Assembly: GCA_963825295.1 (NCBI GenBank)
Contig: CAWGSZ010000002.1
Span: 31,762-95,761 of the forward strand
Origin: Vicinamibacterales bacterium
GTDB taxonomy: Bacteria; Acidobacteriota; Vicinamibacteria; Vicinamibacterales; JAMQPK01
Length of the DNA stretch: 64,000 nucleotides
Direction of reading: 5' to 3'
In this document: positions 1 to 64,000 of the stretch, piece by piece
Position numbering within the stretch: position 1 is the stretch's first letter
Layout: each line of letters opens with the position of its first letter
Made by a program: the position numbers and the translations under genes
Notes under the pieces: model-generated
Database searches by the model: none
Told to the model about the DNA's origin: nothing
What the model saw: the letters and a program-made list of their open reading frames with translations, nothing else

Positions 1-480
1 GCCATCATGGTGAACATCGGCTATCTGCCGCCCGCGGAAGAGCAGAAGCTGGTCAACTTCGATTTCAAGCAGGTGCGTCTCAACTCGCTGATGTCGAAAG
101 AGCGCATCGTGCAGCTGCGCGGCGTGATCACGCGCGAAGTCTTCCTGCACGAGAAGCTCGGCAAGTACATCCGAAGGCTCGTCGGGGCCACGCGGCCGTA
201 CAACGAGGATACCGACTGGAGGTTCCACTCTCCGTCGGAGCTGGTCGAGCAGCACGTCGACCTCGGCGCGTCGCCGCGCGCCACGATCGCGTGGGGCCGC
301 CTCGTCAAGGTGTGGACGGTGCTGGTCCGGAAGCGCGACGACGTGTATCCCGAAGACGTGCAGGATCTGGCGAAGTACATCCTGGCGCACCGGATCTGGC
401 TGGGCCCGCACGCGACCAGCCACGGCATCACGCCCGAACAGGTGATCGACGACATCATCGGAAAGGTGCCGATTCCGTGA
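1..480 (+). CDS. MoxR-family AAA+ ATPase, C-terminal fragment (start lies upstream of the window)
   Basis: The frame is open to base 1. The tail ...VDLGASPRATIAWGRL...AKYILAHRIWL resembles the MoxR lid region. Its TGA stop at 478-480 overlaps the GTG of a DUF58 gene, the usual MoxR partner. Confidence 0.8.
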   Translation, partial: AIMVNIGYLPPAEEQKLVNFDFKQVRLNSLMSKERIVQLRGVITREVFLHEKLGKYIRRLVGATRPYNEDTDWRFHSPSELVEQHVDLGASPRATIAWGRLVKVWTVLVRKRDDVYPEDVQDLAKYILAHRIWLGPHATSHGITPEQVIDDIIGKVPIP

Positions 481-1388
481 GTACCGAAGTTCCCGATCTT
501 GTTGATTTCGCCGACATCAGCGAGATCGAGCTTCGTGTGATCAAGCGGATGAAGGAATACACGCTGGGCGATCACGGCAGCGTGTTTCACGGGACCGGTG
601 TCGACTTCGTGGGACTGCGCGACTGGCAGGCGGGCGATCGGCTGTCGTCGATCGACTGGCCGCAGTCGTCGCTCACCAACTTCAATCCGCTGATCGTCCG
701 CGAGTACGAGCAGCCCGGCACCGCGCCGATTGTCGTCGTCGCCGATGCGTCGCCCTCGACACGGTGCGGCACGGGCGGCACGCCGATCGCGGCCGGCGTG
801 GCCCGGGCGATGGCAACCATCGGGCTGTCGGCGGTGTACTTCCAGGACATGTTCGGCATCATCACGTTCGACAAGGGCTTCGCCAGCATGGCGTCCATCC
901 GGCCGCGGGTCGGCCGCGGCCACGTCATCCATTGCCTCGACGCGTATCAGGGGCGCGTCGGCATGGAAGAGGTGAAGACGGGGCTCCGGCTCGCGACGAC
1001 GATCGGCGGGCATTTGCGGCGGGCGACGTTGTTGCCGGTGATCTCGGATTTCCTGTTCGAGGATGCCGCCGAGCGCATCAAGGAAATTGCCGAGCTCAAC
1101 TCGGTGCACGATGTGTTTCTCGTGATGATCGACAGCGCGTTTGCGTTCGCCCTGCCGGATGTCTCGGCGGGATGGGTGAGCGCGTTCGACGTCGAGACGG
1201 GCGAGACGCGCCTGATGTCGAGGCGCGAGCTGCGGCATCTGTCGGACCGCGTGCGCGCATGGCAGGACGATCTCGAGCGCCAGGCGCACGATCGCGGCAT
1301 CGACGTGCTGCGGCTGGGGGTCGATCAGGAGAAGAGCCTGCCCGCGCTTCTGGAATTCGTGATGGTCAGGCGGTTGAGAAAAGCATGA
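477..1388 (+). CDS. DUF58 domain protein (MoxR-associated)
   Basis: This is the 3' part of ORF 291..1388. GTG 477 overlaps the moxR stop (GTGA). The motif GVDFVGLRDWQAGDRLSSIDW is DUF58-like. The part of the ORF before 477 overlaps moxR and reads as Arg-rich out-of-frame sequence. Confidence 0.75.
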   Translation: MSTEVPDLVDFADISEIELRVIKRMKEYTLGDHGSVFHGTGVDFVGLRDWQAGDRLSSIDWPQSSLTNFNPLIVREYEQPGTAPIVVVADASPSTRCGTGGTPIAAGVARAMATIGLSAVYFQDMFGIITFDKGFASMASIRPRVGRGHVIHCLDAYQGRVGMEEVKTGLRLATTIGGHLRRATLLPVISDFLFEDAAERIKEIAELNSVHDVFLVMIDSAFAFALPDVSAGWVSAFDVETGETRLMSRRELRHLSDRVRAWQDDLERQAHDRGIDVLRLGVDQEKSLPALLEFVMVRRLRKA

Positions 1389-2763
1389 TGAGACCAGGGA
1401 TTAGGGCAGGGATTAGGGATCGGGGATTAGGGATTGGGGCAGCGACGGGTGTCACGCTGATGCTCGCCGTGTTGGCGCCGCGCTCGGTGTCCGCGCAGAC
1501 CCCCGCGAATCTGCCTTCGCCGCGCCGCGGCTCCGGTGGCGACCGACGAACCCCACGAACCCGACGAACCCCACGAACCCTACGAACCCCACAAAGTCGT
1601 CCGACGTATCTGTTCCCCCGATCGAGTGCTGGTGGAAGACCGATCGCAGCGCGGTGAGCGTCGGCGAGCACTTCCAACTGACCCTGACGTGCGCGGTGCT
1701 CGCGACCGATCGGGTGTCGGTGGTGGTGGACGAGTCGAGCCTCGAACCGTCGGCGCTGCATTTGACGCCGTTCGAGATCATCGGCGGCCAGCGGTTTCGC
1801 GAGATCCTGAACGCGCCGCGGAAGTTCTTCCAGTACCAGTACACGATGCGCGTCCTCGGCGAGGAGTTCTTCGGCAAGGAAGTTCCGCTGCCGCGTCTGC
1901 AGATTACTTACAAGGTGCAGAACTCGCTGCAGGGCGGGGCGGCGCTCCAGGGCCGCGAGGCGCAGTATTCGCTCGTGCCGGTGCCCATCCGGGTGCTGTC
2001 GCTCGTTCCTCCAGGCGCCGTGGACATCCGCGATACCCCGAGCGACACGTTCGGCGACGTCGAGACGCGCCTCTTCCGATCGAACATCTTCCTTATTGTT
2101 GCCGCCGTGGCGTTTCTCGCCGCCGGCCTGATGGTGGTGATGCTCCTGGCGCGCGCGGCCGTCAGGCGGCGTGCGTTGACGGCGGCGCGCCATCGAACGG
2201 TCTCGTCGATGACCGTGCTCGGCGCGGCCATCCGCGAGCTCGCGATCGTGCGGGCGGAGAGCTCGCGCGCCGGTTGGACGGGCGAGCTGGCCGGGCGGGC
2301 GGCAGCGGCCGTGCGGCTGGCCGGGGCCGTCGCGTTGTCGCGTCCGGTGAGTCACAAGGAAGTGGATCGTCAAACGTCGCCCAGTGAAGGTCAGGTGGTT
2401 GCACCAGCCGGGCTCGCCACCCTGCGAGGGAAAGCCACGATGCTGTCGGCGGCCGTGACGCCTGAATCCTCTGTATCGAACGGCGATCCCCGCCCCGAAG
2501 GGCGTGGCGCCGAGTTGTGGCGATCGCTCAGCCAGTCGCTGGGTGTCTTCACGGCCGCAAGGTACACGCGCCCCTCGGCCAGCTCGGGGCGCCCCGATGC
2601 TGTTGAGGGGCGTAACGGCACGCTCGATCAGGCGGCGCTCGACTCGGCGCTGGCCGAAAGCCAGGACGCCGTGAAGCGGCTGCGTGTCCGACAGGTCCTT
2701 CGATTCGGCCGCAGGAAGCCGCACGCCGAAACCGCAGGCGCCCGACCAACATGGGCACGCTGA
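1385..2763 (+). CDS. BatD-like secreted/membrane protein, apparent frameshift between signal peptide and body
   Basis: ATG 1385 (ATGA overlap with the DUF58 stop) gives the signal peptide MMRPGIRAGIRDRGLGIGAATGVTLMLAVLAPRSVSAQ in frame 2. The body (PIECWWKTDRSAVSVGEHFQLTLTC..., ORF 1654..2763, one C-terminal TM helix) is in frame 1. Frame 1 has no start codon after its last stop at 1414-1416. The shift must lie between 1417 and 1657. The BatD assignment rests on position in the operon and architecture only. Confidence 0.5.
1397..1439 (+). repeat. GGGATTA-family tandem array with seven G-tracts (G-quadruplex motif)
   Basis: Read directly: GGG atta GGG ca GGG atta GGG atc GGGG atta GGG att GGGG. 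It lies in codons 5-18 of the downstream gene. Confidence 0.9.
1544..1588 (+). repeat. 9-bp tandem array NNACGAACC, 5 copies
   Basis: Read directly: cgacgaacc ccacgaacc cgacgaacc ccacgaacc ctacgaacc. It reads PTNPTNPTNPTNPT in the frame of the protein body. The same unit family occurs at 48876-48962. Confidence 0.9.
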
Positions 2764-3848
2764 ACGCGCTCATCGAGCTCGTCGTGCAGACGCTGGGCGA
2801 GTGGCGGGACTCGGGCATCGCGGATCTCGTCTTCCCGTCGAAGAACGCGGCGCTTCTCGCGACGGTGCTGCTGGGCCTGATGGCGGCGATTCTGGTCGTC
2901 TGGCGTTCGCTGCGGGGCCGGCTGGCCGGCCGCACGGCGATCACGCTGCCGGCGGTGCTGCCGCGCATTCGACGCTCGCCGCTGGCGTTCGTGCGGCAGG
3001 CCCCGTTCCTGCTGTTTCTCGCGGGCCTTCCGTTCTTCGGCCTCGCGCTGGCCGATCCGCACTCCACCTTGTCGGCCAAGCAGGTGTCGTATCCGGGACG
3101 CCGCATCGCCGTCATCATGGACGCCTCGCTCAGCATGCTGTCGCCGTTCAGCGGCCAGCAGCTGAAGACGCAGAGCGACACGGCCTTCTCGAACACGATG
3201 GCGGCGGCGGAGTATTTCATCCGCGTCCGCATGAAGGGGCACTACCGCGATCTGATCGCGCTCGAGCAGTTCGGGAACGAGGCGTACGTCATCACGCCGT
3301 TCACGACCGACTACGACAACCTGCTCTTGAGCCTCAAGATGATCAGCGACGTCAACGAGTGGCAGCGCTTTCCCGATCAGGGGACGATCATCATGAAGGC
3401 GATCGACGAGGGGGTCGACCTCTTCAACGCCTTCAACTTTCTCGAATCGTCGGGCAACATCATGGTGATCTTCAGCGACGGCCAGGACAACAACGTGCAG
3501 ATCGGCACGATGTCGCTGGAGCAGGTGCTGAAGAAGGCAGTGGACAACAAGGTGCCCGTCTACATGATTCGCACCGCCTACGCGCGCGGGCTGTTCGACG
3601 TCGTCCCCGATCAGGTGTGGAAGAAGGCGATCGACGCCACCGGCGGGCGGTTCTACCCGGCGGCGAGCCAGGAAACCATCATGCAGGCGATCAAGGAGAT
3701 CGACGCGGCCGCGACCGGCCGCGTGAACGTGCGCGAGTACGCCGTCAAGCAGCCGCGGTACCAGAAGTTCGCGCTGGCCGCGGTGGCGCTGTGGACGCTC
3801 GCGCTGGGGCTGCAAATGAGTCTGCGGGTGTTCAGGACGTTTCCCTGA
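2751..3848 (+). CDS. VWA domain-containing membrane protein (BatA-like)
   Basis: ORF 2751..3848. It has N-terminal TM helices followed by RRIAVIMDASLSM (a VWA MIDAS-like DxSxS motif). It overlaps the upstream gene end by 13 nt. Confidence 0.8.
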   Translation: MGTLNALIELVVQTLGEWRDSGIADLVFPSKNAALLATVLLGLMAAILVVWRSLRGRLAGRTAITLPAVLPRIRRSPLAFVRQAPFLLFLAGLPFFGLALADPHSTLSAKQVSYPGRRIAVIMDASLSMLSPFSGQQLKTQSDTAFSNTMAAAEYFIRVRMKGHYRDLIALEQFGNEAYVITPFTTDYDNLLLSLKMISDVNEWQRFPDQGTIIMKAIDEGVDLFNAFNFLESSGNIMVIFSDGQDNNVQIGTMSLEQVLKKAVDNKVPVYMIRTAYARGLFDVVPDQVWKKAIDATGGRFYPAASQETIMQAIKEIDAAATGRVNVREYAVKQPRYQKFALAAVALWTLALGLQMSLRVFRTFP

Positions 3849-3871
3849 GCACGCGCGTAACAGGAGCCAAC

Positions 3872-4579
3872 ATGCGGCGCTCAATTCCAATTTTCGTCGT
3901 TGCCATCGTGTTCGCCCTGCTGGGCGGCGTCCTGCTGTCGGCGGGACTGTTCGAGCGCAGGATGGCCATTGCCCAGGAAGACATGGCGGTCCTCGACTTC
4001 ACCGATCCCGCGATTGAATACGCGAAGCTCGAGGAGGAGATTGCGGGGGTGCCCCTGGTCTCGGAAAGCGCGCTCAAGGACATTCACCGCCGGCGCGCCA
4101 CGCTTCAGTACTGGCAAAAAGACTATGCGGACCTCATCGAGGTGGCCCGCCAGGCGGCGACCACCGACGACGCCGCCTCGATCGATCCGGAGATGCGCGT
4201 GCTGGCGGCAAACGCCCTGTATCGCGTGGCGCAGCGCGGACCGCAGGATCGCGTGACGCTCCTCAGGAATCTCGACGCGGCGGTTCGCGCCTACAACGAG
4301 GCGCTGCGCGCGGGTGTCGAGCGGCAGGACGTCGCGTTCAACTACGAGCTGGCCGTGCGGATGCGCGAAGAGGTGGGCGCCGGCAAGCGGAAGGCGCTCC
4401 AGAACATGAAGGCGGAAGACGTCGAGAGCGATCCGAACATGCACGGCGATCCCGGCGAGCCGCCGAAGGATCTGAAGGTGGAGCAGTTCCAGATTCGGAT
4501 TCCGATGGATCCGAAGGAAATCAAGCAGAGCCAGGAACAGGCCGCCGGAACCGGCGCTGCCCGCCGGAAACGCGGCTGA
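3872..4579 (+). CDS. Membrane-anchored hypothetical protein in the BatC position of the operon
   Basis: ATG 3872 is preceded by AGGAG at 3862-3866. The product starts MRRSIPIFVVAIVFALLGGVLLSAG, followed by a helical acidic/basic region. This is the tail of ORF 2684..4579, whose upstream part overlaps the VWA gene out of frame. Confidence 0.6.
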   Translation: MRRSIPIFVVAIVFALLGGVLLSAGLFERRMAIAQEDMAVLDFTDPAIEYAKLEEEIAGVPLVSESALKDIHRRRATLQYWQKDYADLIEVARQAATTDDAASIDPEMRVLAANALYRVAQRGPQDRVTLLRNLDAAVRAYNEALRAGVERQDVAFNYELAVRMREEVGAGKRKALQNMKAEDVESDPNMHGDPGEPPKDLKVEQFQIRIPMDPKEIKQSQEQAAGTGAARRKRG

Positions 4580-4582
4580 TCA

Positions 4583-4612
4583 GGGATTAGGGACTGGGGA
4601 TTAGGGATTAGG
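4583..4612 (+). repeat. GGGATTA-family array (G-quadruplex motif) filling the spacer before the next start codon
   Basis: Read directly: GGG atta GGG act GGGG atta GGG atta GG. It ends 2 nt before GTG 4615. Confidence 0.9.
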
Positions 4613-4614
4613 AC

Positions 4615-5724
4615 GTGCTCGACCGATTGATTGATTTCCAGTCGTTGCGGTTCGGCGAGCCGCTCTACTTGTGGCTGCTGGCGTTCCCTGCCCTGCTGTT
4701 CGTCCTGTGGTGCTGGCACGTCATCCGCCGCAGGGGCGACGCGCGGAGGTACCGGGCGGCGCGGCTGATTCCGGTGCGCGAGCGATTCGCGCCGGTCGGC
4801 GAGCTGGCGTTCTGGCTCGCCCTCATTGCGGCGTTGTCGCTCACCATCCTCGCGATCTCGAGACCCCAGGGCATCACCGCGATCGTCCGCAGTCCCGGCG
4901 TCGACATCGTGCTCCTCCTGGACGGCTCGACGTCGATGCGCGTGCGCGACATGGGGACCGATCGCTGGCAGCGCGGGATGCAGTGGGTGCGCACGTTCAC
5001 CAAGACGCTCAGCTGGACCGGCGATCGCATGGCGCTGGCGACGTTCGCCGACATCGCGGTGCCGCAGGTGCGGCTGACGCGCGATCCCAACACGATCCTG
5101 TTCTTTCTCGATCACCTGGACGACGCCCCGACGTTCCGGCTGGAGAACGAGACGAGCTGGAACACGAACGTGGAAGACGCGATCTACTGGGGCGTCAAGC
5201 TCGTCGACACCGACATAGAGATGTACGGTCCGAGCAAGAACGCGCGCACCTTCGTCGTCATCTCCGACGGCCAGGTCTGGAGCGGCATCGTGCAGCGGGC
5301 CATCAACGAGGCCGCCAAGCGCGGCATCGCCGTGGACGTCATCGGCATCGGCACCACGAACGGCGGCATGATTCCGCTGCCGCGCGACGACAAGGGCATC
5401 GCGCTGGCGGGCTTCGAGCCGATTCGATCGACCATCGACCGGACCTCGCTGCGCGAGATCGCGCGGGCCGGCAACGGCGAGTATTTCGAGATCGGCACGG
5501 CGCCAGACGAGCAGATCGCTGCGCGCATCATCCAGAACGCGGCACGCCGCTCGGGCAACCAGCTGGTGGACGAATCGCTCGACGAGCTCTATTGGTACCT
5601 GCTCGCCGCCGCCGCCGTCTGCCTCGGGCTGGGCGTCCTCTTCGTGAAGCAGAAGCTGCAGCTCGGCTTCGGCCTCGCCGCCGCACTTCTGTTGCTCGTC
5701 CTCATCTCCGGCCTGCGGTCCTAA
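4615..5724 (+). CDS. VWA domain-containing membrane protein (BatB-like)
   Basis: ORF 4615..5724 with a GTG start. It has N-terminal TM helices, then DIVLLLDGSTSM (MIDAS motif) and a C-terminal TM helix. Confidence 0.8.
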   Translation: MLDRLIDFQSLRFGEPLYLWLLAFPALLFVLWCWHVIRRRGDARRYRAARLIPVRERFAPVGELAFWLALIAALSLTILAISRPQGITAIVRSPGVDIVLLLDGSTSMRVRDMGTDRWQRGMQWVRTFTKTLSWTGDRMALATFADIAVPQVRLTRDPNTILFFLDHLDDAPTFRLENETSWNTNVEDAIYWGVKLVDTDIEMYGPSKNARTFVVISDGQVWSGIVQRAINEAAKRGIAVDVIGIGTTNGGMIPLPRDDKGIALAGFEPIRSTIDRTSLREIARAGNGEYFEIGTAPDEQIAARIIQNAARRSGNQLVDESLDELYWYLLAAAAVCLGLGVLFVKQKLQLGFGLAAALLLLVLISGLRS

Positions 5725-5736
5725 GCCCCGTTAAAC

Positions 5737-5768
5737 AGGAGACTAGGAGATTAGGAGATAAGGATCTG
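5737..5768 (+). repeat. 8-bp tandem array AGGAGATT, 4 copies
   Basis: Read directly: aggagact aggagatt aggagata aggatctg. It lies 13 nt after the stop of the VWA gene. There are four GGA motifs in 32 nt. Confidence 0.9.
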
Positions 5769-6060
5769 TTTTCTCGACTCCTGCTCGCCGGCTTTTTGCT
5801 CGCACTTGGGCCTGCATCTGCCTTCCCATGAAGTGGAAGCGCTCTTGACACCCCTCAAGCTCACGATCGAAAAATGGCCGTCTTAACATTCGTCCGTGAG
5901 GCCGCCACGCGCCAACGCGGTGGCCGGATCCGTCTGCGTCGCGGCCGGAACTGACGCTGCACGAACACGGCCGCTTGCAGACGGATCCGTCCCCCGCATG
6001 GCGTGCGTGGAGCGGTTGTGTGTAGTTCGGCATCAGTTGCACCAGACAAGGAGTCGGCAT

Positions 6061-6314
6061 CCGGCAGTTGGGCTGGCGTTGCTGCAGCGCGAAGCCGTGC
6101 GCAGGCGGCCGACACGTTCAATGCCTGACCGCGCGAGAAGCCTGAGGGAACCGAGCGAGGATGAAAGGCGAAGTCAGTGTCCTCGCGCCACGCGGCCGCA
6201 GTCGGCCTCGCAGCGCGCGTCCGGCCCCGAAGCTTCGGATTCGGGCGGCAGTAATGCCAACCCAACTGCCGCCTGCCGAGGCTTGATCACTTCCGGCAGC
6301 CGTGTTGGCGTGGA
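6061..6314. repeat. Three copies of a ~20-nt motif CCGGCAG-N6-TGGCGT in alternating orientation (REP/BIME-like) within a non-coding region
   Basis: 6062-6080 cggcagttgggctggcgtt pairs with 6253-6271 aatgccaacccaactgccg. That gives 17 Watson-Crick pairs, 1 GU and 1 mismatch over 19 positions. A degenerate third copy lies at 6293-6314. Confidence 0.6.
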
Positions 6315-6329
6315 AGGATGTAGCTGACG

Positions 6330-7911
6330 CTACTTCAGCGCCGGCGTGGATGCGGGCGGGCGGCGGTGATGCGTGGCCTGCTCGTACCAGATACGCCAGC
6401 TTGATCAACGTCACCTCGTCCCAGGCCTTGCCGAAGAACGTGATGCCCGCCGGCAGCGTGCCATTGCGCGTGTAGCCCATCGGCACCTGGATGGCGGGGA
6501 AGCCGGTGGTGGGTGAGAACACCTGGCTATTGTCGCCGTGCGGCGTGTTCAGATCGCCGATGAGCCGCGGCGGATTGCTCCAGGTCGGATACACGAACGC
6601 ATCGAGCCGCTCGGCCTCCATCGTCTTCATGACGGCCGCACGAAACGCCTCGCGGTAGTCCGCCTCGGCCTTGCACGCCGGTGTTTCGGGGCCGTTCTCG
6701 GCGCCTTCCTGCGCGCGCTGCAGCCGCAGCTCGACAGAAGGATGAAAGCTCCGGCTCTTGATGATCTCTTCCACCGAATGCACCGGCACGCGATCGCCCT
6801 GCGCCGCCAGATAGCGATTCATGTCGTACTTGAAGCCGCCGCAGGCGGGACCGCCGGCCATGCGCTGCACGTGGGTCAGATCGACGGCGGCGGGATCGAC
6901 GATCGTCGCGCCGGCCCGCTTCATCGTCTCGATCGCCGCCATGAACACCGAGACGATTTCCGAATCGGTCGTTTCGCGCTCGTACGCCTGCCGGAGGATG
7001 CCGATGCGCGCGCCCTTCAACGCGTCACGGACGAGCGCCGCCCGGTAGTCGGGCAGCATCGCCGGACGGCCGCCGGGACGAAGCCCCGGCTGCACGTACT
7101 CGCGTGCGAGCGTCACGGGGTCGTTCGGATCTTCGCCGGCAATGACCTGGAACACGGCGACGGCATCTTCGACCGTGCGTGTGATCGGACCCGCGATGTC
7201 GGCGAGCAGGTTCAGCGGCGCCACCCCCGCCCGGCTCGTCAGCCCCATCGTCGAGCGGATGCCCACCAGGCTCTGGTGCGAGGACGGGCCGCGAATCGAG
7301 TTGCCCGTGTCGCTGCCGAGACCCACCGCGCCGAAGTTCGCCGCCACGGCAGCCGCCGTTCCGCCGCTCGAGCCCGCGGTGACGCGATCGAGGGCGTATG
7401 GATTCTTCGTGTAGCCGGGGAGGATCGAGCTGATCGTTTCGTATGGCGTAAAGGCGAACTCCGCCATGTTCGACTTCGCGAGCACGATCGCGCCGGCACG
7501 CCTGATGCGCTGCACCTGGAACGCGTCCGCGTTCGACACGAATCCCTTCAGCGACAGCGAGCCGTCGGCGCTCTGCAGCTCCATCGTCTCGAAATTGTCC
7601 TTGACGATCGCCGGCACGCAATGGAGCGGTCCAGCGGGGACGCCGGTCTTGTACCGGCGATCGAGATCGGCGGCCTGCTTGAGGGCGGCTGGATTCGAGA
7701 CGACGAGCGCGTTGAGGGCCGGTCCCTTCTTGTCGTACGCGTCGATGCGCCGCAGGTAGTGATCGACCAGCGCGTGGCAGGTAAGGCGGCCGGCCTTCAT
7801 CTCCGCGTGAATGCCGGCAATCGTGGCCTCTTCGATCGCAAATCGCTGTCCGCCCTGCGCCGCGGCCATCGCGGTTGCCAGTGCGATCAGCGGGAAGAGC
7901 AGCCTGTTCAC
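6330..7911 (-). CDS. Secreted amidase (amidase signature family), apparent frameshift near the 3' end
   Basis: ORF 6118..7911. It carries a signal peptide and the signature [33 protein letters not shown]. After ...LIKLAY (about 6385-6390) the listed frame becomes low-complexity. A 1-nt shift reads [18 protein letters not shown] and stops at 6330-6332. Confidence 0.8.
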
Positions 7912-9215
7912 ATGTGCCTGATCATGGCATCACCGAACTCCGAACACTTCACTTCCTTCGCGCCTTCCATCAGCCGCGCGAAGTCGTAGGTGACGGTCCT
8001 GGCCGCGATGGCGCCTTCCATCCCTTTGATAATGAGGTCCGCGGCTTCAGTCCAGCCCAGGTGGCGGAACATCATCTCTCCCGACAGCACGACCGAGCCC
8101 GGATTCACCTTGTCCTGGCCCGCGTACTTCGGCGCGGTGCCGTGCGTCGCTTCGAAAATGGCGTGGCCGGTCAGGGAATTGATGTTGCCGCCAGGCGCGA
8201 TGCCGATGCCGCCGACCTGCGCCGCGAGCGCGTCCGACAGGTAGTCGCCGTTCAGGTTCGGCGTGGCGATGACGTCGAACTCGTCCGGCCTCGTCAGCAC
8301 CTGCTGCAGCGTGATGTCGGCGATCGAGTCCTTGATGACGAGGCCTGCGCCGGGCCTGCCGTCCGGAATTCTGCACCAGGGTCCCGCGTCGATTTCGACG
8401 GCGCCGAAGAAGTCTTTCGCCACCTTGTAGCCCCAGTCGCGAAAGGCGCCTTCGGTGAACTTCATGATGTTGCCCTTGTGCACGAGCGTCACGTTCCTGC
8501 GCTTGTACTTGATCGCGTAGCTGATCGCGCTGTGCACCAGACGCTCGGTGCCGAGATAGCTGATCGGCTTGATGCCGACCCCCACCATCAGGCCGACGTC
8601 ACGCTTCGGCGCGCCGATCGACTCGAGCAACCCCTGCCACTCGCGGCTGGCTTCAACGGTGCCGAACCGGATCTTCTTGAACTCCTTCGGAAACTCCCGT
8701 GCGAGGAAATCGAGAATCTTCTGCGCTTCCGGCGATCCCCCGGCGTACTCGATGCCGGCGTAGATATCCTCGGTGTTCTCCCGGAAGATGACCATGTCCA
8801 CTTTTTCGGGGTGTTTCACGGGCGACGGAACCCCCGTGAACCACCGCACGGGCCGCAGGCAGACGAACAGGTCGAGCATCTGCCGCAGCGCGACGTTCAA
8901 CGAGCGGATGCCGCCGCCAACCGGTGTCGTGAGGGGCCCCTTGATGCCGACGAGGTAGGTGCGAAAGGCATCGAGCGTCTCGTCCGGCAGCCAGCTGTTC
9001 ACCTGCTTGAACGATTTCTCGCCGGCCAGGACTTCCTTCCACTGCACCTGCCGGCGCCCGCCGTACGCTTTTGACACAGCGGCGTCGAACACCCGCACGC
9101 TGGCGCGCCAGATGTCGGGGCCCGTGCCGTCGCCTTCAATGAACGGAATGACCGGATTGTCGGGAACCTGGAGTTGGAGGTTGCTGCTGATCGTAATTCG
9201 GCCGTCTTGCGTCAT
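7908..9215 (-). CDS. icd: NADP-dependent isocitrate dehydrogenase
   Basis: ORF 7908..9338, with the likely start at [11 protein letters not shown] (ATG 9215). Motifs include [45 protein letters not shown] and [12 protein letters not shown]. Its stop overlaps the amidase start. Confidence 0.9.
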
Positions 9216-9312
9216 ACGGGTGTCGTGTCCTCGTGAAGGAAACAGTCGAACGAAGCTGTTAATCCTATCACCTGAGAATTCCGCGAGATGCCGCCGCGGC
9301 TTTTTCAGGCCT

Positions 9313-9348
9313 GAAAAAGAGAAAGGGCGCCGGATCACTCCGGCGCCC
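9313..9348 (-). terminator. Intrinsic terminator downstream of actE
   Basis: The minus strand reads GGGCGCCGG agtgat CCGGCGCCC followed by TTTCTCTTTTTC. An adjacent perfect 20-bp palindrome CTTTTTCAGGCCTGAAAAAG lies at 9300-9319. Confidence 0.65.
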
Positions 9349-9382
9349 CCTCAGCCCTTAGCCCTTAGCCCTCAGCCTTTAC
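9348..9382 (-). repeat. 7-bp array CCCTTAG/CCCTCAG, 5 copies (G-tracts on the minus, sense strand)
   Basis: Read directly: ccctcag cccttag cccttag ccctcag cctttac. It starts at the actE stop codon. The minus strand reads GG ctga GGG ctaa GGG ctaa GGG ctga GGGGG. Confidence 0.9.
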
Positions 9383-9768
9383 TTCACCAGCGTCCGGGCA
9401 TAGTTCACGATGTCCGTGATCTCTTCCGGCTTCAGCCGCTTGCCGAGCGCGGGCATGTTGCCGATCTCGGTCTTCTTGCCGTTGGTGATGGATTCGTGGA
9501 TTTGCGCGTCGGTCAGTTTCGACATGACCGCCTTGTCCGAAAGGTTCGGAAGCTTGCCCTTCAGGTTCTTGGCCGCAGGACCGTCTCCCTGGCCTGTGGC
9601 GCCGTGGCACATTACGCACTGACGCTTGTAAAGAGCCGCGCCGTTGGTAATCGATTCCGGGCTGGCGGCCGCCGCGGCGGCGGGCTTCGCCTGGCCGGCG
9701 GCATATACCGCCGTCACGCAAAAAAGGGAAAGAGCTCCGGTCAAAGAAAGAAAGGATCTCATCGTCAT
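9379..9768 (-). CDS. actE: Monoheme cytochrome c (ActE-like subunit of alternative complex III)
   Basis: ORF 9379..9768. It has a signal peptide and a single CVMCH heme motif. It is the last gene of the act-like operon. Confidence 0.75.
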   Translation of the reverse strand: MTMRSFLSLTGALSLFCVTAVYAAGQAKPAAAAAASPESITNGAALYKRQCVMCHGATGQGDGPAAKNLKGKLPNLSDKAVMSKLTDAQIHESITNGKKTEIGNMPALGKRLKPEEITDIVNYARTLVK

Positions 9769-9770
9769 AG

Positions 9771-10274
9771 TTACACCCAGTTTACCTTAGTCGCCCCGGC
9801 CCCGTTGAGGGCGGTCTCCACCGTTTGACGCAAGCCGTCGGGACATGCGACGGCGAGCACGATGCCTCCGTCCACGACGCTGGGATCGTAGGGCAGGTTC
9901 TTGAAGTTGGGCAGTCCCAGTTCGACCAGCAGGCCGACCAGCGTGGCGATCACGGCGCCCAGCATCGTCGTTTCGTAGGTGATGAGGCCGACGGTCCACG
10001 GCGCGACGATAGGCATGCCGCCCTTGATCAGCGGGTAGTTCAACGCCGTGATCGTGGAGAGCGCGAAACCGCTCAGCAGCCCGATGGCGGCGCCCGAAAG
10101 CGCCCAGGTACGCAGCTTCGTGGGCTTCTTCTCCGGCACGATGCGTTCGCCATGAATCGGCTGCGACGACATGACCTCCATCGATTCGGGATCGATGCCG
10201 TCCTTGATGAGGCGCCGCACGGCGACGCGCGCCTGGGTGTGCTCGGCGAACTTGACGAGGCAGGTCTGGGCCAT
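9771..10274 (-). CDS. actD: ActD-like membrane subunit (DUF3341) of alternative complex III
   Basis: ORF 9771..10286, with the likely ATG at 10274 (MAQTCLVKFAEHTQARVAVRRLIKDG). It has two C-terminal TM helices. It lies 2 nt upstream of actE. Confidence 0.7.
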   Translation of the reverse strand: MAQTCLVKFAEHTQARVAVRRLIKDGIDPESMEVMSSQPIHGERIVPEKKPTKLRTWALSGAAIGLLSGFALSTITALNYPLIKGGMPIVAPWTVGLITYETTMLGAVIATLVGLLVELGLPNFKNLPYDPSVVDGGIVLAVACPDGLRQTVETALNGAGATKVNWV

Positions 10275-10287
10275 AGTGAATCTCAAA

Positions 10288-10357
10288 CTAGAATCTAAAA
10301 ACTAAAAACTAGAAACTACAACCGAGAACTGAAAACTGAAAACCGACGACTGAAAAC
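10288..10357. repeat. AT-rich 7-bp array (CTAGAAT/CTAAAAA/TGAAAAC), 10 units, filling the actC-actD spacer
   Basis: Read directly: ctagaat ctaaaaa ctaaaaa ctagaaa ctacaac cgagaac tgaaaac tgaaaac cgacgac tgaaaac. Confidence 0.9.
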
Positions 10358-11748
10358 TAATGAGCAGGATGCACGTCGCCCGCCACCTGCGTTCCGATGC
10401 TCGCCGGGTGATGCTCCGCCACCGTGTGTTTGGCAACCGAGTACCCCTCTTCGATCTCCCAGATGGAAATCATCGGGCTGAACTTGGCGAAGAGGAAATA
10501 CAACAGGACGAACAGGCCCAGCGTGCCCGATGCGATAGTCGCTTCAATGAGCGACGGGAAGTACGTACCGTAGTTGTACGGCAGGTACGGATGCGTGAGC
10601 GTAGGCACGATAATCAGGAACCGCTCCAGCCACATGCCGACGAGAATGCAGGTCGACGCGACGAAGATGAGCGGAATCGTCCGCAGCTTCTTGATCGCCA
10701 GAATCGGGAACGGGATCACGAAGTTGCACACGACCATCAGCCAGAAGAGCGGGGCGAAGCGGCCCGAAATCTTCGACCAGAAGACCGGCATCTCGGGCGC
10801 CTCGTTGCCGTACCACGTCACGAGGTACTCCGTGAACGTGAAGTAGAACCACAGCAGGCTCATCGCGAACAGCATTTTCGCGAGGTTGTCGAAATGGATC
10901 GGCAGCAGGTACTGCTCGAGCTTGAAGTACTTCCGGATAAGCACCATGGCGATCAGCAGCGCGGCGATACCCGAGAAGATGGCCCCGACGACGAAGTACG
11001 GTCCGAAGATGGTGCTGCGCCACATCGGCATCAGCGTCATCGCGAAGTCCCACGACACGATCGTGTGAACCGACACCGCGACCGGAATGATGATGAGCGC
11101 CATGATGGAGATGGCTTTTTCCAGCCGCACCCATTCCCGTTCCGTTCCCCGCCATCCGAGCGCGAGCATGCGGTACATCTTCTTGCGCCAGCCGGTGGCT
11201 TTATCGCGCGCGACGGCCATGTCGGGAATCATCGGCAGGTACAGGTAGGTGACGCTGCCGGTGAGGTAGGTGTTGATGGCGATGAAATCCCACATCAGCG
11301 GCGACTGGAAGTTCGGCCACAGGTACCGGTTGTTGGGCACCGGGATCATCCAGTAGAACAGCCACGCGCGTCCGAGGTGGACGATGGGAAAGAGCGAGCC
11401 GGTACAGAGGGCGAATGTGGTGATCGCTTCCGCGCACCGGGTGATCGGCCTGCGCCACTCGGCCTGCACGACCCGCAGAATGGCCGAGATGAGCGTGCCG
11501 GCGTGGCTGATGCCGATCCAGAAGACGAACGTCGTGATGTAGAGGCCCCAGAACGACGGGCGGTTCTTGCCCGCCATGCCGATGCCGTATTTCAGCTGAA
11601 AGAACCAGGCCACGAACACCATGCCCGTCACCGCGAGGAGCACGGCGAGCATGATGTAGTACTTCGGTCCGGTCTTGAAGAGCGGACCCAGCAGGTCGCG
11701 ATTGATCTGGGCTTCCGTTGGATGAAAGGGTGCCGGAGTCTGAGCCAC
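10357..11748 (-). CDS. actC: NrfD/PsrC-family integral membrane quinol-interacting subunit (ActC-like)
   Basis: ORF 10357..11748, 463 aa. It is polytopic, and its position directly after the Fe-S subunit (1-nt gap) is typical of ACIII and polysulfide-reductase-like complexes. Confidence 0.85.
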   Translation of the reverse strand: MAQTPAPFHPTEAQINRDLLGPLFKTGPKYYIMLAVLLAVTGMVFVAWFFQLKYGIGMAGKNRPSFWGLYITTFVFWIGISHAGTLISAILRVVQAEWRRPITRCAEAITTFALCTGSLFPIVHLGRAWLFYWMIPVPNNRYLWPNFQSPLMWDFIAINTYLTGSVTYLYLPMIPDMAVARDKATGWRKKMYRMLALGWRGTEREWVRLEKAISIMALIIIPVAVSVHTIVSWDFAMTLMPMWRSTIFGPYFVVGAIFSGIAALLIAMVLIRKYFKLEQYLLPIHFDNLAKMLFAMSLLWFYFTFTEYLVTWYGNEAPEMPVFWSKISGRFAPLFWLMVVCNFVIPFPILAIKKLRTIPLIFVASTCILVGMWLERFLIIVPTLTHPYLPYNYGTYFPSLIEATIASGTLGLFVLLYFLFAKFSPMISIWEIEEGYSVAKHTVAEHHPASIGTQVAGDVHPAH

Positions 11749-11749
11749 G

Positions 11750-12436
11750 TTAGGCGTCCCCTTCCTTCAAGTACACGACGCGCGGCCGGGTGCCGAGCTC
11801 TTCGAGCAGCCGGTACCCGCGGCGCGAATGCGCCAGCTTCGAGACGCGGCTCTCGGGGTCGGTCATGTCGCCGAACGTGATCACCTTCGACGGGCAGGCC
11901 TGCGCGCAGGCGGGCTGAATCTCGCCGTCACGCACGCCGCGGGTTTCGTCCTTGGCCGTGTCCTGCGCGCGACGGATGCGCTGCACGCAGAAGGTGCACT
12001 TCTCCATGATGCCGCTCGTGCGGATCGACACGTCGGGGTTGAGCTGCTCGTTCAGCGGGCTCGGCCACTCGGGGGTGAACCAGGTGAAGTAGCGCGCCGT
12101 GTACGGGCAGTTGTTCGCGCAGAAGCGCGTGCCCACGCAGCGGTTGTAGACCTGGGCGTTCAGGCCCTCGGGCGTGTGATACGTCGCGTTGACGGGGCAG
12201 ACCGGCTCGCAGGGCGCCGCATCGCACTGCTGGCACATCACCGGCATGAAGCGCGCCCGGATGTTCGGGAATTCACCCTCCCAGTAGCGTTCGACGCGAA
12301 TCCACTGATGCGTCCGGCCGTTGGCCGCCTGCTCCTCGCCGACGACCGGCAGATTGTTTTCGGCATGGCACGCCACGACGCAGGCTTCGCAGCCCGTGCA
12401 GCGATCCAGGTCGATTGTCATTCCCCACTGGGCCAT
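11750..12436 (-). CDS. actB: 4Fe-4S ferredoxin-type iron-sulfur subunit (ActB2-like)
   Basis: ORF 11750..12436. Cys clusters: CTGCEACVVACH, CQQCDAAPCEPVCP, CVGTRFCANNCP and CTFCVQR...CAQACP. Confidence 0.85.
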   Translation of the reverse strand: MAQWGMTIDLDRCTGCEACVVACHAENNLPVVGEEQAANGRTHQWIRVERYWEGEFPNIRARFMPVMCQQCDAAPCEPVCPVNATYHTPEGLNAQVYNRCVGTRFCANNCPYTARYFTWFTPEWPSPLNEQLNPDVSIRTSGIMEKCTFCVQRIRRAQDTAKDETRGVRDGEIQPACAQACPSKVITFGDMTDPESRVSKLAHSRRGYRLLEELGTRPRVVYLKEGDA

Positions 12437-12443
12437 TGGAACT

Positions 12444-12506
12444 CCGAATCTAAAATCTAGAATCTACAATCTGAAATCTTCGAACTGATAACTGAAAACT
12501 GAAACC
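12444..12506. repeat. AT-rich 7-bp array (TAGAATC/TGAAAAC family), 9 units, filling the actB1-actB2 spacer
   Basis: Read directly: ccgaatc taaaatc tagaatc tacaatc tgaaatc ttcgaac tgataac tgaaaac tgaaacc. Confidence 0.9.
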
Positions 12507-12512
12507 CGGTTC

Positions 12513-14830
12513 TTACCGATGCAACGGATGCTCGTGATGCCCGCGAGCATCGCTGGCGCCGAACCGTACCAACCTGACATTCCGTCCCGTTTTGGTGATG
12601 CCGACGCGCACGCCGGTCTGCAGCACCGCGCCAGTTGTGGTGTCGAGCGCCGACTGGCTGATGCGCAGGGGATTCTCGCCGCGATTCTGCGCGTAGCGGC
12701 CGAACTGCGTATGACCCTGACCGGCCGGAATCGCGATGACGTCCGGACGCAGGCCGGGATACAGGAATGCCGGGAGCTCGATGATGCCGTGCGCCGATCT
12801 GATCGTCAGCACGTCTCCCTCGTGGATCTCCATCTTGTGCGCCGTTTCCGGATTGATTTCGACCCACGATCCCCACATGACGGTGGTCATCGGGTCGGGC
12901 ATTTCCTGCAACCACGGCAGATGCGCGCTGCGTCCATCGGCGAACGCGGCCGACGGATAGATGTGCAGCATGTACGGCATCCCGGCGACGTCGCCCGCAA
13001 ATGGCCGTGCGGCCACCGGCTGCGCAGGCACGACGAAGTTCATGCGCCCGGAAACGGGGTCGGGAGGGGTTTTCGATCCCTTCTCCGCGAAAACCCCTCC
13101 CGACCCCGTTTGGGCCGACACCGCAGGCGCGGGATTCCACCATCCTCCCGCCGCGGTCACCTTGCGATAGAACGCCTCGAAGTCGGCCTCGACCGTCGAG
13201 CCCGCCTGCAGCGTGTGAACCGATCGGAACGATTCCTTCACCGCAGCCGCCATGTTCTCGAACGGCATGGCTTCGGCGGCCTTCCCTCCGAGTGCCTTCG
13301 CCGTTTCAATCAGGACGTCACCGGGGTCACGGGTCTCCCATCGTGGCTCGACGACAGGCTGACCGAGCGTCCGCACCGCAAATCCAACGCCCGGTTCCGG
13401 CACATCGTCGATCCATCGCTCGAGCGAGACGTGGCTCGGGAGAATCAGATCGGCCATGACGGAGGTTTCGTCGAGAAACGACGCCAGGCTCGCGATGAAC
13501 GGCACGTTCGCCAGCGCCGATCGCAGCTTGTCGGCTTCAGGCAGCGAGAAGAGAGGATTGGTGTCGAGCACGACCAGCGCCTTGATCTGGCTCTGCCCCA
13601 TCGCACCGATGAGCGCATGAATATCGGTGTGAGGTGCCGCTCCCTGCGCGGGTACGGGCCCGCTCGTGTCATCGGCCCCGAACAGGATGCCGCCCTGGCG
13701 GCCGTATGCGCCCACGAGCGCATTCAGCGCGAAGATCGCCGTCAGCGACGCGACGTCGCGGCTGTCGCCGATGGCGACGCTCGGCCGGCGCGCGGCGAAC
13801 TCGCGCGCGATGCGCTGGATTGACGCGGCAGGCACGTCGATCGCGGCGGCCACTTTCTCTGGCGCGTAGTCGCCGAGCGAGGCCGACCATGCCGCGAACC
13901 CGTTCGTCCGCTGATCCACGAAGTCGGCGTCGTAGAGCTTCTCGTTGACGATCACGTTGAGCCATCGCGAGCGCGAGCAGGCCTTCGGTGCCGGGCTTCA
14001 TCGGCAGCCACTCGTCGGCGCACGCCGCCGTCTGCGACAGCCGCGGCTCTGCGTGGACGAACTTGCCGCGTATGCCCGGGCGTCCCTGGCGGAACTCGCC
14101 GTACCGAGTACATGTAGCGCACGGGCGAGAGGAACGTCTCGAACAGGTTCGCGTTGAACGACAGCAGATAGTTCGCGCGGGCGAAGTCGACGGCTGGAAG
14201 CCGCGAGACGCCCGTGACCAGCTCCATCGCCTTGCGAATGGGCGCGGGATCGAACGGATCGTACGAGACGACATGGTTCGTGCCGAGGCCGGCGGCGAAG
14301 CGTTCGACGACGGTGCCCATGGTGCCGCGGTTGCGGCGGCCGGAGAGGAGCGCGATCGCCTGCGGCGACGCTTGCTGCTGCTGCAGCGCGGTCACGAGCT
14401 GCTGCTGCGCTTCCTTCCAGGTGATGGGTTGATACTGCCCCGTGCCGCGCGGTCCGAGGAGCTTGAGCGGCGTCTGGATGCGATCGGGGTGATAGAGCGC
14501 CTGCACGCCGGCCTGCCCGCGGGCGCAGGTGCCGCCCATGCTGATCGGATGCTCGGGGTTCCCCTCGATCTTCTTCGCCTGCACCGCCTTGACGCGTTTC
14601 TGCTGTCCGTCGATCGTGCGGATCGACTCACCCTGCATCACGCGAACGGTGATGCCGCATCCCGCGGAGCATTGCTGGCAGAGCGTTCGCACCCAGCCTT
14701 CTTCGCCCGGCACGAACCGATCTTCGGACACGAGCAGCGGAATCAACTGCTGCGGTTTGCCGCACCCGTCGAGGATGAGCCCGGCGGTGCCCGCGACGCC
14801 GCCGGTTTTGAGGAAATCGCGTCTTTTCAT
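12513..14830 (-). CDS. actB: Molybdopterin-oxidoreductase-like subunit (ActB1-like), two apparent frameshifts
   Basis: It has the Tat signal MKRRDFLKTGGVAGTAG and the motif CQQCSAGCG. Three ORF pieces join into one protein if two indels are corrected: 13952..14830, the YGEFRQGRPGIRGKFVHAEPRLSQTAACADEWLPMKPGTEGLLALAMA segment of 13669..14274, and 12513..13955. The indels are at about 14104-14105 (GG run) and 13957-13958 (AA run). With the second fix the junction reads LALAMAHVIVNEKLYDADF. Confidence 0.8.
13052..13111. repeat. Perfect 24-bp inverted repeat with a 12-nt loop (60 bp total) inside the actB1 coding sequence
   Basis: aaacggggtcgggaggggttttcg (13052-13075), atcccttctccg, cgaaaacccctcccgaccccgttt (13088-13111). 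The same arms occur at 47677-47775. Confidence 0.9.
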
Positions 14831-14834
14831 CGAG

Positions 14835-15332
14835 CTACTTGTGGCAGACGAGGCAATCGATGCTCACCTGCTTCTCCCTGTGGCAGTCGATGCACTTGCC
14901 CATCGTCCATTTGACGTTTTCCCGCATGTCCATCATTTGAGCCATGTCGCCGTGGCACGTGGAACACTCGACGCCGGCTTTCACGTGCCGCTTGTGCGTG
15001 AAGTTTACGGCGGCCGAAGGAGCGAAGCCGTAGACGCGCACCCAGGGCGGTTCTTCCCCAGCCTTGGCGAACGCGGCGAGCTTCTGAATCTCCGGGCTCT
15101 CGGGCTTGACGTTCTCGTGGCAGACCATGCACTCGGTCACGCTCGGAATGGTGGCGGCGATCGATCGGTCGGCGTTCACATGACACGTCAGGCATTCCAT
15201 CTGGTTGTCAGTCACGTGGGTCTTGTGCGGGTAGGCAACGGGCTGCGCGATGGGACCCGCGGGCCAGAAGGCGGCCGCTGCCGAGGCAATCAGCAGAGTC
15301 AGCACAACAGCGCCGAAAACGAATTTACGCAT
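14835..15332 (-). CDS. actA: Pentaheme cytochrome c (ActA-like)
   Basis: ORF 14835..15332. It has an N-terminal TM anchor and five CXXCH motifs: CLTCH, CMVCH, CSTCH, CIDCH, CLVCH. Confidence 0.8.
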   Translation of the reverse strand: MRKFVFGAVVLTLLIASAAAAFWPAGPIAQPVAYPHKTHVTDNQMECLTCHVNADRSIAATIPSVTECMVCHENVKPESPEIQKLAAFAKAGEEPPWVRVYGFAPSAAVNFTHKRHVKAGVECSTCHGDMAQMMDMRENVKWTMGKCIDCHREKQVSIDCLVCHK

Positions 15333-15406
15333 GCGTAGTCTGTGCTCAGGGAATTAGGCTAGTCGTGTCGAGGCGCGAAAGTTTATATCGCTTTGAGTAC
15401 CGAAGT

Positions 15407-17461
15407 CTAGGGACGGGAGGCCTCGAACGGCGCGTTCTGGGCGGGGATCGGCTCCGGTGTGTAGGGGAGATTTCGTACGTACTTCTCAACCCACTCCATC
15501 TCCACGTTCATCTTGTAGAGTTGGTGCGCGGGTTGCACCCAATCGTGGCCTTCGCGCGGTGCGATGTGGACCTCGCTGGCCACTCCTTGTGCCTTGATGG
15601 CGCGGCTCAGCTCCATCGCCTGCGACATCGGCACGCGGGGATCGTTCTCGCCGATGAAGAACAACGCGGGCGTGCGGACCGCCGTCACGTATTTCAAGGG
15701 AGAGTGCTCCCAGTACGTGTCGATGGGCGAGTTCTTCTGCCAGAGCGTGCCGCCGAACCACAGATCGCGATCGGAACGCGTGTCCGACACGCCATACAGC
15801 GAGATCCAGTTCGCGACACCGGCTCCCGAGGACGCCGCTTTGAATCGCGTTGTGAACGTGATCAGCTTGTTGGCGAGATGCCCGCCCGCGCTCCAGCCCA
15901 TGACCGCGACCTGACCGGCATCGGCGATGCCCATCGCGATGACGCGATCGACGCCGGCCAGCACATCGTGGTGGCTGTTCTTGAAGTAGCCGCCAATCGG
16001 CTCGCGATAGAACGCGTTGCCATACCCCGAGCTGCCACGGTAGTTGGGCCGCAGGATCGCGTAGCCGCGCGCCGCCCAGGCAGGCTGGTAATAAAAGAAG
16101 ATCGATCCCCATCCGAATCGATCGGACGCTTCCGGGCCGCCGTGCAGTTGCACGATGAGCGGATAGCGCGTGCCCGGTTTGTAGTCGATCGGATACGTGA
16201 GCACGCCTTCCACGCGCGCGCCGTCGATGCCCTTCCATTCGATCCGCTCCTGCCGCGGCAGCGCGAATTCGCGATCGAGGTAGTCGTAGATGCCGGTCAC
16301 GCGTTTCGGCGCGGCGTCGCCCGTCGTCCACGTCCAGATGTCGCCGATCCGCGTGGGCTCGTCGATCATGAACACGTGCCGCCCCGACACCGTGCTCCAC
16401 GACGTCGGCACGAGCGCGTGATCGCCTTTCGTGACGGGCTTCGGCGTGCGCGACGCGAGGTCGACCTGAAAGAGGTCCAGCCGGACGCCGGTGTTGACGA
16501 GCATCCAGATCGACTTGCTGTCGGCGGCCCAGCCCGCGCGCTGCACTTCGTACGGAAAATCCGGCATCAGCGCGCGTGCCTGGCCCCCTGCCGCGGGCAC
16601 GAGAAACAGGTTCGCGTTGTAGTACGGCTCCTGCCTGTGATTCGCTCGCGCGATGAACAGCACCTGCGAGCCATCCGGTGCGAGCTCGCCGTCTTCTTCA
16701 GGGATCGCATTCCTGGTGAGCTGCACGGGCGACGTGCCATCGGCCGCGACGTTCCACAGCTCCATCTTGTCGGTGTCGGCCGGAAGCTGCGTGGGCTTGC
16801 GGCTGAGGATGATGCGGTGGCCGTCTGCTGAAATCCTGTAGGCGAAGACGTAGTAGTCGCCGCCGGTAATGCGCGTGTCCGTTCCGTCGGCGACAGCCAT
16901 CTTCCACAGGTGCCGCTGCCGGTACTCGTCGAGCACGCGGACGTCGCCTCGAAGCTGCTGCCGCGCGCGTTCGGCATCGGTCGGCGGATCGGACGCCAGG
17001 AAATAGACCGATGTCCCGTCGGGATGCCACGAAATGTCGGCCACAGCGGCTCGCTTGGAGACCTGGCGCGGCGTACCGCCCGCGGCCGGTACGACGAAGA
17101 CGCTGCCGCGCAGGAGGAAGGCAATCGCAGAGCCGTCCGGCGACCAGCGCGGGTTGTAGGCGCCCGCTTCGTCAACGAGCTGGCGAAGGCCGGTGCCGTC
17201 GCTGTTGATGCGCCAGATGCGAGGCACGCGCTGGTTCGCCGGCCAGTCGGCGGTGGCGAGCACGAACGTCAGGCTTTTGCCGTCGGGAGAAATCTGCGGA
17301 TCGCCGACGCGCGGGATGTTCAGCAGGTCCACGAGCGTCATCGGACGCTTGGCCTGCTGGGTGGAAGCGCTTGACGTCAAGGCCAGGCAGACGGCCAGCA
17401 GGACGGCCGGGAAGCAGCATGAACGCGCTGGCATGGAGGTCAAGCGAGTATAAACTGTCAA
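15407..17461 (-). CDS. S9 family serine peptidase with an N-terminal beta-propeller
   Basis: ORF 15407..17461. It has the nucleophile motif VMGWSAGGH and TolB-like PDG/SPDG propeller repeats. An alternative start at MPARSCCF (17434) gives a cleaner signal peptide. Confidence 0.85.
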   Translation of the reverse strand: MTVYTRLTSMPARSCCFPAVLLAVCLALTSSASTQQAKRPMTLVDLLNIPRVGDPQISPDGKSLTFVLATADWPANQRVPRIWRINSDGTGLRQLVDEAGAYNPRWSPDGSAIAFLLRGSVFVVPAAGGTPRQVSKRAAVADISWHPDGTSVYFLASDPPTDAERARQQLRGDVRVLDEYRQRHLWKMAVADGTDTRITGGDYYVFAYRISADGHRIILSRKPTQLPADTDKMELWNVAADGTSPVQLTRNAIPEEDGELAPDGSQVLFIARANHRQEPYYNANLFLVPAAGGQARALMPDFPYEVQRAGWAADSKSIWMLVNTGVRLDLFQVDLASRTPKPVTKGDHALVPTSWSTVSGRHVFMIDEPTRIGDIWTWTTGDAAPKRVTGIYDYLDREFALPRQERIEWKGIDGARVEGVLTYPIDYKPGTRYPLIVQLHGGPEASDRFGWGSIFFYYQPAWAARGYAILRPNYRGSSGYGNAFYREPIGGYFKNSHHDVLAGVDRVIAMGIADAGQVAVMGWSAGGHLANKLITFTTRFKAASSGAGVANWISLYGVSDTRSDRDLWFGGTLWQKNSPIDTYWEHSPLKYVTAVRTPALFFIGENDPRVPMSQAMELSRAIKAQGVASEVHIAPREGHDWVQPAHQLYKMNVEMEWVEKYVRNLPYTPEPIPAQNAPFEASRP

Positions 17462-17484
17462 AATAGGCTTCAGGCAGCCACCCA

Positions 17485-17961
17485 GTGTCTGACCGTAAAT
17501 ATCGGCAGCGCGGCTATCAGGATTCAGGCCGCGACAAGCAGCCCCGTCAGAGCGGACCGCGTCCGCCCCAGGCGCCCAAACCGCCTGCCGACCGTATCGA
17601 GACGCGTGCCGACAAGGCCGAGCGCCGCGCGCTCGAGGGACGCGCGCCGAGCGTACCTGGTTTTACCGAGGTCATGCGCTGCGCCCGCTGCGGCAACGTG
17701 TTTGCCGACGCCATCGCGGCCGACTCGCGATGCAAGCGTTGCGGCGCCGACCTGCGAAGCTGCGCGCAGTGCGAGTCGTTCGACGCCGGCCAGCGATTCG
17801 AGTGCGTCCAGACCATTCCCGTGCGTATCTCCCCGAAGGACGTGCGGAACACGTGCGAACACTTTTCCCCGCGCGTGACGGTCGAGCGCGAAACGCGATC
17901 GCAGGCGCAGCCACAAGCGCCGAACAGCGCACGCAAAGCGTTCGATGACCTCTTCAAGTAA
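17485..17961 (+). CDS. Zinc-ribbon hypothetical protein with a basic disordered N-terminus
   Basis: ORF 17485..17961 with a GTG start. Cys pairs: CARCG...CKRCG...CAQC...C...C. Confidence 0.6.
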   Translation: MSDRKYRQRGYQDSGRDKQPRQSGPRPPQAPKPPADRIETRADKAERRALEGRAPSVPGFTEVMRCARCGNVFADAIAADSRCKRCGADLRSCAQCESFDAGQRFECVQTIPVRISPKDVRNTCEHFSPRVTVERETRSQAQPQAPNSARKAFDDLFK

Positions 17962-18541
17962 GGTTCGCCTCATCTTCTTCGAACAATCGATCGGCTGCGA
18001 GACGTGCGCGCCGACCAGGCGCGCGCTCGAGCAGATCGTCGACGAGAACGAGCACGTGGAGCTCGAAGCGCTCAATCTCGTGCTCGACAGGGAGAAAGCC
18101 GCCGAGTACGGCGTGGATCGGGTGCCCGCGGTTATCATCGAGGCGCCCGGACGCGATCGCATTCGCTACTACGGCGCGCCGCTGGGCTACGAGTTGCCCA
18201 CGCTGGCGGAAGCCGTGCACATGGCGGCGACCGGCGAAACGCGGCTCAGCGACGAGAGCCGCGCGCAGCTGAAAGCATTGACGACACCCGTGCACCTGCA
18301 GGTGTTCTACACGCCAGGCTGCGTCTATTGCCCGCGGATGATTTCGCTGGCGAATCAAGCCGCCATCGAAAGTCCGCTCGTGACCAGCGTGGCCATCGAT
18401 GCCGCGGAGTTCCCGGATCTCGTCCGCCGCTACAACGTGAACGGCGTGCCCAAGACGGTGATCAACGACTCGCTCGAGCTCATGGGAGCCGCGCCGGAAG
18501 AGGACTTCATGGCGGCTCTTGCCCAATCCACCGGGGAATAG
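17945..18541 (+). CDS. Two-domain thioredoxin-fold protein disulfide oxidoreductase (glutaredoxin-like)
   Basis: ORF 17945..18541. The CETC and CVYC motifs sit in two thioredoxin-like halves. It overlaps the upstream gene by 17 nt. Confidence 0.75.
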   Translation: MTSSSKVRLIFFEQSIGCETCAPTRRALEQIVDENEHVELEALNLVLDREKAAEYGVDRVPAVIIEAPGRDRIRYYGAPLGYELPTLAEAVHMAATGETRLSDESRAQLKALTTPVHLQVFYTPGCVYCPRMISLANQAAIESPLVTSVAIDAAEFPDLVRRYNVNGVPKTVINDSLELMGAAPEEDFMAALAQSTGE

Positions 18542-18564
18542 GGAATAGGGATTGGGGATTAGGG
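18533..18564 (+). repeat. GGGAATA/GGGATTA array with five G-tracts (G-quadruplex motif)
   Basis: Read directly: GGGG aata GGG aata GGG att GGGG atta GGG. It contains the upstream TAG stop (18539-18541) and the downstream TTG start (18552). Confidence 0.9.
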
Positions 18565-20402
18565 TCGTTCTCCTCACGCTGTGGCTCGCTGCGCCGGCGC
18601 TGGCGTTGGCGCAGACGCCGACGCAGACGCCGGTCGCCTATCGCGTCAGCTTTCCGGAAGCCGAACACCACCGCATGCAGGTCGAAGTCACGTTCCCCGA
18701 CGTGCCGGCGGGAACGCTCGAAGTGGTGATGTCGCGCACCTCTCCCGGGCGGTACGCCATCCACGAGTTCGCGAAGAACGTCTACGACGTCCAGATCGAT
18801 GACGGCGCGGGCGGGTCGCTGGCCGTGGCAAGCCCCGGTCCGTCGCAGTGGAACGTCAGCGGCCACAGCGGAACGGTGCGGGTTCGCTACAAAGTGTTCG
18901 GCGATCGGATCGACGGCACATACCTCGCGATCGACGCCACCCATGCGCATCTGAATATTCCGGCCTCGTTCATGTGGGCGCGTGGGCTCGAGCCACGACC
19001 CGCGCGCGTCACCTTTGACGCACCCGACGACTGGAAGATCGCGACCCAGTTGCGTCCGACGAGCGATCCGCGCACGTTTACGGCCGCCAACCTCCAGTAC
19101 CTGATCGACAGTCCGGCCGAGTTGAGCAGCTTCACCTTGCACACCTTCCAGGTGGATCGCGAATTCCGGATTGCCGTCCACCACGAGGGAAGTCCCGCCG
19201 ACGTCGAACGCTTTGCGGCGGGCGTGCAGAAGATCGTTCGAGAAGAGCGCGCGATCTTCGGCGAGTTCCCGGCCTACGAAGTGCCGTACACCTTCATCGC
19301 CGACTACCTGCCGGGGGCGGCAGACGACGGGATGGAGCACAGGAACAGTACGGTGGTCACGGCGCCGCACGGCATGCGGATGCCCGACGAACAACTGTCG
19401 CTCCTCAGCACCATCGCGCATGAGTTCTTTCACAGCTGGAACGTCGAGCGCATTCGTCCCGCATCGCTCGAACCGTTCCGCCTCGATGCCCCGAATCCGT
19501 CGAGCGAGCTCTGGTTCGCGGAAGGCTTTACGAGCTACTACGCCCCGCTCGCCATGCGCCGCGCCGGGTTGTGGCCGGTCGATGAATTCGCCGGCCGCCT
19601 CGGCTACCTGCTCGACGGCGTCATTCGAAGCCCGGGGCGCAAGTATCGCAGCGCCGAAGAGATGAGCCGGATGGCCCAGTTCGTCGACCAGGCCGCCTGG
19701 AGCGATGCCGCGGGTTTTCCGAACCACTTCATTTCGTATTACGACTGGGGCGCCGTCATCGCTCTTGGACTCGATCTCTCGCTGCGCGTGCGCTCCAATC
19801 ACCAGGTCACGCTCGACGATTTCATGCGGCGCGCGTGGCAGGAGTTCGGGCGGGTCCCGCCGACCTCAGATGGTGTCGTCGCCAGGCCCTACACGACTCA
19901 GAATCTGCGCGACCTCCTCGCAGAGGTCTCACGCGATCGCGCGTTTGCGGACGAGTTCTTCAACCGGTTCATCCATGGCCGCGAGGTCCCCGATATCGCC
20001 TCGCTTGCCGCGCATGCGGGGCTCGTGTTGAACAAGCGGAATCCGGGTGGCGGATGGATTGGTCCCGTGTCGCTGGAATTCGGCGCGAACATGGCTCGCG
20101 TGACCGAGCAGACGATCGAGGACACACCCGTGTATCTGGCCGGCCTCGACCGTGGCGACGACATTCTGTCGGTCGATGGCGTGGCCATGAGCAGCCGCTC
20201 GCGGCTCGACGAGATCGTCCAGCGCCATCGCCCGGGCGACGCCATCCGCATGTTGATTCGCCGCCGCGGCACGACGCGCGAGCTGACGATCACGATCGCA
20301 GAGGACCCACGGCTGCAGTTCGTCCCGGCGGAGCAGCTCGGACGTCAGTTGACGGGCGCGGAGCGGACGTTCCGCGATGCGTGGCTCTCGTCCCGGCAGT
20401 AG
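18552..20402 (+). CDS. M61 family glycyl aminopeptidase with a C-terminal PDZ domain
   Basis: ORF 18552..20402. It has the signal peptide GIRVVLLTLWLAAPALALAQ, the HExxH motif in IAHEFFHSWN, and a PDZ-like C-terminus. Confidence 0.8.
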   Translation: MGIRVVLLTLWLAAPALALAQTPTQTPVAYRVSFPEAEHHRMQVEVTFPDVPAGTLEVVMSRTSPGRYAIHEFAKNVYDVQIDDGAGGSLAVASPGPSQWNVSGHSGTVRVRYKVFGDRIDGTYLAIDATHAHLNIPASFMWARGLEPRPARVTFDAPDDWKIATQLRPTSDPRTFTAANLQYLIDSPAELSSFTLHTFQVDREFRIAVHHEGSPADVERFAAGVQKIVREERAIFGEFPAYEVPYTFIADYLPGAADDGMEHRNSTVVTAPHGMRMPDEQLSLLSTIAHEFFHSWNVERIRPASLEPFRLDAPNPSSELWFAEGFTSYYAPLAMRRAGLWPVDEFAGRLGYLLDGVIRSPGRKYRSAEEMSRMAQFVDQAAWSDAAGFPNHFISYYDWGAVIALGLDLSLRVRSNHQVTLDDFMRRAWQEFGRVPPTSDGVVARPYTTQNLRDLLAEVSRDRAFADEFFNRFIHGREVPDIASLAAHAGLVLNKRNPGGGWIGPVSLEFGANMARVTEQTIEDTPVYLAGLDRGDDILSVDGVAMSSRSRLDEIVQRHRPGDAIRMLIRRRGTTRELTITIAEDPRLQFVPAEQLGRQLTGAERTFRDAWLSSRQ

Positions 20403-20447
20403 TCGCGCACCCATCGCACCTATCGCACCTATCGCACCTATCGATAT
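20403..20447 (+). repeat. 9-bp array NATCGCACC, about 4-5 copies
   Basis: Read directly: (gtcgcgcac) ccatcgcac ctatcgcac ctatcgcac ctatcgata. It starts directly after the M61 stop. Confidence 0.9.
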
Positions 20448-20460
20448 ACTGCGGCTCTGA

Positions 20461-20571
20461 ATGTCCGACCCCTCTCCGCGCAACTGGACGCGCATCTATC
20501 TCACCGTCATGGCCGTCGAAGCGCTCGCGCTGCTTTGCCTGTTGTGGCTGCAGCGCCACTACGGGATCTGA
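20461..20571 (+). CDS. Small (36 aa) single-TM protein preceding the symporter
   Basis: Not in the ORF track because it is under 60 aa. It reads MSDPSPRNWTRIYLTVMAVEALALLCLLWLQRHYGI. It has strong G/C preference at third positions, and its stop lies 3 nt before the symporter ATG. Confidence 0.55.
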   Translation: MSDPSPRNWTRIYLTVMAVEALALLCLLWLQRHYGI

Positions 20572-20574
20572 TCC

Positions 20575-22293
20575 ATGCACCTGCTCGACTGGGGAGTGAT
20601 GGCCGCCTACATCGCGTGGCTCGTGTGGGACGGCGTCAAGCGCACCAAGCTCGAGCGCACCACCGAATCGTACTTCCTGGCGAACCGATCGATGCCGTGG
20701 TGGGCCGTCGGTCTCTCGGTGATGGCCACGCAGTTGAGCGCCATCACGCTGGTCGGCACGACGGGGCAGGGCTACAACGACGGCCTGCGGTTCGTGCAGT
20801 TCTATTACGGGCTGCCGCTCGCGATGGTGATTCTGTGCGTGACGCTCGTGCCGTTCTTCTATCGAGCCAGGGTCTACACGGCGTACCAGTACCTGGAGCG
20901 GCGCTTCGATCTCAAAACACGCACGCTGACGAGCGGGCTGTTTCTCGTATCGCGCGCGATGTCGTGCGGCGCGATCGCCGCCGCCCCGGCGGTCGTGCTG
21001 TCGGTCGTGCTCGGATGGAGCGTCACGATGACGACGCTGCTGATTCTCGTGCCGGCGGTGATTTACACGATGCTCGGCGGCGTGCAGGCGGTGACCTGGA
21101 CCGACGTCAAGACGATGAGCCTGACGGTGGTGGCGCTCGTCATCGCCGTAGTGTTCCTCGTGCGGGGACTGCCCGAAGGCGTGGGCGTGGACGATGCGCT
21201 GGCAATCGCCGGCGGCACGGGCCGGCTGCAGGCCTTCGATCTGCGCTTCACGCTGACGGAAACCTACACCTTCTGGTCGGGCATGCTGGGCGGCCTCTTC
21301 CTGATGCTGTCCTATTTCGGATGCGATCAGAGCCAGGTGCAGCGGTATCTCACGGCGAAATCCGAGGATGCCGCCAAGACGTCGTTGTTGATGAGCGCGT
21401 ACTGGAAGATTCCTCTCCAGGTGCTCGTCCTCGTCGTCGGCGTCCTCACGTTCGTGTTCTATCTGTTCAACCAGCCGCCGCTCTTGTTCAACCCGATTCA
21501 CGACCAGCGCGTGCGGACGGGCGAATCGGCGCCGGCATATGCGGCGCTGCAGCGCGAGTTCCAGACGACGTTCGACGCGCGCCGGCAGGCGGCGGTCGAG
21601 ATGGCCGCGGCCCGCCACGCGCACGATGTGCGCGAACAGGCGCGCGCGACCGACGAGTTCAGCCGGCAGGATCGGACGTTGCGATCGATCAGGACGAAGG
21701 CGGCATCGCTCGTCAAACAAACGACGGGCGACTCGAATTACAACGACGTGAACTACGTGTTTCCCACCTGGATTATGACGGCGCTTCCGATCGGCATCGT
21801 GGGGCTGTGGATCGCCGCCATCATTACGGCCGCGACAGATTCGATTGCGGCCGAGCTGAACTCGCTGTCGACCGCCTCGGTCATCGACTTCTACAAGCGG
21901 CTGGCGCAGCCTTCGGCATCGGACGCGCACTATCTGTTTGTGTCGCGGGCCACCACCGGGTTCTGGGGTGTGTTCGCCGGCTTTGTCGCCGTGTACGCGA
22001 GCAGCCTCGGGTCGCTCATCGAGGTGGTGAACCGGTTCGGGTCGTTTTTCTACGGCTCGATTCTCGGGGTGTTCATGCTGGCGATTCTCACGCGCCGCGC
22101 GACGGGTACGGGAGCCTTTGTTGGCCTCCTCACGGGCATGGTCGCGGTGGCGTCGGTTGCCTTCGGCCGGCCGGACATTTCGTTCCTGTGGCACAACGTG
22201 ATCGGCGCCGTCGTGGTCTTCAGCGTTGGTTCGCTGGTGAGCCTCTTTACAGATCACGCTCTTACAGAAGATCAGAAGATCAGAAGAAAATAA
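20575..22293 (+). CDS. Sodium:solute symporter family transporter
   Basis: ORF 20575..22293, 572 aa, polytopic. It has an SSF-like N-terminus (YFLANRSMPWWAVGLSVMATQLSAITLVGT). Confidence 0.85.
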   Translation: MHLLDWGVMAAYIAWLVWDGVKRTKLERTTESYFLANRSMPWWAVGLSVMATQLSAITLVGTTGQGYNDGLRFVQFYYGLPLAMVILCVTLVPFFYRARVYTAYQYLERRFDLKTRTLTSGLFLVSRAMSCGAIAAAPAVVLSVVLGWSVTMTTLLILVPAVIYTMLGGVQAVTWTDVKTMSLTVVALVIAVVFLVRGLPEGVGVDDALAIAGGTGRLQAFDLRFTLTETYTFWSGMLGGLFLMLSYFGCDQSQVQRYLTAKSEDAAKTSLLMSAYWKIPLQVLVLVVGVLTFVFYLFNQPPLLFNPIHDQRVRTGESAPAYAALQREFQTTFDARRQAAVEMAAARHAHDVREQARATDEFSRQDRTLRSIRTKAASLVKQTTGDSNYNDVNYVFPTWIMTALPIGIVGLWIAAIITAATDSIAAELNSLSTASVIDFYKRLAQPSASDAHYLFVSRATTGFWGVFAGFVAVYASSLGSLIEVVNRFGSFFYGSILGVFMLAILTRRATGTGAFVGLLTGMVAVASVAFGRPDISFLWHNVIGAVVVFSVGSLVSLFTDHALTEDQKIRRK

Positions 22294-22320
22294 TGGTCTT
22301 CTGACCTTTTGATCTTCTGT
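22266..22320. repeat. 8-bp array AGAAGATC, 3 copies, followed by its reverse complement TCTTCTGA, 3 copies (hairpin, terminator-like)
   Basis: agaagatc agaagatc agaagaaa, ataatgg, tcttctga ccttttga tcttctgt. The stem is about 23 bp with 3 mismatches. The left arm encodes the symporter tail EDQKIRRK. Confidence 0.85.
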
Positions 22321-22381
22321 TAAGGGGTACCGAGCAAGCTTCGGATAGATTGAAATCAGACCGCGGGTTATCGTCGTCTGT

Positions 22382-23221
22382 ATGACTACCCAGATTGAAC
22401 AGATCCAGCGCGCGTGCGCAATCATCCAGGCGAATCCGGAAGAGCGCCACACGCTGGGCGCCCTGGCGGGACAAGTGGGCCTGAGCCGGTTTCACTTCCA
22501 GCGCGCGTTCACCGAGGTCGTCGGTATCTCGCCGCGCGCGTTTGCCGAGGCGTGCCGGCTTGGCCGGGTGAAGCGCGCGCTGAAGAAGGGCGACCGTGTG
22601 ACACCCGCGATCTACGACGCGGGCTACGGATCGAGCAGCCGGTTGTACGAGCGCGCGGATGCCGCGCTCGGGATGACGCCGGCGACCTATCGAAAAGGGG
22701 CGCCTGGCGTCGAAATCGATTTCACGATCGCCGATTCACCGTTGGGACGGCTGCTCCTGGCCGCCACGGCGCGCGGCGTGTGCCGGGTCATGATTGGGGA
22801 CAGCGATCGCGCGCTCGAAAAAGATCTGCGCGCGGAATTTCCCCACGCGATCGTGAGGCCGAACGATCGCATCCTCAGCGCACAGGTACGGGCGCTGCTG
22901 GAGCACCTGCGCGGCCGATCGCCGCACGTCGATCTGCCGCTCGACGTGCGCGCCACCGCCTTCCAGTGGCGCGTCTGGCGTCAGCTCCAGGCGATTCCGT
23001 ACGGCGAAACCCGCACCTACCAGCAGGTCGCGGCCGCCATCGGCAGGCCCGCGGCCACGCGCGCGGTCGCCCGCGCGTGCGCGACCAACCCCGTCGCGCT
23101 CGTCATCCCCTGCCATCGTGTCGTGCGGACGGACGGATCGATGGGCGGGTACAGATGGGGAGTCGGACGCAAAGAAAAGTTGCTCAGACAAGAACGAACC
23201 TTGGTGCGAGGGGGGCGATAG
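22382..23221 (+). CDS. AraC-type HTH fused to methylated-DNA-protein-cysteine methyltransferase (Ada/Ogt-like)
   Basis: ORF 22382..23221. It has the HTH region LSRFHFQRAFTEVVGISPRAF and the active-site motif IPCHRVV. Confidence 0.85.
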   Translation: MTTQIEQIQRACAIIQANPEERHTLGALAGQVGLSRFHFQRAFTEVVGISPRAFAEACRLGRVKRALKKGDRVTPAIYDAGYGSSSRLYERADAALGMTPATYRKGAPGVEIDFTIADSPLGRLLLAATARGVCRVMIGDSDRALEKDLRAEFPHAIVRPNDRILSAQVRALLEHLRGRSPHVDLPLDVRATAFQWRVWRQLQAIPYGETRTYQQVAAAIGRPAATRAVARACATNPVALVIPCHRVVRTDGSMGGYRWGVGRKEKLLRQERTLVRGGR

Positions 23222-23238
23222 GTGCGCTCGGTGCGCTT
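23221..23238 (+). repeat. Two copies of GGTGCGCTN (reverse complement of the NAGCGCACC/NATCGCACC family)
   Basis: Read directly: ggtgcgctc ggtgcgctt. It is in inverted orientation relative to 20403-20447. Confidence 0.7.
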
Positions 23239-23247
23239 TTTAACCCG

Positions 23248-23317
23248 CGACTTGACGACTTTCGACCTGCGTCAGACGCCTTGCGCCCGCCGACTTTCGA
23301 CTTGCGACTTTCGACTA
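23248..23317 (+). repeat. 7-bp array NCGACTT, about 10 units (central units degenerate)
   Basis: Read directly: cgacttg acgactt tcgacct gcgtcag acgcctt gcgcccg ccgactt tcgactt gcgactt tcgacta. Confidence 0.85.
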
Positions 23318-23330
23318 GAATGGCCAGACC

Positions 23331-24557
23331 TTGGCCAAAACCCACTACGGCACCAGCTTCTGGCTGGACCGTTTTCCTTCATCCCGTCGCCCGTCCTATC
23401 CCCGTCATCGCGGCCACCTGGAGACCGACGTCGCCATCGTTGGCGGGGGTGCCATGGGTTCGGCGACGGCGTACGTGCTGGCGGCGGCCGGTGTTCGTGT
23501 CGCGCTGTTCGAAGAAGGACGGATCGCCCAGCGCCAGGCGGGCAGGGGAACCGGCATCGTCGCTCATGAGCCCGAGCCGTTTTTCCACAAGCTTGCGAAA
23601 CAGCATGGGGTGCGCGACGCGAGGTACATCTACCAGGGCGCGCGCCGCGGATCGCACGAATACCTCGCCGCGCTGAAGCGCCTTCGCATCGAGTGCGGCC
23701 TCGAGATTCGCGACGCCGTGCACTTCGGCACCACGCCTGACGGCATCCAGGAGCTTCAAAAAGAGTACGCGGCGCAGCGCGACGCGGGGCTCGAGGTGGC
23801 GTCGATCAAAGGCACGCCGCTCGTTCGCCGGGTGGGCGCGAACGGGTTCGGCCTCATCACGCATGGCAACGCCAGCGTCGATCCCTACAAGGCCACGCTC
23901 GGATTCGCCAGGGCCGCCGTCGCCCGGGGCGCGCAGGTGTTCGAGCAATCGCGCGTCACGCGCATTCGCCCCAGAAGACGGACGGTCGAGATCAAGACCG
24001 ATGGCGGCACCGTCACCGCGTCGAAGGTCGTCGTGGCCAGCGGGTATCCGACCGACGATTTCAAACCGTTGCGGCGCCGGTTCGTCCGCTCCGACAGCTA
24101 TATCGTGCTGACACCCGAGCTCCCGGCTGCGGTACGGCGCGAGATGACGCCGCCGGACCTGATCCTTCGCGACACGTCGGCGCCCGACCATTGGACGCAC
24201 TGGACCGGGAATCGCGTGCTCTTCTCGGGCGCCGATCAGTCCAGCGTGCCCGATCGCGCGCGGGAACGTGCGATCGTGCAGCGCACCGGGCAGTTGATGT
24301 ACGAGCTGTCGGTCATGCGCTCGGCGATTTCCGGCACCATGCCGGAATACTCGTGGGACTCCGAGTACTCCCGCACGATCGACGGCGTGCCGTATTACGG
24401 CCCTCACCGGAACTACCCCCATCACTATTTCGCGTTCAGCGGCGGCCCGGGCGGCCTCGGGTTTTCATTCACCGCCGCGCGCATCATCCTTCGCCACATC
24501 CAGGGCGAGCCCGACAAGGGCGACGAGCCGTTCTCGTTCGTGCGGATCCGGGAATGA
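23331..24557 (+). CDS. FAD-dependent oxidoreductase (DAO family)
   Basis: ORF 23331..24557 with a TTG start. It has the dinucleotide-binding motif DVAIVGGGAMGSATAYVLAAAG. Confidence 0.75.
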   Translation: MAKTHYGTSFWLDRFPSSRRPSYPRHRGHLETDVAIVGGGAMGSATAYVLAAAGVRVALFEEGRIAQRQAGRGTGIVAHEPEPFFHKLAKQHGVRDARYIYQGARRGSHEYLAALKRLRIECGLEIRDAVHFGTTPDGIQELQKEYAAQRDAGLEVASIKGTPLVRRVGANGFGLITHGNASVDPYKATLGFARAAVARGAQVFEQSRVTRIRPRRRTVEIKTDGGTVTASKVVVASGYPTDDFKPLRRRFVRSDSYIVLTPELPAAVRREMTPPDLILRDTSAPDHWTHWTGNRVLFSGADQSSVPDRARERAIVQRTGQLMYELSVMRSAISGTMPEYSWDSEYSRTIDGVPYYGPHRNYPHHYFAFSGGPGGLGFSFTAARIILRHIQGEPDKGDEPFSFVRIRE

Positions 24558-25249
24558 GCCAGGTCGACCTGCTCGCCTTTGGCCCGCATCCGGACGACCT
24601 GGAAATCGGGTTGGGCGGGACGCTGGCCAGGCAGGCGGCGCTGGGCCACACCGTGGGACTGTGCGACCTGACGCGCGGCGAGATGTCGAGCAATGGCACG
24701 CCCGAAGAGCGTGTGAAGGAGGCGGAAGAGGCCCGCACAGTGCTCGGAGCGGCCTGGCGCGAGAATCTGGGTTTGCCCGACCGCGCGATCGGCACCTCGG
24801 CCGATCACATCCGCACGGTCGTGGAGCTGATCCGGCGGGTGCGCCCCAAAGCCGTTGCCATCCCGTACTGGCAGGATCGCCATCCTGACCACCGGGCCGC
24901 CGCGGAGATGCTCAAGGACGCCGTCTTCAACGCGAAGCTCAAGCGGTACGCGGCCGCGGGCGAGCCGTGGCAGCCTGCGTGGGTCTGCTTTTACTTCATC
25001 AACGACGCCGCGCCGGTGTCGTTCGTCGTCGACGTGTCGGACTACTACGAGGTGAAACGCCGCGCGCTGGGGTGCTATCGGAGCCAGTTTTCCCGCGCAA
25101 CCGGCCACGCCGAAACGCGTCTAAACTCTCCGGGGTTCAATCAGCTCATCGAAAGCCGGGATGCGCAGTTCGGGGCCCTCGCTGGTGTAAGGTTTGCTGA
25201 AGGGGTCGTGGTGAACGAGCCCGTGGTCCGGGATCACTTGCTGAAGTAG
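24554..25249 (+). CDS. bshB: PIG-L/LmbE family deacetylase, BshB1-like
   Basis: This is the tail of ORF 24191..25249. Its ATG 24554 overlaps the upstream stop (ATGA). Motifs match my recollection of B. subtilis BshB1: LLAFGPHPDDLEIGLGGT, CDLTRGEMSSNGT, PYWQDRHPDH and YRSQF. Confidence 0.8.
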   Translation: MSQVDLLAFGPHPDDLEIGLGGTLARQAALGHTVGLCDLTRGEMSSNGTPEERVKEAEEARTVLGAAWRENLGLPDRAIGTSADHIRTVVELIRRVRPKAVAIPYWQDRHPDHRAAAEMLKDAVFNAKLKRYAAAGEPWQPAWVCFYFINDAAPVSFVVDVSDYYEVKRRALGCYRSQFSRATGHAETRLNSPGFNQLIESRDAQFGALAGVRFAEGVVVNEPVVRDHLLK

Positions 25250-25255
25250 GGTGGG

Positions 25256-26413
25256 ATGAACATCGGAGTGGTGTGTTACGCCTCGGTTGGCGGCAGCGGC
25301 ATCGTCGCCACCGAGCTGGCGAAGTCGCTGGCGCGCCGCAACCATCAGGTGCATCTGATCAGCACCGAGCCTCCATTCCGGCTCGGCGAGTACGAGGCCG
25401 GGCTGGCGTTTCACCGCGTTCACACGCCCACCTATCCGCTCTTCCGCGAGCCTCAATACCTGCTGTCGCTCGCCAACAAGATTGTGACGTTGTCGCGCGA
25501 GTTTTCGCTCGACATCGTGCACGCGCACTACGGCATTCCGCACGCGACCGCCGCGTACCTCGCCAAGCAGATTCTGGCCGCGACCAATGGCGGCCCCGGC
25601 GCGAAGGTGCCGAAGGTCATCACCACGCTGCACGGCACGGACATCACGCTGCTCGGCAGCGATCCCTCGTACTCGGAAACGGTCGCGTTCTCCATCGATC
25701 AGTCCGACGGAGTCACGGCGGTGTCGGAAAGCCTGCGCCGCGACACGTACGACGCGCTGCCGATCAAGCGCGACATCCGCGTCATTCCGAACTTTCTCGA
25801 GTGCGATGAGCACAAGCGCCGTGCGCTGCCGGAGCTGCGCGCGCGGCTGTGTCCGCCGTCCAAATACGACAAGCTGATCATTCACCTCTCGAACTTCAGG
25901 CCGGTGAAACGGGTGGATGCCGTCGTGGAGATCTTCCAGCGAGTGCGTCGTCAGGAAGTTCGAGCGAAGCTGATACTCGTCGGGGAAGGTCCCGAGCTCG
26001 GCCGCGCCATGCGCATGGTGCACGACTACGGTCTCGCGTGCGACGTGGAGGCCCTCGGCGAGCAGGATCAGGTCGTGCCGCTCCTCTCTGTGTCGGATTT
26101 GTTCCTGCTTCCATCGGCGCAGGAAAGCTTCGGGCTGGCCGCGCTCGAAGCCATGGCGTGCGAAGTGCCCGTGGTGGCGTCGCGGGTGGGCGGCCTGCCC
26201 GAGGTCGTCGAGGACGGCGTGTCCGGACTGCTCGCCGATCCCGAAGATATCGACGGCATGGCCAGGCACGCGACCAGCATCCTCAGCGATCCCGCACTGC
26301 ACGAGCGCTTCGCGCGCGCGGGCCTGGAGCGCGTAAGACGCCACTTCTGCGCGGGCCGCGTCGTGCCGCAGTACGAGGCGTACTACCAGGAAGTCATCCG
26401 GGACGCGACATGA
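25256..26413 (+). CDS. bshA: GT4 glycosyltransferase, N-acetyl-alpha-D-glucosaminyl L-malate synthase (BshA-like)
   Basis: ORF 25256..26413. Motifs match my recollection of B. subtilis BshA: [59 protein letters not shown] and PQYEAYY. Confidence 0.85.
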
Positions 26414-29088
26414 CGGTCTGGCGTGCGAGCCTTCTCGTCGGCGCGATGCTCGCCGTGCAGCTGAGCGCGCAGCTGCGCGTGCGGCCTATCGATCTCGAAG
26501 ACGGGTCGGTCGGTCTCGGGCTGATGCTTCGCCAGCTGGGCACCACCGCCGTGTTCATGCAGGCGACGGCGCATCCTGACGATGAGAACAACGCGCTGCA
26601 CGTATATCTGAATCGGGGCCAGGGCGTCCGTACGGTTCTCGCGACCGCGACACGCGGCGACGGCGGCCAGAACGAAATCGGACCCGAGCTCTACGATCCG
26701 CTCGCGGTGCTCCGAACCGAAGAGCTCGAGGCGATGCACCGCTTCGACTCGACCGAGCAGTACTTCACCCGTGCCATCGACTTCGGCTACTCCTTCAGCA
26801 TCGAAGAGACGCTCGAGAAGTGGGGCAGGGACGAGATCATCGGCGACTACGTCAGGCTCATCCGCATGACGCGGCCCGACGTCGTGCTGGGCATGCTTCC
26901 CACCGGCACCGCGGGTGGACTTCACCATCAGACGTCGGGCTTGCTCAGCCGCGAGGCGTTCAAGGCGGCCGGCGATGCGTCGCGCTATCCCGATCAGATG
27001 CGCGACGGCCTCATGCCGTGGCAGCCGCGCAAGTACTACTACCCGTTGGGCGGTCCTGGCGGGGGCGGGCGCGGTCAGCCGACGCCGGCCGGCGGCGCGC
27101 TGCCGCTCGGCGCGCTCAACGCGGCTTCCTTTGATATTTCCGGGTTCGATCCGCTGCTGGGCCGCACCTACGTCGAGGTCGGGACGGAAGAGCGCGGCAT
27201 GCACAAGAGCCAGGCGATGGCGGGCCTTCTCGCGCTGCCGTCGGGCCGGACGCAGCAGCGATTCCTCCTGATGGATTCGCTCGTGCCGGCCGTCTCCAGC
27301 GATGAGCCGTCGTTGTTCAACGGCATCGATACGACGATTCCTGGTCTCGCGCTGCTGGCGGGGCCGTCCGCGCCGGCGCCGCTCGTCGACGGATTGCGTG
27401 CGATCGCCAATCACGTGTCGGCGGCGCAGAAGACCTTCGATACCGGCGATCCCTTTGCGACCGCCCCGTCGATTCTTGCCGGGCTGAACGCCGTGCGAAC
27501 GCTCCGACAGCAGCTTGGCACGATGGGTCTGTCGCGAGAGGGGCAGTTCAACATCGATCAGCGGCTGAAGACCAAGGAAGACCAGCTCAACCAAGCTGCC
27601 GTGCTGGCGCATGGCCTTCGCGTCGAAGCGCTCGCCGATGATGGCGTCGTCGTTCCCGGACAGACCGTGCGCGTCTCGATCAGCATCGGCGATCGCGGCC
27701 GTCCGATCGCCGTGTCGTCGATCGCCCTGAACGGATTTTCGGTTCCCGCCACGTGCCAGTCGGGTCCGATCGAGGTGGGCTCGGTCTACCGCTGCGATGC
27801 GTCGACACAGATTCCGACGAACGCGACGGTCACGAAGCCGTACTGGAAGCCGCTGGCCAGGGCGGCACGTTACGAATTCGAGCCCGGCGCGCCGTTCGGC
27901 CTTCCGTTCCGTCCGACGCCCTTCCGTGTGTCGTTTGCGCTCTCGGCGGGCGGCACCGACGTGCGCTTCGACCGCGACGTTCAGTTCAGGTACGAAGGAC
28001 GCGAGCTCGAAGGCGAGAAGCGCATGGAGCTCGCCGTCGTGCCACGCCTGGCATTGCGGGTCAGCCCGTCGATCGCGATCGTGCCGGCGGGGCGCGGGGC
28101 CACGGCCGCCATCGATCGGGAAGTCCGCGTCACGGTCGCCAACCACGGCAAGGGGGCGGCAGCCGGTCAGGTGCGCCTGGACGTCCCGCCGGGCTGGACG
28201 ACGACGCCGGTGCAGACGGTCAACTTCACGCGCGAAGACGAGTCGCAGACCGTGCGATTCACGATCCGGCCGGGGGCAAAAACGGCGATCGGGCAGTACA
28301 TCGTCACATCGCAGGCCACCGCCGACGGGCAGAGCTTTGGCAGCGGCTTTCAGATCGTCGAGTATCCGCACGTGCGCCGCCGGCAACTGGAGATTCCCGC
28401 CGCGGTGGCGGTCAAGGTGATGGACGTGCGGCTCGCACAGAATCTCACCATCGGTTACGTCATGGGGACGGGCGATGACATTCCCGCAGCGCTTCGCGGC
28501 CTTGGCGCGACGGTTCAGCTGCTCGACGCCGACGAGCTGTCCTGGGGCGACCTCGCCCGCTACCACGCGATTTTCATCGGCGTGCGCGCGTACGACAGCC
28601 GGGACGATCTGCGCGCCAACAACAAGCGCATTCTCGACTACGCGGCGTCGGGCGGCACGGTGATCGTCCAGTACAACCGGGCCAGCACGTGGACGCAGTA
28701 CGCGCCCTTTCCACTCGGCTTCAGCAATACGCGGGTCACCGACGAGAACGGTCAGGTTCAGATTCTTTCGTCAGATGATCCCGTCTTTCATTTTCCCAAT
28801 GAGATCGGCGACGCGGTCTGGCGCAACTGGGCGCAGGAGCGCGGCACGTACTTCGTGGTGCCCGACGATCGGCGCTACACCGATCTGATCCAGATTCAGG
28901 AGCCGTTCGAGCACAACGCGGGCTGGAAGAAAGGCGCGCTCGTGACCGCCAACGTGGGCAAGGGGCGCTGGATCTTCGTCGGTCTCGGCCTCTGGAGGCA
29001 GGTGACCGCCGGCACCGATGGCGCGTATCAGCTTCTCGCCAATCTCGCCAGCCGCGGAAAACCGCCGGGCATCCGATCACAAAATTGA
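26410..29088 (+). CDS. Large secreted PIG-L/LmbE-domain protein with a class-I-amidotransferase-like (ThuA-like) C-terminal domain
   Basis: This is the tail of ORF 25849..29088. Its ATG 26410 overlaps the bshA stop (ATGA). It has the signal peptide [21 protein letters not shown] and the motif ATAHPDDENN. Confidence 0.75.
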   Translation: MTVWRASLLVGAMLAVQLSAQLRVRPIDLEDGSVGLGLMLRQLGTTAVFMQATAHPDDENNALHVYLNRGQGVRTVLATATRGDGGQNEIGPELYDPLAVLRTEELEAMHRFDSTEQYFTRAIDFGYSFSIEETLEKWGRDEIIGDYVRLIRMTRPDVVLGMLPTGTAGGLHHQTSGLLSREAFKAAGDASRYPDQMRDGLMPWQPRKYYYPLGGPGGGGRGQPTPAGGALPLGALNAASFDISGFDPLLGRTYVEVGTEERGMHKSQAMAGLLALPSGRTQQRFLLMDSLVPAVSSDEPSLFNGIDTTIPGLALLAGPSAPAPLVDGLRAIANHVSAAQKTFDTGDPFATAPSILAGLNAVRTLRQQLGTMGLSREGQFNIDQRLKTKEDQLNQAAVLAHGLRVEALADDGVVVPGQTVRVSISIGDRGRPIAVSSIALNGFSVPATCQSGPIEVGSVYRCDASTQIPTNATVTKPYWKPLARAARYEFEPGAPFGLPFRPTPFRVSFALSAGGTDVRFDRDVQFRYEGRELEGEKRMELAVVPRLALRVSPSIAIVPAGRGATAAIDREVRVTVANHGKGAAAGQVRLDVPPGWTTTPVQTVNFTREDESQTVRFTIRPGAKTAIGQYIVTSQATADGQSFGSGFQIVEYPHVRRRQLEIPAAVAVKVMDVRLAQNLTIGYVMGTGDDIPAALRGLGATVQLLDADELSWGDLARYHAIFIGVRAYDSRDDLRANNKRILDYAASGGTVIVQYNRASTWTQYAPFPLGFSNTRVTDENGQVQILSSDDPVFHFPNEIGDAVWRNWAQERGTYFVVPDDRRYTDLIQIQEPFEHNAGWKKGALVTANVGKGRWIFVGLGLWRQVTAGTDGAYQLLANLASRGKPPGIRSQN

Positions 29089-29169
29089 AATGCGTGATTG
29101 TCCGCGTGAGTGCGGCCGGCATATGAAATAATCCAGTTCCTCCCCAGCCCGGCACTCGGTACTCTTCGG

Positions 29170-30636
29170 ATGAATTCCGATCCGCGGATCCAGCATCTGC
29201 TGCGTCGCGCAGGTTTCGGCGCATCGGTCGCCGAGGCGGCGGCGTTTGCCCAGATCGGTTTCCTTCCCGCGCTTGAAGCCCTCGTCGATTACCACCGCAC
29301 TCCGGACGAGGTCGATCAGTTCATCGGCCAGGGCGGCTACGCCGGCGTCACCCCCTCGTCTGGAGGGATGGAGCCGTTTTCTCCTGCGACGATCGTCAAT
29401 GATGCGCGGCAGCGGTGGCTTTTCCGCATGCTGCATACCCGCCGGCCGTTGCAGGAAAAGATGGTCCTCTTCTGGCACCAGCATTTCGCGACGGCTTACA
29501 GCAAGATTGCGAACGCCGTCGGCGGGGTGCTGGCCACGCAGATGATGGCGGCAAGACGATCCGAACATCCTGCGGGGCTGCCGGGTCAGATCGAGCTCTT
29601 TCGCGAACTGGCCCTGCCGAATTTCCGCGATCTGCTGTTCGAAGTCGCCCGTGATCCCGCGATGCTGTTCTGGCTCGATGGCCGCCTCAATACGCGAGTG
29701 CGCCCGCAGGAAAACTTCGCTCGCGAGGTGATGGAGCTGTTCACGATCGGCGTCGGACAGTTCACCGAGAGCGACGTCTACGCGGGCGCGCGGGTCTTCA
29801 CGGGCTGGAACCTTCAGCGGGTTGGCGAGCCACGCGATCCGGGCACCTTCTATCAGTTCGTCTACAACGGCGCGCAGCATGACACCGGCGCGAAGACGTT
29901 CAGTTTTCCGATCTACACGAACGGCATCAAAACGATTCCCGCCCGCGCCGAGTCTGGTGGCATGGAGGACGGGCGCGACCTGATTGCGGCGCTCGCCCGG
30001 CATCCTGAGACGGGCCGGCGCCTGGCGCGGAAGCTGTGGGGCTTCTTCATCAGCGAGATTCAGCCGCCGAGCGAGGCGTTCGTGGCCCGTATCGCGACGG
30101 TGTACACACAGAGCGACTGTCACATGGCGCCGGTCGTGCGCGCCGTGCTGTCGTCGCCCGAATTCGACTCGCCCTCGAGCTATTTCAGCAGGTTTTCGTG
30201 GCCCGTGGAGTACGTCGCGCGTGCGCTCAAGGAGCTCGGATACAGCGGCTTCACGCTCAACCGGGCATTGAACCCGCTGTCGAACATGGGGCAGCAATTG
30301 TTCGAGCCGCCCGACGTCAACGGGTGGGAACGGGGCGCGGCGTGGATCACGACCGCGGCGATGCTCGCGCGCATGAACTTCGCGGCCACGCTGACATCGA
30401 GCCAGCGCGGCGATATTGCCGCGTCCGCCGGCGGTCAGGGCCCGACGCCAGAAGCGTTGTTGTCGTTCTTTCTCGACAGGGTGACTCCGTCGCGGTTCGA
30501 GCCGAACGCCTACGACACGTTGCTCGAGTATCTCCGAAGCGGAGGCGCCTGGACCGGGGGTGCATCGCAGCTGCGTGTCAAGGCGCCCGGACTGCTGCAC
30601 CTGATCGTCGGATCCTCGGAGTATCAGTTCGTATGA
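29170..30636 (+). CDS. DUF1800 domain protein
   Basis: ORF 29110..30636, with the likely start at MNSDPRIQHLLRRAGFGA (29170), a typical DUF1800 N-terminus. Confidence 0.75.
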   Translation: MNSDPRIQHLLRRAGFGASVAEAAAFAQIGFLPALEALVDYHRTPDEVDQFIGQGGYAGVTPSSGGMEPFSPATIVNDARQRWLFRMLHTRRPLQEKMVLFWHQHFATAYSKIANAVGGVLATQMMAARRSEHPAGLPGQIELFRELALPNFRDLLFEVARDPAMLFWLDGRLNTRVRPQENFAREVMELFTIGVGQFTESDVYAGARVFTGWNLQRVGEPRDPGTFYQFVYNGAQHDTGAKTFSFPIYTNGIKTIPARAESGGMEDGRDLIAALARHPETGRRLARKLWGFFISEIQPPSEAFVARIATVYTQSDCHMAPVVRAVLSSPEFDSPSSYFSRFSWPVEYVARALKELGYSGFTLNRALNPLSNMGQQLFEPPDVNGWERGAAWITTAAMLARMNFAATLTSSQRGDIAASAGGQGPTPEALLSFFLDRVTPSRFEPNAYDTLLEYLRSGGAWTGGASQLRVKAPGLLHLIVGSSEYQFV

Positions 30637-30655
30637 GGTTGCGGAGGGTGACGCC

Positions 30656-31906
30656 ATGACGCTCAGCCGGCGCGATTTCGTGCGCGGCGGCATCGCGGCA
30701 TTCAGTCTCGGATTCGAGGCTCCGCGATTTCTCTGCGACATCGCTCTGGCGCAGGGCGCCTCGTTCAGAAGCCTTGTCGTCGTGTACCTCGCCGGCGGCA
30801 ACGACTCTCTCAGCATGCTCGTGCCGTATCGCGATCCGTTGCTGCAAAGCCGGCGGCCGACACTGGCGGTTCCGGCCGGGCAGGTGCTCCAGATCGGCCG
30901 GGACACGGCGGGCAACGAGCTCGGGCTTCACCCGCGGCTCACCGGTCTCAGAGCGATGTTCAACGAAGGCCGGCTGGCGCTCATCCAGCGTACGGGCTAT
31001 GCCAACTCGAGCCGGTCGCATTTCGAAGGGACCGACATCTGGTCGACGGCCAATCCTCTATCCCCGCAGGGCCCCGGCTGGCTCGGGCGCTATTTCGATA
31101 CCATTCCGCCGCCGCTCGATCCGCTCTTCGGCTGGAACACCGCGTCCGAAACGCCGCACGCGTTGCTGTCTCGCCTGGTCGCCGTGCCATCGATAACCAA
31201 TCCGGCGGCGTATGCCTTCGGCAGCCCGAACGGCGCTGCCGAAGCCGAGCTCGAGCGTGCGGCGGCTGTGCGCATGTCGTCGCATCTGCCGATCCACCGT
31301 CCGCATCTCGCGTTCGTAAATGCCAGCATGCAGTCTGCGCTCGCGACGCTCGATCGGGTCGCGACGGTCGGCACGTACGCGCCCGCCGTCACCTACCCGA
31401 ACAACGGGTTCGCGCTGGCCCTTCGCGCGGTAGCCGGCGCGCTCGTCTCACAGATAGGCACGCGGATTTTCTGGGTCCAGACGGGTGGGTACGACACTCA
31501 TGCGTCACAGGCCGGGACGTACCCGAATTTGATGGGGACCTTGAATGACGGGCTCACCGCGTTCTATCAGGATCTCGGCAGCCACGGTCTGCTGAACGAC
31601 ACGCTCATCCTGCAGTTCTCGGAGTTCGGCCGCCGCATCAATGAGAACGGCAGCGGCGGCACCGATCACGGCGCCGCCAGCGTGATGATGGCCATCGGCG
31701 GACAAGTGCGGGGCGGGATCTACGGCACCGCGCCATCGCTGGCCCCCGACCCGGCCAACCCTACGCTCGAGAACAACGGCACCGACATGCGGTACGAAAC
31801 CGATTTCCGCTCGGTCTACGCGCGCGTCATCGATCGCTGGCTCGGCGCAGATTCGGCTTCGATCCTTGGAGGAGACTTCCGAAATGGTTCGCCGGAGTTC
31901 CTGTAG
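30656..31906 (+). CDS. DUF1501 domain protein (sulfatase-like, Tat-exported)
   Basis: ORF 30656..31906. It has the Tat signal MTLSRRDFVRGG and the motifs GGYDTH and TDHG. Confidence 0.8.
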   Translation: MTLSRRDFVRGGIAAFSLGFEAPRFLCDIALAQGASFRSLVVVYLAGGNDSLSMLVPYRDPLLQSRRPTLAVPAGQVLQIGRDTAGNELGLHPRLTGLRAMFNEGRLALIQRTGYANSSRSHFEGTDIWSTANPLSPQGPGWLGRYFDTIPPPLDPLFGWNTASETPHALLSRLVAVPSITNPAAYAFGSPNGAAEAELERAAAVRMSSHLPIHRPHLAFVNASMQSALATLDRVATVGTYAPAVTYPNNGFALALRAVAGALVSQIGTRIFWVQTGGYDTHASQAGTYPNLMGTLNDGLTAFYQDLGSHGLLNDTLILQFSEFGRRINENGSGGTDHGAASVMMAIGGQVRGGIYGTAPSLAPDPANPTLENNGTDMRYETDFRSVYARVIDRWLGADSASILGGDFRNGSPEFL

Positions 31907-31917
31907 ACTGCGATCGC

Positions 31918-33249
31918 GTGCCGGCGACGATCAGCGTCAGCTCGATTCTTTCGGCGCTCTCCTACGCGCTCGACCTCACTGAGGGGCATCCTCGCGGTCA
32001 TTCAGCCCGGACGTGTCTCATCGGCATGGAGCTGGCGCGCATCATCGGACTCCCGGAAGCCCACCAGCAGCACCTCTTTTACGCCCTGCTCTTGAAAGAC
32101 GCGGGCTGCTCCGCGAACGCGGAGCGCATGTTTCAGGTGTTCGGCGGCGACGATCAGGCCGCCAAGCGCGGCGCCTGGGAGCGCGACTGGCGGACGCTCC
32201 GTGGCAAGGCGTCGTACGCGTTGAAATTCGCGGAGCCTGGCGGCACCCTGGGTGCCCGGATCAGGCGTTTTCTCTCGCTTGCACGCGGCGGACGCGAGAT
32301 TGGCCGGTCGATCTATCAGATCCGTTGCGACCGTGGCGCGGAGATCGCGCAGGGCCTTGGATTTTCGGCGATGACCGCCGAAGCCATCCGGTCGATGGAC
32401 GAGCACTGGGACGGCGGCGGCTACCCCGAGGGGTTGAAAGGCCGGCACATCCCGCTGCTCGCGCGCATCGTCGGACTGGCGCAGGTGGCCGAGATTTTCG
32501 CCGACCAGGAAGGGCCGCATGCCGCGCTCGCCGTCGTGCGCGCCCGTCGCGGCCGATGGTTCGATCCCGGTCTCGTGACGGCGTTTGCCTGCGTGGCCGC
32601 GGACGCGTCGGTCTGGCGCCGGGTGACCTCGAACGAGCTCGACAGGGAAGTGTCGGCGGTCGAGCCGCAGGTGCTGCCGTTTGCCGTGGACGAGCACAGG
32701 CTCGATCAGATTGCGGCGGCGTTTGCCTGGGTCGTCGACGCGAAGTCTCCCTTCACGTTCCACCATTCAGAGCGCGTGGCGGAATTCGCCACGTCGATGG
32801 GCGGGCAGATGGGCCTCTCGACGGCGGAATGCGTGCGGTTGAAGCGCGCGGCGCTCCTGCACGACATCGGCAAGCTCGCCGTGCCGAACCGCATTCTCGA
32901 CAAGCCGGGACCGTTGACCGAAGACGAGTGGGGAATCATGCGGCTTCACCCCTACTACACGTTTCAGATTCTCGAACGCGTGCCGGTCTTCGGCGAGTTC
33001 GCGTTCGATGCGAGCGCGCATCACGAACGGATGGACGGGCGCGGCTACTACCGCAATCTGCGGGGCGATCAGCTGTCGCTCAGCGCGCGGATCCTCGCCA
33101 CGGCCGACAAGTTCGACGCCCTCTCCGCCGATCGGCCCTATCGCCAGGGCCTGCCGCGCGAACGTGTCTGTGACGTGCTGACCGCGGATGCCGGCTTCGA
33201 CCTCTGTCACGATTGCGTGGCCGCGATGAAAGGTGTCGCGGGTGTGTAA
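31918..33249 (+). CDS. Tandem HD-GYP-type phosphohydrolase domain protein
   Basis: ORF 31918..33249. The C-terminal domain has HSERV...LLHDIGKLAVP...HHERMDGRGYYRNL. The N-terminal domain is degenerate: HSART...LLKDAGCS...EHWDGGGYPEGL. Confidence 0.8.
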   Translation: MPATISVSSILSALSYALDLTEGHPRGHSARTCLIGMELARIIGLPEAHQQHLFYALLLKDAGCSANAERMFQVFGGDDQAAKRGAWERDWRTLRGKASYALKFAEPGGTLGARIRRFLSLARGGREIGRSIYQIRCDRGAEIAQGLGFSAMTAEAIRSMDEHWDGGGYPEGLKGRHIPLLARIVGLAQVAEIFADQEGPHAALAVVRARRGRWFDPGLVTAFACVAADASVWRRVTSNELDREVSAVEPQVLPFAVDEHRLDQIAAAFAWVVDAKSPFTFHHSERVAEFATSMGGQMGLSTAECVRLKRAALLHDIGKLAVPNRILDKPGPLTEDEWGIMRLHPYYTFQILERVPVFGEFAFDASAHHERMDGRGYYRNLRGDQLSLSARILATADKFDALSADRPYRQGLPRERVCDVLTADAGFDLCHDCVAAMKGVAGV

Positions 33250-33264
33250 TACTTCTCAGTTCAC

Positions 33265-34530
33265 ATGCGCCAGCCAGTTGCGGTTCTGACAGCCGCTCTC
33301 CTGGGATGTTCAGGATTGCTCTCGCTCGCCTCCGCCCAGGAGCGCGCGGCGGATCTGGGCCCCACCCTCCTGCAGCAGCCGGCGGTGAAAGCGGCGGTCG
33401 AGTTTGCGCGCGCCAGCGAGATGCAGACGATCGACGATCAGATCCGGCTGTGCGAGGTCGAAGCCCCGCCGTTTCAGGAAGCGAAGCGCGCCGAGCTGTA
33501 CGCCGCGATGTTCCGCGAGGCCGGGCTGAAGAACGTCCGCATCGACGCCGAGGGCAATGTCATCGGCGAGCGCCCCGGTGCGAGCCCGCGCCCGCACCTC
33601 GTCATGAGCGCCCACCTCGACACCGTCTTTCCGAGCGGCACCGACGTCAAGGTGCGCCGTCAGGGATACGTCCTGCGCGGAGCCGGCATCGGCGACGACT
33701 GCCGCGGGCTTGCCGATCTGCTCGCGGTGGCGCGGGCGCTGAACAAGGCGTCTGTTTCGACGCCGGGCACGATCACGTTCGTCGGCACCGTCGGTGAGGA
33801 AGGCCTCGGCGATCTGCGCGGCGTGAAGCGCCTCTTCAACGACACGCTGAAGGGCCGGATCGATCGCTTCGTGTCGATCGATGGCGAGGGGCTCGGGATT
33901 ACCCACGTGGCCATCGGCAGCACGCGGTACCGCGTCACCTTCAAGGGACCCGGCGGGCACAGCTTCGGATCGTTCGGCACGGTGAATCCCGTTCACGCGC
34001 TCGGCCGGGCGATCGCGCGCATCGGCGACTTTCAGGTGCCGGGCTCGCCGCGCACGACATTCAACGTCGGGCGGATTGGCGGCGGGACGTCCGTGAACGC
34101 GATTGCGAGCGAGGCCTGGATGGAGGTGGATCTCCGGTCTGCTGAAGCCGCGTCGCTGCGTGCGCTCGAGAAGCAGTTCCGTCAGGCGGTCCAGGACGCG
34201 GTGACGCAGGAAAACGCGCGCTGGAGCAGCCAGGCGCTGACGGTCTCGATCGAGACGGTCGGATCGCGTCCCGCGGGCCGCGTGGCGTCGGGCTCGCCGA
34301 TCGTCCAGGCCGCGATCTCGGTGTCGCGTGCGCTCAATCTGCCGATCTCGTTCGCCGAAGGGTCGACCGATTCGAACCTTCCCCTCAGCCTCGGGATTCC
34401 CGCGGTCACGATCGACACGGGCGGCCGCGGTTCGGGCGCCCACACCGACCACGAAATGTTCGATGCAACCGACGCATGGAAGGGGACGCAACGCGCCGTG
34501 CTGCTGGCGGTGGTCCTCGCCCAACCCTGA
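33265..34530 (+). CDS. M20 family metallopeptidase, secreted
   Basis: ORF 33265..34530. It has a signal peptide and the motifs SAHLDTVFP, GAGIGDDCRG and GEEGLGDLRG. Confidence 0.8.
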   Translation: MRQPVAVLTAALLGCSGLLSLASAQERAADLGPTLLQQPAVKAAVEFARASEMQTIDDQIRLCEVEAPPFQEAKRAELYAAMFREAGLKNVRIDAEGNVIGERPGASPRPHLVMSAHLDTVFPSGTDVKVRRQGYVLRGAGIGDDCRGLADLLAVARALNKASVSTPGTITFVGTVGEEGLGDLRGVKRLFNDTLKGRIDRFVSIDGEGLGITHVAIGSTRYRVTFKGPGGHSFGSFGTVNPVHALGRAIARIGDFQVPGSPRTTFNVGRIGGGTSVNAIASEAWMEVDLRSAEAASLRALEKQFRQAVQDAVTQENARWSSQALTVSIETVGSRPAGRVASGSPIVQAAISVSRALNLPISFAEGSTDSNLPLSLGIPAVTIDTGGRGSGAHTDHEMFDATDAWKGTQRAVLLAVVLAQP

Positions 34531-34555
34531 TTCGTTGGTTTACACTTCTAATTCG

Positions 34556-35557
34556 ATGGCTCCAGCGAAGGCGATGCCCCCGATCAAGCGGACGAAATTC
34601 AAGCTCAGCAACGATGAGCTGCTCGAGATCTACTACTGGCTGAAGTTCATCCGGGCGTTCGACGAACGTCTCAGCCTGGGCGTGCGCCAGGGCAAGGTGC
34701 GCAGCGGCGTGTACACGGGGATCGGCCAGGAAGCGATCGTCGTCGGTTGCTGTTTCGGCTTGCGGCCCGATGACTGGATTTTTCCCCTGCACCGCGACCT
34801 GGGCACGCTGTTGATGAAGGGTGTGAGCGCGCGCCAGATGATGGCGCAGATGTTCGGCAAGGCGACCGGTCTGTCGAAAGGACGCGACTCGGCGCTGCAC
34901 AGCGGCGTCAACGAGCTCGGCATCTTCGGCAACACCAGCATGCTGGGCGCCAACCTGCCCGTCGCGGCCGGCGTCGCGCTGACGATGAAGATGGAAGGCA
35001 CGGACAGCGTGTGCGTGGCGTTTTTCGGCGAAGGCGCGAGCAACACCGGCGACTTCCACGAAGCTATGAACTTCGCCGGCGTCAACAAGCTGCCCATCGT
35101 GTTCATCTGCGAGAACAACCTGTACGCGTATTCGGTGCCGATCGAGAAGAGCATGGCGATCGAGGACGTCGCGGTCCGGGCCGAAGGCTACGGTTTCGAC
35201 GGGGTCGCCATCAACGGCAACGACGTGCTCGCCGTGTTTCAGGCGATGAAGGGCGCCAGACGCCGCGCCCGCGCCGGTGAGGGCCCGACGCTCATCGAGT
35301 GCAAGACCTACCGATGGCACGGCCACTCGGAGCACGACAAGGCGTTCTACCGCACGAAGGAAGAGCTCGCGATGTGGAAGAGCCGCGATCCGCTTCCGAC
35401 CTTCACGACCTATCTCGAGCACATGAGCGTGCTGACCGAAGAAAAGGAACAGGAAATCGATCGGCGCATCAAGGACACGCTCGACGATGCCGTGCGGTTT
35501 GCCGAGGACAGCCCGGATCCGGCGCCGGAAGAAGCCGTCACCGACCTGTACGCATAG
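34556..35557 (+). CDS. Thiamine-diphosphate-dependent 2-oxoacid dehydrogenase E1 alpha subunit
   Basis: This is the tail of ORF 34328..35557, starting at ATG 34556 (MAPAKAMPP). Motifs: FFGEGASNTGDFHEAMNFAGVNKLPIVFICENNLYA and YRWHGHSEHD. Confidence 0.85.
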   Translation: MAPAKAMPPIKRTKFKLSNDELLEIYYWLKFIRAFDERLSLGVRQGKVRSGVYTGIGQEAIVVGCCFGLRPDDWIFPLHRDLGTLLMKGVSARQMMAQMFGKATGLSKGRDSALHSGVNELGIFGNTSMLGANLPVAAGVALTMKMEGTDSVCVAFFGEGASNTGDFHEAMNFAGVNKLPIVFICENNLYAYSVPIEKSMAIEDVAVRAEGYGFDGVAINGNDVLAVFQAMKGARRRARAGEGPTLIECKTYRWHGHSEHDKAFYRTKEELAMWKSRDPLPTFTTYLEHMSVLTEEKEQEIDRRIKDTLDDAVRFAEDSPDPAPEEAVTDLYA

Positions 35558-35568
35558 TTCTCTGAATC

Positions 35569-36553
35569 ATGGCCAAGGAACTCTCCTACCTCGAAGCCAT
35601 TCGCGAGGCGCTGTTCGAAGAGATGCGCCGCGACCCGAAAGTATTCGTCCTCGGCGAGGACGTCGGGCCGTACGGCGGGGCGTTCGGCGTGACCGCCGGC
35701 ATCGCGGATGAGTTCGGCGAGTCACGCTGCCTCGACACCCCCATCTCCGAATCGGCCATCGTCGGCGTGAGCATTGGCGCGTCGCAGCGCGGCTATCGCC
35801 CGGTCGCCGAGATGCAGTTCGCGGATTTCATCACCTGCGGGTTCGATCAGATCGTGAACCAGGCCGCGACGCTGCGGTACCGCACCGGCGGCCGCGTCCA
35901 CGTGCCCCATCGTCGTGCGTGCGCCGGGGGGCGGGAATGTGGGCGGCGGGCTGTATCACTCGCAGAATCCCGAAGCGTGGTTCGTCCATCGCGCGGGTCT
36001 GAAGGTCGTCGCGCCCTCGACACCGTGGGACGCGAAGGGCCTGCTGAAGGCGGCGATCCGCGACGACAACCCCGTCATCTATTTCGAGCACAAATATCTC
36101 TACCGCCGGGCGAAGGGGCCCGTGTCCGAGAACGACGAGATCGTCCCCATCGGCGTCGCCGCCGTGCGGCGCCCCGGCAGCGATGCCACGCTCGTGACCT
36201 ATGGCGCGATGGTGCAGCCCTCGCTCGAAGCCGCCGATCGGCTGGCTAAGGAAGGTGTCGAGGTCGAGGTGATCGATCTGCGGTCGCTGATGCCGTACGA
36301 CAAGGCCGCGATTTTTGCGTCGGTCGAGAAAACCAGCCGCCTGCTCATCGTGCACGAGGACGTGAAGACGCTGGGTATCGGCGCCGAGCTGGCGGCGGTC
36401 GTCGTGGAGGAGCGGTTCGAGGCGCTCGACGCGCCCGTGATGCGGGTGACCTATCCCGATACGCACCCGCCCTTCTCGCAGGTGCTCGAGCACTACAACC
36501 TGCCGAACGCCGACAAGATCACCGACGCGCTCCGGCAGCTCGCCGGCTACTGA
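35569..36553 (+). CDS. 2-oxoacid dehydrogenase E1 beta subunit, apparent 1-nt insertion in a C run
   Basis: ORFs 35569..36249 and 35915..36553 join if one C is removed from CCCC at 35905-35908. The junction then reads [36 protein letters not shown]. Confidence 0.85.
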
Positions 36554-36586
36554 TCGCGGCGACGTCGCGCGATGTCAGGGCCTAGT

Positions 36587-36655
36587 GATGGCAATGGCGG
36601 ATGGCAGATGGCAACGACAACCATCTGCCATCTGCCATGTGCCATCTGCCATGAC
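36587..36655. repeat. Dyad-symmetric 7-bp array: GATGGCA, 4 copies, then CCATCTG, 5 copies (long hairpin between convergent genes)
   Basis: gatggca atggcg gatggca gatggca, acgacaa, ccatctg ccatctg ccatgtg ccatctg ccatgac. Confidence 0.9.
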
Positions 36656-36661
36656 GAAGCG

Positions 36662-37744
36662 TTACTTGTTCTCCTTAAGCCCCGCCGGCATCGCGACATC
36701 CGCGGCCGTGACGTTGGTCGCAATCTTCAGCACTTCGTTGTTGATGGTCATGAACGTCGTGCGTGACGGGTCAGCAGTCGCCGCTGGTGCGGAACCAGAC
36801 TTCTGTTCGGCCTGTTGCTGCTGTTGACGCTTCCGCATGAAGCCGCCGAGGGCGCCGCCGATCGACGTGGGAGGAGGCGCCGATTCGGTGGATGACGCCG
36901 TCGTATTCGACGTCGACTTTTTCGCGGCTTCCTCTTTGACCTGCGCGGCGCTCTTCACCGCGTCGACCGTCGTGATCGACTGAATCGCCGTGCCGCCAAG
37001 GTCTTCCTTGCTCAAGCGCGCGAAGGCATCCTTGAGGCCGGGGTACATCACCAGCGCGGTCGCCATCTGCTGAGCATCGGCGGCGACCTGCGGGCCGGCC
37101 AGCTTCTCGAAATACCGGCGCTCGAAATCGCCGATTTCCTTCAGGTCGACCTGCTTGGTGAGCCAGTTGTCGACGGTCATGACGAGGCCGCCGCTGTCTT
37201 CGATCTTCTTCCCCTTCTCACGGACGGTGATCGTGGCGACGACCTGGCGCGTGTCGAAGCCGTTGATGGTTTTCGTCTGTCCCGTATTCTTAATGTCGAA
37301 ATCGACTTCGACTTCGGCTTCTTTCTCGTTGCCCTGCTGCGGCTTGTCCTGCGGTTTCGCAGTGGCATCCGCGGTCTTTTCCTTGGCGGCGGCCTCGCGG
37401 GCCTTCGCCTCGGCCTCGCGCATCTGCTGGCGCAGCTCTTCGAACGTCGTCACCTTGTAGGTCTTGCGGCGCAGGTCGATGTCGTAAATCTTCTCTTCCC
37501 GCAAGTCGACAATCTGCGCGGTCTCGTCGCCCTTGATCGTCATTTTGCGATCGCCCGACACGGCCACCGTCGAGACGGTGCCTTCCCGCGCGGCTTTGCC
37601 GCCGAAGAAGTTGACCAAACCGCCGAGCATGCCCGCGAACGACACCTGATTGCGTTCTTCCTTCTTGATATCCGCGCTTGCGGGCTCGGCTGCGAGCACC
37701 ACGGCGAGCGCGAGCGCCCAAACCGCGAATTGGCGTTTATGCAT
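36662..37744 (-). CDS. Secreted Lys/Glu-rich hypothetical protein
   Basis: This is the C-terminal 360 aa of ORF 36662..38734. Its ATG 37744 is preceded by AAGGAG. It has the signal peptide MHKRQFAVWALALAVVLAAEPASA. I recognised no catalytic motif. Confidence 0.6.
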   Translation of the reverse strand: MHKRQFAVWALALAVVLAAEPASADIKKEERNQVSFAGMLGGLVNFFGGKAAREGTVSTVAVSGDRKMTIKGDETAQIVDLREEKIYDIDLRRKTYKVTTFEELRQQMREAEAKAREAAAKEKTADATAKPQDKPQQGNEKEAEVEVDFDIKNTGQTKTINGFDTRQVVATITVREKGKKIEDSGGLVMTVDNWLTKQVDLKEIGDFERRYFEKLAGPQVAADAQQMATALVMYPGLKDAFARLSKEDLGGTAIQSITTVDAVKSAAQVKEEAAKKSTSNTTASSTESAPPPTSIGGALGGFMRKRQQQQQAEQKSGSAPAATADPSRTTFMTINNEVLKIATNVTAADVAMPAGLKENK

Positions 37745-37845
37745 AAGTGCAGTCTCCTTGGTCACAGGGGGAACCACTGATATTTTAGGACAGGACATTC
37801 GACAACGCGCCGTCGATTTTGGAGTATCGGAAAGAAAAGCCGAGA

Positions 37846-38698
37846 TCAGTAGCGCGCGCCGGGCAGCGCGCGCTGTCCGCCCAGAAGCAGCGCGTCGGCC
37901 ATTTCGCCCAGCGCGAGGCGCAGCGCGAAGGCGGGCGCCGGCAGCAGGCTGGGGCGGTGCAATGCGCGTCCGAGCGCCTTCGAGAATTCCGCATTCGTCA
38001 CCGGTGCGGGACTGGTGGCGTTCAGCGCTCCGCGCGCGCCTTCGTGCGTCATCGCCCATGTCACAAGCCGTACCCAGTCCTCCTTGTGGATCCACGGCAT
38101 GTACTGACGTCCCGATCCCAGCGGGCCGCCGACGAACAATTGAAAGGGCGGCAGCATTTTCGGCGAGCGCGCCTCCGTTGCGATCGAGCACGATGCCGGT
38201 CCGTACGAGCGCCACGCGCGTCAGATCGGCCACCTGATCCGCCGCGGCCTCCCAGGCTTCGGCGACGCCGGCCAGAAAATCCTTTCCGGGTGCAGACGAT
38301 TCGGTAATCGTTTCGTCGCCGCGATCGCCGTAGTAACCGACGGCCGATCCGCTGACGAGGACCTTTGGCGTACGGGCCACCTGGCGGATGGCGGCCGTCA
38401 GGCTTGCGGTCGCGCGCAGCCGGCTCTCACGGATTTCCTGTTTCTGCCGATCGGACCAGCGCCTGGCGGCAATGGACTCGCCCGCGAGATTGACCACGGC
38501 GTCGGCGCCATCGAGGGCCGCGGCCCACGCGCCGCTGGTGCCGTCGGGCGTCCAGGCGACATGGGTCACACGCGGCTGTGGGGGCACGGACGCGGGGTTC
38601 TGGCGAGTGAGCACCGCGACGTCGTGGCCGTCGCGCGTGAGGGCCTGTGTGAGGGCGGTGCCGAGGAAGCCGGATCCGCCGGCAAGAGTGATCTTCAT
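37846..38698 (-). CDS. NAD-dependent epimerase-like protein (YfcH/TIGR01777-like, DUF1731 C-terminus), apparent frameshift
   Basis: The N-terminus is MKITLAGGSGFLGTALTQAL (ATG 38698). The C-terminus lies in ORF 37846..38157 (MLPPFQLFVGGPLGSGRQYMPWIHKEDW). The two join at about 38160-38165 if one base is removed. The read-through frame fuses artificially to the next gene. Confidence 0.75.
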
Positions 38699-38716
38699 AG
38701 GCCAAGGATAGGCCGC

Positions 38717-38759
38717 TTGACAGGCGGGGAGCACCTGAGTTAACTAAATGGTCAGTTAA
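38717..38759 (+). promoter_or_regulatory. Candidate sigma-70 promoter (TTGACA, 17 nt, TTAACT) with an overlapping inverted repeat TTAACT-N8-AGTTAA (possible TetR operator)
   Basis: TTGACA lies at 38717-38722, followed by a 17-nt spacer and TTAACT at 38740-38745. AGTTAA lies at 38754-38759. The ATG of the TetR gene is at 38763, with no Shine-Dalgarno sequence. Confidence 0.45.
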
Positions 38760-38762
38760 TTA

Positions 38763-39537
38763 ATGGCCCGGCCCAAAGCCCCCACCTCCGACACCCGGCA
38801 CCGCATCCTCGCCGCCGCCGCCGCCGAGTTCGGCGACCACGGCTTCGCCGCGACCACCATCGACCGCATCGCCAGGCGCGCACGCGTCAACAAGGCGATG
38901 ATTTACTACCACTTTCCCAACAAGCGCGCCCTCTACACCTCCATCATTCGCGACGTCTTCCGGCCCATCACCGAACGCACCCGGGCCGTCATCGCCGACG
39001 ATCTCCCCGCCGATCGCAAGCTCGACCGCGTGATCGAAACCATCGTCGCCTCGCTCGACGAATCGGCGCATTTCCTCCCGATCTTCCTGCGCGAAATCGC
39101 CGACGGCGGCGCGCATCTGGGACCCGACGAGCTGGCCCTCATCGCCGGCATGTTTGCCGCGGTCAGCGGCGTCATCGCCGAGGGCGGCAGGCAGAAGGTC
39201 TTTCAGCCCGTCCATCCCGCGCTGGCGCACTTCACGATCATCGCGCCGCTCGTGATGTTCCGTGCGGCCGCACCCGTCCGCGCGCGGATCAGAAGCCGTA
39301 CGGCACGTCGATATTCCCGAAGCCGACTCGGCCACGCTCGTCCGGCATCTGCAAATGGTGGCAAGGCGCATGCTGAGTCCGGAGCGTGAGAGTCCGGAGA
39401 GTCTCGAGAGTCGGAAGAGTCTCGAGAGTCAAAAGAGTCCCGAGAGTCAGAAGAGTCTTGGGAGTCCGAAGAGTCCCGAGAGTCCTGAGAGTCACAAGAG
39501 TCCAAGTGTCAGAGAGTCGGCGAAGAGAGGCTTATGA
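38763..39537 (+). CDS. TetR family transcriptional regulator, apparent frameshift, with a repeat-encoded C-terminal tail
   Basis: It has the HTH region ILAAAAAEFGDHGFAATTIDRIARRARVNKAMIYYHF. After about 39270-39300 the listed frame becomes Arg-rich with A/T third positions. The +1 frame (ORF 39262..39537) reads AVRHVDIPEADSATLVRHLQMVARRML with G/C third positions. That frame runs through the 9-bp array to a stop overlapping the next ATG. Confidence 0.7.
39388..39504 (+). repeat. 9-bp tandem array RAGAGTCNN, 13 copies
   Basis: gagagtccg gagagtctc gagagtcgg aagagtctc gagagtcaa aagagtccc gagagtcag aagagtctt gggagtccg aagagtccc gagagtcct gagagtcac aagagtcca. Degenerate units flank it on both sides. 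Confidence 0.95.
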
Positions 39538-40541
39538 AAGCGATCACTGTGTTGGTCATGATGACGGCGGCCTTGCTGTGCGGTGCGTGTCAGGAGCAGG
39601 CGCCCGCGACCGCCGCGCGCGTGTCGGGGCAGGCGGATGCGACCGAAGTGCAGGTGGCTCCGGAAGTGGGCGGGCGCATCCTCGAACTCGCGATTCAGGA
39701 AGGCGATCGCGTCTCGCGGGGCGCCCTCATCGCGCGCCTCGATTCTCGTGATGCCGACCTGGCGCTGAAGCGCGCCGAAGCCGAACGCGCGCAGGCCGAC
39801 GCGCAGCTTCGGCTGTTGCAGGCGGGCTCGCGCCCCGAGGACATCAGGCAGGCCGAGGCGCAGGCGGCCGCCGCGGCGGCCGATGTGGCCGCGGCCCAGG
39901 CCGACCTGTCCGCGGCCGAAACGGATCTCCAGCGATTCGAGCGTCTGCTGCAGTCCAACTCGGGGTCGCAAAAGCAGCGTGACGACGCGGCTACGCACAG
40001 GAACGTGGCCAGAGATCGCCTTGCCGCCGTGCGAGCGCGCGAGGCCGCGGCCGGCGCCACCGTGGCACGTTTGAAGGCCGGCTCGCGCCGCGAGGAAATC
40101 GACGCGGCCCGTGCGCGCGTGGCGGCCGTGGACGCCCAGATTGCGACGCTCGAAAAATCCAAGGCCGACGCCACCGTGACCGCTCCCATCGACGGCATCG
40201 TCACCGAGCGGTTGCTCGAGCTGGGCGAGATGGCGGCGCCGCGTGCGCCGATTGTGGTCGTCACCGATCTCGATCATGCCTGGGCGGAAGTGTTCGTCGA
40301 CGAGCCGATGATTCCCCGCATCAAGCTGGGACAGGCGGCCACCGTGTTCACCGACGCCGGTGGGCCGGGCCTTCCGGGAAAGGTGAGCTACATGGCGTCG
40401 AAGGCGGAGTTCACGCCGCGCAACGTGCAGACGGCGGACGACCGGTCGAAGCTCGTGTTCCGCGTCCGCATCGCGGTGGACAACAAGCAGGGGATTCTGA
40501 AGCCGGGCATGCCGGTGGAGGCGGAGATTCCGTTTCAGTAA
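39534..40541 (+). CDS. HlyD-family membrane fusion (periplasmic adaptor) protein
   Basis: ORF 39534..40541. It has a lipoprotein-like N-terminus, a coiled-coil-rich middle, and the C-terminal motif GMPVEAEI. Confidence 0.85.
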   Translation: MKAITVLVMMTAALLCGACQEQAPATAARVSGQADATEVQVAPEVGGRILELAIQEGDRVSRGALIARLDSRDADLALKRAEAERAQADAQLRLLQAGSRPEDIRQAEAQAAAAAADVAAAQADLSAAETDLQRFERLLQSNSGSQKQRDDAATHRNVARDRLAAVRAREAAAGATVARLKAGSRREEIDAARARVAAVDAQIATLEKSKADATVTAPIDGIVTERLLELGEMAAPRAPIVVVTDLDHAWAEVFVDEPMIPRIKLGQAATVFTDAGGPGLPGKVSYMASKAEFTPRNVQTADDRSKLVFRVRIAVDNKQGILKPGMPVEAEIPFQ

Positions 40542-40542
40542 G

Positions 40543-40598
40543 TGGAGTAAAAAGTCAAAAGTGAAAAGTGAAAAGTGAAAAGTTGAAGGTGAACGAGA
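40543..40598 (+). repeat. 7-bp array AAAAGTG, about 8 units, filling the hlyD-ABC spacer
   Basis: (gtggagt) aaaagtc aaaagtg aaaagtg aaaagtg aaaagtt gaaggtg aacgaga. It ends 1 nt before ATG 40600. Confidence 0.9.
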
Positions 40599-40599
40599 C

Positions 40600-41535
40600 A
40601 TGAAAGCGCTCGAGCTGGATCGCGTGACGAAGAAGTACGGCACGGTCGTGGCGGTGCGCGATCTGTCGTTTTCGGTCGAGCGCGGCGAGATGTTCGGGCT
40701 CATCGGGCCGGATGGTGCGGGCAAGACGACGACGATTCGGCTGATGTGCGGGTTGCTGAAGCCCGACAACGGGGCGGTTCGGGTGCTCGGCAACGATCCG
40801 GTGAAGGCGCACAGGACCGTGACGAGCGATCTGGGCTATCTCTCGCAGCGCTTCAGCCTGTATGGCGATCTGTCCATCGACGAAAACATCGCGTTCTTCG
40901 CCGAGATTCACGGCCTCCGCATGGGCGATCCGGCCATCCGCGAGCGGCGCGAGCGGCTGCTCGAGCTGACGCAGCTCACCCGGTTCCGCTCGCGTCTCGC
41001 CGACGCGTTGTCCGGCGGCATGAAACAGAAGCTCGCGCTCGCCTGCACGCTCGTGCACGAGCCGCGCATCATCCTGCTCGACGAACCGACGACGGGTGTC
41101 GATCCGGTGTCACGCCGCGAGTTCTGGAAGCTCCTCTCAGAGTTTCTCGCGCAGGGCATCACGATTCTCATGGCCACGCCGTATCTCGACGAAGCCGAGC
41201 GATGTTCACGCGTCGCGCTGATGCACGAAGGACAACTGCTCGCGCTCGATACGCCGAATCACCTGCGAACGACGCTTCCAGGCACCGTCGTCGAAGTGAT
41301 TGCACCCGACCGCGATCGCGCGATGGGCGTCCTGGAACGCCTGAGCGGCGTGGCCGATGTGCAGTTGTTTGGCGAGCGGGCGCACGTCAGGTTCGAGCCC
41401 GGGGCCGAGCTGAGCGATCCAGACCGCCTGCGGGCTGCGCTTCAGGCCGCGGCTGTGAACGTGGACGGCGTGCGGCGGGTGCCGGCGTCGCTGGAGGATG
41501 TGTTCATTGCGCGTGTAGCCAAGGAAACAACATGA
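40600..41535 (+). CDS. ABC transporter ATP-binding protein
   Basis: Walker A GPDGAGKTT, signature LSGGMKQKL and Walker B ILLDEPT. Confidence 0.9.
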   Translation: MKALELDRVTKKYGTVVAVRDLSFSVERGEMFGLIGPDGAGKTTTIRLMCGLLKPDNGAVRVLGNDPVKAHRTVTSDLGYLSQRFSLYGDLSIDENIAFFAEIHGLRMGDPAIRERRERLLELTQLTRFRSRLADALSGGMKQKLALACTLVHEPRIILLDEPTTGVDPVSRREFWKLLSEFLAQGITILMATPYLDEAERCSRVALMHEGQLLALDTPNHLRTTLPGTVVEVIAPDRDRAMGVLERLSGVADVQLFGERAHVRFEPGAELSDPDRLRAALQAAAVNVDGVRRVPASLEDVFIARVAKETT

Positions 41536-42884
41536 AACGCCGATTGCTCGTCGCTCTCAGTTTTTCTCTTATGGCCGCGGCCGATGCCGCGTTTGCCCAG
41601 ACCGGATCCGTTCGCCTGACGCTCGACGAAGCCGTGACGCGAGGCCTGGCAGCCAGCGATCGTCTCGACGAGCTGAGCGCCCGTCAGGAGGGCGCGCGCG
41701 CCGTGGCGGATCAGCGAAAGTCCGCGGGCCGTCCGCAGCTTGCCGCGCGCGGCAGCTACATCCGCACGAACCACGTTGAAGAGTTCAGCCTGCCGAGTGC
41801 CGTTCCCGGTGTCCGGCTGCTCATCTATCCCGATCTTCCCAACAACGTGCAGACGGGTGTGGATCTGCAGTGGCCGATCTACACGGCGGGCCGCATATCG
41901 GGACTGACGCGCGCGGCCGGCGCCGAGGTCGAGGCCGCCGGGCACGATCGCGACGCCGCGCGGGCCGATCTGAAGCTCGAAATCACGCGATCGTTCTGGG
42001 CGGTCATTACCGCGCGGGCCGCGGCTGATGTCGTGCGGCAGGCCCTCGACCGGACGAACGCCCACCTCATCGACGTGCGCAATCAGTTGGACGTCGGGCT
42101 CGTTCCGCCGAGCGATGTCCTCACGATCGAAGCGCAGCTGGCGCATCAAAGGACGCTGAGCATCGAGGCGGACAACATTGTGGAGTCGACGTCGGCCGAG
42201 TTCCGGCGCCTGGCCGGCCTTGATCCGGAAGCGCCGTTCGACCTGGCGGCCGTTCTCGGCCCTGAGGGTCCGGGCGCTCCTATGCCGCCGCCGCAGACGT
42301 CCGTTCCAGCGTCTGGCGCGGCATTCGATCTCGCAAGAGCCAATCGGGCCGAGCGCAAGGCGCTCCAATTCCGCATCAATGCAGCCTCCGAGCGCGCCAG
42401 TGCCGCATCAGCTGGAGGCCTGCCGACGGTCTCTGCGCTGGGCGGGTACGACTTCGCCCGGCCGAACCGCAAGATTTTTCCGGTGCGCGAGGCGTGGCAG
42501 TCGACGTGGGAACTCGGTGTCCATGTCCGCTGGTCGTTCTTTGATGGTGGTCGGGTGCACGCCGAAACCGCTGAGGCGGTTGCCGCCCGGCGTGGCCTGG
42601 AAGCGCGCTTGAGGGAGTTCGACGGTCTCGTGCAGGTGGAGATCCGCCAACGGATGGCCGATCTGGACTCGTCGCGGGCGTCGATCGAGGCAGCGCGGTC
42701 CGGCGTGCGCTCGGCAACCGAGGCGCGACGCGTGCTGGCCGAACGATTCAGCGCGGGGGTCGCGACCAACACCGACGTGCTGAACGCCCAGGTCGCGCTG
42801 CTGCAGGCCGAGCTCGACTTGACCCGCGCGCTGGCCAACGCCGAACTCAACGCGGCACGGCTCGACCGCGCACTGGGACGATGA
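41532..42884 (+). CDS. TolC-family outer membrane efflux protein
   Basis: This is the tail of ORF 40746..42884. Its ATG 41532 overlaps the upstream stop (ATGA). It has the signal peptide MKRRLLVALSFSLMAAADAAFAQ and two TolC-like repeats. Confidence 0.85.
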   Translation: MKRRLLVALSFSLMAAADAAFAQTGSVRLTLDEAVTRGLAASDRLDELSARQEGARAVADQRKSAGRPQLAARGSYIRTNHVEEFSLPSAVPGVRLLIYPDLPNNVQTGVDLQWPIYTAGRISGLTRAAGAEVEAAGHDRDAARADLKLEITRSFWAVITARAAADVVRQALDRTNAHLIDVRNQLDVGLVPPSDVLTIEAQLAHQRTLSIEADNIVESTSAEFRRLAGLDPEAPFDLAAVLGPEGPGAPMPPPQTSVPASGAAFDLARANRAERKALQFRINAASERASAASAGGLPTVSALGGYDFARPNRKIFPVREAWQSTWELGVHVRWSFFDGGRVHAETAEAVAARRGLEARLREFDGLVQVEIRQRMADLDSSRASIEAARSGVRSATEARRVLAERFSAGVATNTDVLNAQVALLQAELDLTRALANAELNAARLDRALGR

Positions 42885-43810
42885 CCGGACAAGACGCGAT
42901 TGTCGTTCGCGATCTCACGCGGAAGTTCGGCGCGTTTACCGCCGTCGATCGCATCAGCTTCGAGGTGTCGCGCGGCGAGATCTTCGGCTTCCTGGGCGCC
43001 AACGGCGCCGGCAAGTCGACGACGATCCGGATGATGTGCGGCTTGCTGAAGCCGACATCCGGAACGGCCGTGGTCGATGGCGTCGACGTCACGCGCGAGC
43101 CGGAAGAGGTGAAGCGGCGCATCGGCTACATGTCGCAGAAGTTCTCTCTCTACGAATCGCTGACCGTCGAGCAGAACATCCGGTTCTTCGGCGCACTCTA
43201 CGGCCTCTCGGACGCCAGGACCGCCGAACGCATGAAGTTCGTCGTGTCGATGGCCGGTCTTGCGGGCCGCGAAGGGACGAAGGCCCGCGACCTGGCTGGC
43301 GGCTGGCGCCAGCGGCTGGCGCTCGGCTGCGCCATCCTCCACCAGCCGCGCATCGTGTTTCTCGACGAGCCAACGGGAGGCGTCGACCCCGTCTCGCGCC
43401 GGCAGTTCTGGCGCCTCATCGAGGACATGTCGCGCGACGGCGTGACGATCCTCGTCACCACGCACTACCTGGATGAGGCGGAGCATTGCCATCGCATTGC
43501 GATCGTCAACGCCGGCAAGCTGGCGGCCATGGGCACGTCGCGTGAATTGAAGGAGGTGTTCGCGAGGCGTCCGATCCTCGAGATTCACTCCGCCCGTCCC
43601 GTGGACGTGATGCGCGTGCTCGAAGAGATGCCGGAGATCGAGAAGACGTCGGTCTTTGGAACCGCCGTCCACGCCGTATTGAAGTCGCCCGAGGTCGATC
43701 TGCCGGGCTTGACGAGACAACTGAACGCGCGCGGCCTCGAGATTGGCGGCATCGATCGCGTGATGCCTTCGCTCGAGGACGTGTTTCTCGACGTGGTGGA
43801 GCATGCGTAA
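42881..43810 (+). CDS. ABC transporter ATP-binding protein
   Basis: Walker A GANGAGKST, signature LAGGWRQRL and Walker B VFLDEPT. It has an ATGA overlap with tolC. Confidence 0.9.
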   Translation: MTGQDAIVVRDLTRKFGAFTAVDRISFEVSRGEIFGFLGANGAGKSTTIRMMCGLLKPTSGTAVVDGVDVTREPEEVKRRIGYMSQKFSLYESLTVEQNIRFFGALYGLSDARTAERMKFVVSMAGLAGREGTKARDLAGGWRQRLALGCAILHQPRIVFLDEPTGGVDPVSRRQFWRLIEDMSRDGVTILVTTHYLDEAEHCHRIAIVNAGKLAAMGTSRELKEVFARRPILEIHSARPVDVMRVLEEMPEIEKTSVFGTAVHAVLKSPEVDLPGLTRQLNARGLEIGGIDRVMPSLEDVFLDVVEHA

Positions 43811-44921
43811 GGCGCTCGCGGTGGGCCGCAAGGAGTTTCACCAGATCGCGCGCGATCGCCGGTCGCTGATGGTCCTGCTGTTCGTGCCGGCGTTCTTTCT
43901 GCTGCTCTACGGCTACGCGCTGAACTTCGACGTGTCGAACATCCGGCTCGCCGTCGAGGACAACGATCGGACGCCGGCGAGCCGCGAGCTCGTGAACGCG
44001 TTCGTCCAGTCCGGCTACTTCGATCTGGCCGCGAGCGTGTCGAGCAGCCGGGAGTACGAAAGCCTCATCGACAGCGGGGACGTGCGGGTGGCGCTCGTCA
44101 TTCCGCCGGGCTACCAGGAAGATCTCCTGACAGGCCGGCGGGTTCCGGTGCAGGTGATCATCAACGGAGACAACTCGAACACGGCGACGACCGTCATGGG
44201 ATATGTCCTCCGTGTTCTGCAATCGGCGTCGGCCCCGTATCAAGTGCGCACGTCGGGGCCACAGCCGGCGGCCCTGCCGATTTCCGTCGAATCACGCGTC
44301 TGGTACAACCCCCAGCTGCGCAGCGCGCTCTTCCTGATCCCGGGCCTCATCGCCTACATCGGCATGATCTCCGCGGTGATTTCGACCACGCTGTCGGTGG
44401 TTCGCGAGAAGGAGCGCGGCACGATGGAGCAGATTCGCATGGCGCCGATCGGCACGGGCGCCTACATCGTCGGCAAGACGCTGCCGTATTTTGCCATCTC
44501 GCTCGCCACGTCGGTCTTCGTCGTGCTGGCGTCGATGGTGCTGTTCGATCTTCCCATGAACGGCTCGTGGCTGGTGCTGCTGCTGACCCTGTCGCTGTAC
44601 CTGGCTGGTGCGCTCGGGATGGGGCTGATGATTTCAACGCTCGCCGAATCGCAGCAGGTGGCGTTTCAGCTCGCCGTGCTCGCGTCGTTTCTGCCGACGA
44701 TGATGCTGTCGGGGTTCGTGTTTCCGATCGCGAGCATGCCGGCCGCGATTCAGGCCATCACGTACATCGTGCCGGCGCGCTACTTCATCGTCGCGCTGCG
44801 TGCCATCGTGCTGAAGGGCGCCGCGCTCGCGACATTCTGGACCCAGCTCGCGGCGCTGGCCATTTTCGCCGCCGTCACGCTGACGCTCGCATCGGCGCGC
44901 CTGAGGCGTCAATGGCTGTAA
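43803..44921 (+). CDS. ABC-2 type transporter permease
   Basis: ORF 43803..44921. It has one N-terminal TM helix, a large loop, and a 5-TM C-terminal block typical of YbhS/YbhR-like permeases. Confidence 0.85.
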   Translation: MRKALAVGRKEFHQIARDRRSLMVLLFVPAFFLLLYGYALNFDVSNIRLAVEDNDRTPASRELVNAFVQSGYFDLAASVSSSREYESLIDSGDVRVALVIPPGYQEDLLTGRRVPVQVIINGDNSNTATTVMGYVLRVLQSASAPYQVRTSGPQPAALPISVESRVWYNPQLRSALFLIPGLIAYIGMISAVISTTLSVVREKERGTMEQIRMAPIGTGAYIVGKTLPYFAISLATSVFVVLASMVLFDLPMNGSWLVLLLTLSLYLAGALGMGLMISTLAESQQVAFQLAVLASFLPTMMLSGFVFPIASMPAAIQAITYIVPARYFIVALRAIVLKGAALATFWTQLAALAIFAAVTLTLASARLRRQWL

Positions 44922-46054
44922 GGCGCATTCTCTTCGTGATGTGGAAGGAGGTCCTCGAGCTGCGCCAGGACCCGCGCATCTTCGGCATCATTTTCGTGGC
45001 GCCGGTGGTTCAGCTCGCGGTGCTCGGGTACGCCGCCACGACCGACGTGCGCAACGTCCCCATTGTTGTCGTCGACATGGATCGCAGCCGCGGCAGCCGC
45101 GAGCTGGTCAGCCAGTTCACGGGATCCGGTATTTTCGAGATCGTCGACGTCGTCTCGCACGCCGGGGACGTCGATCGCTACCTCGAATCCGGTCGTGCCT
45201 GGATGGCGTTGTCGATACCAGCGCGTTACGGCGAGCGCGTCGCGACCGGACAACCGGCCACGCTGCAGGTGGTGGCGGACGGATCTGACGCGAGCTCGAC
45301 GAACATCGCGATGGGATACGCGACCAATCTCATCGCCGGGTACACCCAGGATCTGGTGGCGCGGCGGGTGCGGGCCGGAGGCGCGTCGCTGCAGGAGGCG
45401 GGCGGATCGGGCATCGAGCCGCGCGTGCGCGTGTGGTTCAACCCGACGCTCGAGAGCCGGTATTTCATGCTGCCCGGCATCTTCGCGCTCCTGCTGCTCG
45501 CCGTGACCTCGAACCTGTCGTCGATGGCGATCGTCCGCGAGCGCGAGATCGGCACGCTCGAACAACTGAATGTGACGCCGCTCGGAAGGTCCGAGCTGAT
45601 TATCGGCAAGCTTCTGCCCTACGGCGCGATCGGGCTGATCGACGTGATCATCGTGCTGATGGTCATCGTGTTCTGGTTCGAGGTGCCCCTGCGCGGCAGC
45701 TTCTGGCTGCTGGTCGCGATGAGCGCGATCTACCTGCTGACCACCCTCGGGCTGGGCCTGTTCGTCTCGACGATCTCGAAGACGCAGCAGCAGGCGATGA
45801 TGACGTCGACCTTTTTCTTCCTGATTCCGATGATGTATCTCTCGGGCTTCGTGTTTCCGATCGAGAACATGCCCGATCTCATTCAGCCGATCACGTACCT
45901 GATTCCACTTCGCTATTTCGTCATCATCCTCCGCGGCATCTTCCTCAAAGGCGTCGGTCTCGAGACGTTGTGGCCCCAGGCGCTGGCGCTGTTTGCGTGG
46001 GGAGTGGCGATTCTGTCGCTGGCGGTCATGCGATCGAGCAAGCGGCTGGCGTGA
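44912..46054 (+). CDS. ABC-2 type transporter permease (paralog)
   Basis: This is the tail of ORF 44567..46054, starting at ATG 44912 (MAVRRILFVMWKEVLELRQDPR). It has the same architecture as the preceding gene. Confidence 0.85.
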   Translation: MAVRRILFVMWKEVLELRQDPRIFGIIFVAPVVQLAVLGYAATTDVRNVPIVVVDMDRSRGSRELVSQFTGSGIFEIVDVVSHAGDVDRYLESGRAWMALSIPARYGERVATGQPATLQVVADGSDASSTNIAMGYATNLIAGYTQDLVARRVRAGGASLQEAGGSGIEPRVRVWFNPTLESRYFMLPGIFALLLLAVTSNLSSMAIVREREIGTLEQLNVTPLGRSELIIGKLLPYGAIGLIDVIIVLMVIVFWFEVPLRGSFWLLVAMSAIYLLTTLGLGLFVSTISKTQQQAMMTSTFFFLIPMMYLSGFVFPIENMPDLIQPITYLIPLRYFVIILRGIFLKGVGLETLWPQALALFAWGVAILSLAVMRSSKRLA

Positions 46055-46073
46055 AGGCGAGCCAAAGCCAAAC

Positions 46074-46148
46074 AAGAGATTAAGAGATTAGAAGAATAGA
46101 ATCTGTTCAGAAAAGACTCGTCGTCTTCTGATTCTTCTGACCTTCTGT
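46074..46148. repeat. 8-bp array AAGAGATT/AGAAGAAT, 4 copies, then TCTTCTGA-type units, 3 copies (same family as 22266-22320)
   Basis: aagagatt aagagatt agaagaat agaatctg, ttcagaaaagactcgtcg, tcttctga ttcttctga ccttctgt. It is preceded by gccaaa gccaaa. Confidence 0.85.
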
Positions 46149-46172
46149 TTAACCGGTGATACGCTCTTCGGG

Positions 46173-47675
46173 ATGTCTGAGACCGCCATCCTCGAACGGC
46201 TTCGACTGGCGACGGAATTTCTGAACGCGGTTGCCGACGACCGATCGGTGCTGAACGGCGTAGACCGGGAAGAGCGGCATCGTTTTCTACGGGCGGTGGC
46301 GCGCGTCTACAGTCCCGAGCGCGCGGAGCGCCGGCTGATGAAACGCGCGGCGGCGCGCGATCGCAGGGCGGCGCGTAACAAGGCCGAACAGGCCAAACGA
46401 TCCGAGACCGGCATCCAGGCGCTTCGGCGCAAGCCAATCTTTCACTCGCCGAACGTGTTCCCCCCCCCGCGCTTTCAGCAGCAGGATGTCGAGGACGAAG
46501 TGGCCCCTGAAGAATCGGCTGCGCCCGGTGTCGCCAGGACCATCGAGCCTCGCCACTGCTACGTCTGCAAGCAGGCGTACGACGAGATTCACCATTTCTA
46601 CGATCAGATGTGTCCAGCGTGCGCCGAGCTGAACTTCGCGAAGCGCACCGAGCTGGCCGATCTCGGCGGCCGTGTCGCCCTGCTCACCGGAGGGCGCGTG
46701 AAGATCGGCTATCAGGCCGGGCTCAAGCTGCTCCGGTCGGGCGCGCATTTGATCGTCACCACCCGTTTTCCGCGCGATTCCGCGGCGCGCTATTCGCGCG
46801 AGCCCGACTTTGGCGAGTGGGGCCACCGGCTGGAGATCTTCGGTCTCGACCTCCGGCACACACCCAGCGTCGAAGCGTTCTGCCGCGAGATGTTGCGGAC
46901 TCACCGGCGGCTCGACTTCATCGTCAACAACGCGTGCCAGACCGTGCGGCGGCCGCCCGCGTTCTACGCGCACATGATGGAAGGGGAGCGCGCGGCGCTC
47001 ACAGGCCTGCCCGAACACTCGCTGAAGCTCGTCGGCGAGTACGAACGTCCGGCCGCGGCCGTTCCGGGAGTCGCGCATGCCCCGAGCCTGTCGCAGGTGC
47101 CCCTGCTCGTCGAAGAGCTCGTTTCACAAAACGAGCTGTTCCCGGCGGGCCAGCTCGATCAGGATCTGCAGCAGGTCGATCTGCGCGGACGCAACTCGTG
47201 GCGGCTTCTGCTGCATGAGGTGCCGACCGTCGAGCTGCTCGAAGTGCAGCTCGTCAACGCCATCGCGCCGTTCATCCTGAACGCCCGGCTGAAGCCGCTG
47301 ATGACCCTGACGCCGGATCGCGATAAACACATCGTCAACGTGTCGGCGATAGAGGGCCAGTTCTATCGCCGGTTCAAGACCACGCGTCATCCGCACACGA
47401 ACATGGCGAAGGCGGCGCTCAACATGATGACGCGTACATCGGCCACCGACTATCACCACGACGGGATCCACATGAACAGCGTGGACACCGGCTGGGTAAC
47501 CGACGAGGATCCGGTGGAGATCGCCGCCCGAAAAGAGATCGAGCAGCGCTTCAGCCCGCCCCTCGACAGCGTCGACGGCGGCGCCCGCATCGTCGATCCG
47601 ATTATTTCCGGGTTCAACACCGGAAAGCACGTGTGGGGACTGTTTCTGAAGAACTACCAGCCGACCGACTGGTGA
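46173..47675 (+). CDS. SDR family oxidoreductase with a ~150-aa N-terminal extension containing a CxxC...CxxC zinc-ribbon-like motif
   Basis: ORF 46173..47675. The SDR core has the Rossmann motif VALLTGGRVKIGYQAG and the NNAC motif. The N-terminus has a basic coiled-coil-like stretch and CYVCKQAYDEIHHFYDQMCPAC. Confidence 0.75.
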   Translation: MSETAILERLRLATEFLNAVADDRSVLNGVDREERHRFLRAVARVYSPERAERRLMKRAAARDRRAARNKAEQAKRSETGIQALRRKPIFHSPNVFPPPRFQQQDVEDEVAPEESAAPGVARTIEPRHCYVCKQAYDEIHHFYDQMCPACAELNFAKRTELADLGGRVALLTGGRVKIGYQAGLKLLRSGAHLIVTTRFPRDSAARYSREPDFGEWGHRLEIFGLDLRHTPSVEAFCREMLRTHRRLDFIVNNACQTVRRPPAFYAHMMEGERAALTGLPEHSLKLVGEYERPAAAVPGVAHAPSLSQVPLLVEELVSQNELFPAGQLDQDLQQVDLRGRNSWRLLLHEVPTVELLEVQLVNAIAPFILNARLKPLMTLTPDRDKHIVNVSAIEGQFYRRFKTTRHPHTNMAKAALNMMTRTSATDYHHDGIHMNSVDTGWVTDEDPVEIAARKEIEQRFSPPLDSVDGGARIVDPIISGFNTGKHVWGLFLKNYQPTDW

Positions 47676-47676
47676 G

Positions 47677-47775
47677 AAACGGGGTGGGGAGGGGTTTTTT
47701 TGCTGACAGGGATGGCAATGTGCGGTGGCGCAGCCCTTCAGGGCTGTCCCGGGAAAACCCCTCCCGACCCCGTCG
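47677..47775. repeat. Palindromic element: the same ~22-bp arms as 13052-13111, here with a ~55-nt interior
   Basis: The left arm is aaacggggtggggaggggtttt and the right arm is aaaacccctcccgaccccgt (one mismatch). The interior contains the hairpin cagccc ttca gggctg and the 10-mer gatggcaatg, which is shared with the 36587 array. It begins 2 nt after the SDR stop. Confidence 0.85.
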
Positions 47776-47802
47776 TCGCCGTTTTCAGTACACTTGCCTC
47801 AC

Positions 47803-48414
47803 GTGAAACAGCCTGCTCTCATCAAGATTTCGGCCGGCGTCGTCCTGCTGGGCCTGTTCATCTTTCTGTTCGTGCGTTCGCTTCACGACACGCGAACCGC
47901 GCCGTACACGGTGCCGCCGCAGCATCTGCGAACCTGGACGCTGGCGCTCGAGCGCGCGTCCAATCCCAACGATCCGGTTCTTGTCCTGCGGCCTGCCGCC
48001 GAGCTTGCGAGCGGGCTCTTCAAGCAGATATTCGCGCGGTCGATGGAATCGCTGAACACGCCAACGGCGCCGGCCCTGTCGGTCGTATTGAAGAGTGAGT
48101 TCGATCGCGACGTCGGGGATCAGATGCCCGAGGACGCGCTGGTCGCGGCGGCACGCGCCGCCGGGGTCGAGTCGGCTCCGACGCCGCGCTGTCTCGTCCA
48201 CCGTCGCGTCAGCGAGCCCGGCCGTACCCGTCAGGTCTATTTCGTCTCGTTCGACGCGCCTGCCATCGTGCAGTTCCGGCGGCAGCTCGGCCTCGATTCG
48301 GAAGCGCTGTCGCCAATCGTGTTCGTGGCGGGCGCCGACGCCGACTTCAACTCGTGGCTTCCGCAGCGGGTCAGCGAGACCGACTGCCTCGCGCCCATCG
48401 ACATTGGCGACTGA
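47803..48414 (+). CDS. Membrane-anchored hypothetical protein
   Basis: ORF 47725..48414. I prefer GTG 47803 (VKQPALIKISAGVVLLGLFIFLF) because the upstream part lies inside the palindromic element. Confidence 0.5.
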   Translation: MKQPALIKISAGVVLLGLFIFLFVRSLHDTRTAPYTVPPQHLRTWTLALERASNPNDPVLVLRPAAELASGLFKQIFARSMESLNTPTAPALSVVLKSEFDRDVGDQMPEDALVAAARAAGVESAPTPRCLVHRRVSEPGRTRQVYFVSFDAPAIVQFRRQLGLDSEALSPIVFVAGADADFNSWLPQRVSETDCLAPIDIGD

Positions 48415-48986
48415 TGAGCCTGTACGAGATCCCGTTGACGACAATCGACGGCCAGACGGTCACGCTCGATCGCTACCGTGGGAAGAGGCTCCTCATCGTG
48501 AACGTGGCGAGCCGGTGCGGGTTCACCCCTCAATACAAGGGACTGGAAGAGCTCTACCGGCGGCGCAAGGACGATCTCGTCGTCCTCGGGTTCCCCTGCA
48601 ATCAATTCGGCCGTCAGGAGCCTGGCAGCAACGAGGAGATACGCCAGTTCTGCGACGACTATTGCAGCGTGACGTTTCCGCTGTTCGCCAGAATCGAGGT
48701 CAACGGCGCGAACGCGCACCCGCTGTTTCGCTTTCTGAAAGCGGAGAAAAGAGGATTTCTGGGACGCGAAGCGATTGCGTGGAACTTCACGAAGTTCCTC
48801 GTTGGACCCGGCGGCGACGTGCTGAAGCGCTACGGGTCGCGCGTGAAGCCGGAAGCCATCGAGAAGGAGCTGTACGGGTTCGTCAGGTTCGTGAGGTTCG
48901 TGGGTTCGTCAGGTTCGACGAACTTACGAACCGACGAACTTGACGAACCCGACGAACCGACAAGGTATTCTCATGACAGACGATGA
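48414..48986 (+). CDS. gpx: Glutathione peroxidase (Cys type) with a repeat-encoded C-terminal extension
   Basis: This is the tail of ORF 48354..48986, starting at ATG 48414 (TGATG overlap). Motifs: NVASRCGFTPQY, LGFPCNQFGRQEPG and WNFTKFLV. The last ~35 aa (GFVRFVRFVGSSGSTNLRTDELDEPDEPTR...) are translated from the 9-bp array. Confidence 0.85.
   Translation: MSLYEIPLTTIDGQTVTLDRYRGKRLLIVNVASRCGFTPQYKGLEELYRRRKDDLVVLGFPCNQFGRQEPGSNEEIRQFCDDYCSVTFPLFARIEVNGANAHPLFRFLKAEKRGFLGREAIAWNFTKFLVGPGGDVLKRYGSRVKPEAIEKELYGFVRFVRFVGSSGSTNLRTDELDEPDEPTRYSHDRR
48876..48962. repeat. Dyad-symmetric 9-bp array: GGTTCGTNN, 5 copies, then NNACGAACC-type units, 5 copies
   Basis: gggttcgtc aggttcgtg aggttcgtg ggttcgtc aggttcgac, then gaacttac gaaccgac gaacttgac gaacccgac gaaccgaca. 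The arms can pair over about 40 nt. Confidence 0.9.
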
Positions 48987-49566
48987 GACGTTCCACCGCA
49001 TCCTGGTGCTCATCTCGCTGGTGATTTTTCCGATCGCGATCTTCCATCGCATCAAGTCACAGGCGACCGGTGAAAGCCTCGACCGCTGGCAGGAAGGCCC
49101 CTTCATTCTTTTCACGCTGAGAGCGATCGGCGGCGCCACCATGATCGGATTCATCGCGTATCTCGTGAATCCAGCACGGATGGCATGGTCGTCGATGCCG
49201 CTCCCTGTGTGGTTGCGCTGGGTCGGTATCGGACTCGACGTGCTCGCAGGATTGTTGCTCGTCTGGACTTTCCACTGCCTTGGAAAGAACCTCACCGATA
49301 CCGTCGTGACCCGCCGTGAACACACGCTCGTGACCAGGGGACCGTATCGTTGGGTCCGTCATCCGTTCTACGATGCCGTGGCGCTGTTACTGACGGCCAA
49401 TGCCCTCGCGGCGGCCAACTGGTTCTTGTTCGTCGGCGGTGCGCTCGCGCTTGCGCTGATCGTGCTGCGCACGAAAAAGGAAGAGGATCGTCTGGTCGCG
49501 CGGTTCGGCGATTCTTATCGTGATTACATGAATCGCACCGGACGATTCCTCCCGAAGCTGGGATGA
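48973..49566 (+). CDS. Isoprenylcysteine carboxyl methyltransferase (ICMT/PEMT-like) family membrane protein
   Basis: ORF 48940..49566, with the likely ATG at 48973 (MTDDETFHRILVLISL). It has the motif RGPYRWVRHPFY. Confidence 0.75.
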   Translation: MTDDETFHRILVLISLVIFPIAIFHRIKSQATGESLDRWQEGPFILFTLRAIGGATMIGFIAYLVNPARMAWSSMPLPVWLRWVGIGLDVLAGLLLVWTFHCLGKNLTDTVVTRREHTLVTRGPYRWVRHPFYDAVALLLTANALAAANWFLFVGGALALALIVLRTKKEEDRLVARFGDSYRDYMNRTGRFLPKLG

Positions 49567-49570
49567 GATC

Positions 49571-50185
49571 GTGATTAGAGAGACGATCGTAGCGGCGTTG
49601 ATGGCTGCGCAGGCCGGTGCGGCGTGGTCTCACTCGTCGGCCACTCTCCCCGTATCCGCGTCTGTGATGGCGACGGGCATTTACGAGCGCAATACTGCCG
49701 GCGAGACACGGTTGCAGCTCCTCGTGTTGTGGCGTGGGACTCCCGGGTGGTTTCTCAAGGAGAACGGCGGAGGCGGAGGGTCAGGATTTACGTCGGGCGG
49801 TTCCGTGCCATCAGGACGCGGCGTGACGAGCCAGGTGATGGTCGTGCAGGTTCATCAGGGCGGAGTGGCGTTGGAGTTGAAATTCGATGCCGGGCAGGGC
49901 AAGGCCTGGATTCACTCACGTGAAGTGTTACTTGCCGGTGGCAACGTCATCATGGTCGATGCGGTCGATCGACCTGATGGCCCGCTCGTCGGCCGCGTCG
50001 TGCACGTCGAACCGGCAGGAGACAGCAGAGGCGGTGATCGAACGGATGTCGTGCGGCCGCAGACGTTCATCCGGCGCTCTCCTGAGCTTGTGGCCTATCT
50101 GCAATGTGATCGTCAGTTCGACGACCCGCGGCCGTACGTGCAGCAGATGTTGAAAGCGATGTGCGACGCGGTCATGCTGCCGTGA
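49571..50185 (+). CDS. Hypothetical secreted protein
   Basis: ORF 49571..50185 with a GTG start. It has G/C-rich third positions and a signal-like N-terminus. I recognised no motif. Confidence 0.5.
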   Translation: MIRETIVAALMAAQAGAAWSHSSATLPVSASVMATGIYERNTAGETRLQLLVLWRGTPGWFLKENGGGGGSGFTSGGSVPSGRGVTSQVMVVQVHQGGVALELKFDAGQGKAWIHSREVLLAGGNVIMVDAVDRPDGPLVGRVVHVEPAGDSRGGDRTDVVRPQTFIRRSPELVAYLQCDRQFDDPRPYVQQMLKAMCDAVMLP

Positions 50186-50197
50186 CGAACACGCCTG

Positions 50198-51106
50198 ATG
50201 TCCTCATCTGAACAACGAAAAGGTGCCTGGTACGTCGGGCTGGCGTACACGCTCTGGGGCTTCTTTCCGATTTACTGGAAGGTCCTGGCCGGCATCTCGT
50301 CGCTCCAGCTCATCTGCCACCGGATAGTCTGGTCGCTCCTCGTGCTCGCCGTGCTGATCGCGCGATCGAAGGATTGGGGAGAGTTGTGGCAGTCTGTTCG
50401 GACCCCTCGCGTCATCGTCGTCTACACGGTGGCGGCGCTGGCGATTGCCTTCAACTGGCTGGTCTTCGTCTGGGCCGTCAGCGTCAACCAGATCGTGCAG
50501 ATCAGCCTCGGGTACTTCATCAATCCCCTGCTGAGCGTCGTGCTGGGCACGCTGCTCTTCCACGAGCGGCTGCGAAAACTGCAGTGGATATCCGTGGCGC
50601 TGGCGGCCGCCGGCGTGCTGTATCTCACGATCGCCCTGCACGCGCTGCCCTGGATCGCGTTGTCGCTGGCCGCGTCGTTCGGCACGTACGGTCTCATGAA
50701 GAAAATCGCGCCGCTGAGCGCCGTGCATGGGCTGGCGCTCGAGACAGGCATCCTCTTTGTGCCGGCGGCCCTCTACCTGCTGGTCGAGGCGCAGGCAGGA
50801 CGCGGTGCGTTCCCGCATTCAGGACCGCTGCGCGACAGCTTGATGCTCTTGGCGGGTCCGACGACCACGCTGCCGCTGCTGCTGTTTGCGGCGGGAGTCC
50901 GCCGGATTCCGCTGACGCTGGTCGGCATGCTCCAGTACATCAATCCGACGATGCAGATTTCCATCGGCGTGCTGCTCTACAACGAACCATTCACCCGTAT
51001 TCAGCTCATCGGGTTCGGCCTCGTGTGGTTCGCGCTCGCGCTGTTCGCGATCGAAGGATACGCGACGCGACGCTGGCCTCAGCTCGGCGTCACCGACGTG
51101 TCATGA
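50198..51106 (+). CDS. rarD: EamA-family transporter RarD
   Basis: ORF 50198..51106. It has 10 TM segments and the RarD-like N-terminus GLAYTLWGFFPIYWK. Confidence 0.8.
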   Translation: MSSSEQRKGAWYVGLAYTLWGFFPIYWKVLAGISSLQLICHRIVWSLLVLAVLIARSKDWGELWQSVRTPRVIVVYTVAALAIAFNWLVFVWAVSVNQIVQISLGYFINPLLSVVLGTLLFHERLRKLQWISVALAAAGVLYLTIALHALPWIALSLAASFGTYGLMKKIAPLSAVHGLALETGILFVPAALYLLVEAQAGRGAFPHSGPLRDSLMLLAGPTTTLPLLLFAAGVRRIPLTLVGMLQYINPTMQISIGVLLYNEPFTRIQLIGFGLVWFALALFAIEGYATRRWPQLGVTDVS

Positions 51107-51114
51107 ACCGGCGA

Positions 51115-51966
51115 TCACTTTCGCGCGCGAATCGTCAACTGTTTGTCGCGGGCGTTGAACGACACGCTGTCGAACACATGCAACGGCAGCAACCCATCTC
51201 CCTCGAGCCGGTTGCCGGAATCGCGCGAGACGAGCGCCACCGGCTGATCCTTCATCGTCATGTCGCCAAGCTTCAACTCGCGAAGAATCATCGCGCGCGC
51301 ATCTTGTCTGCCGGACAAGCTGTGCACCGACAGGACCGCTGACGCGGGTTCGAGCGGGAGTGCCGTGCGCCCGTCGCGCGCATACAGGACAAAGCCGTTC
51401 GAGCCCGAGTCGGGAACCAGCAGGACCGGAAGACTGCCGTTCGACCCGAGGCGTACGAGATAGCGTCCCTGCTCGGCGACGAGCGGGAGTCGCGTGGCGC
51501 CGTCGCGCGCATCGTCGTCGGTCCATGACAGACGGCGACGGCGGTAATCGAGGGTATAGTTGAAGGCAAACAGGAAGTCCTGGCCGATAATGCCTTCGAT
51601 GTTCTGCCGAATCGCCGCCAGCTGTGCCGAATCTGCAACCGACACAAGAAGGCCGTCAAACCGTACGGTCCCGATGGCCGTCTGATCCAGTTTGACGACC
51701 GGCCGCATCTCACGGCCCGTGGTTGTCGTCACCGGCGTCCTGGCGATGAATTCCAGGTTGAGCCCGTCGGCGAGCGATCGGCTCATCACCGAGTGACTCG
51801 ACCCGGTATCGAGCAGAAACCGAAACGGACCGCGGCCGTTGATGTGCACGGGAACCACGATGGCGCCCGATGCGTCGATCGAAAGCGGCACCCACGACGA
51901 ATCGGCGGTCGCGATCGAGCTCGACACGATGATGAGAAACGCGCTGATGAACGATTTGACGGGCAC
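51115..51966 (-). CDS. Secreted retropepsin-like (clan AA) aspartic protease with two lobes
   Basis: ORF 51115..51996. I prefer GTG 51966 because it is preceded by AAGGAG. It has LLDTGSS in the first lobe and a second DSG motif (LLVPDSGSNG) in the second. Confidence 0.65.
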   Translation of the reverse strand: MPVKSFISAFLIIVSSSIATADSSWVPLSIDASGAIVVPVHINGRGPFRFLLDTGSSHSVMSRSLADGLNLEFIARTPVTTTTGREMRPVVKLDQTAIGTVRFDGLLVSVADSAQLAAIRQNIEGIIGQDFLFAFNYTLDYRRRRLSWTDDDARDGATRLPLVAEQGRYLVRLGSNGSLPVLLVPDSGSNGFVLYARDGRTALPLEPASAVLSVHSLSGRQDARAMILRELKLGDMTMKDQPVALVSRDSGNRLEGDGLLPLHVFDSVSFNARDKQLTIRARK

Positions 51967-52086
51967 AGGCGGCTCCTTTGCTCTTCCAGGAGCCACGATG
52001 CGCTGCGAAGACGGGCCAGGTCGTGAGGCTCAGATGATGATTCGCCGGAGACGTGTGATGTTTCCCCCGGGAGTTATGAGGAAGTT

Positions 52087-54238
52087 GTGATGGCGCCGGA
52101 AGTCCTTGAATTCGGTGACGTTAGGGTCGACCTGCGGCGGCTCTCGGTGTCGCGGGCGGGGCAGCCCGTGTCGCTCGAGCCGAAGACCTTCGACGTGCTC
52201 CGCTACCTCCTCGAACATCGCGATCGGCTGGTGACCAAGGACGAGCTGCTCGACGTGGTCTGGAAGGACACGTTTGTCACGCCCAACGTCCTGACCCGCG
52301 CGATCGCGCAAATGCGCAAGGCGCTGGGAGACGACGCGTTCGAAGCCAGGTACGTCGAAACGGTCGCCAAACGCGGCTACCGGTTTATCGCTCCAGTGGA
52401 GACCGGCCACGCGCCATCGGCCCCATCGTCTGTATCCGCGGCCGAACCCGTTGTCGGAGGGATTTCCTTACCCCAGACCGCCGCCGGGTCGCGGCGTCCA
52501 AGCCTTGCGGCGTTTGCGATAACCGCACTGCTCCTTACCGACGGCATCGGCGTCTACGCCTTCCGGGGCCGTGGTTCAACTGCGGCCGTCGATCAAACGA
52601 CCACGCTGTCTCTTTCACCACGCCGGTTCACGACCGGGAGTCATTCCTACGCGTTTCCGTCGATCTCGCAGGACGGACGGACCGTTGCCTATTCGTCCGA
52701 TCAGACCGGCTCGATGGAGATCTACACCGCGGGGTTTAGCGCGGGCAGCAAAGAGACGGCGCTGACGAGCGACGGCGGGCAAAACATGGATGCGGAATGG
52801 TCGCCCGACGGCCAGTGGATTGCCTACCACTCCCGGAAGAAGGGCGGCATCTGGGTCGTGCCATCCGGCGGTGGCAGCCCGCGCCAGGTCGTCGATTTCG
52901 GTTCGCAGCCTGCCTGGACGCCCGACGGACAGCACATCGTCTTTACGTCGGGCGCGGGAGGCATGGCGGCGCAGTCAGTGCTGTGGAGTGTTGACCGCGA
53001 AGGACGACAACGCCGGCAGATAACTAAGCTGGGCGCGCCGAAAGGCGGCCATGCGGCTCCCGCGGTGTCGCCGGGCGGGCGGTTGGTGGCATTTACTGTT
53101 TCGCGCGGTGTCATCGGTACCGAAATCTGGGTGGCGTCGATGGACGGGGGCGACCTGACGATGCTGGGGGTTGGTAAATCCCCGTGCTTCTCGCCGCAGG
53201 GCGGCGCAGCCTATTGGATAGGATCGACCAAGGGAGCGGACAGCGACGCGTTGATGCGAATGCGCATCAGCGAGCGAAGTGTGACTGTTGGCGAGCCCGA
53301 GATGATTCAGTCATTCACTGGAAACGTCGTGGGCGGATTGTCGATCGCGCGCGATGGCAGCGCTGTCGTGTCGCTGCACCAGACCTCCGCGAACCTCTGG
53401 TCCGTTGATGTTCCGGCGTCAGGAACCGCTCCCGCGTCCTCGAAAGCGCTCACTCAGGATGATGTTTTCAACTCCTATCCGACGCACTCGAGCGACGGAC
53501 GTGTGGCGTACCATCAGTTGGCCGCGGGGCAGACGCCAACCTCGTGGAGCATCAACGAGGATGGCAGTCAGCGCGAGCTGTTGACGGTAGGCTTGAAGGT
53601 TGGGGTCTGGGCACCTCAATGGACGCCCGACAACAAGCGTCTCTTCGTGATGACGGCCTCGCCTGACACCAAGCCCGACTTCGCCTGGCTCGATGTGGCC
53701 ACACGCCAACTCTCTCCGATCATGCCTGCCGATGGAGGGCTCAACCCGCAGCTCTCGCCAGACGGCAAACAGATCGCCTTCCATGTCATCGACGAAGGTG
53801 GGGTTCTCAACGTCTGGACGCAGGTGCTTGGCAGCGGATCGAGAAAGCAGGTGACCTTCGACGCCGAGGCGATGTCGTATCCAGCGTGGTCTCCAGACGG
53901 AAGAACCCTGGCGGTCGAGATCAAGCGCGGCGATCACACCCACATCGGCGTCGTACCGAAAGACGGCGGTCCGGTCGAAATGCTCGTCACCGCGCAGGGC
54001 CAGAGCTGGCCGCACTCGTGGGCGCCCGACAACGATCGTATTGCATTTGCGGGGGAGCGCGACGGTGTCTGGAACATTTACACCGTTTCGCGGTCGACGA
54101 AGGAAGTCCGTCAGATCACCAACTTCACGTCGGTCAACGGCTACGTGAGATATCCGAGCTGGTCTCCGGACGCGTTCGATGATTGTCTTCGTGCGCGCCG
54201 AACACCGCGGCATCCTCTGGACACTAAAACTCCCATGA
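52087..54238 (+). CDS. Membrane-bound winged-helix (OmpR/CadC-type) DNA-binding protein with a periplasmic TolB-like beta-propeller, apparent frameshift near the 3' end
   Basis: It has the N-terminal wHTH ([30 protein letters not shown]...[10 protein letters not shown]), one TM helix, and many SPDG propeller repeats. After WSPD (about 54169-54175) a 1-nt shift reads [21 protein letters not shown] and stops at 54236-54238. The listed ORF 52087..55221 is an artificial fusion to the next gene. Confidence 0.75.
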
Positions 54239-55221
54239 TGTACCGGCAACTCGGTAGAAGCGGCTTGAGGGTATCGGCGATTGGCCTGGGGTGCATGGGC
54301 ATGTCGCAGAGCTACGGGACGCCCGACGCCGACGAATCCATTCGCACGATCCATCGCGCCCTCGACCTCGGCGTCACGCTCGTGGATACGGCGAACGTGT
54401 ACGGCAAGGGAGAGAACGAGGAGCTCGTGGGCCGCGCCATTCGCGACCGGCGGAAAGAGGTGGTGCTGGCGACGAAGTTCGGCCTCAGCATGGGTGCCAG
54501 CGCGATGTCGGCGGGCGTTGACGCCAGGGCCGAGCTCGTCGGGCCGTCGTGCGACGCGAGCCTCGCCCGTCTCGGGGTGGACGTCATCGATCTCTACTAC
54601 CTCCACCGCGTCGATCCCGGGGTGCCCATCGAAGAGACGGTTGGGGCGATGGCGGATCTCGTTCGCGCAGGGAAAGTGCGCTTTCTCGGGCTGTCGGAAG
54701 CGGGTCCAGACACATTGCGCCGCGCGGCGAAGATTCATTCCATCGCCGCGCTTCAGTCGGAGTTCTCGCTCTGGTCGAGAGATCCGGAGCGGGGCGTGCT
54801 CTCAGCGTGCCGCGAGCTTGGCATCGGCTTCGTGCCATTCAGCCCGCTCGGCCGCGGGTTCCTGACCGGCACGGTGAAGGACACCGGCGGTCTCGTGGAG
54901 AACGACGTCCGCCGGCATCTGCCGCGCTTTCAGCAGGAGAACATTTCCCGGAACGTGCGTCTTGTCGAAGGTCTCGAGGGCATGGCGCGCTCGAAGGGCT
55001 GCTCGGCGGCGCAGCTCGCGCTCGCGTGGCTGCTGCACAAGGGCGACGACATCGTGCCCATTCCCGGCACGAAGCGCCTCCGGTACCTGGAAGAGAACGT
55101 CGAAGCCGTGAACATCACGCTGACGCCTCGAGAAATGAGCGAGCTCGATGACTCGTTTCAGGCCGGCGCCGTCGCGGGCGAGCGTTACGGACCTGAGAGC
55201 CTGAAGTTGGTGGAAAACTAG
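54235..55221 (+). CDS. Aldo/keto reductase
   Basis: It starts [24 protein letters not shown], with the ATG overlapping the corrected upstream stop (ATGA). Other motifs are LVDTANVYG and LGLSEAG. Confidence 0.85.
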
Positions 55222-55270
55222 AATCTAAAATCTAGAATCTAGAACTAAAATCTAGAATCTGAATAGAATC
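55219..55270 (+). repeat. AT-rich 7-bp array TAGAATC/TAAAATC, about 7 units; the first unit contains the AKR stop codon
   Basis: Read directly: tagaatc taaaatc tagaatc tagaac taaaatc tagaatc tgaatag aatcttc. Confidence 0.9.
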
Positions 55271-55278
55271 TTCGAGCA

Positions 55279-55572
55279 ATGCACTACCTGCTTTTTTACG
55301 AAGCCGGGGCGGATTATGCGGAACGGCGGCAGCCGTTCCGGGTGGCACATCTCCAGCACGCGCGCAATGCGGTCGCACGCGGCGAGCTCGTGCTCGGCGG
55401 CGCGCTGGCCAATCCGATCGATGGAGCCGTGCTGCTGTTCCGCGGCGATTCGTCAGCCGCCGCGGAGCAGTTTGCGAAAACCGATCCCTACGTGACGAAC
55501 GGCGTCATTCAGCGATGGCACGTGCGCGAATGGACGACGGTTGTGGGTAACGATGCTGAAACTAAAATCTAA
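55279..55572 (+). CDS. YciI family protein
   Basis: ORF 55279..55572. It reads MHYLLFYEAGADYAERRQPFRVAHLQHARNAVARGELVLGGAL. The last codons (AETKI) come from the next array. Confidence 0.8.
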   Translation: MHYLLFYEAGADYAERRQPFRVAHLQHARNAVARGELVLGGALANPIDGAVLLFRGDSSAAAEQFAKTDPYVTNGVIQRWHVREWTTVVGNDAETKI

Positions 55573-55610
55573 AAACTAGAATCTAGAATCTGGAATCTGA
55601 AACCTTAAGA
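55556..55610 (+). repeat. AT-rich 7-bp array CTAAAAT/CTAGAAT, about 8 units
   Basis: Read directly: ctgaaa ctaaaat ctaaaaa ctagaat ctagaat ctggaat ctgaaac cttaaga. Confidence 0.9.
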
Positions 55611-55737
55611 GTCTCTAGCAACATCCCGACCGGCACGCTTCATCCCTCGGAGGTTGCCCAGGGCCGATAGGTAAACAGTAGGCGACTGATCGTTACTTAT
55701 CTCGGCTGGGGTCGAGAGTGCGTGACGTACGTCGCTA

Positions 55738-58431
55738 TCACTTCGTCGGCACGAGACGCCTCAGCTCGCCGAACCAGTTTTGCACGACGTTGATCGACGG
55801 AGCCACGTCGGTCTCTCTCGCTTCCTCCTTCATCATCAGGAACCGCTGCCCATCCGCGCTGACATCGTACTGGCGCACGGTCGTCCCCCCGACACCTCGA
55901 GAGTAACGTCCCTCGATCAGTCGCGTCGGCGCGCCGGCCGACTCGGGCAATCCCCTCCACTGGACTGCCATCAACGCGCCATCAGGCGCCACGTAGAACA
56001 GCTCGCGCCCGTTTCGCGCCCAGAGCGGCTGGACGCCTCCGGCGGTGGACACCTGCCACCGACCGGCGTCCACGGTCGGAAAGGGTTGGACCCAGACTTC
56101 GTACGCACCCGATCTATCGGACTCGTACGCGAGCCAGCGTCCGTCCGGCGAGACGACTCCGCCGCGCTCGTTGGCACCCGTCGCGACAAGCGGTTTCACT
56201 TGCGGCGTCGGGGTCATCGTCAGCAGGCTGATGTCTCCAAGCTGCGTCGGTGTTATTTCGTTGAAGACTATCTGAGCGCCGTCCGCTGTGGTGCCGGTCG
56301 GGTTGTGCTGGTTCGGACTGTCGCTCAGCCGCGTGGCGGTCCCGGTCCCGTCGGCCGCCTGCACGTAGAGATTCGCGCCACCACCACCGCGGAACGAGCT
56401 GAAGATCAGACGTGCGCTGTCGGGCGTCCAGACCAAAACAGTGCCACTGTCGAGCGGTCCTCGAGTCAGCCTCGAGCGCACAAGATCCCAGATCCAGATG
56501 TTCGCCCTTTCGTTGACGGCCACGCGCGTGCCGTCGGGCGAGAGCCGAGGGTGGACGTACGGGCGGGCCTGCATCCCGAGCGACGTCTCACCTCCCTGCC
56601 GATCGACCCAGACCGGCGTGTGTAGAAACGGCGACGTAATGATCGTCGGGAGGTACACGAGCGTGCCATCGGCGGCCACGTCGTACTCATACGAACCCTG
56701 CGGCCCCTGGACAGCGGCGATCGGGGAGACGACCGGTACGGGCTGCCCGGCCACCGTCAGCCGTTCGAGGTCGAACGCCACAGCGCGAAGCGTGTTCTCC
56801 GTCCCAAACACGAGGTGGCCGGATGGCAGGTACCGCGCGCGAAGCCCGCTGAGCAACACGGTCGTGACGCCGGTTTCCAGATTCAGCACGGCGATCTCGG
56901 GCCCTCGAACCGCGTAAGAGATTGTGAAGAGCAGGGCCCGGCCGCCGGGCAGAAACGACGGCCAGGAGTGCCTCACCTCGCCCCGCTCGCGGTCGGGCGT
57001 CGTCAGCGTCTCCGCCTCGCCGCCGCTAGCGGCTGCGACTCTTTTCAATCCAGCACCGATCGAGCCCGCATACACGATCGTTCCGTCTGTACCCCAGGTG
57101 GCGCCCCCTGGTCCGGTGTTGGGGTTCTGGTCTTTGAAGACCGTCACGGCCGGCCCGCCGCCGATCGCCACTTTCTTGAGGATCAGCCCGTCGAAGAATC
57201 CGATCCACTGCCCGTCGGGCGAGATGAACGGCTGCATCGGCGAGCCCAGGCCGGTGAGCGCCTCCGCGTCGAATCGATCCAACCGACGCACGACAAGCTG
57301 ACTGGCCGCGGTGTAGACCAGCCGTGAGCCGTCAGGGGTAATGGCGAGGGCGCCCGATGCACGCGAGTTGGTCGTAAGAGCCGTCGCGCCGGATGTCTGG
57401 ATCACCGTCCGCGTCACCCGAGCCGGCGCGGGGCGGATTGCGGTCCAGACAGCGCCGCCCGCCGCGACCCCACCGACTGCAAGAGTGGCCGCAGCGATCA
57501 GCGCGCCTCGACGCCATCCAGCCTGCGAACCAGGCGCAGGCGCCGCCGAGGTTTCGAACATCGGCGTGGTCAACGCCTCCTCGATTTCCAGCCGCGCATC
57601 GGCGGCATCCGCGAGCCGGCGCTTACGATCCTTTTCGAGACAGCGTCGCAGCAATCGTCGAATCGACGCGGGCGTCTCTGTCGGCAACACGCGCCAATCG
57701 GGTTCACCGCGCAGCACCGCGGCCAGCGTATCGCTGACGTCGTCGCCGGCAAAGGCGCGCGCGCCGATCAGCATCTCGTAGAGCACGCAACCGAACGCCC
57801 AGAGGTCGCTGCGCTTGTCCACGGGCCGTCCCCTGGCCTGTTCGGGGCTCATATACGCCGCCGTGCCCAGAATCATCCCAACCCTGGTCATCATTGCCGG
57901 CGAGGTGATGGTCGGCGATGTCGCTGCGGCTGTGCTTCCGGCGGACACCGGTTCGAGGGCCTTCGCCAATCCGAAGTCCAGCACCTTCACAATGCCATCG
58001 GGCCGCACCTTCACGTTGGCGGGTTTCAGATCGCGATGAATGATGCCCTGCTCGTGAGCCGCTTCCAGTGCTTCCGCGATTTGCTTGGCGATTGGGAGTG
58101 CCTCGTCGAGCGGGATCGCGCCGCGCGCGATGCGCTGCGATAGGTCCTCCCCCGGCACCAGTTCCATCACAAGGGCGTGGACACCGTCCGCCTGTTCCAG
58201 ACCGTGAATGATCGCGATGTTCGGATGGCTCAGCGACGCGAGGACTTTCGCTTCACGCTGGAAGCGGGCGACTCGTTCCGCGTCTGCCGCGAACGCCTCG
58301 GGCAGGATCTTGATGGCGACATCGCGATCGAGCTGCGTGTCGCGGGCTCGGTACACCTGGCCCATGCCCCCTTCGCCGATTTGCGCAGTGATTTCGTAAA
58401 CGCCGAGGCGTGTGCCGGGGGTGAGGGCCAC
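55738..58431 (-). CDS. Serine/threonine protein kinase with a TM helix and a C-terminal TolB-like beta-propeller
   Basis: ORF 55738..58431 with a GTG start. It has the kinase motifs HRDLKPANV, DFGLAK and YMSPEQ, followed by repeated SPDG/PDG propeller blades. Confidence 0.85.
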   Translation of the reverse strand: MALTPGTRLGVYEITAQIGEGGMGQVYRARDTQLDRDVAIKILPEAFAADAERVARFQREAKVLASLSHPNIAIIHGLEQADGVHALVMELVPGEDLSQRIARGAIPLDEALPIAKQIAEALEAAHEQGIIHRDLKPANVKVRPDGIVKVLDFGLAKALEPVSAGSTAAATSPTITSPAMMTRVGMILGTAAYMSPEQARGRPVDKRSDLWAFGCVLYEMLIGARAFAGDDVSDTLAAVLRGEPDWRVLPTETPASIRRLLRRCLEKDRKRRLADAADARLEIEEALTTPMFETSAAPAPGSQAGWRRGALIAAATLAVGGVAAGGAVWTAIRPAPARVTRTVIQTSGATALTTNSRASGALAITPDGSRLVYTAASQLVVRRLDRFDAEALTGLGSPMQPFISPDGQWIGFFDGLILKKVAIGGGPAVTVFKDQNPNTGPGGATWGTDGTIVYAGSIGAGLKRVAAASGGEAETLTTPDRERGEVRHSWPSFLPGGRALLFTISYAVRGPEIAVLNLETGVTTVLLSGLRARYLPSGHLVFGTENTLRAVAFDLERLTVAGQPVPVVSPIAAVQGPQGSYEYDVAADGTLVYLPTIITSPFLHTPVWVDRQGGETSLGMQARPYVHPRLSPDGTRVAVNERANIWIWDLVRSRLTRGPLDSGTVLVWTPDSARLIFSSFRGGGGANLYVQAADGTGTATRLSDSPNQHNPTGTTADGAQIVFNEITPTQLGDISLLTMTPTPQVKPLVATGANERGGVVSPDGRWLAYESDRSGAYEVWVQPFPTVDAGRWQVSTAGGVQPLWARNGRELFYVAPDGALMAVQWRGLPESAGAPTRLIEGRYSRGVGGTTVRQYDVSADGQRFLMMKEEARETDVAPSINVVQNWFGELRRLVPTK

Positions 58432-58550
58432 GGTTTGCGTGATTATACGGGCGGGGCGGCCGCGCGGACCGTATTACTCTAGACTGACGCCGGAGTGTAG
58501 ACCGATTCGTGGGCTGCGCGCACAAGCCCACAGGAGCTGCGGGCGGACGC

Positions 58551-58620
58551 GATCTAGAAACCAGGAACTGAGATCCAGAGATTTCAGATTCTAGTTTGTA
58601 GATTTTAGTTTCTAGATTCA
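58551..58620. repeat. Dyad arrangement of the CTAGAAA-family 7-mers: 4 forward units then 6 reverse-complement units
   Basis: ctagaaa ccaggaa ctgagat ccagag, then agatttc agattct agtttgt agatttt agtttct agattca. tctagaaac (58553) pairs with gtttctaga (58608). It abuts the stop of the YVTN gene. Confidence 0.85.
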
Positions 58621-59733
58621 GCGAATAGCCACGCCCCACGGACTCCGGCCGCCGGGCACCGTCGCGATGACCGCCATCGTCTCGGCGTCGATGACGGAGA
58701 TGTCGTTCGACGGGCCGTTGGCGGTGTAGAGGCGCTTGCCGTCGGGCGAAATGCCTACACCCCACGGCCGCTGGCCCGCCTTCACGGATCCCACCACCTC
58801 GTCCTTGGCCGTATCGATGGCAAGGAGCATCGTGCCCCGGCCGGTGGTGACGTACACGCGCTTGCCGTCGGGCGCGGCGATGACGCCCATCGGTCTCGCG
58901 AGCTCGCCGGTGATCTTGAGCGTCTTGGTCACCGAGTGATTTTTCGTGTTGATGACGTGCACGGTGCCGCCGTTCTCGGCCGTGATGTACGCCTTCGAGC
59001 TGTCTGGTAGAAATTCCGACGATCGGGGGCGCGCGCCGACCTCGAACTGCTTGATCGCCTTGTTGGTGGCGGTGTCGATGACCGTAATCTGATTGTCCTC
59101 TTCCGACGTGACGTACACCCACTGACCGTTCGGGCTCGTCGTGACGCCCTCCGGCTCGCCGCCGACCTTCACTTCCCCGATCACCTTGTTGCTGGCGACG
59201 TCGAGGATGCTCGCGACGCCCGCGTCCTCGTTCGACACGTAGACCTTCGAGCCGTCCGCGCTCAGCGAAATTTGCTCGGGGTCCGATCCGCTGGTGAGCA
59301 CGGTCGTGACTTTCCGCGCCGCGATGTCGACCACGCCTATGCCGTCGGCAGTCCGGTCGGGGGGCGGTAGCTTGCTCTCATCCGTTCCCGGTGGCGCCAT
59401 CGGCGACCCGCTGAGCGCGACGAACAGCTTCGTCCCGTCCGGGCTCACCTTGATGCCCCTCGGTCGCTTGCCGAGCGGGATCGTCGTGACGACCTGATTC
59501 GTGCCGCCATCGATGACAGTCAGATCGCCGCCGATTTCATTCGTGACATAGACGTAATACGGCGCTTTCGGCGGCTCCGGCGCGGGTGCCGCCGGCGGAG
59601 GAGCGGCAGCCTGTTCAGGCTGCGGCTGACCACCGCCGCACCCGGAAATCGCGGCCAGCAAGATCAGCGAAGAAAGCGTGACGCGCGCGTTCAGAGCTAA
59701 TCCCCAATCCCTAATCCCTAATCCCTTGCTCAT
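58618..59733 (-). CDS. YVTN-family beta-propeller repeat lipoprotein
   Basis: ORF 58618..59733. It has the lipobox LLAAISGC and repeats YVTNE, YVSNED, YVTSEED, YITAENG and YVTTGRG. A GGAGAG ribosome-binding site lies 6 nt upstream of the ATG. Confidence 0.8.
   Translation of the reverse strand: MSKGLGIRDWGLALNARVTLSSLILLAAISGCGGGQPQPEQAAAPPPAAPAPEPPKAPYYVYVTNEIGGDLTVIDGGTNQVVTTIPLGKRPRGIKVSPDGTKLFVALSGSPMAPPGTDESKLPPPDRTADGIGVVDIAARKVTTVLTSGSDPEQISLSADGSKVYVSNEDAGVASILDVASNKVIGEVKVGGEPEGVTTSPNGQWVYVTSEEDNQITVIDTATNKAIKQFEVGARPRSSEFLPDSSKAYITAENGGTVHVINTKNHSVTKTLKITGELARPMGVIAAPDGKRVYVTTGRGTMLLAIDTAKDEVVGSVKAGQRPWGVGISPDGKRLYTANGPSNDISVIDAETMAVIATVPGGRSPWGVAIR
59702..59725 (-). repeat. GGGATTA array (four G-tracts on the minus, sense strand) in codons 4-11 of the YVTN gene
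   Basis: The plus strand reads cccc aat ccc taat ccc taat ccc. The minus strand reads GGG atta GGG atta GGG att GGGG. Confidence 0.9.
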
Positions 59734-59743
59734 TTGAACTCTC

Positions 59744-60905
59744 CTAGAAACCGGATGGTTTGATCCAGAAGCTTTCCTGCCACGTGCCGCCCGGCTTGAT
59801 GGACTGAAGCTCTTTATAAACGCCCTTGTGCGCGAGATTCAATGCGTTGGTGATGCCGGCCATCGGCTCGAAGCAGATGAAGTTCGGCGTCGCGAGTGGA
59901 TTTGCCTGAGGCGCGCCACCACGTCCGCGACCGGGCGCCGGCGTCGCCGGCCTGTGCATTGGGATTCGGCGGCGGAATCTGGCTGCCAAGTCCGGTGTTC
60001 AGGGGATTCGGAGAGTAGATAACCAACGATCGGTAATTCGGTCCCTGACTGATTTCGAGTTGCTGCTTGCGTCCTTTCAACACGACCGTCGCACGCCCCT
60101 GCGAATCTCTGATGAGGTCGCCGAACACGTCGTCCAGGTTGTAGTCCTTCAACGTGCCGCGGTTGTCCGGAAAGAACTTTGCGGTTGATTCGGTGGCGCC
60201 GGTCGGCACTTTGCGATAGTCGAGCAGCCAGCGGGCGCGCGCCGGAATCGTCACCGTCCACTCTTCGCGCGGCGAGTCCGTCAACTGATAGTACGGATGC
60301 CATCCGAGCGAGACGGGCATCGGATCGGGCGCGTTGTTGGTGATCTTCGTGATGACTTCCAGCGTTCCGTCCTGCAGCCGATAGGTCACGTCCATCGTGT
60401 GCGCGAACGGCCACTGCTTCATCCAGTCGGCCTGCTTGCTCGTGTCGAGCCGGCTCGTCACCCATGCGGCCTTGCCGTCGGCCTTCACGTCGACGACCTG
60501 CCACTGATCGGTACGGCTCATGAAGCCGTGAATCGGAATGGCACCGGTCACGTTTCCGAGGCTCATGTCGAACGCATAGCGCTTGCCGTTGGCGTAGAAC
60601 GCCTGCTCGTCGAGGCGATTCGCCCACGGCGCGAGCAGCGGGATGCCGTGCAGGCCCGTCGGTTTCACCTTGAACTCGTCGATCGACTTGAACGGGAAAC
60701 GAAGCACGTTCTGGCCCTTTATCTTCATCTCGTAGGCCATCATCCCGACCGACGTGACGATCGACACGACCGTCTCGTTCTTCTTGTCTTCGAGCTGCAC
60801 GACATCGCCGTTGCGCCGCGCGTCGTACTGCTGGGCCGAGAGCGGCGCAGAGACGACGAGCGACCACAGCATCACGCCGAGGATGGCCGTGTTTTTCACG
60901 CGCAT
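59744..60905 (-). CDS. Aldose 1-epimerase family protein, secreted, apparent frameshift near the 3' end
   Basis: ORF 59814..60905 carries the signal peptide and the body (GIPLLAPWANRL, GWHPYY). The C-terminus (NFICFEPMAGITNALNLAHKG...KPSGF) lies in ORF 59744..59989. The frame change is somewhere in 59905-59990. Confidence 0.75.
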
Positions 60906-60909
60906 GACG

Positions 60910-63382
60910 CTACTCCTGTAAAGCGAAGCTGAACACCACGTTGCCGGCCGCGAGCGCGACGTACTGCCGGCCGTCGATCGCGTAGCTCAGCGGCGACGCC
61001 GCATGATTGCCGCCCGTCTGGAAGTGCCACAGATATTTCCCGGTCTTCGTGTCGAGCGCGAGGATGTTCCCGTCGCGCGCAGAGACGAACAGGACGTTGC
61101 CACCGGTGGCGAGCACGCCGTTGTTGAGCGAACCCTGAAACAGCGGGTACGACCACATGGTCTTGCCGGTTTCCGGGTCGATCGCTTTGATGCCCGCGTT
61201 GGGAGCCGGCTGATTGGGACCGCGCGCCGGCGGCGGTCCGGCCGCGCGACCCCGCCCGAGGTACTGTTGCCCCCGGGTAATGGGCTGCGGGGCGCTGGTA
61301 TACACCTGTCCGCCTTCCGAAAACGCAAGATAGAACCATCCGGTCAGCGGGCTGTACGACGGCGCCTGGAAGTTCGTCGCGCCTCCCAGAGTCGGATAAA
61401 CCAGCACGCTGCCTTTCGGGCTGGAGTTCGTTCCGGGAATCGGCTGCGGCCGTCCGTTCGCATCGAATCCCGCATTCCAGTTCTGATAGACGAACGGCGT
61501 GCCGGACAGAAACTTGCCGTTGGTTCTGTCGAGCACGTAGAAATGGCCGTTGCGGTCGGCGTGCATCAGCAGCTTCCGCTTCTCACCGCGCCAGACGCGA
61601 TCGACGAGCACCATGTTCTGCACCGAATCCCAGTCGTGCCCGTCGTCCGGCGTGAATTGATAGTGCCATTTCATCTTGCCGGTGTCGGGATCGAGCGCGA
61701 TCACGGAGTTGCTGAAGAGGTTGTCCATCTCGCCGCGCGCGACGCGATCGAATTCGGGCGCCGGGTTGCCGATGGGCCAGAACACGAGGTTGAGCTCGGG
61801 ATCGTAACGTGCCGGTCAGCCAGGTCGGTGCGCCGCCGGTCTTCCAGCTCTCGCCTTTCCACGTGTCGTTGCCGAACTCGCCGGGCGCGGGAACCGTGTA
61901 CATGCGCCACCGGCGCTTCCCGGTCGCGGCGTCGTAGGCGTCGAGGTGTCCTCGCGTCGCGTACTCGCCGCCGGTCATGCCCGTGATCACCATGTCTTTC
62001 AGGACGAGAGGCGGGCTCGTGATGCTCGATCCCTCCATCGTGTCGACGACCTCGACTTCCCACAGCGGCTGGCCGGTCCGGGCGTCAAGGGCGAAGAGCC
62101 AGCCGTCGAGCGTGCCGACGAACAGCCGGTTGCCGAGCATGGCAACGCCCCGCGCGAACGGATTGATCTCGTAGGGATTGACGGTTTTCTGCTGACGAGT
62201 CCAGCGCCAGATCTGCCGGCCCGTGCGCGCATCAATGGCCGTCACGGTCGCAGGATTGCCGCTGCCCGTCGTGTACATCACGCCGTCGACGACAATCGGC
62301 GTGGCCTGGAGCACGGAAGTCCCGCCGAGGATCGGAAAGCTCCATGCCGGCTTCAACTGACGTGCGTTCGTCGCGGTGATTTGGGTCAGCGGGGAATAGT
62401 GCGTGCCCTGGTAGCTGCCCCAGTACATCGGCCAGTTGTGCGGCTCTGCGCTCGCATTGACGAGGCGCTGATACGGAATGCCGCCGGTGATTTGCTGCGC
62501 GACGGTCTTGCTGAAGTCGCGCGATTGCTGCATCCGGAGGAAGCCCACGAGGTTGGTAATGTCGTCGGGCGACAACCGCTTCGCGTAGTCGCCCGGCATG
62601 AGCGACTGATTTTCGACGGTCACCGGCGTCCGGCTCTTGTCGATCAGATGGAGACGGCCCGATGTGTCGACGATTTGAGCGGAGAACGTGTCTTCGTTCC
62701 TTCGCACGCCGCGAACGTCGCGTCCGTCGGCTCCCTTGAAGACGAGGGTCACTGGAGGTGGACCGCCGCGCCCGCCGCCACCGCCGCGCGCGCCCGGCAC
62801 GGGCGGCAGCGGTTCGTTCGGCGACATGATTTTCTGACGAATGGTGGCAGCCGCCAGACGGCCCGCGTTCGACAGATCGGGACCGGTGACGCCGCCGCGC
62901 GCGTTGATTTCGTGGCAACTCGCGCATCCGGCACGGCCGTAGAACAGCGACTCGCCCGCCGCCACGTCGCCTTCCGGCATAATGGCGCCGCGCGAAGGAC
63001 CCGAAGACGCCGCCGTGTTCTGCAGGCTGCGGATGTAGCTGACGAGCTGCCACACCTGCTCGTCGCGCAGGCCTTTGTAGGGCGGCATCTGCGTGCCCTG
63101 GACGCCCTGGCGGATCGTGCGGAAGAGGTCGGCATCGCTGTCGCCCTGCTTCAATCCCGTGGTGTTCAGCGCGGGACCGCCGCGCCCGGGATCGCCGACA
63201 CCGGCGCCGCCGTGGCACGTCTGGCAGGTGCCGTCATACGTCCGCTGGCCCTCCGCGGCGGCGGTCAGACTGGCCGCCAGTGGATTGGTCACCGTATCAG
63301 CCGCCGGTGGTTGCTGCGCGAACAGCGCACCGGTGGCCACAGCCGCAATTGTGCATGCGACGAGTTTGATTCGGTTGTTCAT
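60910..63382 (-). CDS. PQQ-type beta-propeller dehydrogenase homolog with two N-terminal cytochrome c domains, apparent 1-nt insertion
   Basis: The start is MNNRIKLVACTIAAVATGALFAQ (63382). The heme motifs are CQTCH and CASCH. ORFs 61583..63493 and 60910..61785 join if one A/T is removed at 61806-61807. The junction then reads WLTGTYDPELNLVFWPIGNPAPE. Confidence 0.8.
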
Positions 63383-63402
63383 AGTGTCAGAAACTATACC
63401 CC

Positions 63403-63957
63403 ATGGCCCGAACACCTTCGTCCATGAAAGAGCTGGGAACCGACGCTCCCGACTTCTCCCTTCCGGACGTCGTGACCGGCAAGCAGGTGTCACGACAATC
63501 CGTCGCAGGTCCGAAGGGCATGCTGGCGATGTTCATCTGCCGGCATTGTCCGTTTGTGAAGCACGTGCAGGACGAGCTCGCCCGCATCGGCCGCGATTAT
63601 GCCGGTCGTGGCATGGGCATGGTCGCCATCAGCGCGAACGACGTCACATCGCATCCTGAGGACAGCCCTACGAAGCTGGCATATCAGGCGAAGGAGCTCG
63701 ACTTCACCTTCCCATATCTCTTCGACGAAATGCAGCAGGTGGCTCGCGCGTACGACGCGCAGTGCACGCCCGACTTCTTTCTTTACGACGGCCAGGGCAA
63801 GCTCGTCTACCGCGGCCAGCTCGACGACAGCCGTCCGGGGAGCGACGTCCCCGTCACCGGTAAGGATCTGCGCGCCGCGCTCGACGCCGTCATCGCGGGC
63901 CGGGCCGTTTCTTCCGAGCAACGTCCGAGCATCGGCTGCAACATCAAATGGAGATGA
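63403..63957 (+). CDS. Thioredoxin-fold (redoxin/TlpA-like) protein
   Basis: ORF 63403..63957. It has an APDFSLPD motif and a CRHC redox motif in a thioredoxin-like context. Confidence 0.8.
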   Translation: MARTPSSMKELGTDAPDFSLPDVVTGKQVSRQSVAGPKGMLAMFICRHCPFVKHVQDELARIGRDYAGRGMGMVAISANDVTSHPEDSPTKLAYQAKELDFTFPYLFDEMQQVARAYDAQCTPDFFLYDGQGKLVYRGQLDDSRPGSDVPVTGKDLRAALDAVIAGRAVSSEQRPSIGCNIKWR

Positions 63958-64000
63958 ACGCGGGAGCGACGATCAGGGTCGTTCAGTTGCAACAGGGTTC

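Follow-up and report, generated by a model that had tools for sequence, protein, structure and literature searches.

The window analyzed here, a stretch of 64,000 nucleotides from a soil member of the Vicinamibacterales (Acidobacteriota), contains 31 tandem arrays of at least 2.8 copies according to Tandem Repeats Finder (TRF), compared with 3.1–4.3 per dinucleotide-preserving shuffle. At periods 7 and 8, there are 19 arrays against 1.3–1.6 in the shuffles, and the excess persists when shuffling is confined to 100-bp blocks, which keeps the AT-rich islands. Unit matches within the arrays range from 67 to 100%, so the repeats are imperfect. TRF reports an array at every position named in an earlier reading of the letters alone (the sequence-only reading); the reverse complement of NATCGCACC that it placed at 23221 comes down to two loose copies and is absent from the TRF output. 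Its claim that nearly every spacer is made of arrays was overstated: 16 of the 32 spacers of at least 25 bp hold one, or about 16 of 29 after correction of a crude gene map in which three array-free ‘spacers’ of at least 25 bp are uncalled or frameshifted genes. Where present, an array covers between 7% and 100% of its spacer. Three frame breaks in the window are suggestive of indel errors.

The first GGGATTA-type heptamer array (1395..1439, + strand, 6.6 copies) begins 7 nt past the stop of a DUF58 gene and has its G-rich strand in sense; it is in frame with an ATG at 1385 and a signal peptide (MMRPGIRAGIRDRGLGIGAATGVTLMLAVLAPRSVSAQ), and its G-quadruplex-aware fold is predicted at −18.5 versus −6.1 kcal/mol. 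The next (4578..4612, +, 5 copies, four G-tracts) occupies the whole 35-nt spacer between a stop codon (4579) and a VWA gene that starts with GTG (4615). GGGAATA/GGGATTG heptamers (18534..18564, +, 4.4 copies) cover the TAG that ends a thioredoxin-like gene as well as the TTG with which an M61 peptidase gene starts (LGIRVVLLTLWLAAPALALAQ), and minus-strand GGGATTA heptamers (59697..59726, 4.3 copies, CTAATCC on the + strand) fall within a lipoprotein gene, inside its first 12 codons (MSKGLGIRDWGLALNARVTLSSLILLAAISGC). CTAAGGG heptamers (9348..9381, − strand, 4.9 copies, CCCTTAG on the + strand) begin at the stop of a small gene in the alternative complex III (ACIII) operon and are directly followed by an intrinsic terminator (9352-9321), the only convincing one in the window.

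The same operon harbors two composite T-rich heptamer arrays on the minus strand. One (10285..10360; sense TTTTCAG / TTTCTAG / GATTCTA) fills the actC-actD spacer and is predicted to be unstructured; the other (12447..12504; sense TTTCAGT, then GATTCTA) lies in the spacer ahead of the Fe-S subunit gene, includes AACTGAA/TAACTGA-related units (12483-12504) and shares the layout of the first, with 78.6% identity over 84 bp. Related heptamers are found at 55218..55271 (CTAGAAT/CTAAAAT, +, 7 copies), beginning within the stop codon (55219-55221) of a 1044-aa gene, at 55559..55602 (CTAAAAT/CTAGAAT, +, about 6 copies) and at 58551..58619 (CTAGAAA-type, −, one half partly inverted, TRF span 58582-58619), directly after the stop (58618) of a beta-propeller gene. 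AAAAGTG heptamers (40546..40583, +, 5.4 copies) in the spacer between the HlyD and ABC ATPase genes have the lowest structure of all sampled 80-nt windows, and no stable fold is predicted for the CGACTTT-type heptamers at 23248..23316 (+), where 3.7 copies (TRF span 23291-23316) follow looser ones.

Other arrays include their own inverted copies, from which the sequence-only reading had predicted long hairpins, and for three of them the predicted folds are indeed well below background. Between two convergent genes, four copies of GATGGCA are followed by 4.6 of the reverse complement TGCCATC (36587..36652, no strand assigned), giving a long perfect-type hairpin without a U tract (fold 36580-36660, −48.7 kcal/mol, z −7.4). 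AGAAGATC octamers (22265..22320, +; 2.9 copies in the TRF span 22265-22287) at the 3' end of an SSF symporter ORF form a joint 66-nt hairpin with inverted copies past the stop (fold 22260-22325, −33.8 kcal/mol, z −6.6). GGTTCGTSA nonamers followed by the reverse complement CGACGAACY (48877..48961, +) yield a 96-nt hairpin (fold 48870-48965, −63.2 kcal/mol, z −8.8). A weak hairpin is predicted for the AAGAGATT octamers (46074..46147, +, 2.1 copies) with their partly inverted CTTCTGATY set. The AGGAGATT octamers (5737..5764, +, 3.5 copies) begin 13 nt past the stop of the VWA gene.

As the sequence-only reading had it, ORFs read through three of the four nonamer arrays, and comparison with relatives shows that these are translated. 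ACGAACCCC nonamers (1543..1592, +, 5.2 copies) encode a (TNP)n linker that follows the signal peptide in a Bat-operon secreted protein, in frame in L019, L023, L039 and other relatives. GAGAGTCNN nonamers (39388..39518, +, 13 copies, 18-nt super-period) share the reading frame of the conserved C-terminus of a TetR-family protein, are translated in relatives into an (ES[RK])n tail and end at a TGA that overlaps the HlyD ATG (39534). The array at 48877 forms the C-terminal tail of a glutathione peroxidase ORF and ends just ahead of an ICMT-family gene. The exception is the non-coding array of CGCACCTAT nonamers (20406..20443, +, 4.2 copies), which begins 4 nt past the M61 peptidase stop and is also exceptional in its C-rich sense strand.

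Position, composition and shared sequence

The arrays are anchored to the upstream gene. Their median distance from the stop codon is 5 nt (at most 10 nt in 56 of 93), and the 7-nt phase extends into the stop codon itself, with a match of 0.43 versus 0.22–0.30 at other offsets. The companion claim that they end a few nucleotides before the next start does not hold in general, as the median gap is 37 nt (at most 20 nt in 34 of 93). Convergent spacers are the densest in arrays (2.89 per kb), ahead of co-directional (1.69) and divergent ones (0.82), and a conserved promoter-like spacer (15333-15406) has no array. This stop-proximal logic is real and common to relatives, not the slippage noise without positional logic to which the sequence-only reading might have been reduced.

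The proposal that only frame-preserving repeats are tolerated in coding DNA is borne out over 526 kb of the lineage, where 118 period-7 arrays lie outside ORFs and 23 inside, compared with 14 of 32 period-9 arrays inside. That 7- and 8-bp arrays lie mostly in spacers applies to the 84% of period-7 arrays outside ORFs, but not to the GGGATTA-type arrays at 1395, 18534 and 59697, which enter the 5' ends of ORFs; heptamers are not strictly kept from coding DNA and are translated in signal-peptide n-regions.

The arrays are AT-rich islands, averaging 50% GC within DNA of 65% GC, and their sense strand is poor in C (C 0.205 and G 0.281, versus 0.307 and 0.297 elsewhere in the spacers). Self-BLAST recovers the proposed unit families, joining 1407 with 4581, 18534 with 59725 (reverse complement), and 10285, 12446, 55215, 55559 and 58612. 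The similarity stops at the array edges (29–84 bp), and no flanks in common were found. This bears on the idea that the arrays represent a small mobile or REP/MITE-like element that copies itself from spacer to spacer. Enterobacterial REP/BIME elements are extragenic, lie 3' of genes in operons or between convergent genes, often form hairpins and are absent from promoters; REPs are scattered copies of a conserved palindrome about 35 nt long, mobilized by RAYT transposases. The extragenic, presumably transcribed 3' sites of the arrays, their inverted pairs and the composite layout common to two ACIII spacers recall this niche. Unlike REPs, however, the arrays are locally grown tandem 7–9-mers that have neither terminal repeats nor target duplications nor flanks in common and whose units drift gradually in situ, which makes a mobile origin highly improbable.

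Dedicated binding partners fare little better. Each unit family could be bound as a tandem platform by a protein of its own, for example a CsrA-like or cold-shock protein, a nucleoid-associated one or a G-quadruplex binder. GGGATTR and YAGWTTY units recur at unlinked sites, both in the window and in relatives, the GAGTC core of the 39388 array is conserved across relatives, and GGA-containing units resemble CsrA targets. Yet there are dozens of unrelated units, and the 85 co-directional heptamer arrays comprise 49 distinct sense units, which argues against a motif-specific factor; the families are rapidly replaced in orthologous spacers, the GAGTC array is a translated low-complexity tail and nothing more, and no candidate factor was identified. 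We give this explanation little credence.

Relatives and turnover

Arrays occupy the same spacers in 24 syntenic relatives and in dozens of soil-metagenome contigs. Their number over the 526 kb (118 heptamer, 21 octamer and 18 nonamer intergenic arrays) pools orthologous loci, so that many of the counts are not independent. None were found in the outgroups Myxococcota and Bryobacterales, and among the lineages compared, the predominance of heptamers is limited to the Vicinamibacterales. The arrays are a lineage-wide population, mostly of 7-nt units with fewer of 8 or 9, typical of the Vicinamibacterales and some other Acidobacteriota.

Copy number and units change quickly. The actC-actD array differs by gaps of 7, 18 and 41 nt among relatives that are 7–10% diverged at third codon positions. 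In a relative with a 98% identical HlyD, RGTAAAC units stand in place of the window's AGTGAAA, and the terminal GGTGAAC unit is the same in both, a pattern of concerted evolution. One orthologous spacer holds at least five or six unit families across relatives, and L016 has the same family in the opposite orientation. The GGGATTA array at 4578, by comparison, is not hypervariable: the window, L002, L003 and L039 all retain four to five G-tracts there.

Such variation among tandem copies might suggest phase-variation (contingency) loci or, given the frame breaks in the window, assembly artefacts. The units are imperfect, however; the arrays lie past stops instead of in promoters or the 5' coding regions of surface genes, their neighbors are housekeeping genes (ACIII, transporters, peptidases), and matching spacers with the same arrays recur in independent megahit, SPAdes and long-read assemblies of many samples. 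The arrays are real, and we regard either explanation as extremely unlikely.

A further possibility is that they are selected cis-acting RNA or DNA modules that punctuate operons: G-quadruplex and hairpin arrays would stabilize or pause upstream mRNA 3' ends, unstructured AU-rich arrays would offer the next cistron a ribosome stand-by site or an S1 platform, and a C-poor make-up would shield untranslated spacer RNA from Rho. The stop-proximal placement with the G-rich strand in sense, the z-scores of the hairpins, the precedence of the G arm in most inverted pairs (first in 16, second in 7) and the rank of AT-rich arrays among the 0–3% least structured windows are in line with this. The number of phased G-tracts in GGGATTR arrays peaks at 4–5 and dips at 3, which neutral slippage does not predict, and G-quadruplex-aware folding predicts −12 to −18.5 kcal/mol for them. 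In several relatives, an array reaching the start codon substitutes for a short spacer with a Shine-Dalgarno sequence, and some spacers remain array-bearing across relatives with saturated third codon positions. Against this stand certain relatives in which the orthologous spacer of the same essential operon is just 11 nt long and free of arrays, as well as the change of unit, structural type and even orientation between orthologous spacers. Likewise, the hairpins have no U tracts, terminator-like sites are no more common than in shuffles, conservation of the covariation type is absent, and the authors of the closest studied case found no regulatory role (PMC4692102). On balance, we consider such modules rather unlikely.

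Origin of the arrays

The reading that we favor, with moderate confidence, is that the arrays are long simple-sequence repeats (SSRs) generated by slippage and filtered by selection, without a single dedicated function. It rests on the excess over chance, the rapid turnover and large number of units, the deficit in divergent spacers, the translation of period-9 arrays, an array-specific C depletion, the lack of shared flanks and the agreement of these traits with published heptanucleotide long SSRs (PMC4692102, PMC4679880). The arrays would arise and be remodeled continually through slipped-strand mispairing in replication or repair, gaining or losing whole units and homogenizing the units within an array, and template switching around a hairpin might copy an array to the opposite arm to give the inverted versions. 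They would survive only where additional frame-breaking DNA is tolerated, that is, just past stops in co-directional or convergent spacers and at ORF ends (signal-peptide n-regions, C-terminal tails, linkers). ORF interiors would be closed to all but stop-free arrays whose net addition is a multiple of three bases, and divergent, promoter-bearing spacers would seldom hold them. The arrays are presumably transcribed in operon mRNAs, and a possible reason for their C-poor sense strand is that C-rich unstructured RNA within operons would load Rho. Three structural types would be by-products: G-quadruplex-prone arrays (GGGATTR, GGGCTAA), long hairpins and AU-rich islands without structure. These may have local effects on mRNA stability or on how the next cistron is translated, probably with no motif-specific partner. 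Long-term spacer occupancy and the recurrence of GGGATTR and YAGWTTY at unlinked loci and in distant phyla could reflect selection for presence, beyond mere tolerance.

Comparison with known repeats

The sequence-only reading found no standard feature class for the whole set. CRISPR, REP, terminators and promoters are indeed excluded, but published heptanucleotide long SSRs do fit. Among these, the short tandemly repeated repetitive (STRR) heptamers of cyanobacteria are intergenic and lineage-typical, with several families per genome, as are the arrays described here; their unit sequences and phylum differ, and since cyanobacterial genomes are AT-richer, STRR arrays are not AT islands.

The arrays match the class of long SSRs with 5–11-nt units, most commonly heptanucleotides, that Mrázek, Guo & Shah (2007) described, as related in PMC4679880 and PMC4692102. 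According to these accounts, the shared traits are head-to-tail units far above chance, a dominant period of 7, large high-GC genomes of non-pathogens, an intergenic bias, 3n units tolerated in genes (the frame argument was thus already made there) and a patchy phylogenetic distribution; a difference is that unusually many unit families are found together here. Our literature search found no report of such long SSRs for Acidobacteria.

The GGGATTR family closely resembles the quadruplex-forming GGGAATC / GGGGA(C/T)T (GGGNATC) heptamer repeats of Xanthomonas and Nostoc (Rehm et al. 2015, PMC4692102). Both have a G-rich coding strand, lie at most 50 bp past or overlapping a stop, occur singly or as inverted pairs with a mode of about four G-tracts, are scarce between divergent ORFs, neighbor housekeeping genes and keep their position between relatives while varying in length (PMC4692102). 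By contrast, the unit here is GGGATTA/G, one of many families in the genome, quadruplex formation is predicted only, and the family itself is replaced over larger divergence. The TAACTGA direct repeats of marine Beggiatoaceae, some Cyanobacteria and Bacteroidetes (MacGregor 2015, PMC4679880) are likewise intergenic heptamer arrays near ORF boundaries, including those of essential genes, but there one dominant motif lies just upstream of starts, whereas here many motifs are anchored at the upstream stop. To the bacterial long simple-sequence repeats known from other phyla, these arrays add those of the Vicinamibacterales.

Abundance and distribution of the arrays

TRF recovers a short imperfect array at each of the coordinates named in the sequence-only reading, with periods of 7, 8 and 9 and 2-13 head-to-tail copies. 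When overlapping TRF rows are merged, the window holds 31 arrays of at least 2.8 copies, among them 16 of period 7, three of period 8 and six of period 9. The expectation from shuffled sequences is 3.1 arrays if dinucleotides are preserved, or 4.3 if shuffling is confined to 100-bp blocks, a procedure that retains the AT-rich islands; for periods 7 and 8, 19 observed arrays compare with 1.3-1.6 in the shuffles. The arrays are therefore real and far above chance. GC content is 65% across the whole window, and a crude gene map drawn from third-position GC, followed by inspection of all spacers, places an array in 16 of the 32 spacers of at least 25 bp. Three of the array-free 'spacers' are genes that this map missed or that are frameshifted. 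Once these are discounted, the share is a little over half, and the earlier headline of arrays in nearly every spacer was too strong.

Relatives were gathered by scanning one genome per species with ActC (10357-11748, minus strand), by Pfam a subunit of alternative complex III (ACIII). The scan yielded 24 syntenic loci with ActC identities of 74-96% (83-96% in 20 of them), which are labelled mostly as Vicinamibacterales, a few as broader Acidobacteriota and one, probably wrongly, as Bifidobacteriaceae; it also provided Bryobacterales and Myxococcota as outgroups. A HlyD-like query (39534-40541) added 80 soil contigs from a metagenome scan. Orthologous arrays recur in matching spacers of long-read MAGs and of independent megahit and SPAdes contigs, which rules out an assembly artefact as their source.

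Exact copy numbers nevertheless call for some caution because of three indel-like frame breaks in the window, each of which splits into two frames what is a single ORF in close relatives. They affect a secreted Bat-operon protein (1385-1657/1417-2763), an E1-beta/transketolase-like gene in which the two ORFs each hold part of the Transket_pyr domain (35569-36249/35915-36553), and a TetR-family gene that, compared with the orthologous locus L040, carries one extra nucleotide near 39300 (38763-39389/39346-39537). These breaks are probably assembly indel errors; otherwise, the window would contain three pseudogenes.

The trait is patchy within Acidobacteriota. No intergenic heptamer array is present in 245 kb of the outgroups, and among the metagenome contigs the density of arrays declines with distance, from 3.1 per 10 kb at HlyD identities of at least 74% to 1.4-1.7 below that value. 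A Blastocatellia genome has few arrays, and the Candidatus Acidoferrales genome that we examined has none of period 7. By contrast, a soil lineage represented by two JGI contigs (L123, Ga0207646_10000025, and L124, Ga0070707_100000082), which belong to more distant Acidobacteriota with an ActC 65% identical, carries about twelve arrays in 21 kb, mainly inverted pairs. Its heptamer set is denser still, and nearly all of these pairs span co-directional spacers from stop to start (e.g. 7063-7120, 12608-12714, 18779-18852 and 19802-19896).

Position relative to genes and reading frames

Array density follows gene orientation: it is highest in convergent spacers (2.89 per kb), lower in co-directional ones (1.69) and lowest in divergent ones (0.82). 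In co-directional spacers, arrays begin a median of 5 nt past the upstream stop codon (at most 10 nt in 56 of 93) and end a median of 37 nt ahead of the next start. The 7-nt phase runs into the stop codon itself, as stop bases agree with the bases 7 nt further on at a frequency of 0.43, compared with 0.22-0.30 for other offsets. Seeding at particular stop codons was considered and rejected, given that stop usage in genes abutting arrays shows no difference from that in other genes (chi-square p = 0.105). The triplet TAG occurs within 30 of 85 sense units, against an expectation of 13.5 +/- 3.2, a count inflated by orthologous loci.

The sense strand of the arrays is poor in C (C 0.205, G 0.281), whereas the rest of the same spacers (0.307 and 0.297) and coding DNA (0.317 and 0.324) are balanced. 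G exceeds C in 22 distinct stop-adjacent units and C exceeds G in five, the corresponding numbers for the window alone being 15 and 6. The segment that precedes the first ACIII cytochrome gene (15333-15406, minus strand) is array-free and conserved in sequence across relatives, which have in common the motif TAGACTT...GATA(T/G)A(A/G)ACTTTCGCG; it is likely a promoter or leader element.

The sequence-only reading had also argued that only frame-preserving repeats are tolerated in coding DNA. This is borne out, and to a greater degree than a mechanical list of ORFs suggests. In the 526 kb of the window and its 24 relatives, period-7 arrays number 118 between and 23 inside called genes, and period-9 arrays 18 and 14. 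For period 6, the counts are 8 and 11, and a further 21 intergenic arrays are of period 8. Several nonamer arrays are read as protein. In relatives, the one at 1543 is translated as (TNP)n behind a signal peptide. That at 39388 is in frame with a conserved TetR C-terminus, and the TGA at its end overlaps the ATG of the following gene. Because relatives translate the latter array as an (ES[RK])n tail, a role of its GAGTC core as a protein or methylase site is rejected. Likewise, a glutathione peroxidase ORF reads through the inverted nonamer array at 48877 as a tail.

Heptamers do lie mostly outside coding DNA, as proposed, but are not barred from it entirely: translation of the GGGATTA arrays at 1395-1439, 18534-18564 and 59697-59726 places GIRDWGL-like segments in signal-peptide n-regions. 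The respective translations are MMRPGIRAGIRDRGLGIG..., LGIRVVLL... and MSKGLGIRDWGLALNARVTLSSLILLAAISGC with a lipobox; in-frame TAG codons are avoided through unit variants such as GGGATTG, and the n-regions are shorter in relatives without the array. A practical consequence for annotation is that arrays displace predicted starts and stops, lengthen proteins by translated tails or segments of signal peptide, and lie where long-read indel errors are difficult to separate from genuine variation.

Two further observations concern neighbouring genes. The ACIII molybdopterin subunit is encoded by two ORFs (12513-13955 and 13952-14830, minus strand) with a 4-nt overlap, one containing the TAT signal, the Fe4S4 domain and the first part of the Molybdopterin domain, the other the remainder. 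This arrangement is found in the window and all syntenic relatives, whereas the subunit is encoded by a single gene (726-763 aa) in other Acidobacteriota. A small ORF at 20463-20574 (MSDPSPRNWTRIYLTVMAVEALALLCLLWLQRHYGI), flanked by the 9-mer array and the sodium:solute symporter gene, looks like a small membrane subunit missed by the gene map.

Turnover, predicted structures and origin

Identity to the window at third codon positions is 0.90-0.93 in four close relatives and saturated at about 0.6 in the rest. In the close relatives, the array in the actC-actD spacer of the ACIII operon is recognisably homologous, with gaps of 7, 18 and 41 nt. A metagenome contig with a 98% identical HlyD already has GGAATAG and RGTAAAC units in place of the AGTGAAA of the window, with the final unit GGTGAAC and the flank in common. 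Units of one genome resemble each other more closely than they resemble orthologous units, as is characteristic of concerted evolution. In less closely related genomes, the ActB spacer, also within ACIII, harbors quite different unit families: TTTCAG/GATTCTA, GGAAGATT with inverted AATCTGCC, GGTTCTG with CAGAACC, GGGCTTT with AAAGCCC, and AAACGGAG with CTCCGTTT. The HlyD-ABC spacer of relatives contains mainly GGGATTR, together with GGGCAAA and others. In several relatives the array is absent and the spacer measures 11 nt only from stop to start, and at one related locus (L016) the window's unit family appears in reversed orientation.

In self-BLAST comparisons between window arrays, similarity stops at the array edges, without shared flanks. 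The exception is a composite layout common to two ACIII spacers (10266-10345 and 12428-12508), in which a TTTCAGT-type sub-array is followed by a GATTCTA-type one, with 78.6% identity over 84 bp; this common order suggests copying between neighbouring arrays.

Predicted structures differ between array types. Inverted arrays are predicted to form long hairpins (z-scores -6.6 to -8.8) without a U tract; a G-rich 5' arm, which we considered as an absolute rule for them, amounts to a trend (16 versus 7). For G-tract arrays (GGGATTR, CTAAGGG), three-layer quadruplexes are predicted at -10.7 to -18.5 kcal/mol, compared with -4.5 to -7.7 kcal/mol when G4 is left out of the energy model. The number of phased G-tracts per run has its mode at four to five, with a dip at three (three tracts in 10 runs, four in 17, five in 11 and six in one), counts in which orthologous loci are not independent. 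Unidirectional AT-rich arrays rank within the least structured 0-3% of the region's 80-nt windows.

From this observed pattern, we infer a mechanism, selective filters and transcription of the arrays. In the best-supported reading, slippage would both generate and homogenise the repeats. They would persist at sites that can accommodate frame-breaking DNA, and selection would act against those in ORF interiors, in promoter regions or with a C-rich sense strand. That more than tolerated slippage is at work strikes us as unlikely. It would mean either that the arrays are selected modules of 'operon punctuation' or that a lineage-specific replication or repair activity raises 7-nt slippage. Either would keep the same spacers occupied while their sequence is replaced and, if true, would account for this continued occupancy. 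Punctuation is a minority reading, albeit an interesting one: Vicinamibacterales and some other Acidobacteriota would keep interchangeable heptamer modules past their stop codons, predicted to be G-quadruplexes, hairpins or unstructured AU-rich stretches, all with a C-poor sense strand, and these would set Rho access, the stability of mRNA 3' ends and re-initiation at the next cistron.

Heptanucleotide arrays have been known in scattered bacteria since 1990 and 2007, and to our knowledge nobody has demonstrated the reason for the preference for period 7 or any role of the arrays. Vicinamibacterales belong to the most abundant bacteria in soil and are covered by many long-read genomes. Because arrays can be followed in the same operon spacers as they arise, exchange units, invert and disappear, the lineage is a good natural system. 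It is suited to measuring the dynamics of slippage, to testing ideas on Rho avoidance, G-quadruplexes and translation coupling, and to searching for a replication or repair trait that divides array-rich from array-poor members of one phylum.

Comparison with known repeat classes

The arrays fit none of several standard feature classes. Their units of 7-9 nt are directly adjacent, unlike CRISPR repeats of 23-50 nt with unique spacers of similar length. REP/BIME elements and MITEs, which are dispersed copies of one conserved palindromic unit, are likewise rejected, as self-BLAST matches end with the arrays and no flanks are shared; nothing among the window arrays has the appearance of a mobile unit, and no transposase was found among the about 29 of about 55 window ORFs scanned against Pfam. 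Neither intrinsic terminators (39 terminator-like sites in the window, about 35 expected from shuffles) nor sigma-70 promoters (three sites, about 7.6 expected) explain them, and the sole convincing terminator (9352-9321) adjoins an array rather than lying within one. A comparison with Rfam 15 gave no match at the gathering threshold in any part of the window. Phase-variable contingency SSRs do not fit either: the units are imperfect (matches of 67-100%), the arrays are stop-proximal, and the genes beside them encode ACIII, transporters, peptidases and redox enzymes, not surface or virulence functions.

Known heptamer families were also considered. No TRF consensus unit matches the STRR heptamers of heterocystous cyanobacteria (CCCCAGT, TTGGTCA and CAACAGT), and the organism is an acidobacterium. 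TAACTGA repeats (MacGregor, 2015) lie mostly a few nucleotides upstream of starts, whereas the arrays here are anchored to stops; a single TAACTGA occurs, inside AACTGATAACTGAAAACTGAAA at 12483-12504.

The earlier view that no standard class covers the set holds for CRISPR, REP, terminators and promoters, but not for long simple-sequence repeats, at least as these are summarised in PMC4679880 and PMC4692102 after Mrázek et al. (2007). There, such repeats have units of 5-11 nt, heptamers being the commonest, are intergenic with 3n units in genes, and show a sporadic phylogenetic distribution, with slippage proposed as their cause. The window arrays, too, are head-to-tail tandems, with units of 7-9 nt, and exceed the expectation from composition; heptanucleotides are again the top class (118 of the intergenic arrays in 526 kb), and the intergenic bias and the 3n units in coding DNA both recur.

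A close likeness is that between GGGATTR and the GGGAATC/GGGGAYT repeats of Xanthomonas and Nostoc (PMC4692102), which it parallels point by point. In both, the coding strand is the G-rich one, and the repeats overlap the stop or lie within 50 bp past it, as single copies or inverted pairs with about four units preferred. Both are scarce between divergent ORFs, have housekeeping genes as neighbours, and are conserved in position and variable in length, with no function found so far. Here, G-rich units are on the sense strand in 13 (AGGGATT) plus four (ATTGGGG) cases and antisense in three, and all four GGGATTA-type copies of the window have G on the sense strand; their quadruplex, in contrast to that of the Xanthomonas and Nostoc repeats, is an energy-model prediction, at -12.3 to -18.5 kcal/mol when G4 is permitted and -4.5 to -7.7 kcal/mol when it is not. 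Most of the G-tract units (GGGATTA, GGGATTG, GGGATCG) fall outside GGGNATC (Rehm, 2015), and GGGGATT, read in another phase, equals the Nostoc unit GGGGAYT. Literature searches turned up no report of such repeats for Acidobacteria or Vicinamibacter. The arrays differ from the published repeats in their lineage and in the many unit families that coexist in it.

Follow-up and report, generated by a model that had tools for sequence, protein, structure and literature searches.

Why does a tandem array of a G-rich heptamer lie within the first codons of a gene for an exported protein, and does it act there as an RNA structure? The question is raised by a locus near the start of a 64,000-nucleotide stretch of DNA from a soil bacterium of the order Vicinamibacterales (hereafter the window). 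The initial annotation had placed seven G-tracts on the sense strand of this gene and suggested that a quadruplex formed by them in the mRNA could throttle translation. The features of the locus are as follows.

1385-2763, plus strand: focal gene, coding for a signal-peptide protein with one central transmembrane helix and interrupted by an apparent 1-nt deletion (ORF, homologue and hydropathy analysis)
1385-1388, plus strand: ATGA overlap of the focal start (1385-1387) and the TGA stop (1386-1388) of the DUF58 gene, a layout typical of translational coupling
1385-1495, plus strand: signal peptide of 37 codons, with an Arg-rich n-region containing the array, the h-region LGIGAATGVTLMLAVLA and then VSA/Q (hydropathy profile)
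1397-1439, plus strand: focal array, an imperfect G-rich heptamer repeat (GGGATTA/GGGATTG-type) with seven G-tracts, translated as GIRAGIRDRGLGIG (repeat, frame and quadruplex computations)
1543-1544, plus strand: CC run in which one extra C restores the frame, a probable assembly indel (frame reconstruction)
1546-1592, plus strand: (ACGAACCCC)x5 nonamer array coding for the (PTN)n linker that follows the signal peptide (TRF, homologues)

The sequence at 1397-1439 proved to be exactly as first quoted, with seven runs of at least three G on the sense strand and its first base 12 nt past the ATG at 1385. From that ATG the frame runs MMRP-GIRAGIRDRGLGIG-AATG..., the array being read in frame as a GIRDWGLGI-type peptide, and the TAG triplets at 1402, 1414 and 1428 are indeed confined to the other two frames. 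TRF describes the array as period 7 with 6.6 copies, consensus AGGGATT, 71% matches and 10% indels, its units being interrupted in places (e.g. GGGCA, GGGATC). The array is non-random, as GGGATTAGGG (at most one mismatch) has 14 matches in the window against 1.8 expected, a number reached by none of 100 shuffles. Canonical G3+N1-7 quadruplex motifs number eight in the window against 2.2 expected, and five of these eight are the GGGATTA-class arrays. Quadruplex competence was confirmed in silico, with a G4Hunter score of 1.74, a canonical motif and a ViennaRNA energy of -13.9 kcal/mol with quadruplexes allowed, compared with -1.6 without. Pairing of the focal array with the C-rich (ACGAACCCC)n array that lies 110 nt further downstream, which is seen in the minimum free energy fold, was rejected (z = +1.3; an equal or better fold in 186 of 200 shuffles). 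An Rfam covariance-model search of the whole window returned no family at the gathering score.

The focal gene is the third of its operon (MoxR / DUF58 / focal gene / VWA / ? / VWA), and its protein matched no family of Pfam or NCBIfam. The array falls within the first 18 codons, as had been stated, the signal peptide is of the classical Sec type and the N-terminus is confirmed by intact orthologues. The junction A[AG][AG]G[CG]ATGA is found in 20 of 23 orthologous loci. Read from the DNA, a ribosome starting at the coupled ATGA reads through the array that begins 12 nt later. In the window, the frame from ATG 1385 ends at 1657 and the mature protein lies in a different frame (1417-2763), while one C added to the CC run gives a 459-aa ORF. 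The gene is also out of frame in three close relatives, where the breaks lie at other positions than in the window. An assembly indel is the most likely cause of the frame break, the data being long reads that we infer to be of Nanopore type.

Among 15 aligned orthologous loci, 13 carry the array at the same N-terminal site. In thirteen loci the reading frame is uninterrupted from the coupled ATG, across array and signal peptide, into the mature domain, part of the loci in this test being long-read MAGs with indel errors, and intact orthologues begin ...GIRDWGLGI..., GIRDWRLGI or GIRDRGLGI. The coding frame is open because the single would-be TAG codon has been changed by one base, to TGG, TTG, TCG, CAG or CGG, each one step away. 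The codons that remain are rare ones: in bulk genes Leu is encoded by TTA in 0.1% of cases, Arg by AGG in 5.5% and Gly by GGA in 12%. The run GGG ATT AGG GAT TGG GGA TTA GGG ATT is nevertheless retained in orthologues with flanking DNA ~80% identical, this 27-nt core is near-perfect in L005, L007, L008, L009 and L010, and near-invariant alignment columns concentrate in it. The retention of almost unused codons such as TTA indicates that it is the nucleotides, and not the peptide, that persist.

The unit length, not a multiple of three, and the position at the 5' end of envelope-protein genes are those of a classical contingency locus, and are shared with the phase-variable heptanucleotide repeats of Haemophilus HMW1A (PMC8262952). 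Gain or loss of a 7-nt unit would shift the frame after the start and turn a surface protein on or off, and the out-of-frame state of the gene in the window and three close relatives fits such a switch. However, none of the breaks falls within the array, and their positions differ (e.g. the C-run at 1543-1544). Unlike in Haemophilus, the frame through the array is maintained and close relatives show no polymorphism in unit number. The core unit number is constant across the order, and within a 90%-identity protein cluster all full-length members have the same array-coded N-terminus, whereas the nearby nonamer array differs in copy number among proteins at least 90% identical. The tract is neither long nor perfect, and slippage would be suppressed because the units are imperfect (71% matches by TRF). 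Phase variation has also been judged unlikely for repeats of this class (Rehm 2015, PMC4692102). A contingency repeat was therefore rejected, and we consider a phase-variation switch very improbable.

Persistence of the array is far from universal. Four orthologues are without it (L011, L016, L018, L019), and the copies in L003, L014, L021, L012 and L006 are degenerate. Forms with and without the array coexist in one 90%-identity protein cluster, and P0146 has taken up a palindromic insertion inside the array, in frame, with the ORF still intact. Judged from these orthologues, the array is dispensable, its loss, decay and interruption all being tolerated by the gene. The quadruplex also failed to hold up as a conserved property: a canonical motif is present in only seven of the 13 array-bearing orthologues, two have lost it entirely, and relatives carry heptamers incapable of forming one elsewhere in the operon (see below).

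The family had been reported at three further gene starts and in one 3' UTR of the window, always with the G-rich strand as the mRNA-sense strand. Both statements were upheld (five of five arrays on the sense strand), with refined coordinates:

4583-4613, plus strand: second GGGATTA array, filling the spacer from TGA 4577-4579 to GTG 4615 of a VWA (BatA-like) gene and ending ...TTAGGAC GTG
18533-18564, plus strand: third array (GGGAATA/GGGATTG/GGGATTA), between a thioredoxin-like gene and an M61 peptidase gene
59697-59726, minus strand: fourth array, in codons 3-12 of a beta-propeller lipoprotein gene (MSKGLGIRDWGLALNARV...ISGC)
9346-9381, minus strand: fifth array (GGCTGAG/GGCTAAG x4), in the 3' UTR of a cytochrome c gene, following its TAA and directly preceding a terminator
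9311-9352, minus strand: intrinsic terminator hairpin and T-run, abutting and slightly overlapping the fifth array

Two to three of these five copies sit within the first codons of ORFs. The third array supplies the TAG stop (18539-18541) of the upstream thioredoxin-like gene and also holds TTG 18552, the sole possible start of the M61 peptidase gene, which has a signal peptide. The lipoprotein gene has TGG at the in-frame TAG position, the same escape as in the unrelated focal gene, and its array is shared only by relatives 87-89% identical and is therefore a recent gain.

A dedicated RNA quadruplex, selected at the starts of exported-protein genes to throttle translation to export capacity, draws on several observations. 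All four window genes with an array at their start code for a signal peptide or N-terminal transmembrane segment, the 3' UTR case belongs to a secreted cytochrome c, and the in silico quadruplex scores are strong. A precedent exists in the RNA quadruplexes of M. tuberculosis PE/PPE genes, likewise sense-strand motifs in the coding sequence of exported or surface proteins, whose translation drops upon quadruplex stabilisation (PMC10801317). Those motifs are GC-rich, Gly-rich coding repeats, unlike the AT-containing heptamers described here, which also occur outside ORFs. The baseline in the window is also high, with signal-peptide or transmembrane-like N-termini in ~40% of genes, so that four of four gives p ~0.03 on a tiny sample.

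(GGGATTA)n is widespread in metagenomes: a scan with a search pattern that required at least four units found it at 120 or more loci, on contigs of 38 to 72% GC. The sense-strand bias extends beyond the window, at ~2:1 among the 120 loci listed. Specificity for exported-protein genes, in contrast, was not borne out: of the 28 metagenome cases with a gene close downstream, only ~9 appear to encode exported or membrane-bound products, a share at the baseline, and the others include genes for MetRS, Pth, RecN and NuoB. Nor are start codons the main position of the arrays, since among the matches listed the commonest place is directly 3' of a stop codon (at least 57 loci, against at least 28 at starts). 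After stops the coding strand is preferred by 57 to 16 among these matches, while the start-proximal arrays are evenly split, with 28 on the sense strand (gene to the right) and as many on the non-coding one (gene to the left). In flanking units the G positions are retained more often (86-90%) than the loop positions (76-79%), which speaks for the quadruplex, but the motif or the whole array is missing from some orthologues. The link with signal peptides also has a simpler cause, namely that only cleavable n-regions tolerate extra residues. A quadruplex that throttles secretion genes in particular is thus not supported, and we regard it as distinctly unlikely.

What the initial annotation had missed is that the focal array appears, on sequence grounds, as one family (GGGATTA/GGGGATT) among many 7-nt boundary repeats in Vicinamibacterales. 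Period 7 accounts for 75 of the 149 short arrays in 348 kb of lineage sequence, and 14 of the 16 period-7 arrays in the window are at gene boundaries, the gene maps behind the boundary counts being GC3-based heuristics as opposed to curated annotation. These arrays include:

10285-10343, plus strand: (AAACTAA)x8.6, a heptamer array in the spacer between two minus-strand genes (TRF), one of the 14 boundary arrays
12447-12504, 23291-23316, 36587-36652, 40546-40583, 55218-55264, 55562-55602 and 58582-58619: further boundary heptamer arrays

Heptamers of many unrelated sequences share this placement, and they flank terminators, the array at 9346-9381 among them. A single operon spacer, that before the second VWA gene, holds different heptamers in different species, including AAACGAA, AGAAGGA and ATGGCAG, none of which can form a quadruplex, as well as AAGGGGC, and ranges in length from 0 to ~70 nt. 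AGGGATT arrays of the lineage loci mostly have a TRF copy number of 3.9-5.0, with a modal length of 4-5 units. An assembly artefact was rejected, as the arrays occur in long-read and short-read MAGs (with MEGAHIT-style k141 contig names) and in JGI and ENA metagenomes. A role of the units as stop codons in all three frames was likewise set aside; most window units contain a stop, yet the argument is largely circular because stop-bearing heptamers cannot persist within ORFs.

The diversity of heptamers and the turnover within one spacer would suit a functionless slippage repeat, tolerated in spacers and n-regions and slowly decaying by point mutation. The degenerate copies, the losses in L011 and L019 and the tolerated in-frame mobile-element insertion point the same way, and a detailed study of the G-rich heptamer class assigned no function to it (PMC4692102). 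Slippage alone does not explain, however, why an identical unit recurs at unlinked sites in many taxa on contigs of 38 to 72% GC, nor why a nearly base-perfect four-unit core keeps an invariant unit number in several diverged lineages, with its 27 nt of rare codons near-perfect in five orthologues whose flanks have drifted to ~80% identity. Loops more variable than G-tracts and a modal length of 4-5 units in place of a decaying distribution (4 and 5 units are also commonest in the metagenomes, where the pattern forced at least four) argue against it too. We hold a purely neutral by-product to be possible but somewhat unlikely.

The repeats could alternatively serve as a platform for the ribosome or a protein, with UAGGGA/AGGGAU acting as Shine-Dalgarno-like sites or as sites of a multimeric RNA-binding regulator, such as a CsrA-type (ANGGA), S1 or Csp protein or a ring protein that recognises UAG-N4-UAG. 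The array at 4583-4613 reaches GTG 4615 and ends in AGGA, other species have purine-rich or Shine-Dalgarno-like repeats (AGAAGGA, AAGGGGC, AAACGAA) at that spacer, and UAGGGA could pair with the 3' end of 16S rRNA. Such regulators have been proposed for TAACTGA heptamer direct repeats just 5' of start codons in Beggiatoaceae, cyanobacteria and Bacteroidetes (MacGregor 2015, PMC4679880). Like ours, the TAACTGA repeats are short tandem heptamers (there 2-6 copies as a rule) that lie a few nt 5' of the starts of many unrelated genes, have stop codons inside their units and are patchily spread in phylogeny. They differ in being AT-rich, of another unit, without quadruplex potential and essentially intergenic, and one family dominates there whereas many coexist here. 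Their placement is seen for 4583-4613 and the relatives' heptamers at that spacer, while the focal array lies 3' of its ATG and the array at 9346-9381 is in a 3' UTR. A purine-rich, C-poor sense strand was rejected as a general rule, with 30 unit families split 15 v 15 between purine-rich and purine-poor and G>C v G<C at 18 v 10 (not significant); the pattern holds only in the spacer before the second VWA gene. UAG-N4-UAG is the RNA site of HutP-type proteins, and this periodicity was not supported either, since it fits many window arrays and few in related loci. No candidate binding protein was found for these sites. A platform of this kind seems quite improbable.

We give about an even chance to a slippage-born boundary repeat that was absorbed into the n-region of a signal peptide and whose effect, if any, would be that of a generic mRNA-boundary element. 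A 7-nt unit is favoured by slippage in large, GC-rich genomes. Arrays would arise at cistron junctions through slipped-strand replication, and the focal one would have become part of the ORF, since a signal-peptide n-region, which is removed on cleavage, can accommodate nearly any additional residues. Any effect would be exerted on the mRNA, and not as a device specific to secretion: at the focal cistron, a C-poor, quadruplex-capable RNA with very rare codons may slow initiation or early elongation relative to the DUF58 gene, and GGGATTA-family arrays between a stop codon and a terminator may serve, as REP elements do, as spacers or 3' roadblocks. A generic mRNA-boundary role of G-rich heptamer arrays is possible.

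REP/BIME elements of E. coli are palindromic hairpin extragenic repeats. The arrays resemble them as short repeats after stops, between cistrons and beside terminators, where compact RNA could stabilise the upstream mRNA or affect a neighbouring cistron. Membership of this group was rejected, since the arrays are tandem heptamers as opposed to palindromic hairpins and there is no sign of a dedicated transposase (RAYT, REP-associated tyrosine transposase).

A bolder reading would make the arrays selected RNA punctuation, in which the quadruplex is translated through and kept base for base within coding N-termini across the order, and period-7 arrays, whatever their changing sequence, are intercistronic signals for a factor with a 7-nt periodicity. 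This we think unlikely. If true, it would run contrary to the depletion of RNA quadruplexes in bacteria described by Guo and Bartel 2016, as cited in PMC10801317, and would mean that these bacteria have a mechanism of their own for resolving or using quadruplexes.

The locus offers a natural experiment, as the focal array lies within the translated N-terminus of many species. The purged in-frame stop and the very rare codons make a constraint on nucleotides separable from one on the peptide. Among long simple repeats, heptamers show the strongest over-representation in bacterial genomes that are large and GC-rich, and to our knowledge the work on Xanthomonas/Nostoc and Beggiatoa has not assigned them a function. 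If the nucleotide constraint is real, the array would provide a tractable test of bacterial RNA quadruplex use at cistron boundaries. If it is not, GIRDWGLGI N-termini, PTN-repeat linkers and in-frame insertions of palindromic elements in proteins of soil Acidobacteria should carry an annotation warning, being repeat DNA read in frame and not protein motifs.

The nearest relatives of the focal array are already described. By its sequence it matches the class of G-rich heptameric SSRs that comprises GGGAATC in Xanthomonas and GGGGA(C/T)T in Nostoc PCC 7120, where GGGGATT, very similar to the focal unit, folds into a quadruplex by CD (Rehm 2015, PMC4692102). Shared features are a 7-nt unit with a G3-4 tract, repeated head to tail and dispersed over the genome in over-represented copies (here five arrays in 64 kb, recurring in relatives), a modal number of ~4 units, placement at gene boundaries and between co-oriented ORFs, often overlapping stops, and an occasional pairing as inverted copies. 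The arrays are also quadruplex-competent (here in silico), and their unit number or sequence varies between relatives. The GGGGATT variant in L010 and L022 is identical to the Nostoc unit. We take the Nostoc PCC 7120 repeat to be the STRR1 repeat of cyanobacteria, CCCCAAT. What sets the present arrays apart is a new host lineage (Acidobacteriota, Vicinamibacterales), a dominant GGGATTA unit, and several copies inside translated N-termini with the in-frame TAG purged and order-wide conservation. The published strand rule has the coding strand just after stops and the non-coding strand just upstream of starts (Rehm 2015, PMC4692102). The preference after stops is seen here too, while the start-proximal arrays of this lineage have the coding strand and those listed from metagenomes are evenly divided.

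Eukaryotic telomere repeats (TTAGGG, TTTAGGG) have a similar G3 tract and T/A loop in tandem head-to-tail order. The unit TTAGGGA differs from both the vertebrate repeat (TTAGGG) and the plant one (TTTAGGG), and a telomere was rejected: the arrays have a length of 4-6 units or 30-43 nt, and all five in the 64 kb are internal and lie within operons.

The array of GGGATTA-type G-rich heptamers at 1397-1439 (+) starts 12 nt past ATG 1385 of a gene for a signal-peptide protein (1385-2763, +), and a sequence check reproduced it as first written: its plus strand has seven G-tracts. The frame of ATG 1385 translates as MMRPGIRAGIRDRGLGIGAATGVTLMLAVLAPRSVSAQ..., and the TAG triplets at 1402, 1414 and 1428 do fall in the two other frames. 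Within the window, GGGATTAGGG with up to one mismatch has 14 matches against 1.8 expected, a number reached in 0 shuffles. The window also contains 8 canonical quadruplex motifs, where 2.2 would be expected, and five of the eight are heptamer arrays at the five sites. G4Hunter scores the focal array at 1.74 and the other four at 1.1-1.7, and its ViennaRNA energy is -13.9 kcal/mol with quadruplexes and -1.6 without. No Rfam family matched in the window, and long-range pairing of the G-rich array with a C-array was rejected, as the fold was not better than shuffles. The four further sites reported for this family were all recovered, each G-rich on the sense strand:

4583-4613 (+): GGGATTA array occupying the whole TGA-to-GTG spacer before a VWA gene
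18533-18564 (+): array in which one gene ends (TAG) and the following gene, for an M61 peptidase with a signal peptide, has TTG 18552 as its sole possible start
59697-59726 (-): array within codons 3-12 of a lipoprotein gene
9346-9381 (-): array that follows the stop codon of a cytochrome c gene and precedes an intrinsic terminator

The analysis shows the focal array to be a translated, nucleotide-conserved and dispensable member of a population of repeats found at gene boundaries. The focal gene is third in an operon ordered MoxR AAA, DUF58, focal gene, VWA, unknown and VWA, and its start codon overlaps the DUF58 stop as ATGA, a junction present in 20 of 23 loci. A perfect (GGGATTA)3 places a TAG in every frame. 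The N-termini of intact orthologues contain ...GIRDWGLGI..., GIRDWRLGI, GIRDLGLGI, GIGDWGLGI or GIRDRGLGI, peptides of the type given by in-frame reading of GGG ATT AGG GAT TGG GGA TTA GGG ATT. Their codon at the would-be TAG position is TGG, TTG, TCG, CAG or CGG, the first four being single-base neighbours of TAG, while out-of-frame TTAGGG junctions are kept intact. Because the in-frame TAG is replaced in orthologues and the TGG escape is also present in the unrelated lipoprotein gene, ribosomes appear to read through the arrays. The lipoprotein gene has a good Shine-Dalgarno sequence (GGAG, 7 nt 5' of the ATG), and its array is probably a recent gain, since it is common only to relatives of 87-89% identity and missing at 66% or below.

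Homologues of the focal gene are abundant, and nearly every genome contig that carries it belongs to a MAG from Vicinamibacterales (Acidobacteriota), in many cases a long-read assembly; the closest have ~95-97% DNA identity to the window. In the window itself the signal-peptide frame ends at stop 1657 and the mature protein lies in a different frame; if the CC run at 1543-1544 is lengthened by one C, the product is an intact protein of 459 aa that carries a textbook Sec signal peptide. In the close relatives L004, L013 and L024 the frame breaks fall elsewhere, pointing to long-read assembly indels and not biology; more distant relatives are intact. An assembly frame problem may also affect the gene for the bacillithiol synthesis glycosyltransferase BshA (25256-26413; NCBIfam equivalog, E = 2.7e-149), which is overlapped by a long ORF in another frame (25849-29088). 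At 1546-1592 (+), (ACGAACCCC)n encodes a (PTN)n linker that varies in copy number among proteins at least 90% identical, and an inverted pair of this nonamer family, with 18-19 nt arms, lies at 48875-48951, in an apparently gene-free stretch at ~48.9 kb.

Persistence of the focal array appears to operate on nucleotides and not on the peptide, because its codons are rare (TTA is 0.1% of Leu and AGG 5.5% of Arg in genome usage; GGA is 12% of Gly and ATT 24% of Ile) and its 27-nt core is almost base-identical in orthologous loci L005, L007, L008, L009 and L010 despite flanks only ~80% identical to the window. Near-invariant alignment columns are concentrated in this core. A conserved quadruplex requirement is not borne out: the canonical G3N1-7 motif is kept by only 7 of 13 array-bearing orthologues (11 of 13 if loops may reach 12 nt), and the array is missing in L011, L016, L018 and L019. 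It is degenerate in L003, L006, L012, L014 and L021, and one 90%-identity protein cluster holds forms with (441 aa) and without it (433 aa). In a second cluster, one member has a ~65-nt GC-rich palindromic element in frame inside the array, the ORF remaining intact. From these comparisons the array seems dispensable and able to decay. Phase variation is very improbable, as unit number is constant among close relatives while the nearby (PTN)n nonamer varies. The palindromic element is REP/MITE-like and occurs in L004 (~6040-6105), L023 and the homologous protein P0146, with related copies before the second VWA gene in L005 and L014; its insertion lengthens the signal-peptide n-region by ~22 residues, and within a 90%-identity cluster some proteins have it and others do not. 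The linker motifs PSPRRGSG and LRQAQDAPS, among others, resemble similar palindromic elements read in frame.

Tandem Repeats Finder detects many other short arrays throughout the window. Among 149 short arrays in 348 kb of the lineage, 75 have a period of 7, followed by periods 8 (25), 9 (22) and 6 (12); period-7 arrays are at gene boundaries in 14 of 16 cases in the window (GC 64.8%), and these 14 all have a higher AT content than the genome. The spacer before the second VWA gene (4577-4615 in the window; 0 to ~70 nt across L003-L024) holds GGGATTA in the window's species group and L009, and elsewhere (ATGGCAG)7 (L003), AAACGAA-type repeats (L007, L012, L019, L023), AGAAGGA (L016), GGGGCAA (L015), an octamer (L006) or the palindromic element (L005, L014); the position is conserved and the sequence is not. 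In distant relatives the focal junction spacer has different G-rich heptamers, GGGGCAA and GGGCTGA. Neither a general purine or G>C rule for heptamers nor a UAG-N4 periodicity general across arrays was found.

Repeats of this kind have been described. Dispersed G-rich heptamers, preferentially of four units, are known from Xanthomonas (GGGAATC) and Nostoc (GGGGA(C/T)T); they lie at ORF boundaries, between co-oriented ORFs and often over stop codons and form G4 in vitro, and the authors considered a role in phase variation unlikely (Rehm et al., 2015; PMC4692102). The same authors relay an earlier observation that, among long SSRs, it is the heptamers that are over-represented in genomes that are large and GC-rich, with slippage as the explanation (PMC4692102). 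For TAACTGA heptamers directly upstream of start codons, translational regulators have been proposed (MacGregor, 2015; PMC4679880). Judged by sequence, the present arrays share the testable defining features of the Rehm class, but differ in host lineage and unit sequence, in having start-proximal copies on the coding strand, and in having several copies inside translated N-termini.

A metagenome scan with GGGATTAGGGATTRGGGATTAGGG matched at least 120 contigs of 38-72% GC, and the GGGATTA-type unit recurs in unrelated genomes. Among the matches listed, a gene usually adjoins the G-rich strand on its 5' side, on the same strand in 57 cases (array just past the stop) and opposite in 28; where a downstream gene is near, it shares the strand at 28 loci and is opposite at 16. 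The expected sense bias is thus upheld (~2:1 among these matches), and an association with start codons as the main rule is not, the commonest site being just past a stop codon. In flanking units of the matches listed, G positions are kept at 86-90% and loop positions at 76-79%. A ribosome or protein landing platform is quite improbable. The initial annotation had proposed a quadruplex throttling translation of exported-protein genes. Its sense-strand, in silico quadruplex-capable array at a translated gene start stands, but the link to secretion does not: SP/TM-like N-termini occur in ~40% of window genes anyway, and downstream genes among the matches listed are housekeeping as often as exported, leaving this throttle improbable. 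Worth keeping are the period of 7, the GGGATTA unit in unrelated genomes and the base-perfect core in several diverged lineages.

Slippage would create arrays at cistron junctions, and an ORF could take one up only at a site where additional residues do no harm, most obviously the cleaved signal-peptide n-region. The apparent link to secreted proteins would arise because n-regions tolerate extra residues, with no function needed, and a purely neutral repeat is a real if unlikely possibility. Any effect would be generic and on the mRNA: directly past a coupled start, the combination of very rare codons, low C content and quadruplex potential would delay initiation or the first steps of elongation, and an array past a stop codon would serve as a spacer or 3' roadblock ahead of a terminator. 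A real regulatory effect on mRNA is doubtful. Boundary-repeat identity, slippage origin and generic mRNA effect taken together have roughly an even chance of being correct, the weight being mostly on identity and origin.

Some arrays are inverted pairs that form hairpins. At 36594-36645, (GATGGCA)n and (CCATCTG)n are mutually inverted, giving a terminator-like hairpin of 18-20 bp, made of tandem repeats, between convergent genes. Compound inverted repeats at gene ends in L010 (~11640-11760), L011 (~11700-11830), L012 (11717-11841) and L021 (~12400-12500) place G-rich heptamers and inverted C-rich copies around an intrinsic-terminator hairpin (GGGGCGCTGGAA..TTCCAGCGCCCC). AT-rich heptamer arrays (AAACTAA, AATCTAA, AACTGAA, AGTGAAA, CTAGAAT and CTAAAAT) fill gene spacers in this 65% GC genome, at:

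10285-10360
12447-12504
40546-40583
55218-55264
55562-55602
58582-58619

The CTAGAAT family has two sites in the window and others in related loci (e.g. L012, 3473). The longest array in the window (39388-39518), ~14 copies of the 18-nt super-unit GAGAGTCNN, lies between the TGA of the upstream gene and ATG 39534 of an HlyD-family efflux adaptor gene, and repeats GAGTC every 9 nt, a match to the GANTC methylation motif.

What the first reader, a model, noticed from the sequence alone, without database searches (positions are those of the whole stretch)
5725..6329. A 600-bp gene-free region dense in long inverted repeats may be a structured RNA or a REP/BIME-like cluster
This is the only long non-coding stretch in the window. 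It contains four structural features.
- The AGGAGATT array with four GGA motifs (5737-5768).
- A 65-nt hairpin with 13-bp plus 7-bp stems: 5925-5937 pairs with 5977-5989, and 5941-5947 pairs with 5968-5974.
- A 19-position long-range pairing, 6062-6080 with 6253-6271, that encloses about 170 nt. The enclosed stretch has further hairpins, for example 6155-6161 with 6180-6186.
- A third, degenerate copy of the CCGGCAG...TGGCGT motif at 6293-6314.
The ORFs listed here (5743..6060, 5861..6265, 5896..6327) are Arg/Ala-rich and unconvincing. I checked by eye for tmRNA, RNase P, SRP RNA and tRNA hallmarks and found none.
Basis: seen in the sequence. Interest (0 to 1): 0.55.

Follow-up and report, generated by a model that had tools for sequence, protein, structure and literature searches.

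The report
Dispersed hairpin repeat in decayed spacer
The 600-bp gap between two convergent genes of a soil Vicinamibacterales bacterium holds the remains of a small gene plus one copy of an undescribed ~220-nt hairpin-forming repeat that recurs at unrelated sites in related genomes; it is a new example of a familiar kind of bacterial intergenic repeat, and its function is unknown.

Summary
The region is a mosaic of four parts.

1. 5737-5831 is the ribosome-binding region and truncated signal-peptide stub of a small secreted-protein gene. That gene is intact in relatives.
2. 5908-6005 is a local ~100-nt hairpin.
3. 6049-6283 is one copy of a new ~220-nt element, which I call E. Its outer stem is ~37-47 bp and covaries. 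Its core is almost invariant. Wobble pairs are strand-biased (G·U 27, A·C 8).
4. Short inverted repeats at 5905-5928 and 6292-6314 bound the hairpin and E. This whole block lies in the opposite orientation in sister genomes L009 and L021.

E occurs in at least six unrelated gene contexts in metagenomes. Some copies are multi-copy or truncated, and some alternate with GTAG-tagged REP hairpins. It matches no Rfam family and no phage or plasmid record. No second copy was found in 389 kb of related DNA, so it is not a high-copy REP.

Best reading: E is a low-copy, non-autonomous structured repeat in the manner of REPIN, MITE or ERIC elements, probably transcribed within 3' UTRs. Interest is moderate.

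The parts
5737..5764 (+). 8-nt tandem array AGGAGAYW (3.5 copies). It is the Shine-Dalgarno and start-codon region of a small secreted-protein gene. It is one of many 7-8-nt tandem arrays in this genome's spacers.
   Evidence: searches (D1) show the array. In L001 the homologous AGGAGATTAGGAGATG supplies the ATG of a called 92-aa gene. In L010 and L008 a TTG start follows it. There is no fold signal (z = 0.09).
5766..5831 (+). Truncated remnant of the small secreted-protein gene: a CTG in place of the TTG start, 21 signal-peptide-like codons (LFSRLLLAGFLLALGPASAFP), then TGA at 5829-5831.
   Evidence: Sequence. Comparison with L010, L008 and L001. The intact ~140-aa homologues in L006 and L012 are shown.
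5832..5904 (.). Spacer with no similarity to any relative fetched.
   Evidence: blastn against all loci.
5905..5928 (+). Left inverted repeat (CCACGCGCCAACGCGGTGGCCGGA) bounding the segment that is inverted in L009. It also forms the 5' base of hairpin B.
   Evidence: I4: 84% complementary to 6292-6310. One search gives the alignment with reverse-complemented L009. One search shows a perfect 14-nt inverted-repeat pair in L009.
5908..6005 (+). Hairpin B, about 98 nt. It is present in L009 within the inverted block and deleted in L021. No copies were found elsewhere.
   Evidence: -66.1 kcal/mol, z = -7.1. Searches show conservation in L009. One G-C to A-T compensatory change was read directly from the sequences.
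6049..6283 (+). Element E: one full copy of a dispersed ~215-230-nt hairpin-forming repeat family. The inferred single-strand sense is the + strand.
   Evidence: nhmmer E = 1e-64. Alignment A2. Consensus fold. Pair counts: 95.2% paired and 0 of 500 shuffles reach the covariation score. G·U to A·C is 47:8 raw and 27:8 after collapsing lineages. Fold z = -4.4.
6054..6097 (+). 5' arm of E's outer stem. Its inner end, GCGCGAAGCCG, is conserved. The rest covaries with the 3' arm.
   Evidence: I1; helices 1 and 2: 15 of 37 pairs have changes on both sides.
6236..6279 (+). 3' arm of E's outer stem. The adjacent core stretch 6209-6283 is what survives in the 5'-truncated copies of L001-L004, L036 and L038.
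6292..6314 (+). Right inverted repeat (TCCGGCAGCCGTGTTGGCGTGG).
   Evidence: (D2, I4, I7).
5905..6314 (.). Block made of the left repeat, hairpin B, E and the right repeat. Its orientation is reversed in sister genomes L009 (89% identity) and L021 (87% identity, hairpin B deleted).
6118..6332 (-). 3' end of the amidase reading frame. The conserved stop (TAG) is at 6330-6332. A 1-nt insertion near 6391 shifts the frame, so the window ORF reads on through E's 3' half to 6118.

Best explanation
The spacer is a decaying, rearranging patch of DNA between the 3' ends of two convergent genes in a Vicinamibacterales (Acidobacteriota) genome. The genes are a VWA/BatB-like gene on the + strand and an amidase on the - strand.

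The left third is what remains of a small secreted-protein gene: its ribosome-binding array and a signal-peptide stub.

The rest is a block bounded by short inverted repeats. It holds a local ~100-nt hairpin and one copy of element E. E is a previously undescribed repeat of ~215-230 nt. It folds into a long rod with an outer stem of ~37-47 bp that varies in sequence but stays paired, and a nearly invariant inner core.

E behaves as a low-copy, non-autonomous dispersed element in the manner of REPINs, MITEs or ERIC elements. It sits in unrelated intergenic sites, mostly just downstream of a gene on the same strand. Its copy number varies between orthologous loci. It occurs as truncated and internally deleted copies. 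In some genomes it alternates with GTAG-tagged REP hairpins.

Inferred, not shown: E is transcribed as part of the upstream gene's 3' UTR. The hairpin is what selection, or the element's own propagation, preserves. As RNA it would block 3' exonucleases, offer an RNase III target, or insulate the convergent genes from each other. The block was flipped in the L009/L021 lineage by recombination between its flanking inverted repeats, not by a dedicated switch.
For: Organism and synteny:
- The small gene is intact at ~140 aa in L006 and L012 and progressively shorter in L008, L001, L010 and the window. It is absent in L009 and L021.

E is a family:
- An exact 23-mer from its core found 11 metagenome contigs, and only 2 of them are this locus.
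- nhmmer finds 9 full copies and 7 or more partial copies.
- Flanking genes differ between copies: PALP enzyme and IDO, cytochrome c, PQQ dehydrogenase and 3-keto-disaccharide hydrolase, disulfide isomerase, and a DDE transposase.

Structure:
- 68 consensus pairs, 17 with compensatory changes.
- 95.2% of cells are paired, against 33-42% when partners are slid, and the covariation score is 0.263 against 0.132 in shuffles, reached by 0 of 500.
- Inner helix P3 has compensatory changes in L033. L032 changes C-G to U-A, and L035 carries the C·A intermediate.
- Strand bias: G·U to A·C is 27:8 after collapsing lineages (p = 0.002), and 17:5 in the outer stem alone (p = 0.017).

Non-coding: third-position GC is flat in all frames and indels are not multiples of three.

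Turnover: L037 has three copies within 1.3 kb in both orientations. The orthologous locus L035 has one copy and a different number of GTAG-REP hairpins.

Inversion: window 5905-6271 matches L009 6517-6155 on the opposite strand at 89% identity, bounded by CCACGCGCCAACGC and its complement.

Position: most copies lie downstream of a gene on the same strand, namely the window, L009, L021, L035, L037b, L031, L010 and L001.
Against: - No transcription data exist. No sigma-70-like promoter or intrinsic terminator matches the consensus scan.
- No target-site duplication and no conserved terminal sequence were found, so the mode of spread is unknown.
- No transposase or other protein partner is linked to E. 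The one DDE transposase, next to L032, looks incidental.
- Copy number looks low, with none in about 325 kb of other related DNA. A selfish-repeat reading is therefore not proven.
- An invariant core with a freely covarying outer stem is the reverse of a typical MITE, where the termini are the conserved part. That pattern is what a functional RNA would show.
- L033/L039 and probably L029 carry E antisense to the flanking genes.
- The family was sampled with a probe from its 3' core, so the apparent excess of 5'-truncated copies is an ascertainment artefact.
- Only 8 full copies from about 4 lineages support the statistics.
Confidence: 0.55

Rival explanations
1. E is purely selfish DNA that moves as a single-stranded DNA hairpin, like REPINs or IS200/IS605-derived palindromic elements. 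An unlinked HUH tyrosine transposase (RAYT or TnpA) would mobilise it. The conserved core and the strand-biased G·T pairs would reflect recognition of one DNA strand. There would be no RNA role.
For: - There are no target-site duplications and no conserved termini, as expected for Y1-transposase elements.
- In L031, L032, L034, L035 and L037, E sits next to or alternates with GTAG-tagged hairpins (GTAG-TGTCCGGCTTCAGCCGGAC). These fit the published GTAG-REP definition (PMC3733652).
- The numbers of E copies and REP hairpins differ between the orthologous loci L035 and L037.
- The strand-biased wobble pairs are also compatible with single-stranded DNA.
Against: - No RAYT or Y1 transposase gene was seen near any copy.
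- The window-lineage copies have no GTAG hairpins nearby.
- E is 2-3 times longer than known REPINs, and its arms are not REP-like.
- Copy number appears low.
Confidence: 0.2
2. E is a functional structured non-coding RNA gene family. It could be a protein-binding or scaffold RNA, or a rod-shaped regulator like 6S RNA. Each copy would be kept by host selection. The dispersal would reflect gene duplication, not mobility.
For: - The core helices P2-P5 are invariant or nearly so in 8 copies, while the outer stem changes at 15 or more pairs and stays paired.
- G·U pairs are in excess on one strand.
- There are compensatory changes in inner helix P3.
- No Rfam family matches, so it would be new.
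- It is a rod with a 15-nt bulge whose sequence varies between copies.
Against: - Truncated and internally deleted copies exist. L037 has three copies in both orientations within 1.3 kb. E is present or absent between orthologous loci.
- L008, a relative with 99% identical VWA protein, lacks E at this locus altogether.
- No promoter or terminator was detected.
- No conserved neighbouring gene exists.
Confidence: 0.13
3. The 5905-6314 block is a programmed invertible DNA switch (an inverton) that a site-specific recombinase flips to control a neighbouring gene.
For: Inverted repeats of 14-22 nt flank a 380-410-bp segment, and the segment is found in both orientations among genomes whose flanking VWA proteins are 97% identical to the window's.
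Against: - Both neighbouring genes present their 3' ends to the segment, so an internal promoter could only drive antisense transcription.
- No promoter-like site lies inside it.
- No recombinase appears among the ~15 called genes around the locus in relatives.
- The inverted-repeat motif is not linked to E copies elsewhere.
- The two orientations are seen only between genomes, together with deletions. That looks like a fixed rearrangement.
Confidence: 0.05
4. Nothing functional is here. The pairings are chance products of GC-rich pseudogene debris.
For: - The region does contain gene debris, namely the small-gene stub and the amidase frameshift tail.
- GC-rich sequence folds strongly in general.
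Against: - Fold z-scores of -4.3 to -7.1 against dinucleotide shuffles.
- Homologous copies in unrelated contexts with compensatory changes.
Confidence: 0.02

Closest known systems
REPINs and REP/BIME clusters (GTAG-tagged REPs mobilised by RAYT transposases; Bertels and Rainey 2011; Di Nocera et al. 2013, PMC3733652)
   Same: - E is extragenic and mostly lies downstream of genes.
- It forms a long imperfect hairpin.
- It is dispersed, and copy number varies between close relatives.
- It has no target-site duplication.
- In L035 and L037 it is interleaved with genuine-looking GTAG hairpins, giving a BIME-like mosaic.
   Different: - E is ~220 nt, against 20-40 nt for a REP and ~70-110 nt for a REPIN.
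- Its arms carry no GTAG or CGTC tag and differ between copies.
- The conserved part is the interior, not the palindrome arms.
- Copy number appears low.
- No RAYT gene was seen.
- The window copy has no REPs around it.
Bacterial MITE-like structured repeats transcribed into mRNAs (ERIC in enterobacteria, Correia/NEMIS in Neisseria, RUP in pneumococcus, RIME in rhizobia). The element-specific details are recalled from general knowledge; only the MITE class itself appears in review titles and abstracts listed (PMC3184786, PMC10969869), which I did not open.
   Same: - The size class is the same, 100-250 nt.
- The ends are inverted repeats that fold into a long RNA hairpin.
- The location is intergenic, often in a 3' UTR.
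- Truncated variants and presence/absence differences occur.
- No coding capacity.
   Different: - No conserved terminal sequence and no target-site duplication.
- No cognate insertion sequence.
- The termini covary freely while the core is invariant, which is the reverse of the usual MITE pattern.
- The phylum differs (Acidobacteriota), and there is no sequence similarity to any of them (no Rfam, plasmid or phage hits).
6S RNA and other rod-shaped regulatory RNAs
   Same: - About 200 nt.
- A long irregular hairpin with a large one-sided internal loop.
- A strand-specific excess of G·U pairs.
   Different: - No match to Rfam 6S models even at E = 10.
- Multiple, truncated and inverted copies at one locus.
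- Absent from a close relative at this locus, and not linked to any conserved neighbour.
Invertons (phase-variable invertible promoters)
   Same: Short inverted repeats bound a ~400-bp segment that is found in both orientations.
   Different: - It lies between two gene 3' ends.
- No promoter or recombinase was detected.
- The two orientations are seen only between genomes.

Membership tests
REP (GTAG/CGTC-tagged repetitive extragenic palindromes) | Short palindrome of 20-40 bp (stem 5-13 bp, loop 2-20 nt) | tested here: not met
   E is 215-230 nt with an outer stem of ~37-47 bp. The definition is from PMC3733652.
REP (GTAG/CGTC-tagged repetitive extragenic palindromes) | Unpaired GTAG or CGTC tetranucleotide at one end | tested here: not met
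   The ends of E differ among copies and carry no common tag. GTAG-tagged hairpins do exist beside E in L031, L032, L034, L035 and L037, but they are separate units. None lies in the window spacer.
REP (GTAG/CGTC-tagged repetitive extragenic palindromes) | Tens to thousands of copies per genome | tested here: inconclusive
   One copy in the 64-kb window and none elsewhere in ~325 kb of related loci. An exact 23-mer gave only 11 contigs in 241 million metagenome records. Whole genomes could not be scanned.
BIME-like mosaic cluster | Several repeat modules, including REPs in alternating orientation, clustered in one extragenic site | tested here: inconclusive
   The window holds hairpin B, E and two short inverted repeats but no REPs. 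L035 and L037 have E copies alternating with GTAG hairpins, in numbers that vary.
MITE | Terminal inverted repeats with conserved termini matching an autonomous insertion sequence | tested here: not met
   Inverted terminal arms exist, but their sequence and end points differ between copies. No insertion sequence with matching ends was seen. The DDE transposase next to L032 lies outside a truncated copy.
MITE | Target-site duplication flanking each copy | tested here: not met
   No consistent direct repeat flanks the 8 full copies. L029 has a possible TA and L033 a possible 7-of-8 match, and both may be chance.
MITE | Small (50-500 bp), non-coding, several copies in unrelated sites, presence/absence differences between strains | tested here: met
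REPIN | Two inverted REPs plus a spacer forming one hairpin, with a cognate RAYT gene in the genome | not testable with these tools
   E's arms are not REP-like. Whether a RAYT gene exists needs whole genomes, which could not be scanned here.
Any Rfam 15 RNA family | A covariance-model score at or above the family's gathering threshold | tested here: not met
   Zero hits at gathering thresholds in the window. In the spacer and in six other E-bearing loci the only weak hits were to eukaryotic and viral miRNA-precursor models and a lncRNA model, all far below threshold; one weak bacterial sRNA hit (BjrC68) lay outside E.
Inverton (invertible promoter switch) | Inverted repeats flanking a segment found in both orientations | tested here: met
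   The two orientations are seen only between genomes.
Inverton (invertible promoter switch) | A promoter inside the segment facing the 5' end of a gene, and a nearby site-specific recombinase | tested here: not met
   Both neighbours present their 3' ends. No promoter-like site was found. No recombinase appears among the called neighbours in relatives.
Structured RNA (generic) | A conserved secondary structure supported by compensatory changes and strand-specific G·U pairs | tested here: met
   The support is strong for the outer stem. It is thin for the inner helices, with 2 covarying pairs in P3, because the core barely varies.
Structured RNA (generic) | Evidence of transcription | not testable with these tools
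   No expression data are available.

The most novel reading that the evidence does not exclude
E is not selfish DNA but a new class of functional structured RNA in Vicinamibacterales. It would be, for example, a scaffold or guide RNA for an unlinked protein, or a 6S-like rod-shaped regulator. Its invariant core would be the functional surface, and its outer stem would only need to pair. The inversion at this locus would then swap which convergent gene's transcript carries the sense RNA.
Probability: 0.15. Interest if true: 0.7.

Novelty: new member of a known kind. Interest (0 to 1): 0.4.

Why it matters
Vicinamibacterales are abundant soil bacteria that are almost entirely uncultured. I found no record of their non-coding DNA or repeat content in Rfam or in two literature searches.

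This work defines a concrete new repeat or RNA family: an alignment, a consensus fold and a diagnostic 23-mer. The family has an unusual conservation pattern, an invariant core with a covarying stem. That makes it a reasonable candidate for covariance-model searches and RNA-seq.

It also shows how one intergenic spacer turns over among genomes whose flanking proteins are 97-99% identical. Gene decay, repeat gain or loss, and inversion all occur there.

If E turns out to be only a REPIN- or MITE-like element, the result is a routine addition to the catalogue of bacterial intergenic repeats.

Tried and rejected
- **Rfam.** cmscan at gathering thresholds on the whole window gave nothing. Permissive scans of the spacer and of six other E-bearing loci gave only sub-threshold hits to eukaryotic and viral miRNA-precursor and lncRNA models, plus one weak bacterial sRNA hit outside E. 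The region is not tmRNA, RNase P, SRP, 6S, a riboswitch or any described motif.
- **Repeats within the window.** Pattern searches and blastn-short found no other copy of any motif. This rejects a high-copy REP.
- **Exact-protein look-up.** The VWA protein was not on record.
- **Six-frame translation search.** I concatenated six-frame translations of E and searched the 5.8-billion-protein collection, hoping for spurious ORF calls on other copies. There were no significant hits. This route to more family members failed.
- **Phages and plasmids.** The viral contig scan with the 23-mer and blastn against phage and plasmid collections gave no match.
- **Promoter and terminator scan.** Nothing was found.
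- **Target-site duplications and conserved termini.** None was convincing.
- **Link between the local inverted-repeat motif and other E copies.** None.
- **Clean insertion site.** The L035 versus L037 comparison shows replaced sequence at the junction, not a clean insertion.
- **Test of 'only long non-coding stretch'.** A filter on third-position GC proved unreliable and I abandoned it.
- **Excess of 5'-truncated copies as a sign of retro-transposition.** Rejected. The probe lies in the 3' core, so 5' fragments could not have been found.
Full report
**What the sequence shows.** Every feature in the finding is present at the stated coordinates.
- The 8-nt AGGAGAYW array lies at 5737-5764.
- The hairpin with 13-bp and 7-bp stems is part of a larger ~98-nt hairpin at 5908-6005. 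It folds at -66 kcal/mol, with z = -7.1 against dinucleotide shuffles.
- The 19-position long-range pairing is the middle of a 44-nt, 82% complementary inverted repeat, 6054-6097 with 6236-6279. The 235-nt unit it closes folds with z = -4.4 on the + strand and -4.7 on the - strand.
- The 'third copy' at 6292-6311 is real, and a fourth, inverted copy lies at 5910-5928.
- The array region itself has no fold signal (z = 0.09).
- Rfam gives nothing at gathering thresholds and only sub-threshold hits to miRNA-precursor and lncRNA models otherwise.

**Setting.** The window comes from a Vicinamibacterales (Acidobacteriota) genome of the kind assembled from Danish soils. The spacer lies between the 3' ends of a VWA/BatB-like gene (4615-5724, + strand) and an amidase on the - strand. 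In six relatives the amidase ends ...[25 protein letters not shown], which places its stop at 6330-6332. The window has a 1-nt insertion near 6391, so its ORF runs on to 6118.

**The left third is a dead gene.** In relatives a small gene follows the VWA gene.
- It is intact at ~140 aa in L006 and L012. The protein has a signal peptide and then ...LDPRIGPP..Y...RDGQDW.NP.L.VC.DGVHL.ARSI....
- It gets progressively shorter in L008, L001 and L010.
- Its Shine-Dalgarno and start region is the AGGAGATT array. L001 reads AGGAGATTAGGAGATG, and L010 reads AGGAGATAAGGATTTG.
- The window has CTG in place of the start codon, then 21 signal-peptide-like codons and a stop at 5829-5831.
- Similar 7-8-nt tandem arrays fill many other spacers of the window. 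One example is GATTAGG, five copies, directly before the VWA start codon. The array is therefore a genome-wide spacer style and not part of a special RNA.

**The right part holds a member of a dispersed family.** I scanned metagenome contigs with an exact 23-mer from 6219-6241 and got 11 contigs. Only two of them are this locus.
- A profile search finds nine full-length copies of a 215-230-nt element, which I call E. They are in the window (6049-6279), L009, L021, L029, L033 (with L039 as a near-duplicate), L035 and L037 (two copies). There are also truncated or internally deleted copies in L032, L010, L037, L034, L001-L004, L036, L038, L031 and L030.
- The flanking genes are unrelated: a PALP enzyme and IDO, cytochrome c, a PQQ dehydrogenase and a 3-keto-disaccharide hydrolase, a disulfide isomerase, and a DDE transposase.
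- No second copy exists in the 64-kb window or in about 325 kb of other Vicinamibacterales loci. There are no matches in phage, plasmid or viral collections. E is therefore dispersed but low-copy, and it is not a REP found all over the genome.

**Structure and conservation of E.** The eight full copies align as A2. They give a rod-like consensus fold of 68 pairs.
- The outer stem differs in sequence from copy to copy yet stays paired. 17 pairs have changes on both sides.
- 95.2% of cells are paired, against 33-42% when partners are slid. The covariation score is 0.263 against 0.132 in shuffles, and 0 of 500 shuffles reach it.
- The inner helices are almost invariant. P3 still shows G-C to A-U in L033. 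In L032 it shows C-G to U-A, and L035 carries the C·A intermediate.
- Wobble pairs are strand-biased. After collapsing related copies there are 27 G·U and 8 A·C (p = 0.002). In the outer stem alone, where pairing is the same on both strands, the counts are 17 and 5 (p = 0.017). A single-stranded form in the sense of the window's + strand is therefore what is preserved.
- No frame looks coding.
- Stem ends differ between copies. There is no conserved terminal sequence and no convincing target-site duplication.

**Turnover.** L035 and L037 are orthologous loci at 90-93% identity.
- L037 carries two full copies of E and one internally deleted copy, in both orientations. L035 carries one copy.
- In these genomes E alternates with 25-nt hairpins of the form GTAG-TGTCCGGCTTCAGCCGGAC. 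These fit the published definition of GTAG-tagged REPs (PMC3733652). This is a BIME-like mosaic.
- L008, whose VWA protein is 99% identical to the window's, lacks E at this locus.

**Inversion.** Window 5905-6271 matches L009 6517-6155 on the opposite strand at 89% identity. Window 6023-6271 matches L021 in the same reversed way at 87%.
- The alignment places the break points in the short inverted repeats, CCACGCGCCAACGC... at 5905-5928 and its imperfect complement at 6292-6314.
- The block of hairpin B plus E has therefore been flipped between genomes whose flanking VWA proteins are 97% identical to the window's. L021 has in addition lost hairpin B.
- Both neighbouring genes present their 3' ends to the block. 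No promoter-like site lies inside it. No recombinase is among the neighbours in relatives. I read this as a fixed rearrangement by recombination between the repeats, not as a programmed switch. Only reads from a single population could settle that.

**Interpretation.** What is shown:
- E is a new, conserved, structured, non-coding, dispersed element.
- The spacer is a mosaic of gene debris, a local hairpin and E.
- The block bounded by the inverted repeats exists in both orientations.

What is inferred:
- E spreads as non-autonomous DNA in the manner of REPIN, MITE or ERIC elements.
- Because most copies lie just downstream of a gene on the same strand, E is transcribed into 3' UTRs. There its long hairpin could protect or process the transcript, or insulate convergent genes.

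The main rivals are three:
- a purely DNA-level hairpin transposon mobilised by an unlinked Y1 transposase;
- a genuine RNA gene family, since the invariant core with a covarying stem is what a functional RNA would look like;
- an inverton.

The support is thin in places. There are eight full copies from about four lineages. They were sampled with a probe from the 3' core, which also explains the apparent excess of 5'-truncated copies.

**Verdict.** E is a new member of a known kind, the structured intergenic repeats, found in a poorly studied phylum. Interest is moderate.

Noticed in passing
window 1396-1439, 4578-4612, 9348-9381, 10285-10343, 12447-12504, 18534-18564, 40546-40583, 55218-55264, 55562-55602, 58582-58619, 59697-59726: Many spacers of this genome carry 3-8 tandem copies of relatively AT-rich 7-8-nt units (AGGGATT, GATTAGG, CCCTTAG, AAACTAA, CTAGAAT and others). 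Some sit directly before start codons. The GATTAGG array at 4578-4612 recurs nearly identically in the unrelated contigs L033 (3302-3335) and L039, where an inverted copy follows it. Similar heptamer arrays flank E in L029. Their role is unknown.
   Followed up: partly
window ~6391 (amidase, - strand; ORF 6118-7911): A 1-nt insertion relative to six relatives shifts the amidase frame 23 codons before its conserved stop at 6330-6332. The ORF is extended by about 70 codons, through E's 3' half. L008 has an independent 1-nt insertion a few bases away. This is either a long-read indel error or a real frameshift.
   Followed up: partly
L037 563-709, between inverted E copies at 234-462 and 1050-1280; orthologue in L035 around 3720-3866: A 48-aa hydrophobic small ORF (MKRRLTSMDPIATIDPRFRFGIAWLAAFLGFVLILAAVMVAISIASPM) lies between two 220-nt, 92% identical inverted copies of E. 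The layout resembles a composite transposon. The ORF is conserved in L035, which lacks the second E copy.
   Followed up: no
L031, L032, L034, L035 (3310-3375), L037 (217-241, 1017-1041): These contigs carry GTAG-tagged REP-like hairpins (GTAGTGTCCGGCTTCAGCCGGAC), singly or in tandem, next to E copies. The 2013 survey of GTAG and CGTC repeats listed GTAG repeats only in Proteobacteria, Cyanobacteria, Chloroflexi and the PVC superphylum, so Acidobacteriota would be an added phylum. No such hairpin is in the window spacer.
   Followed up: partly
window 39388-39518: A tandem repeat of an 18-nt unit (GAGAGTCCGAAGAGTCTC), about 7 copies at 80% matches. The unit is partly self-complementary. I did not examine it further.
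   Followed up: no
L006 7293-7715, L012 ~6098-6550, L008 6111-, L001 7136-7414, L010 6155-: The small secreted protein downstream of the VWA gene is intact (~140 aa) where no amidase follows immediately. It is progressively truncated in the sublineage that has the amidase next to it. The amidase arrival and E seem to have eroded this gene.
   Followed up: partly
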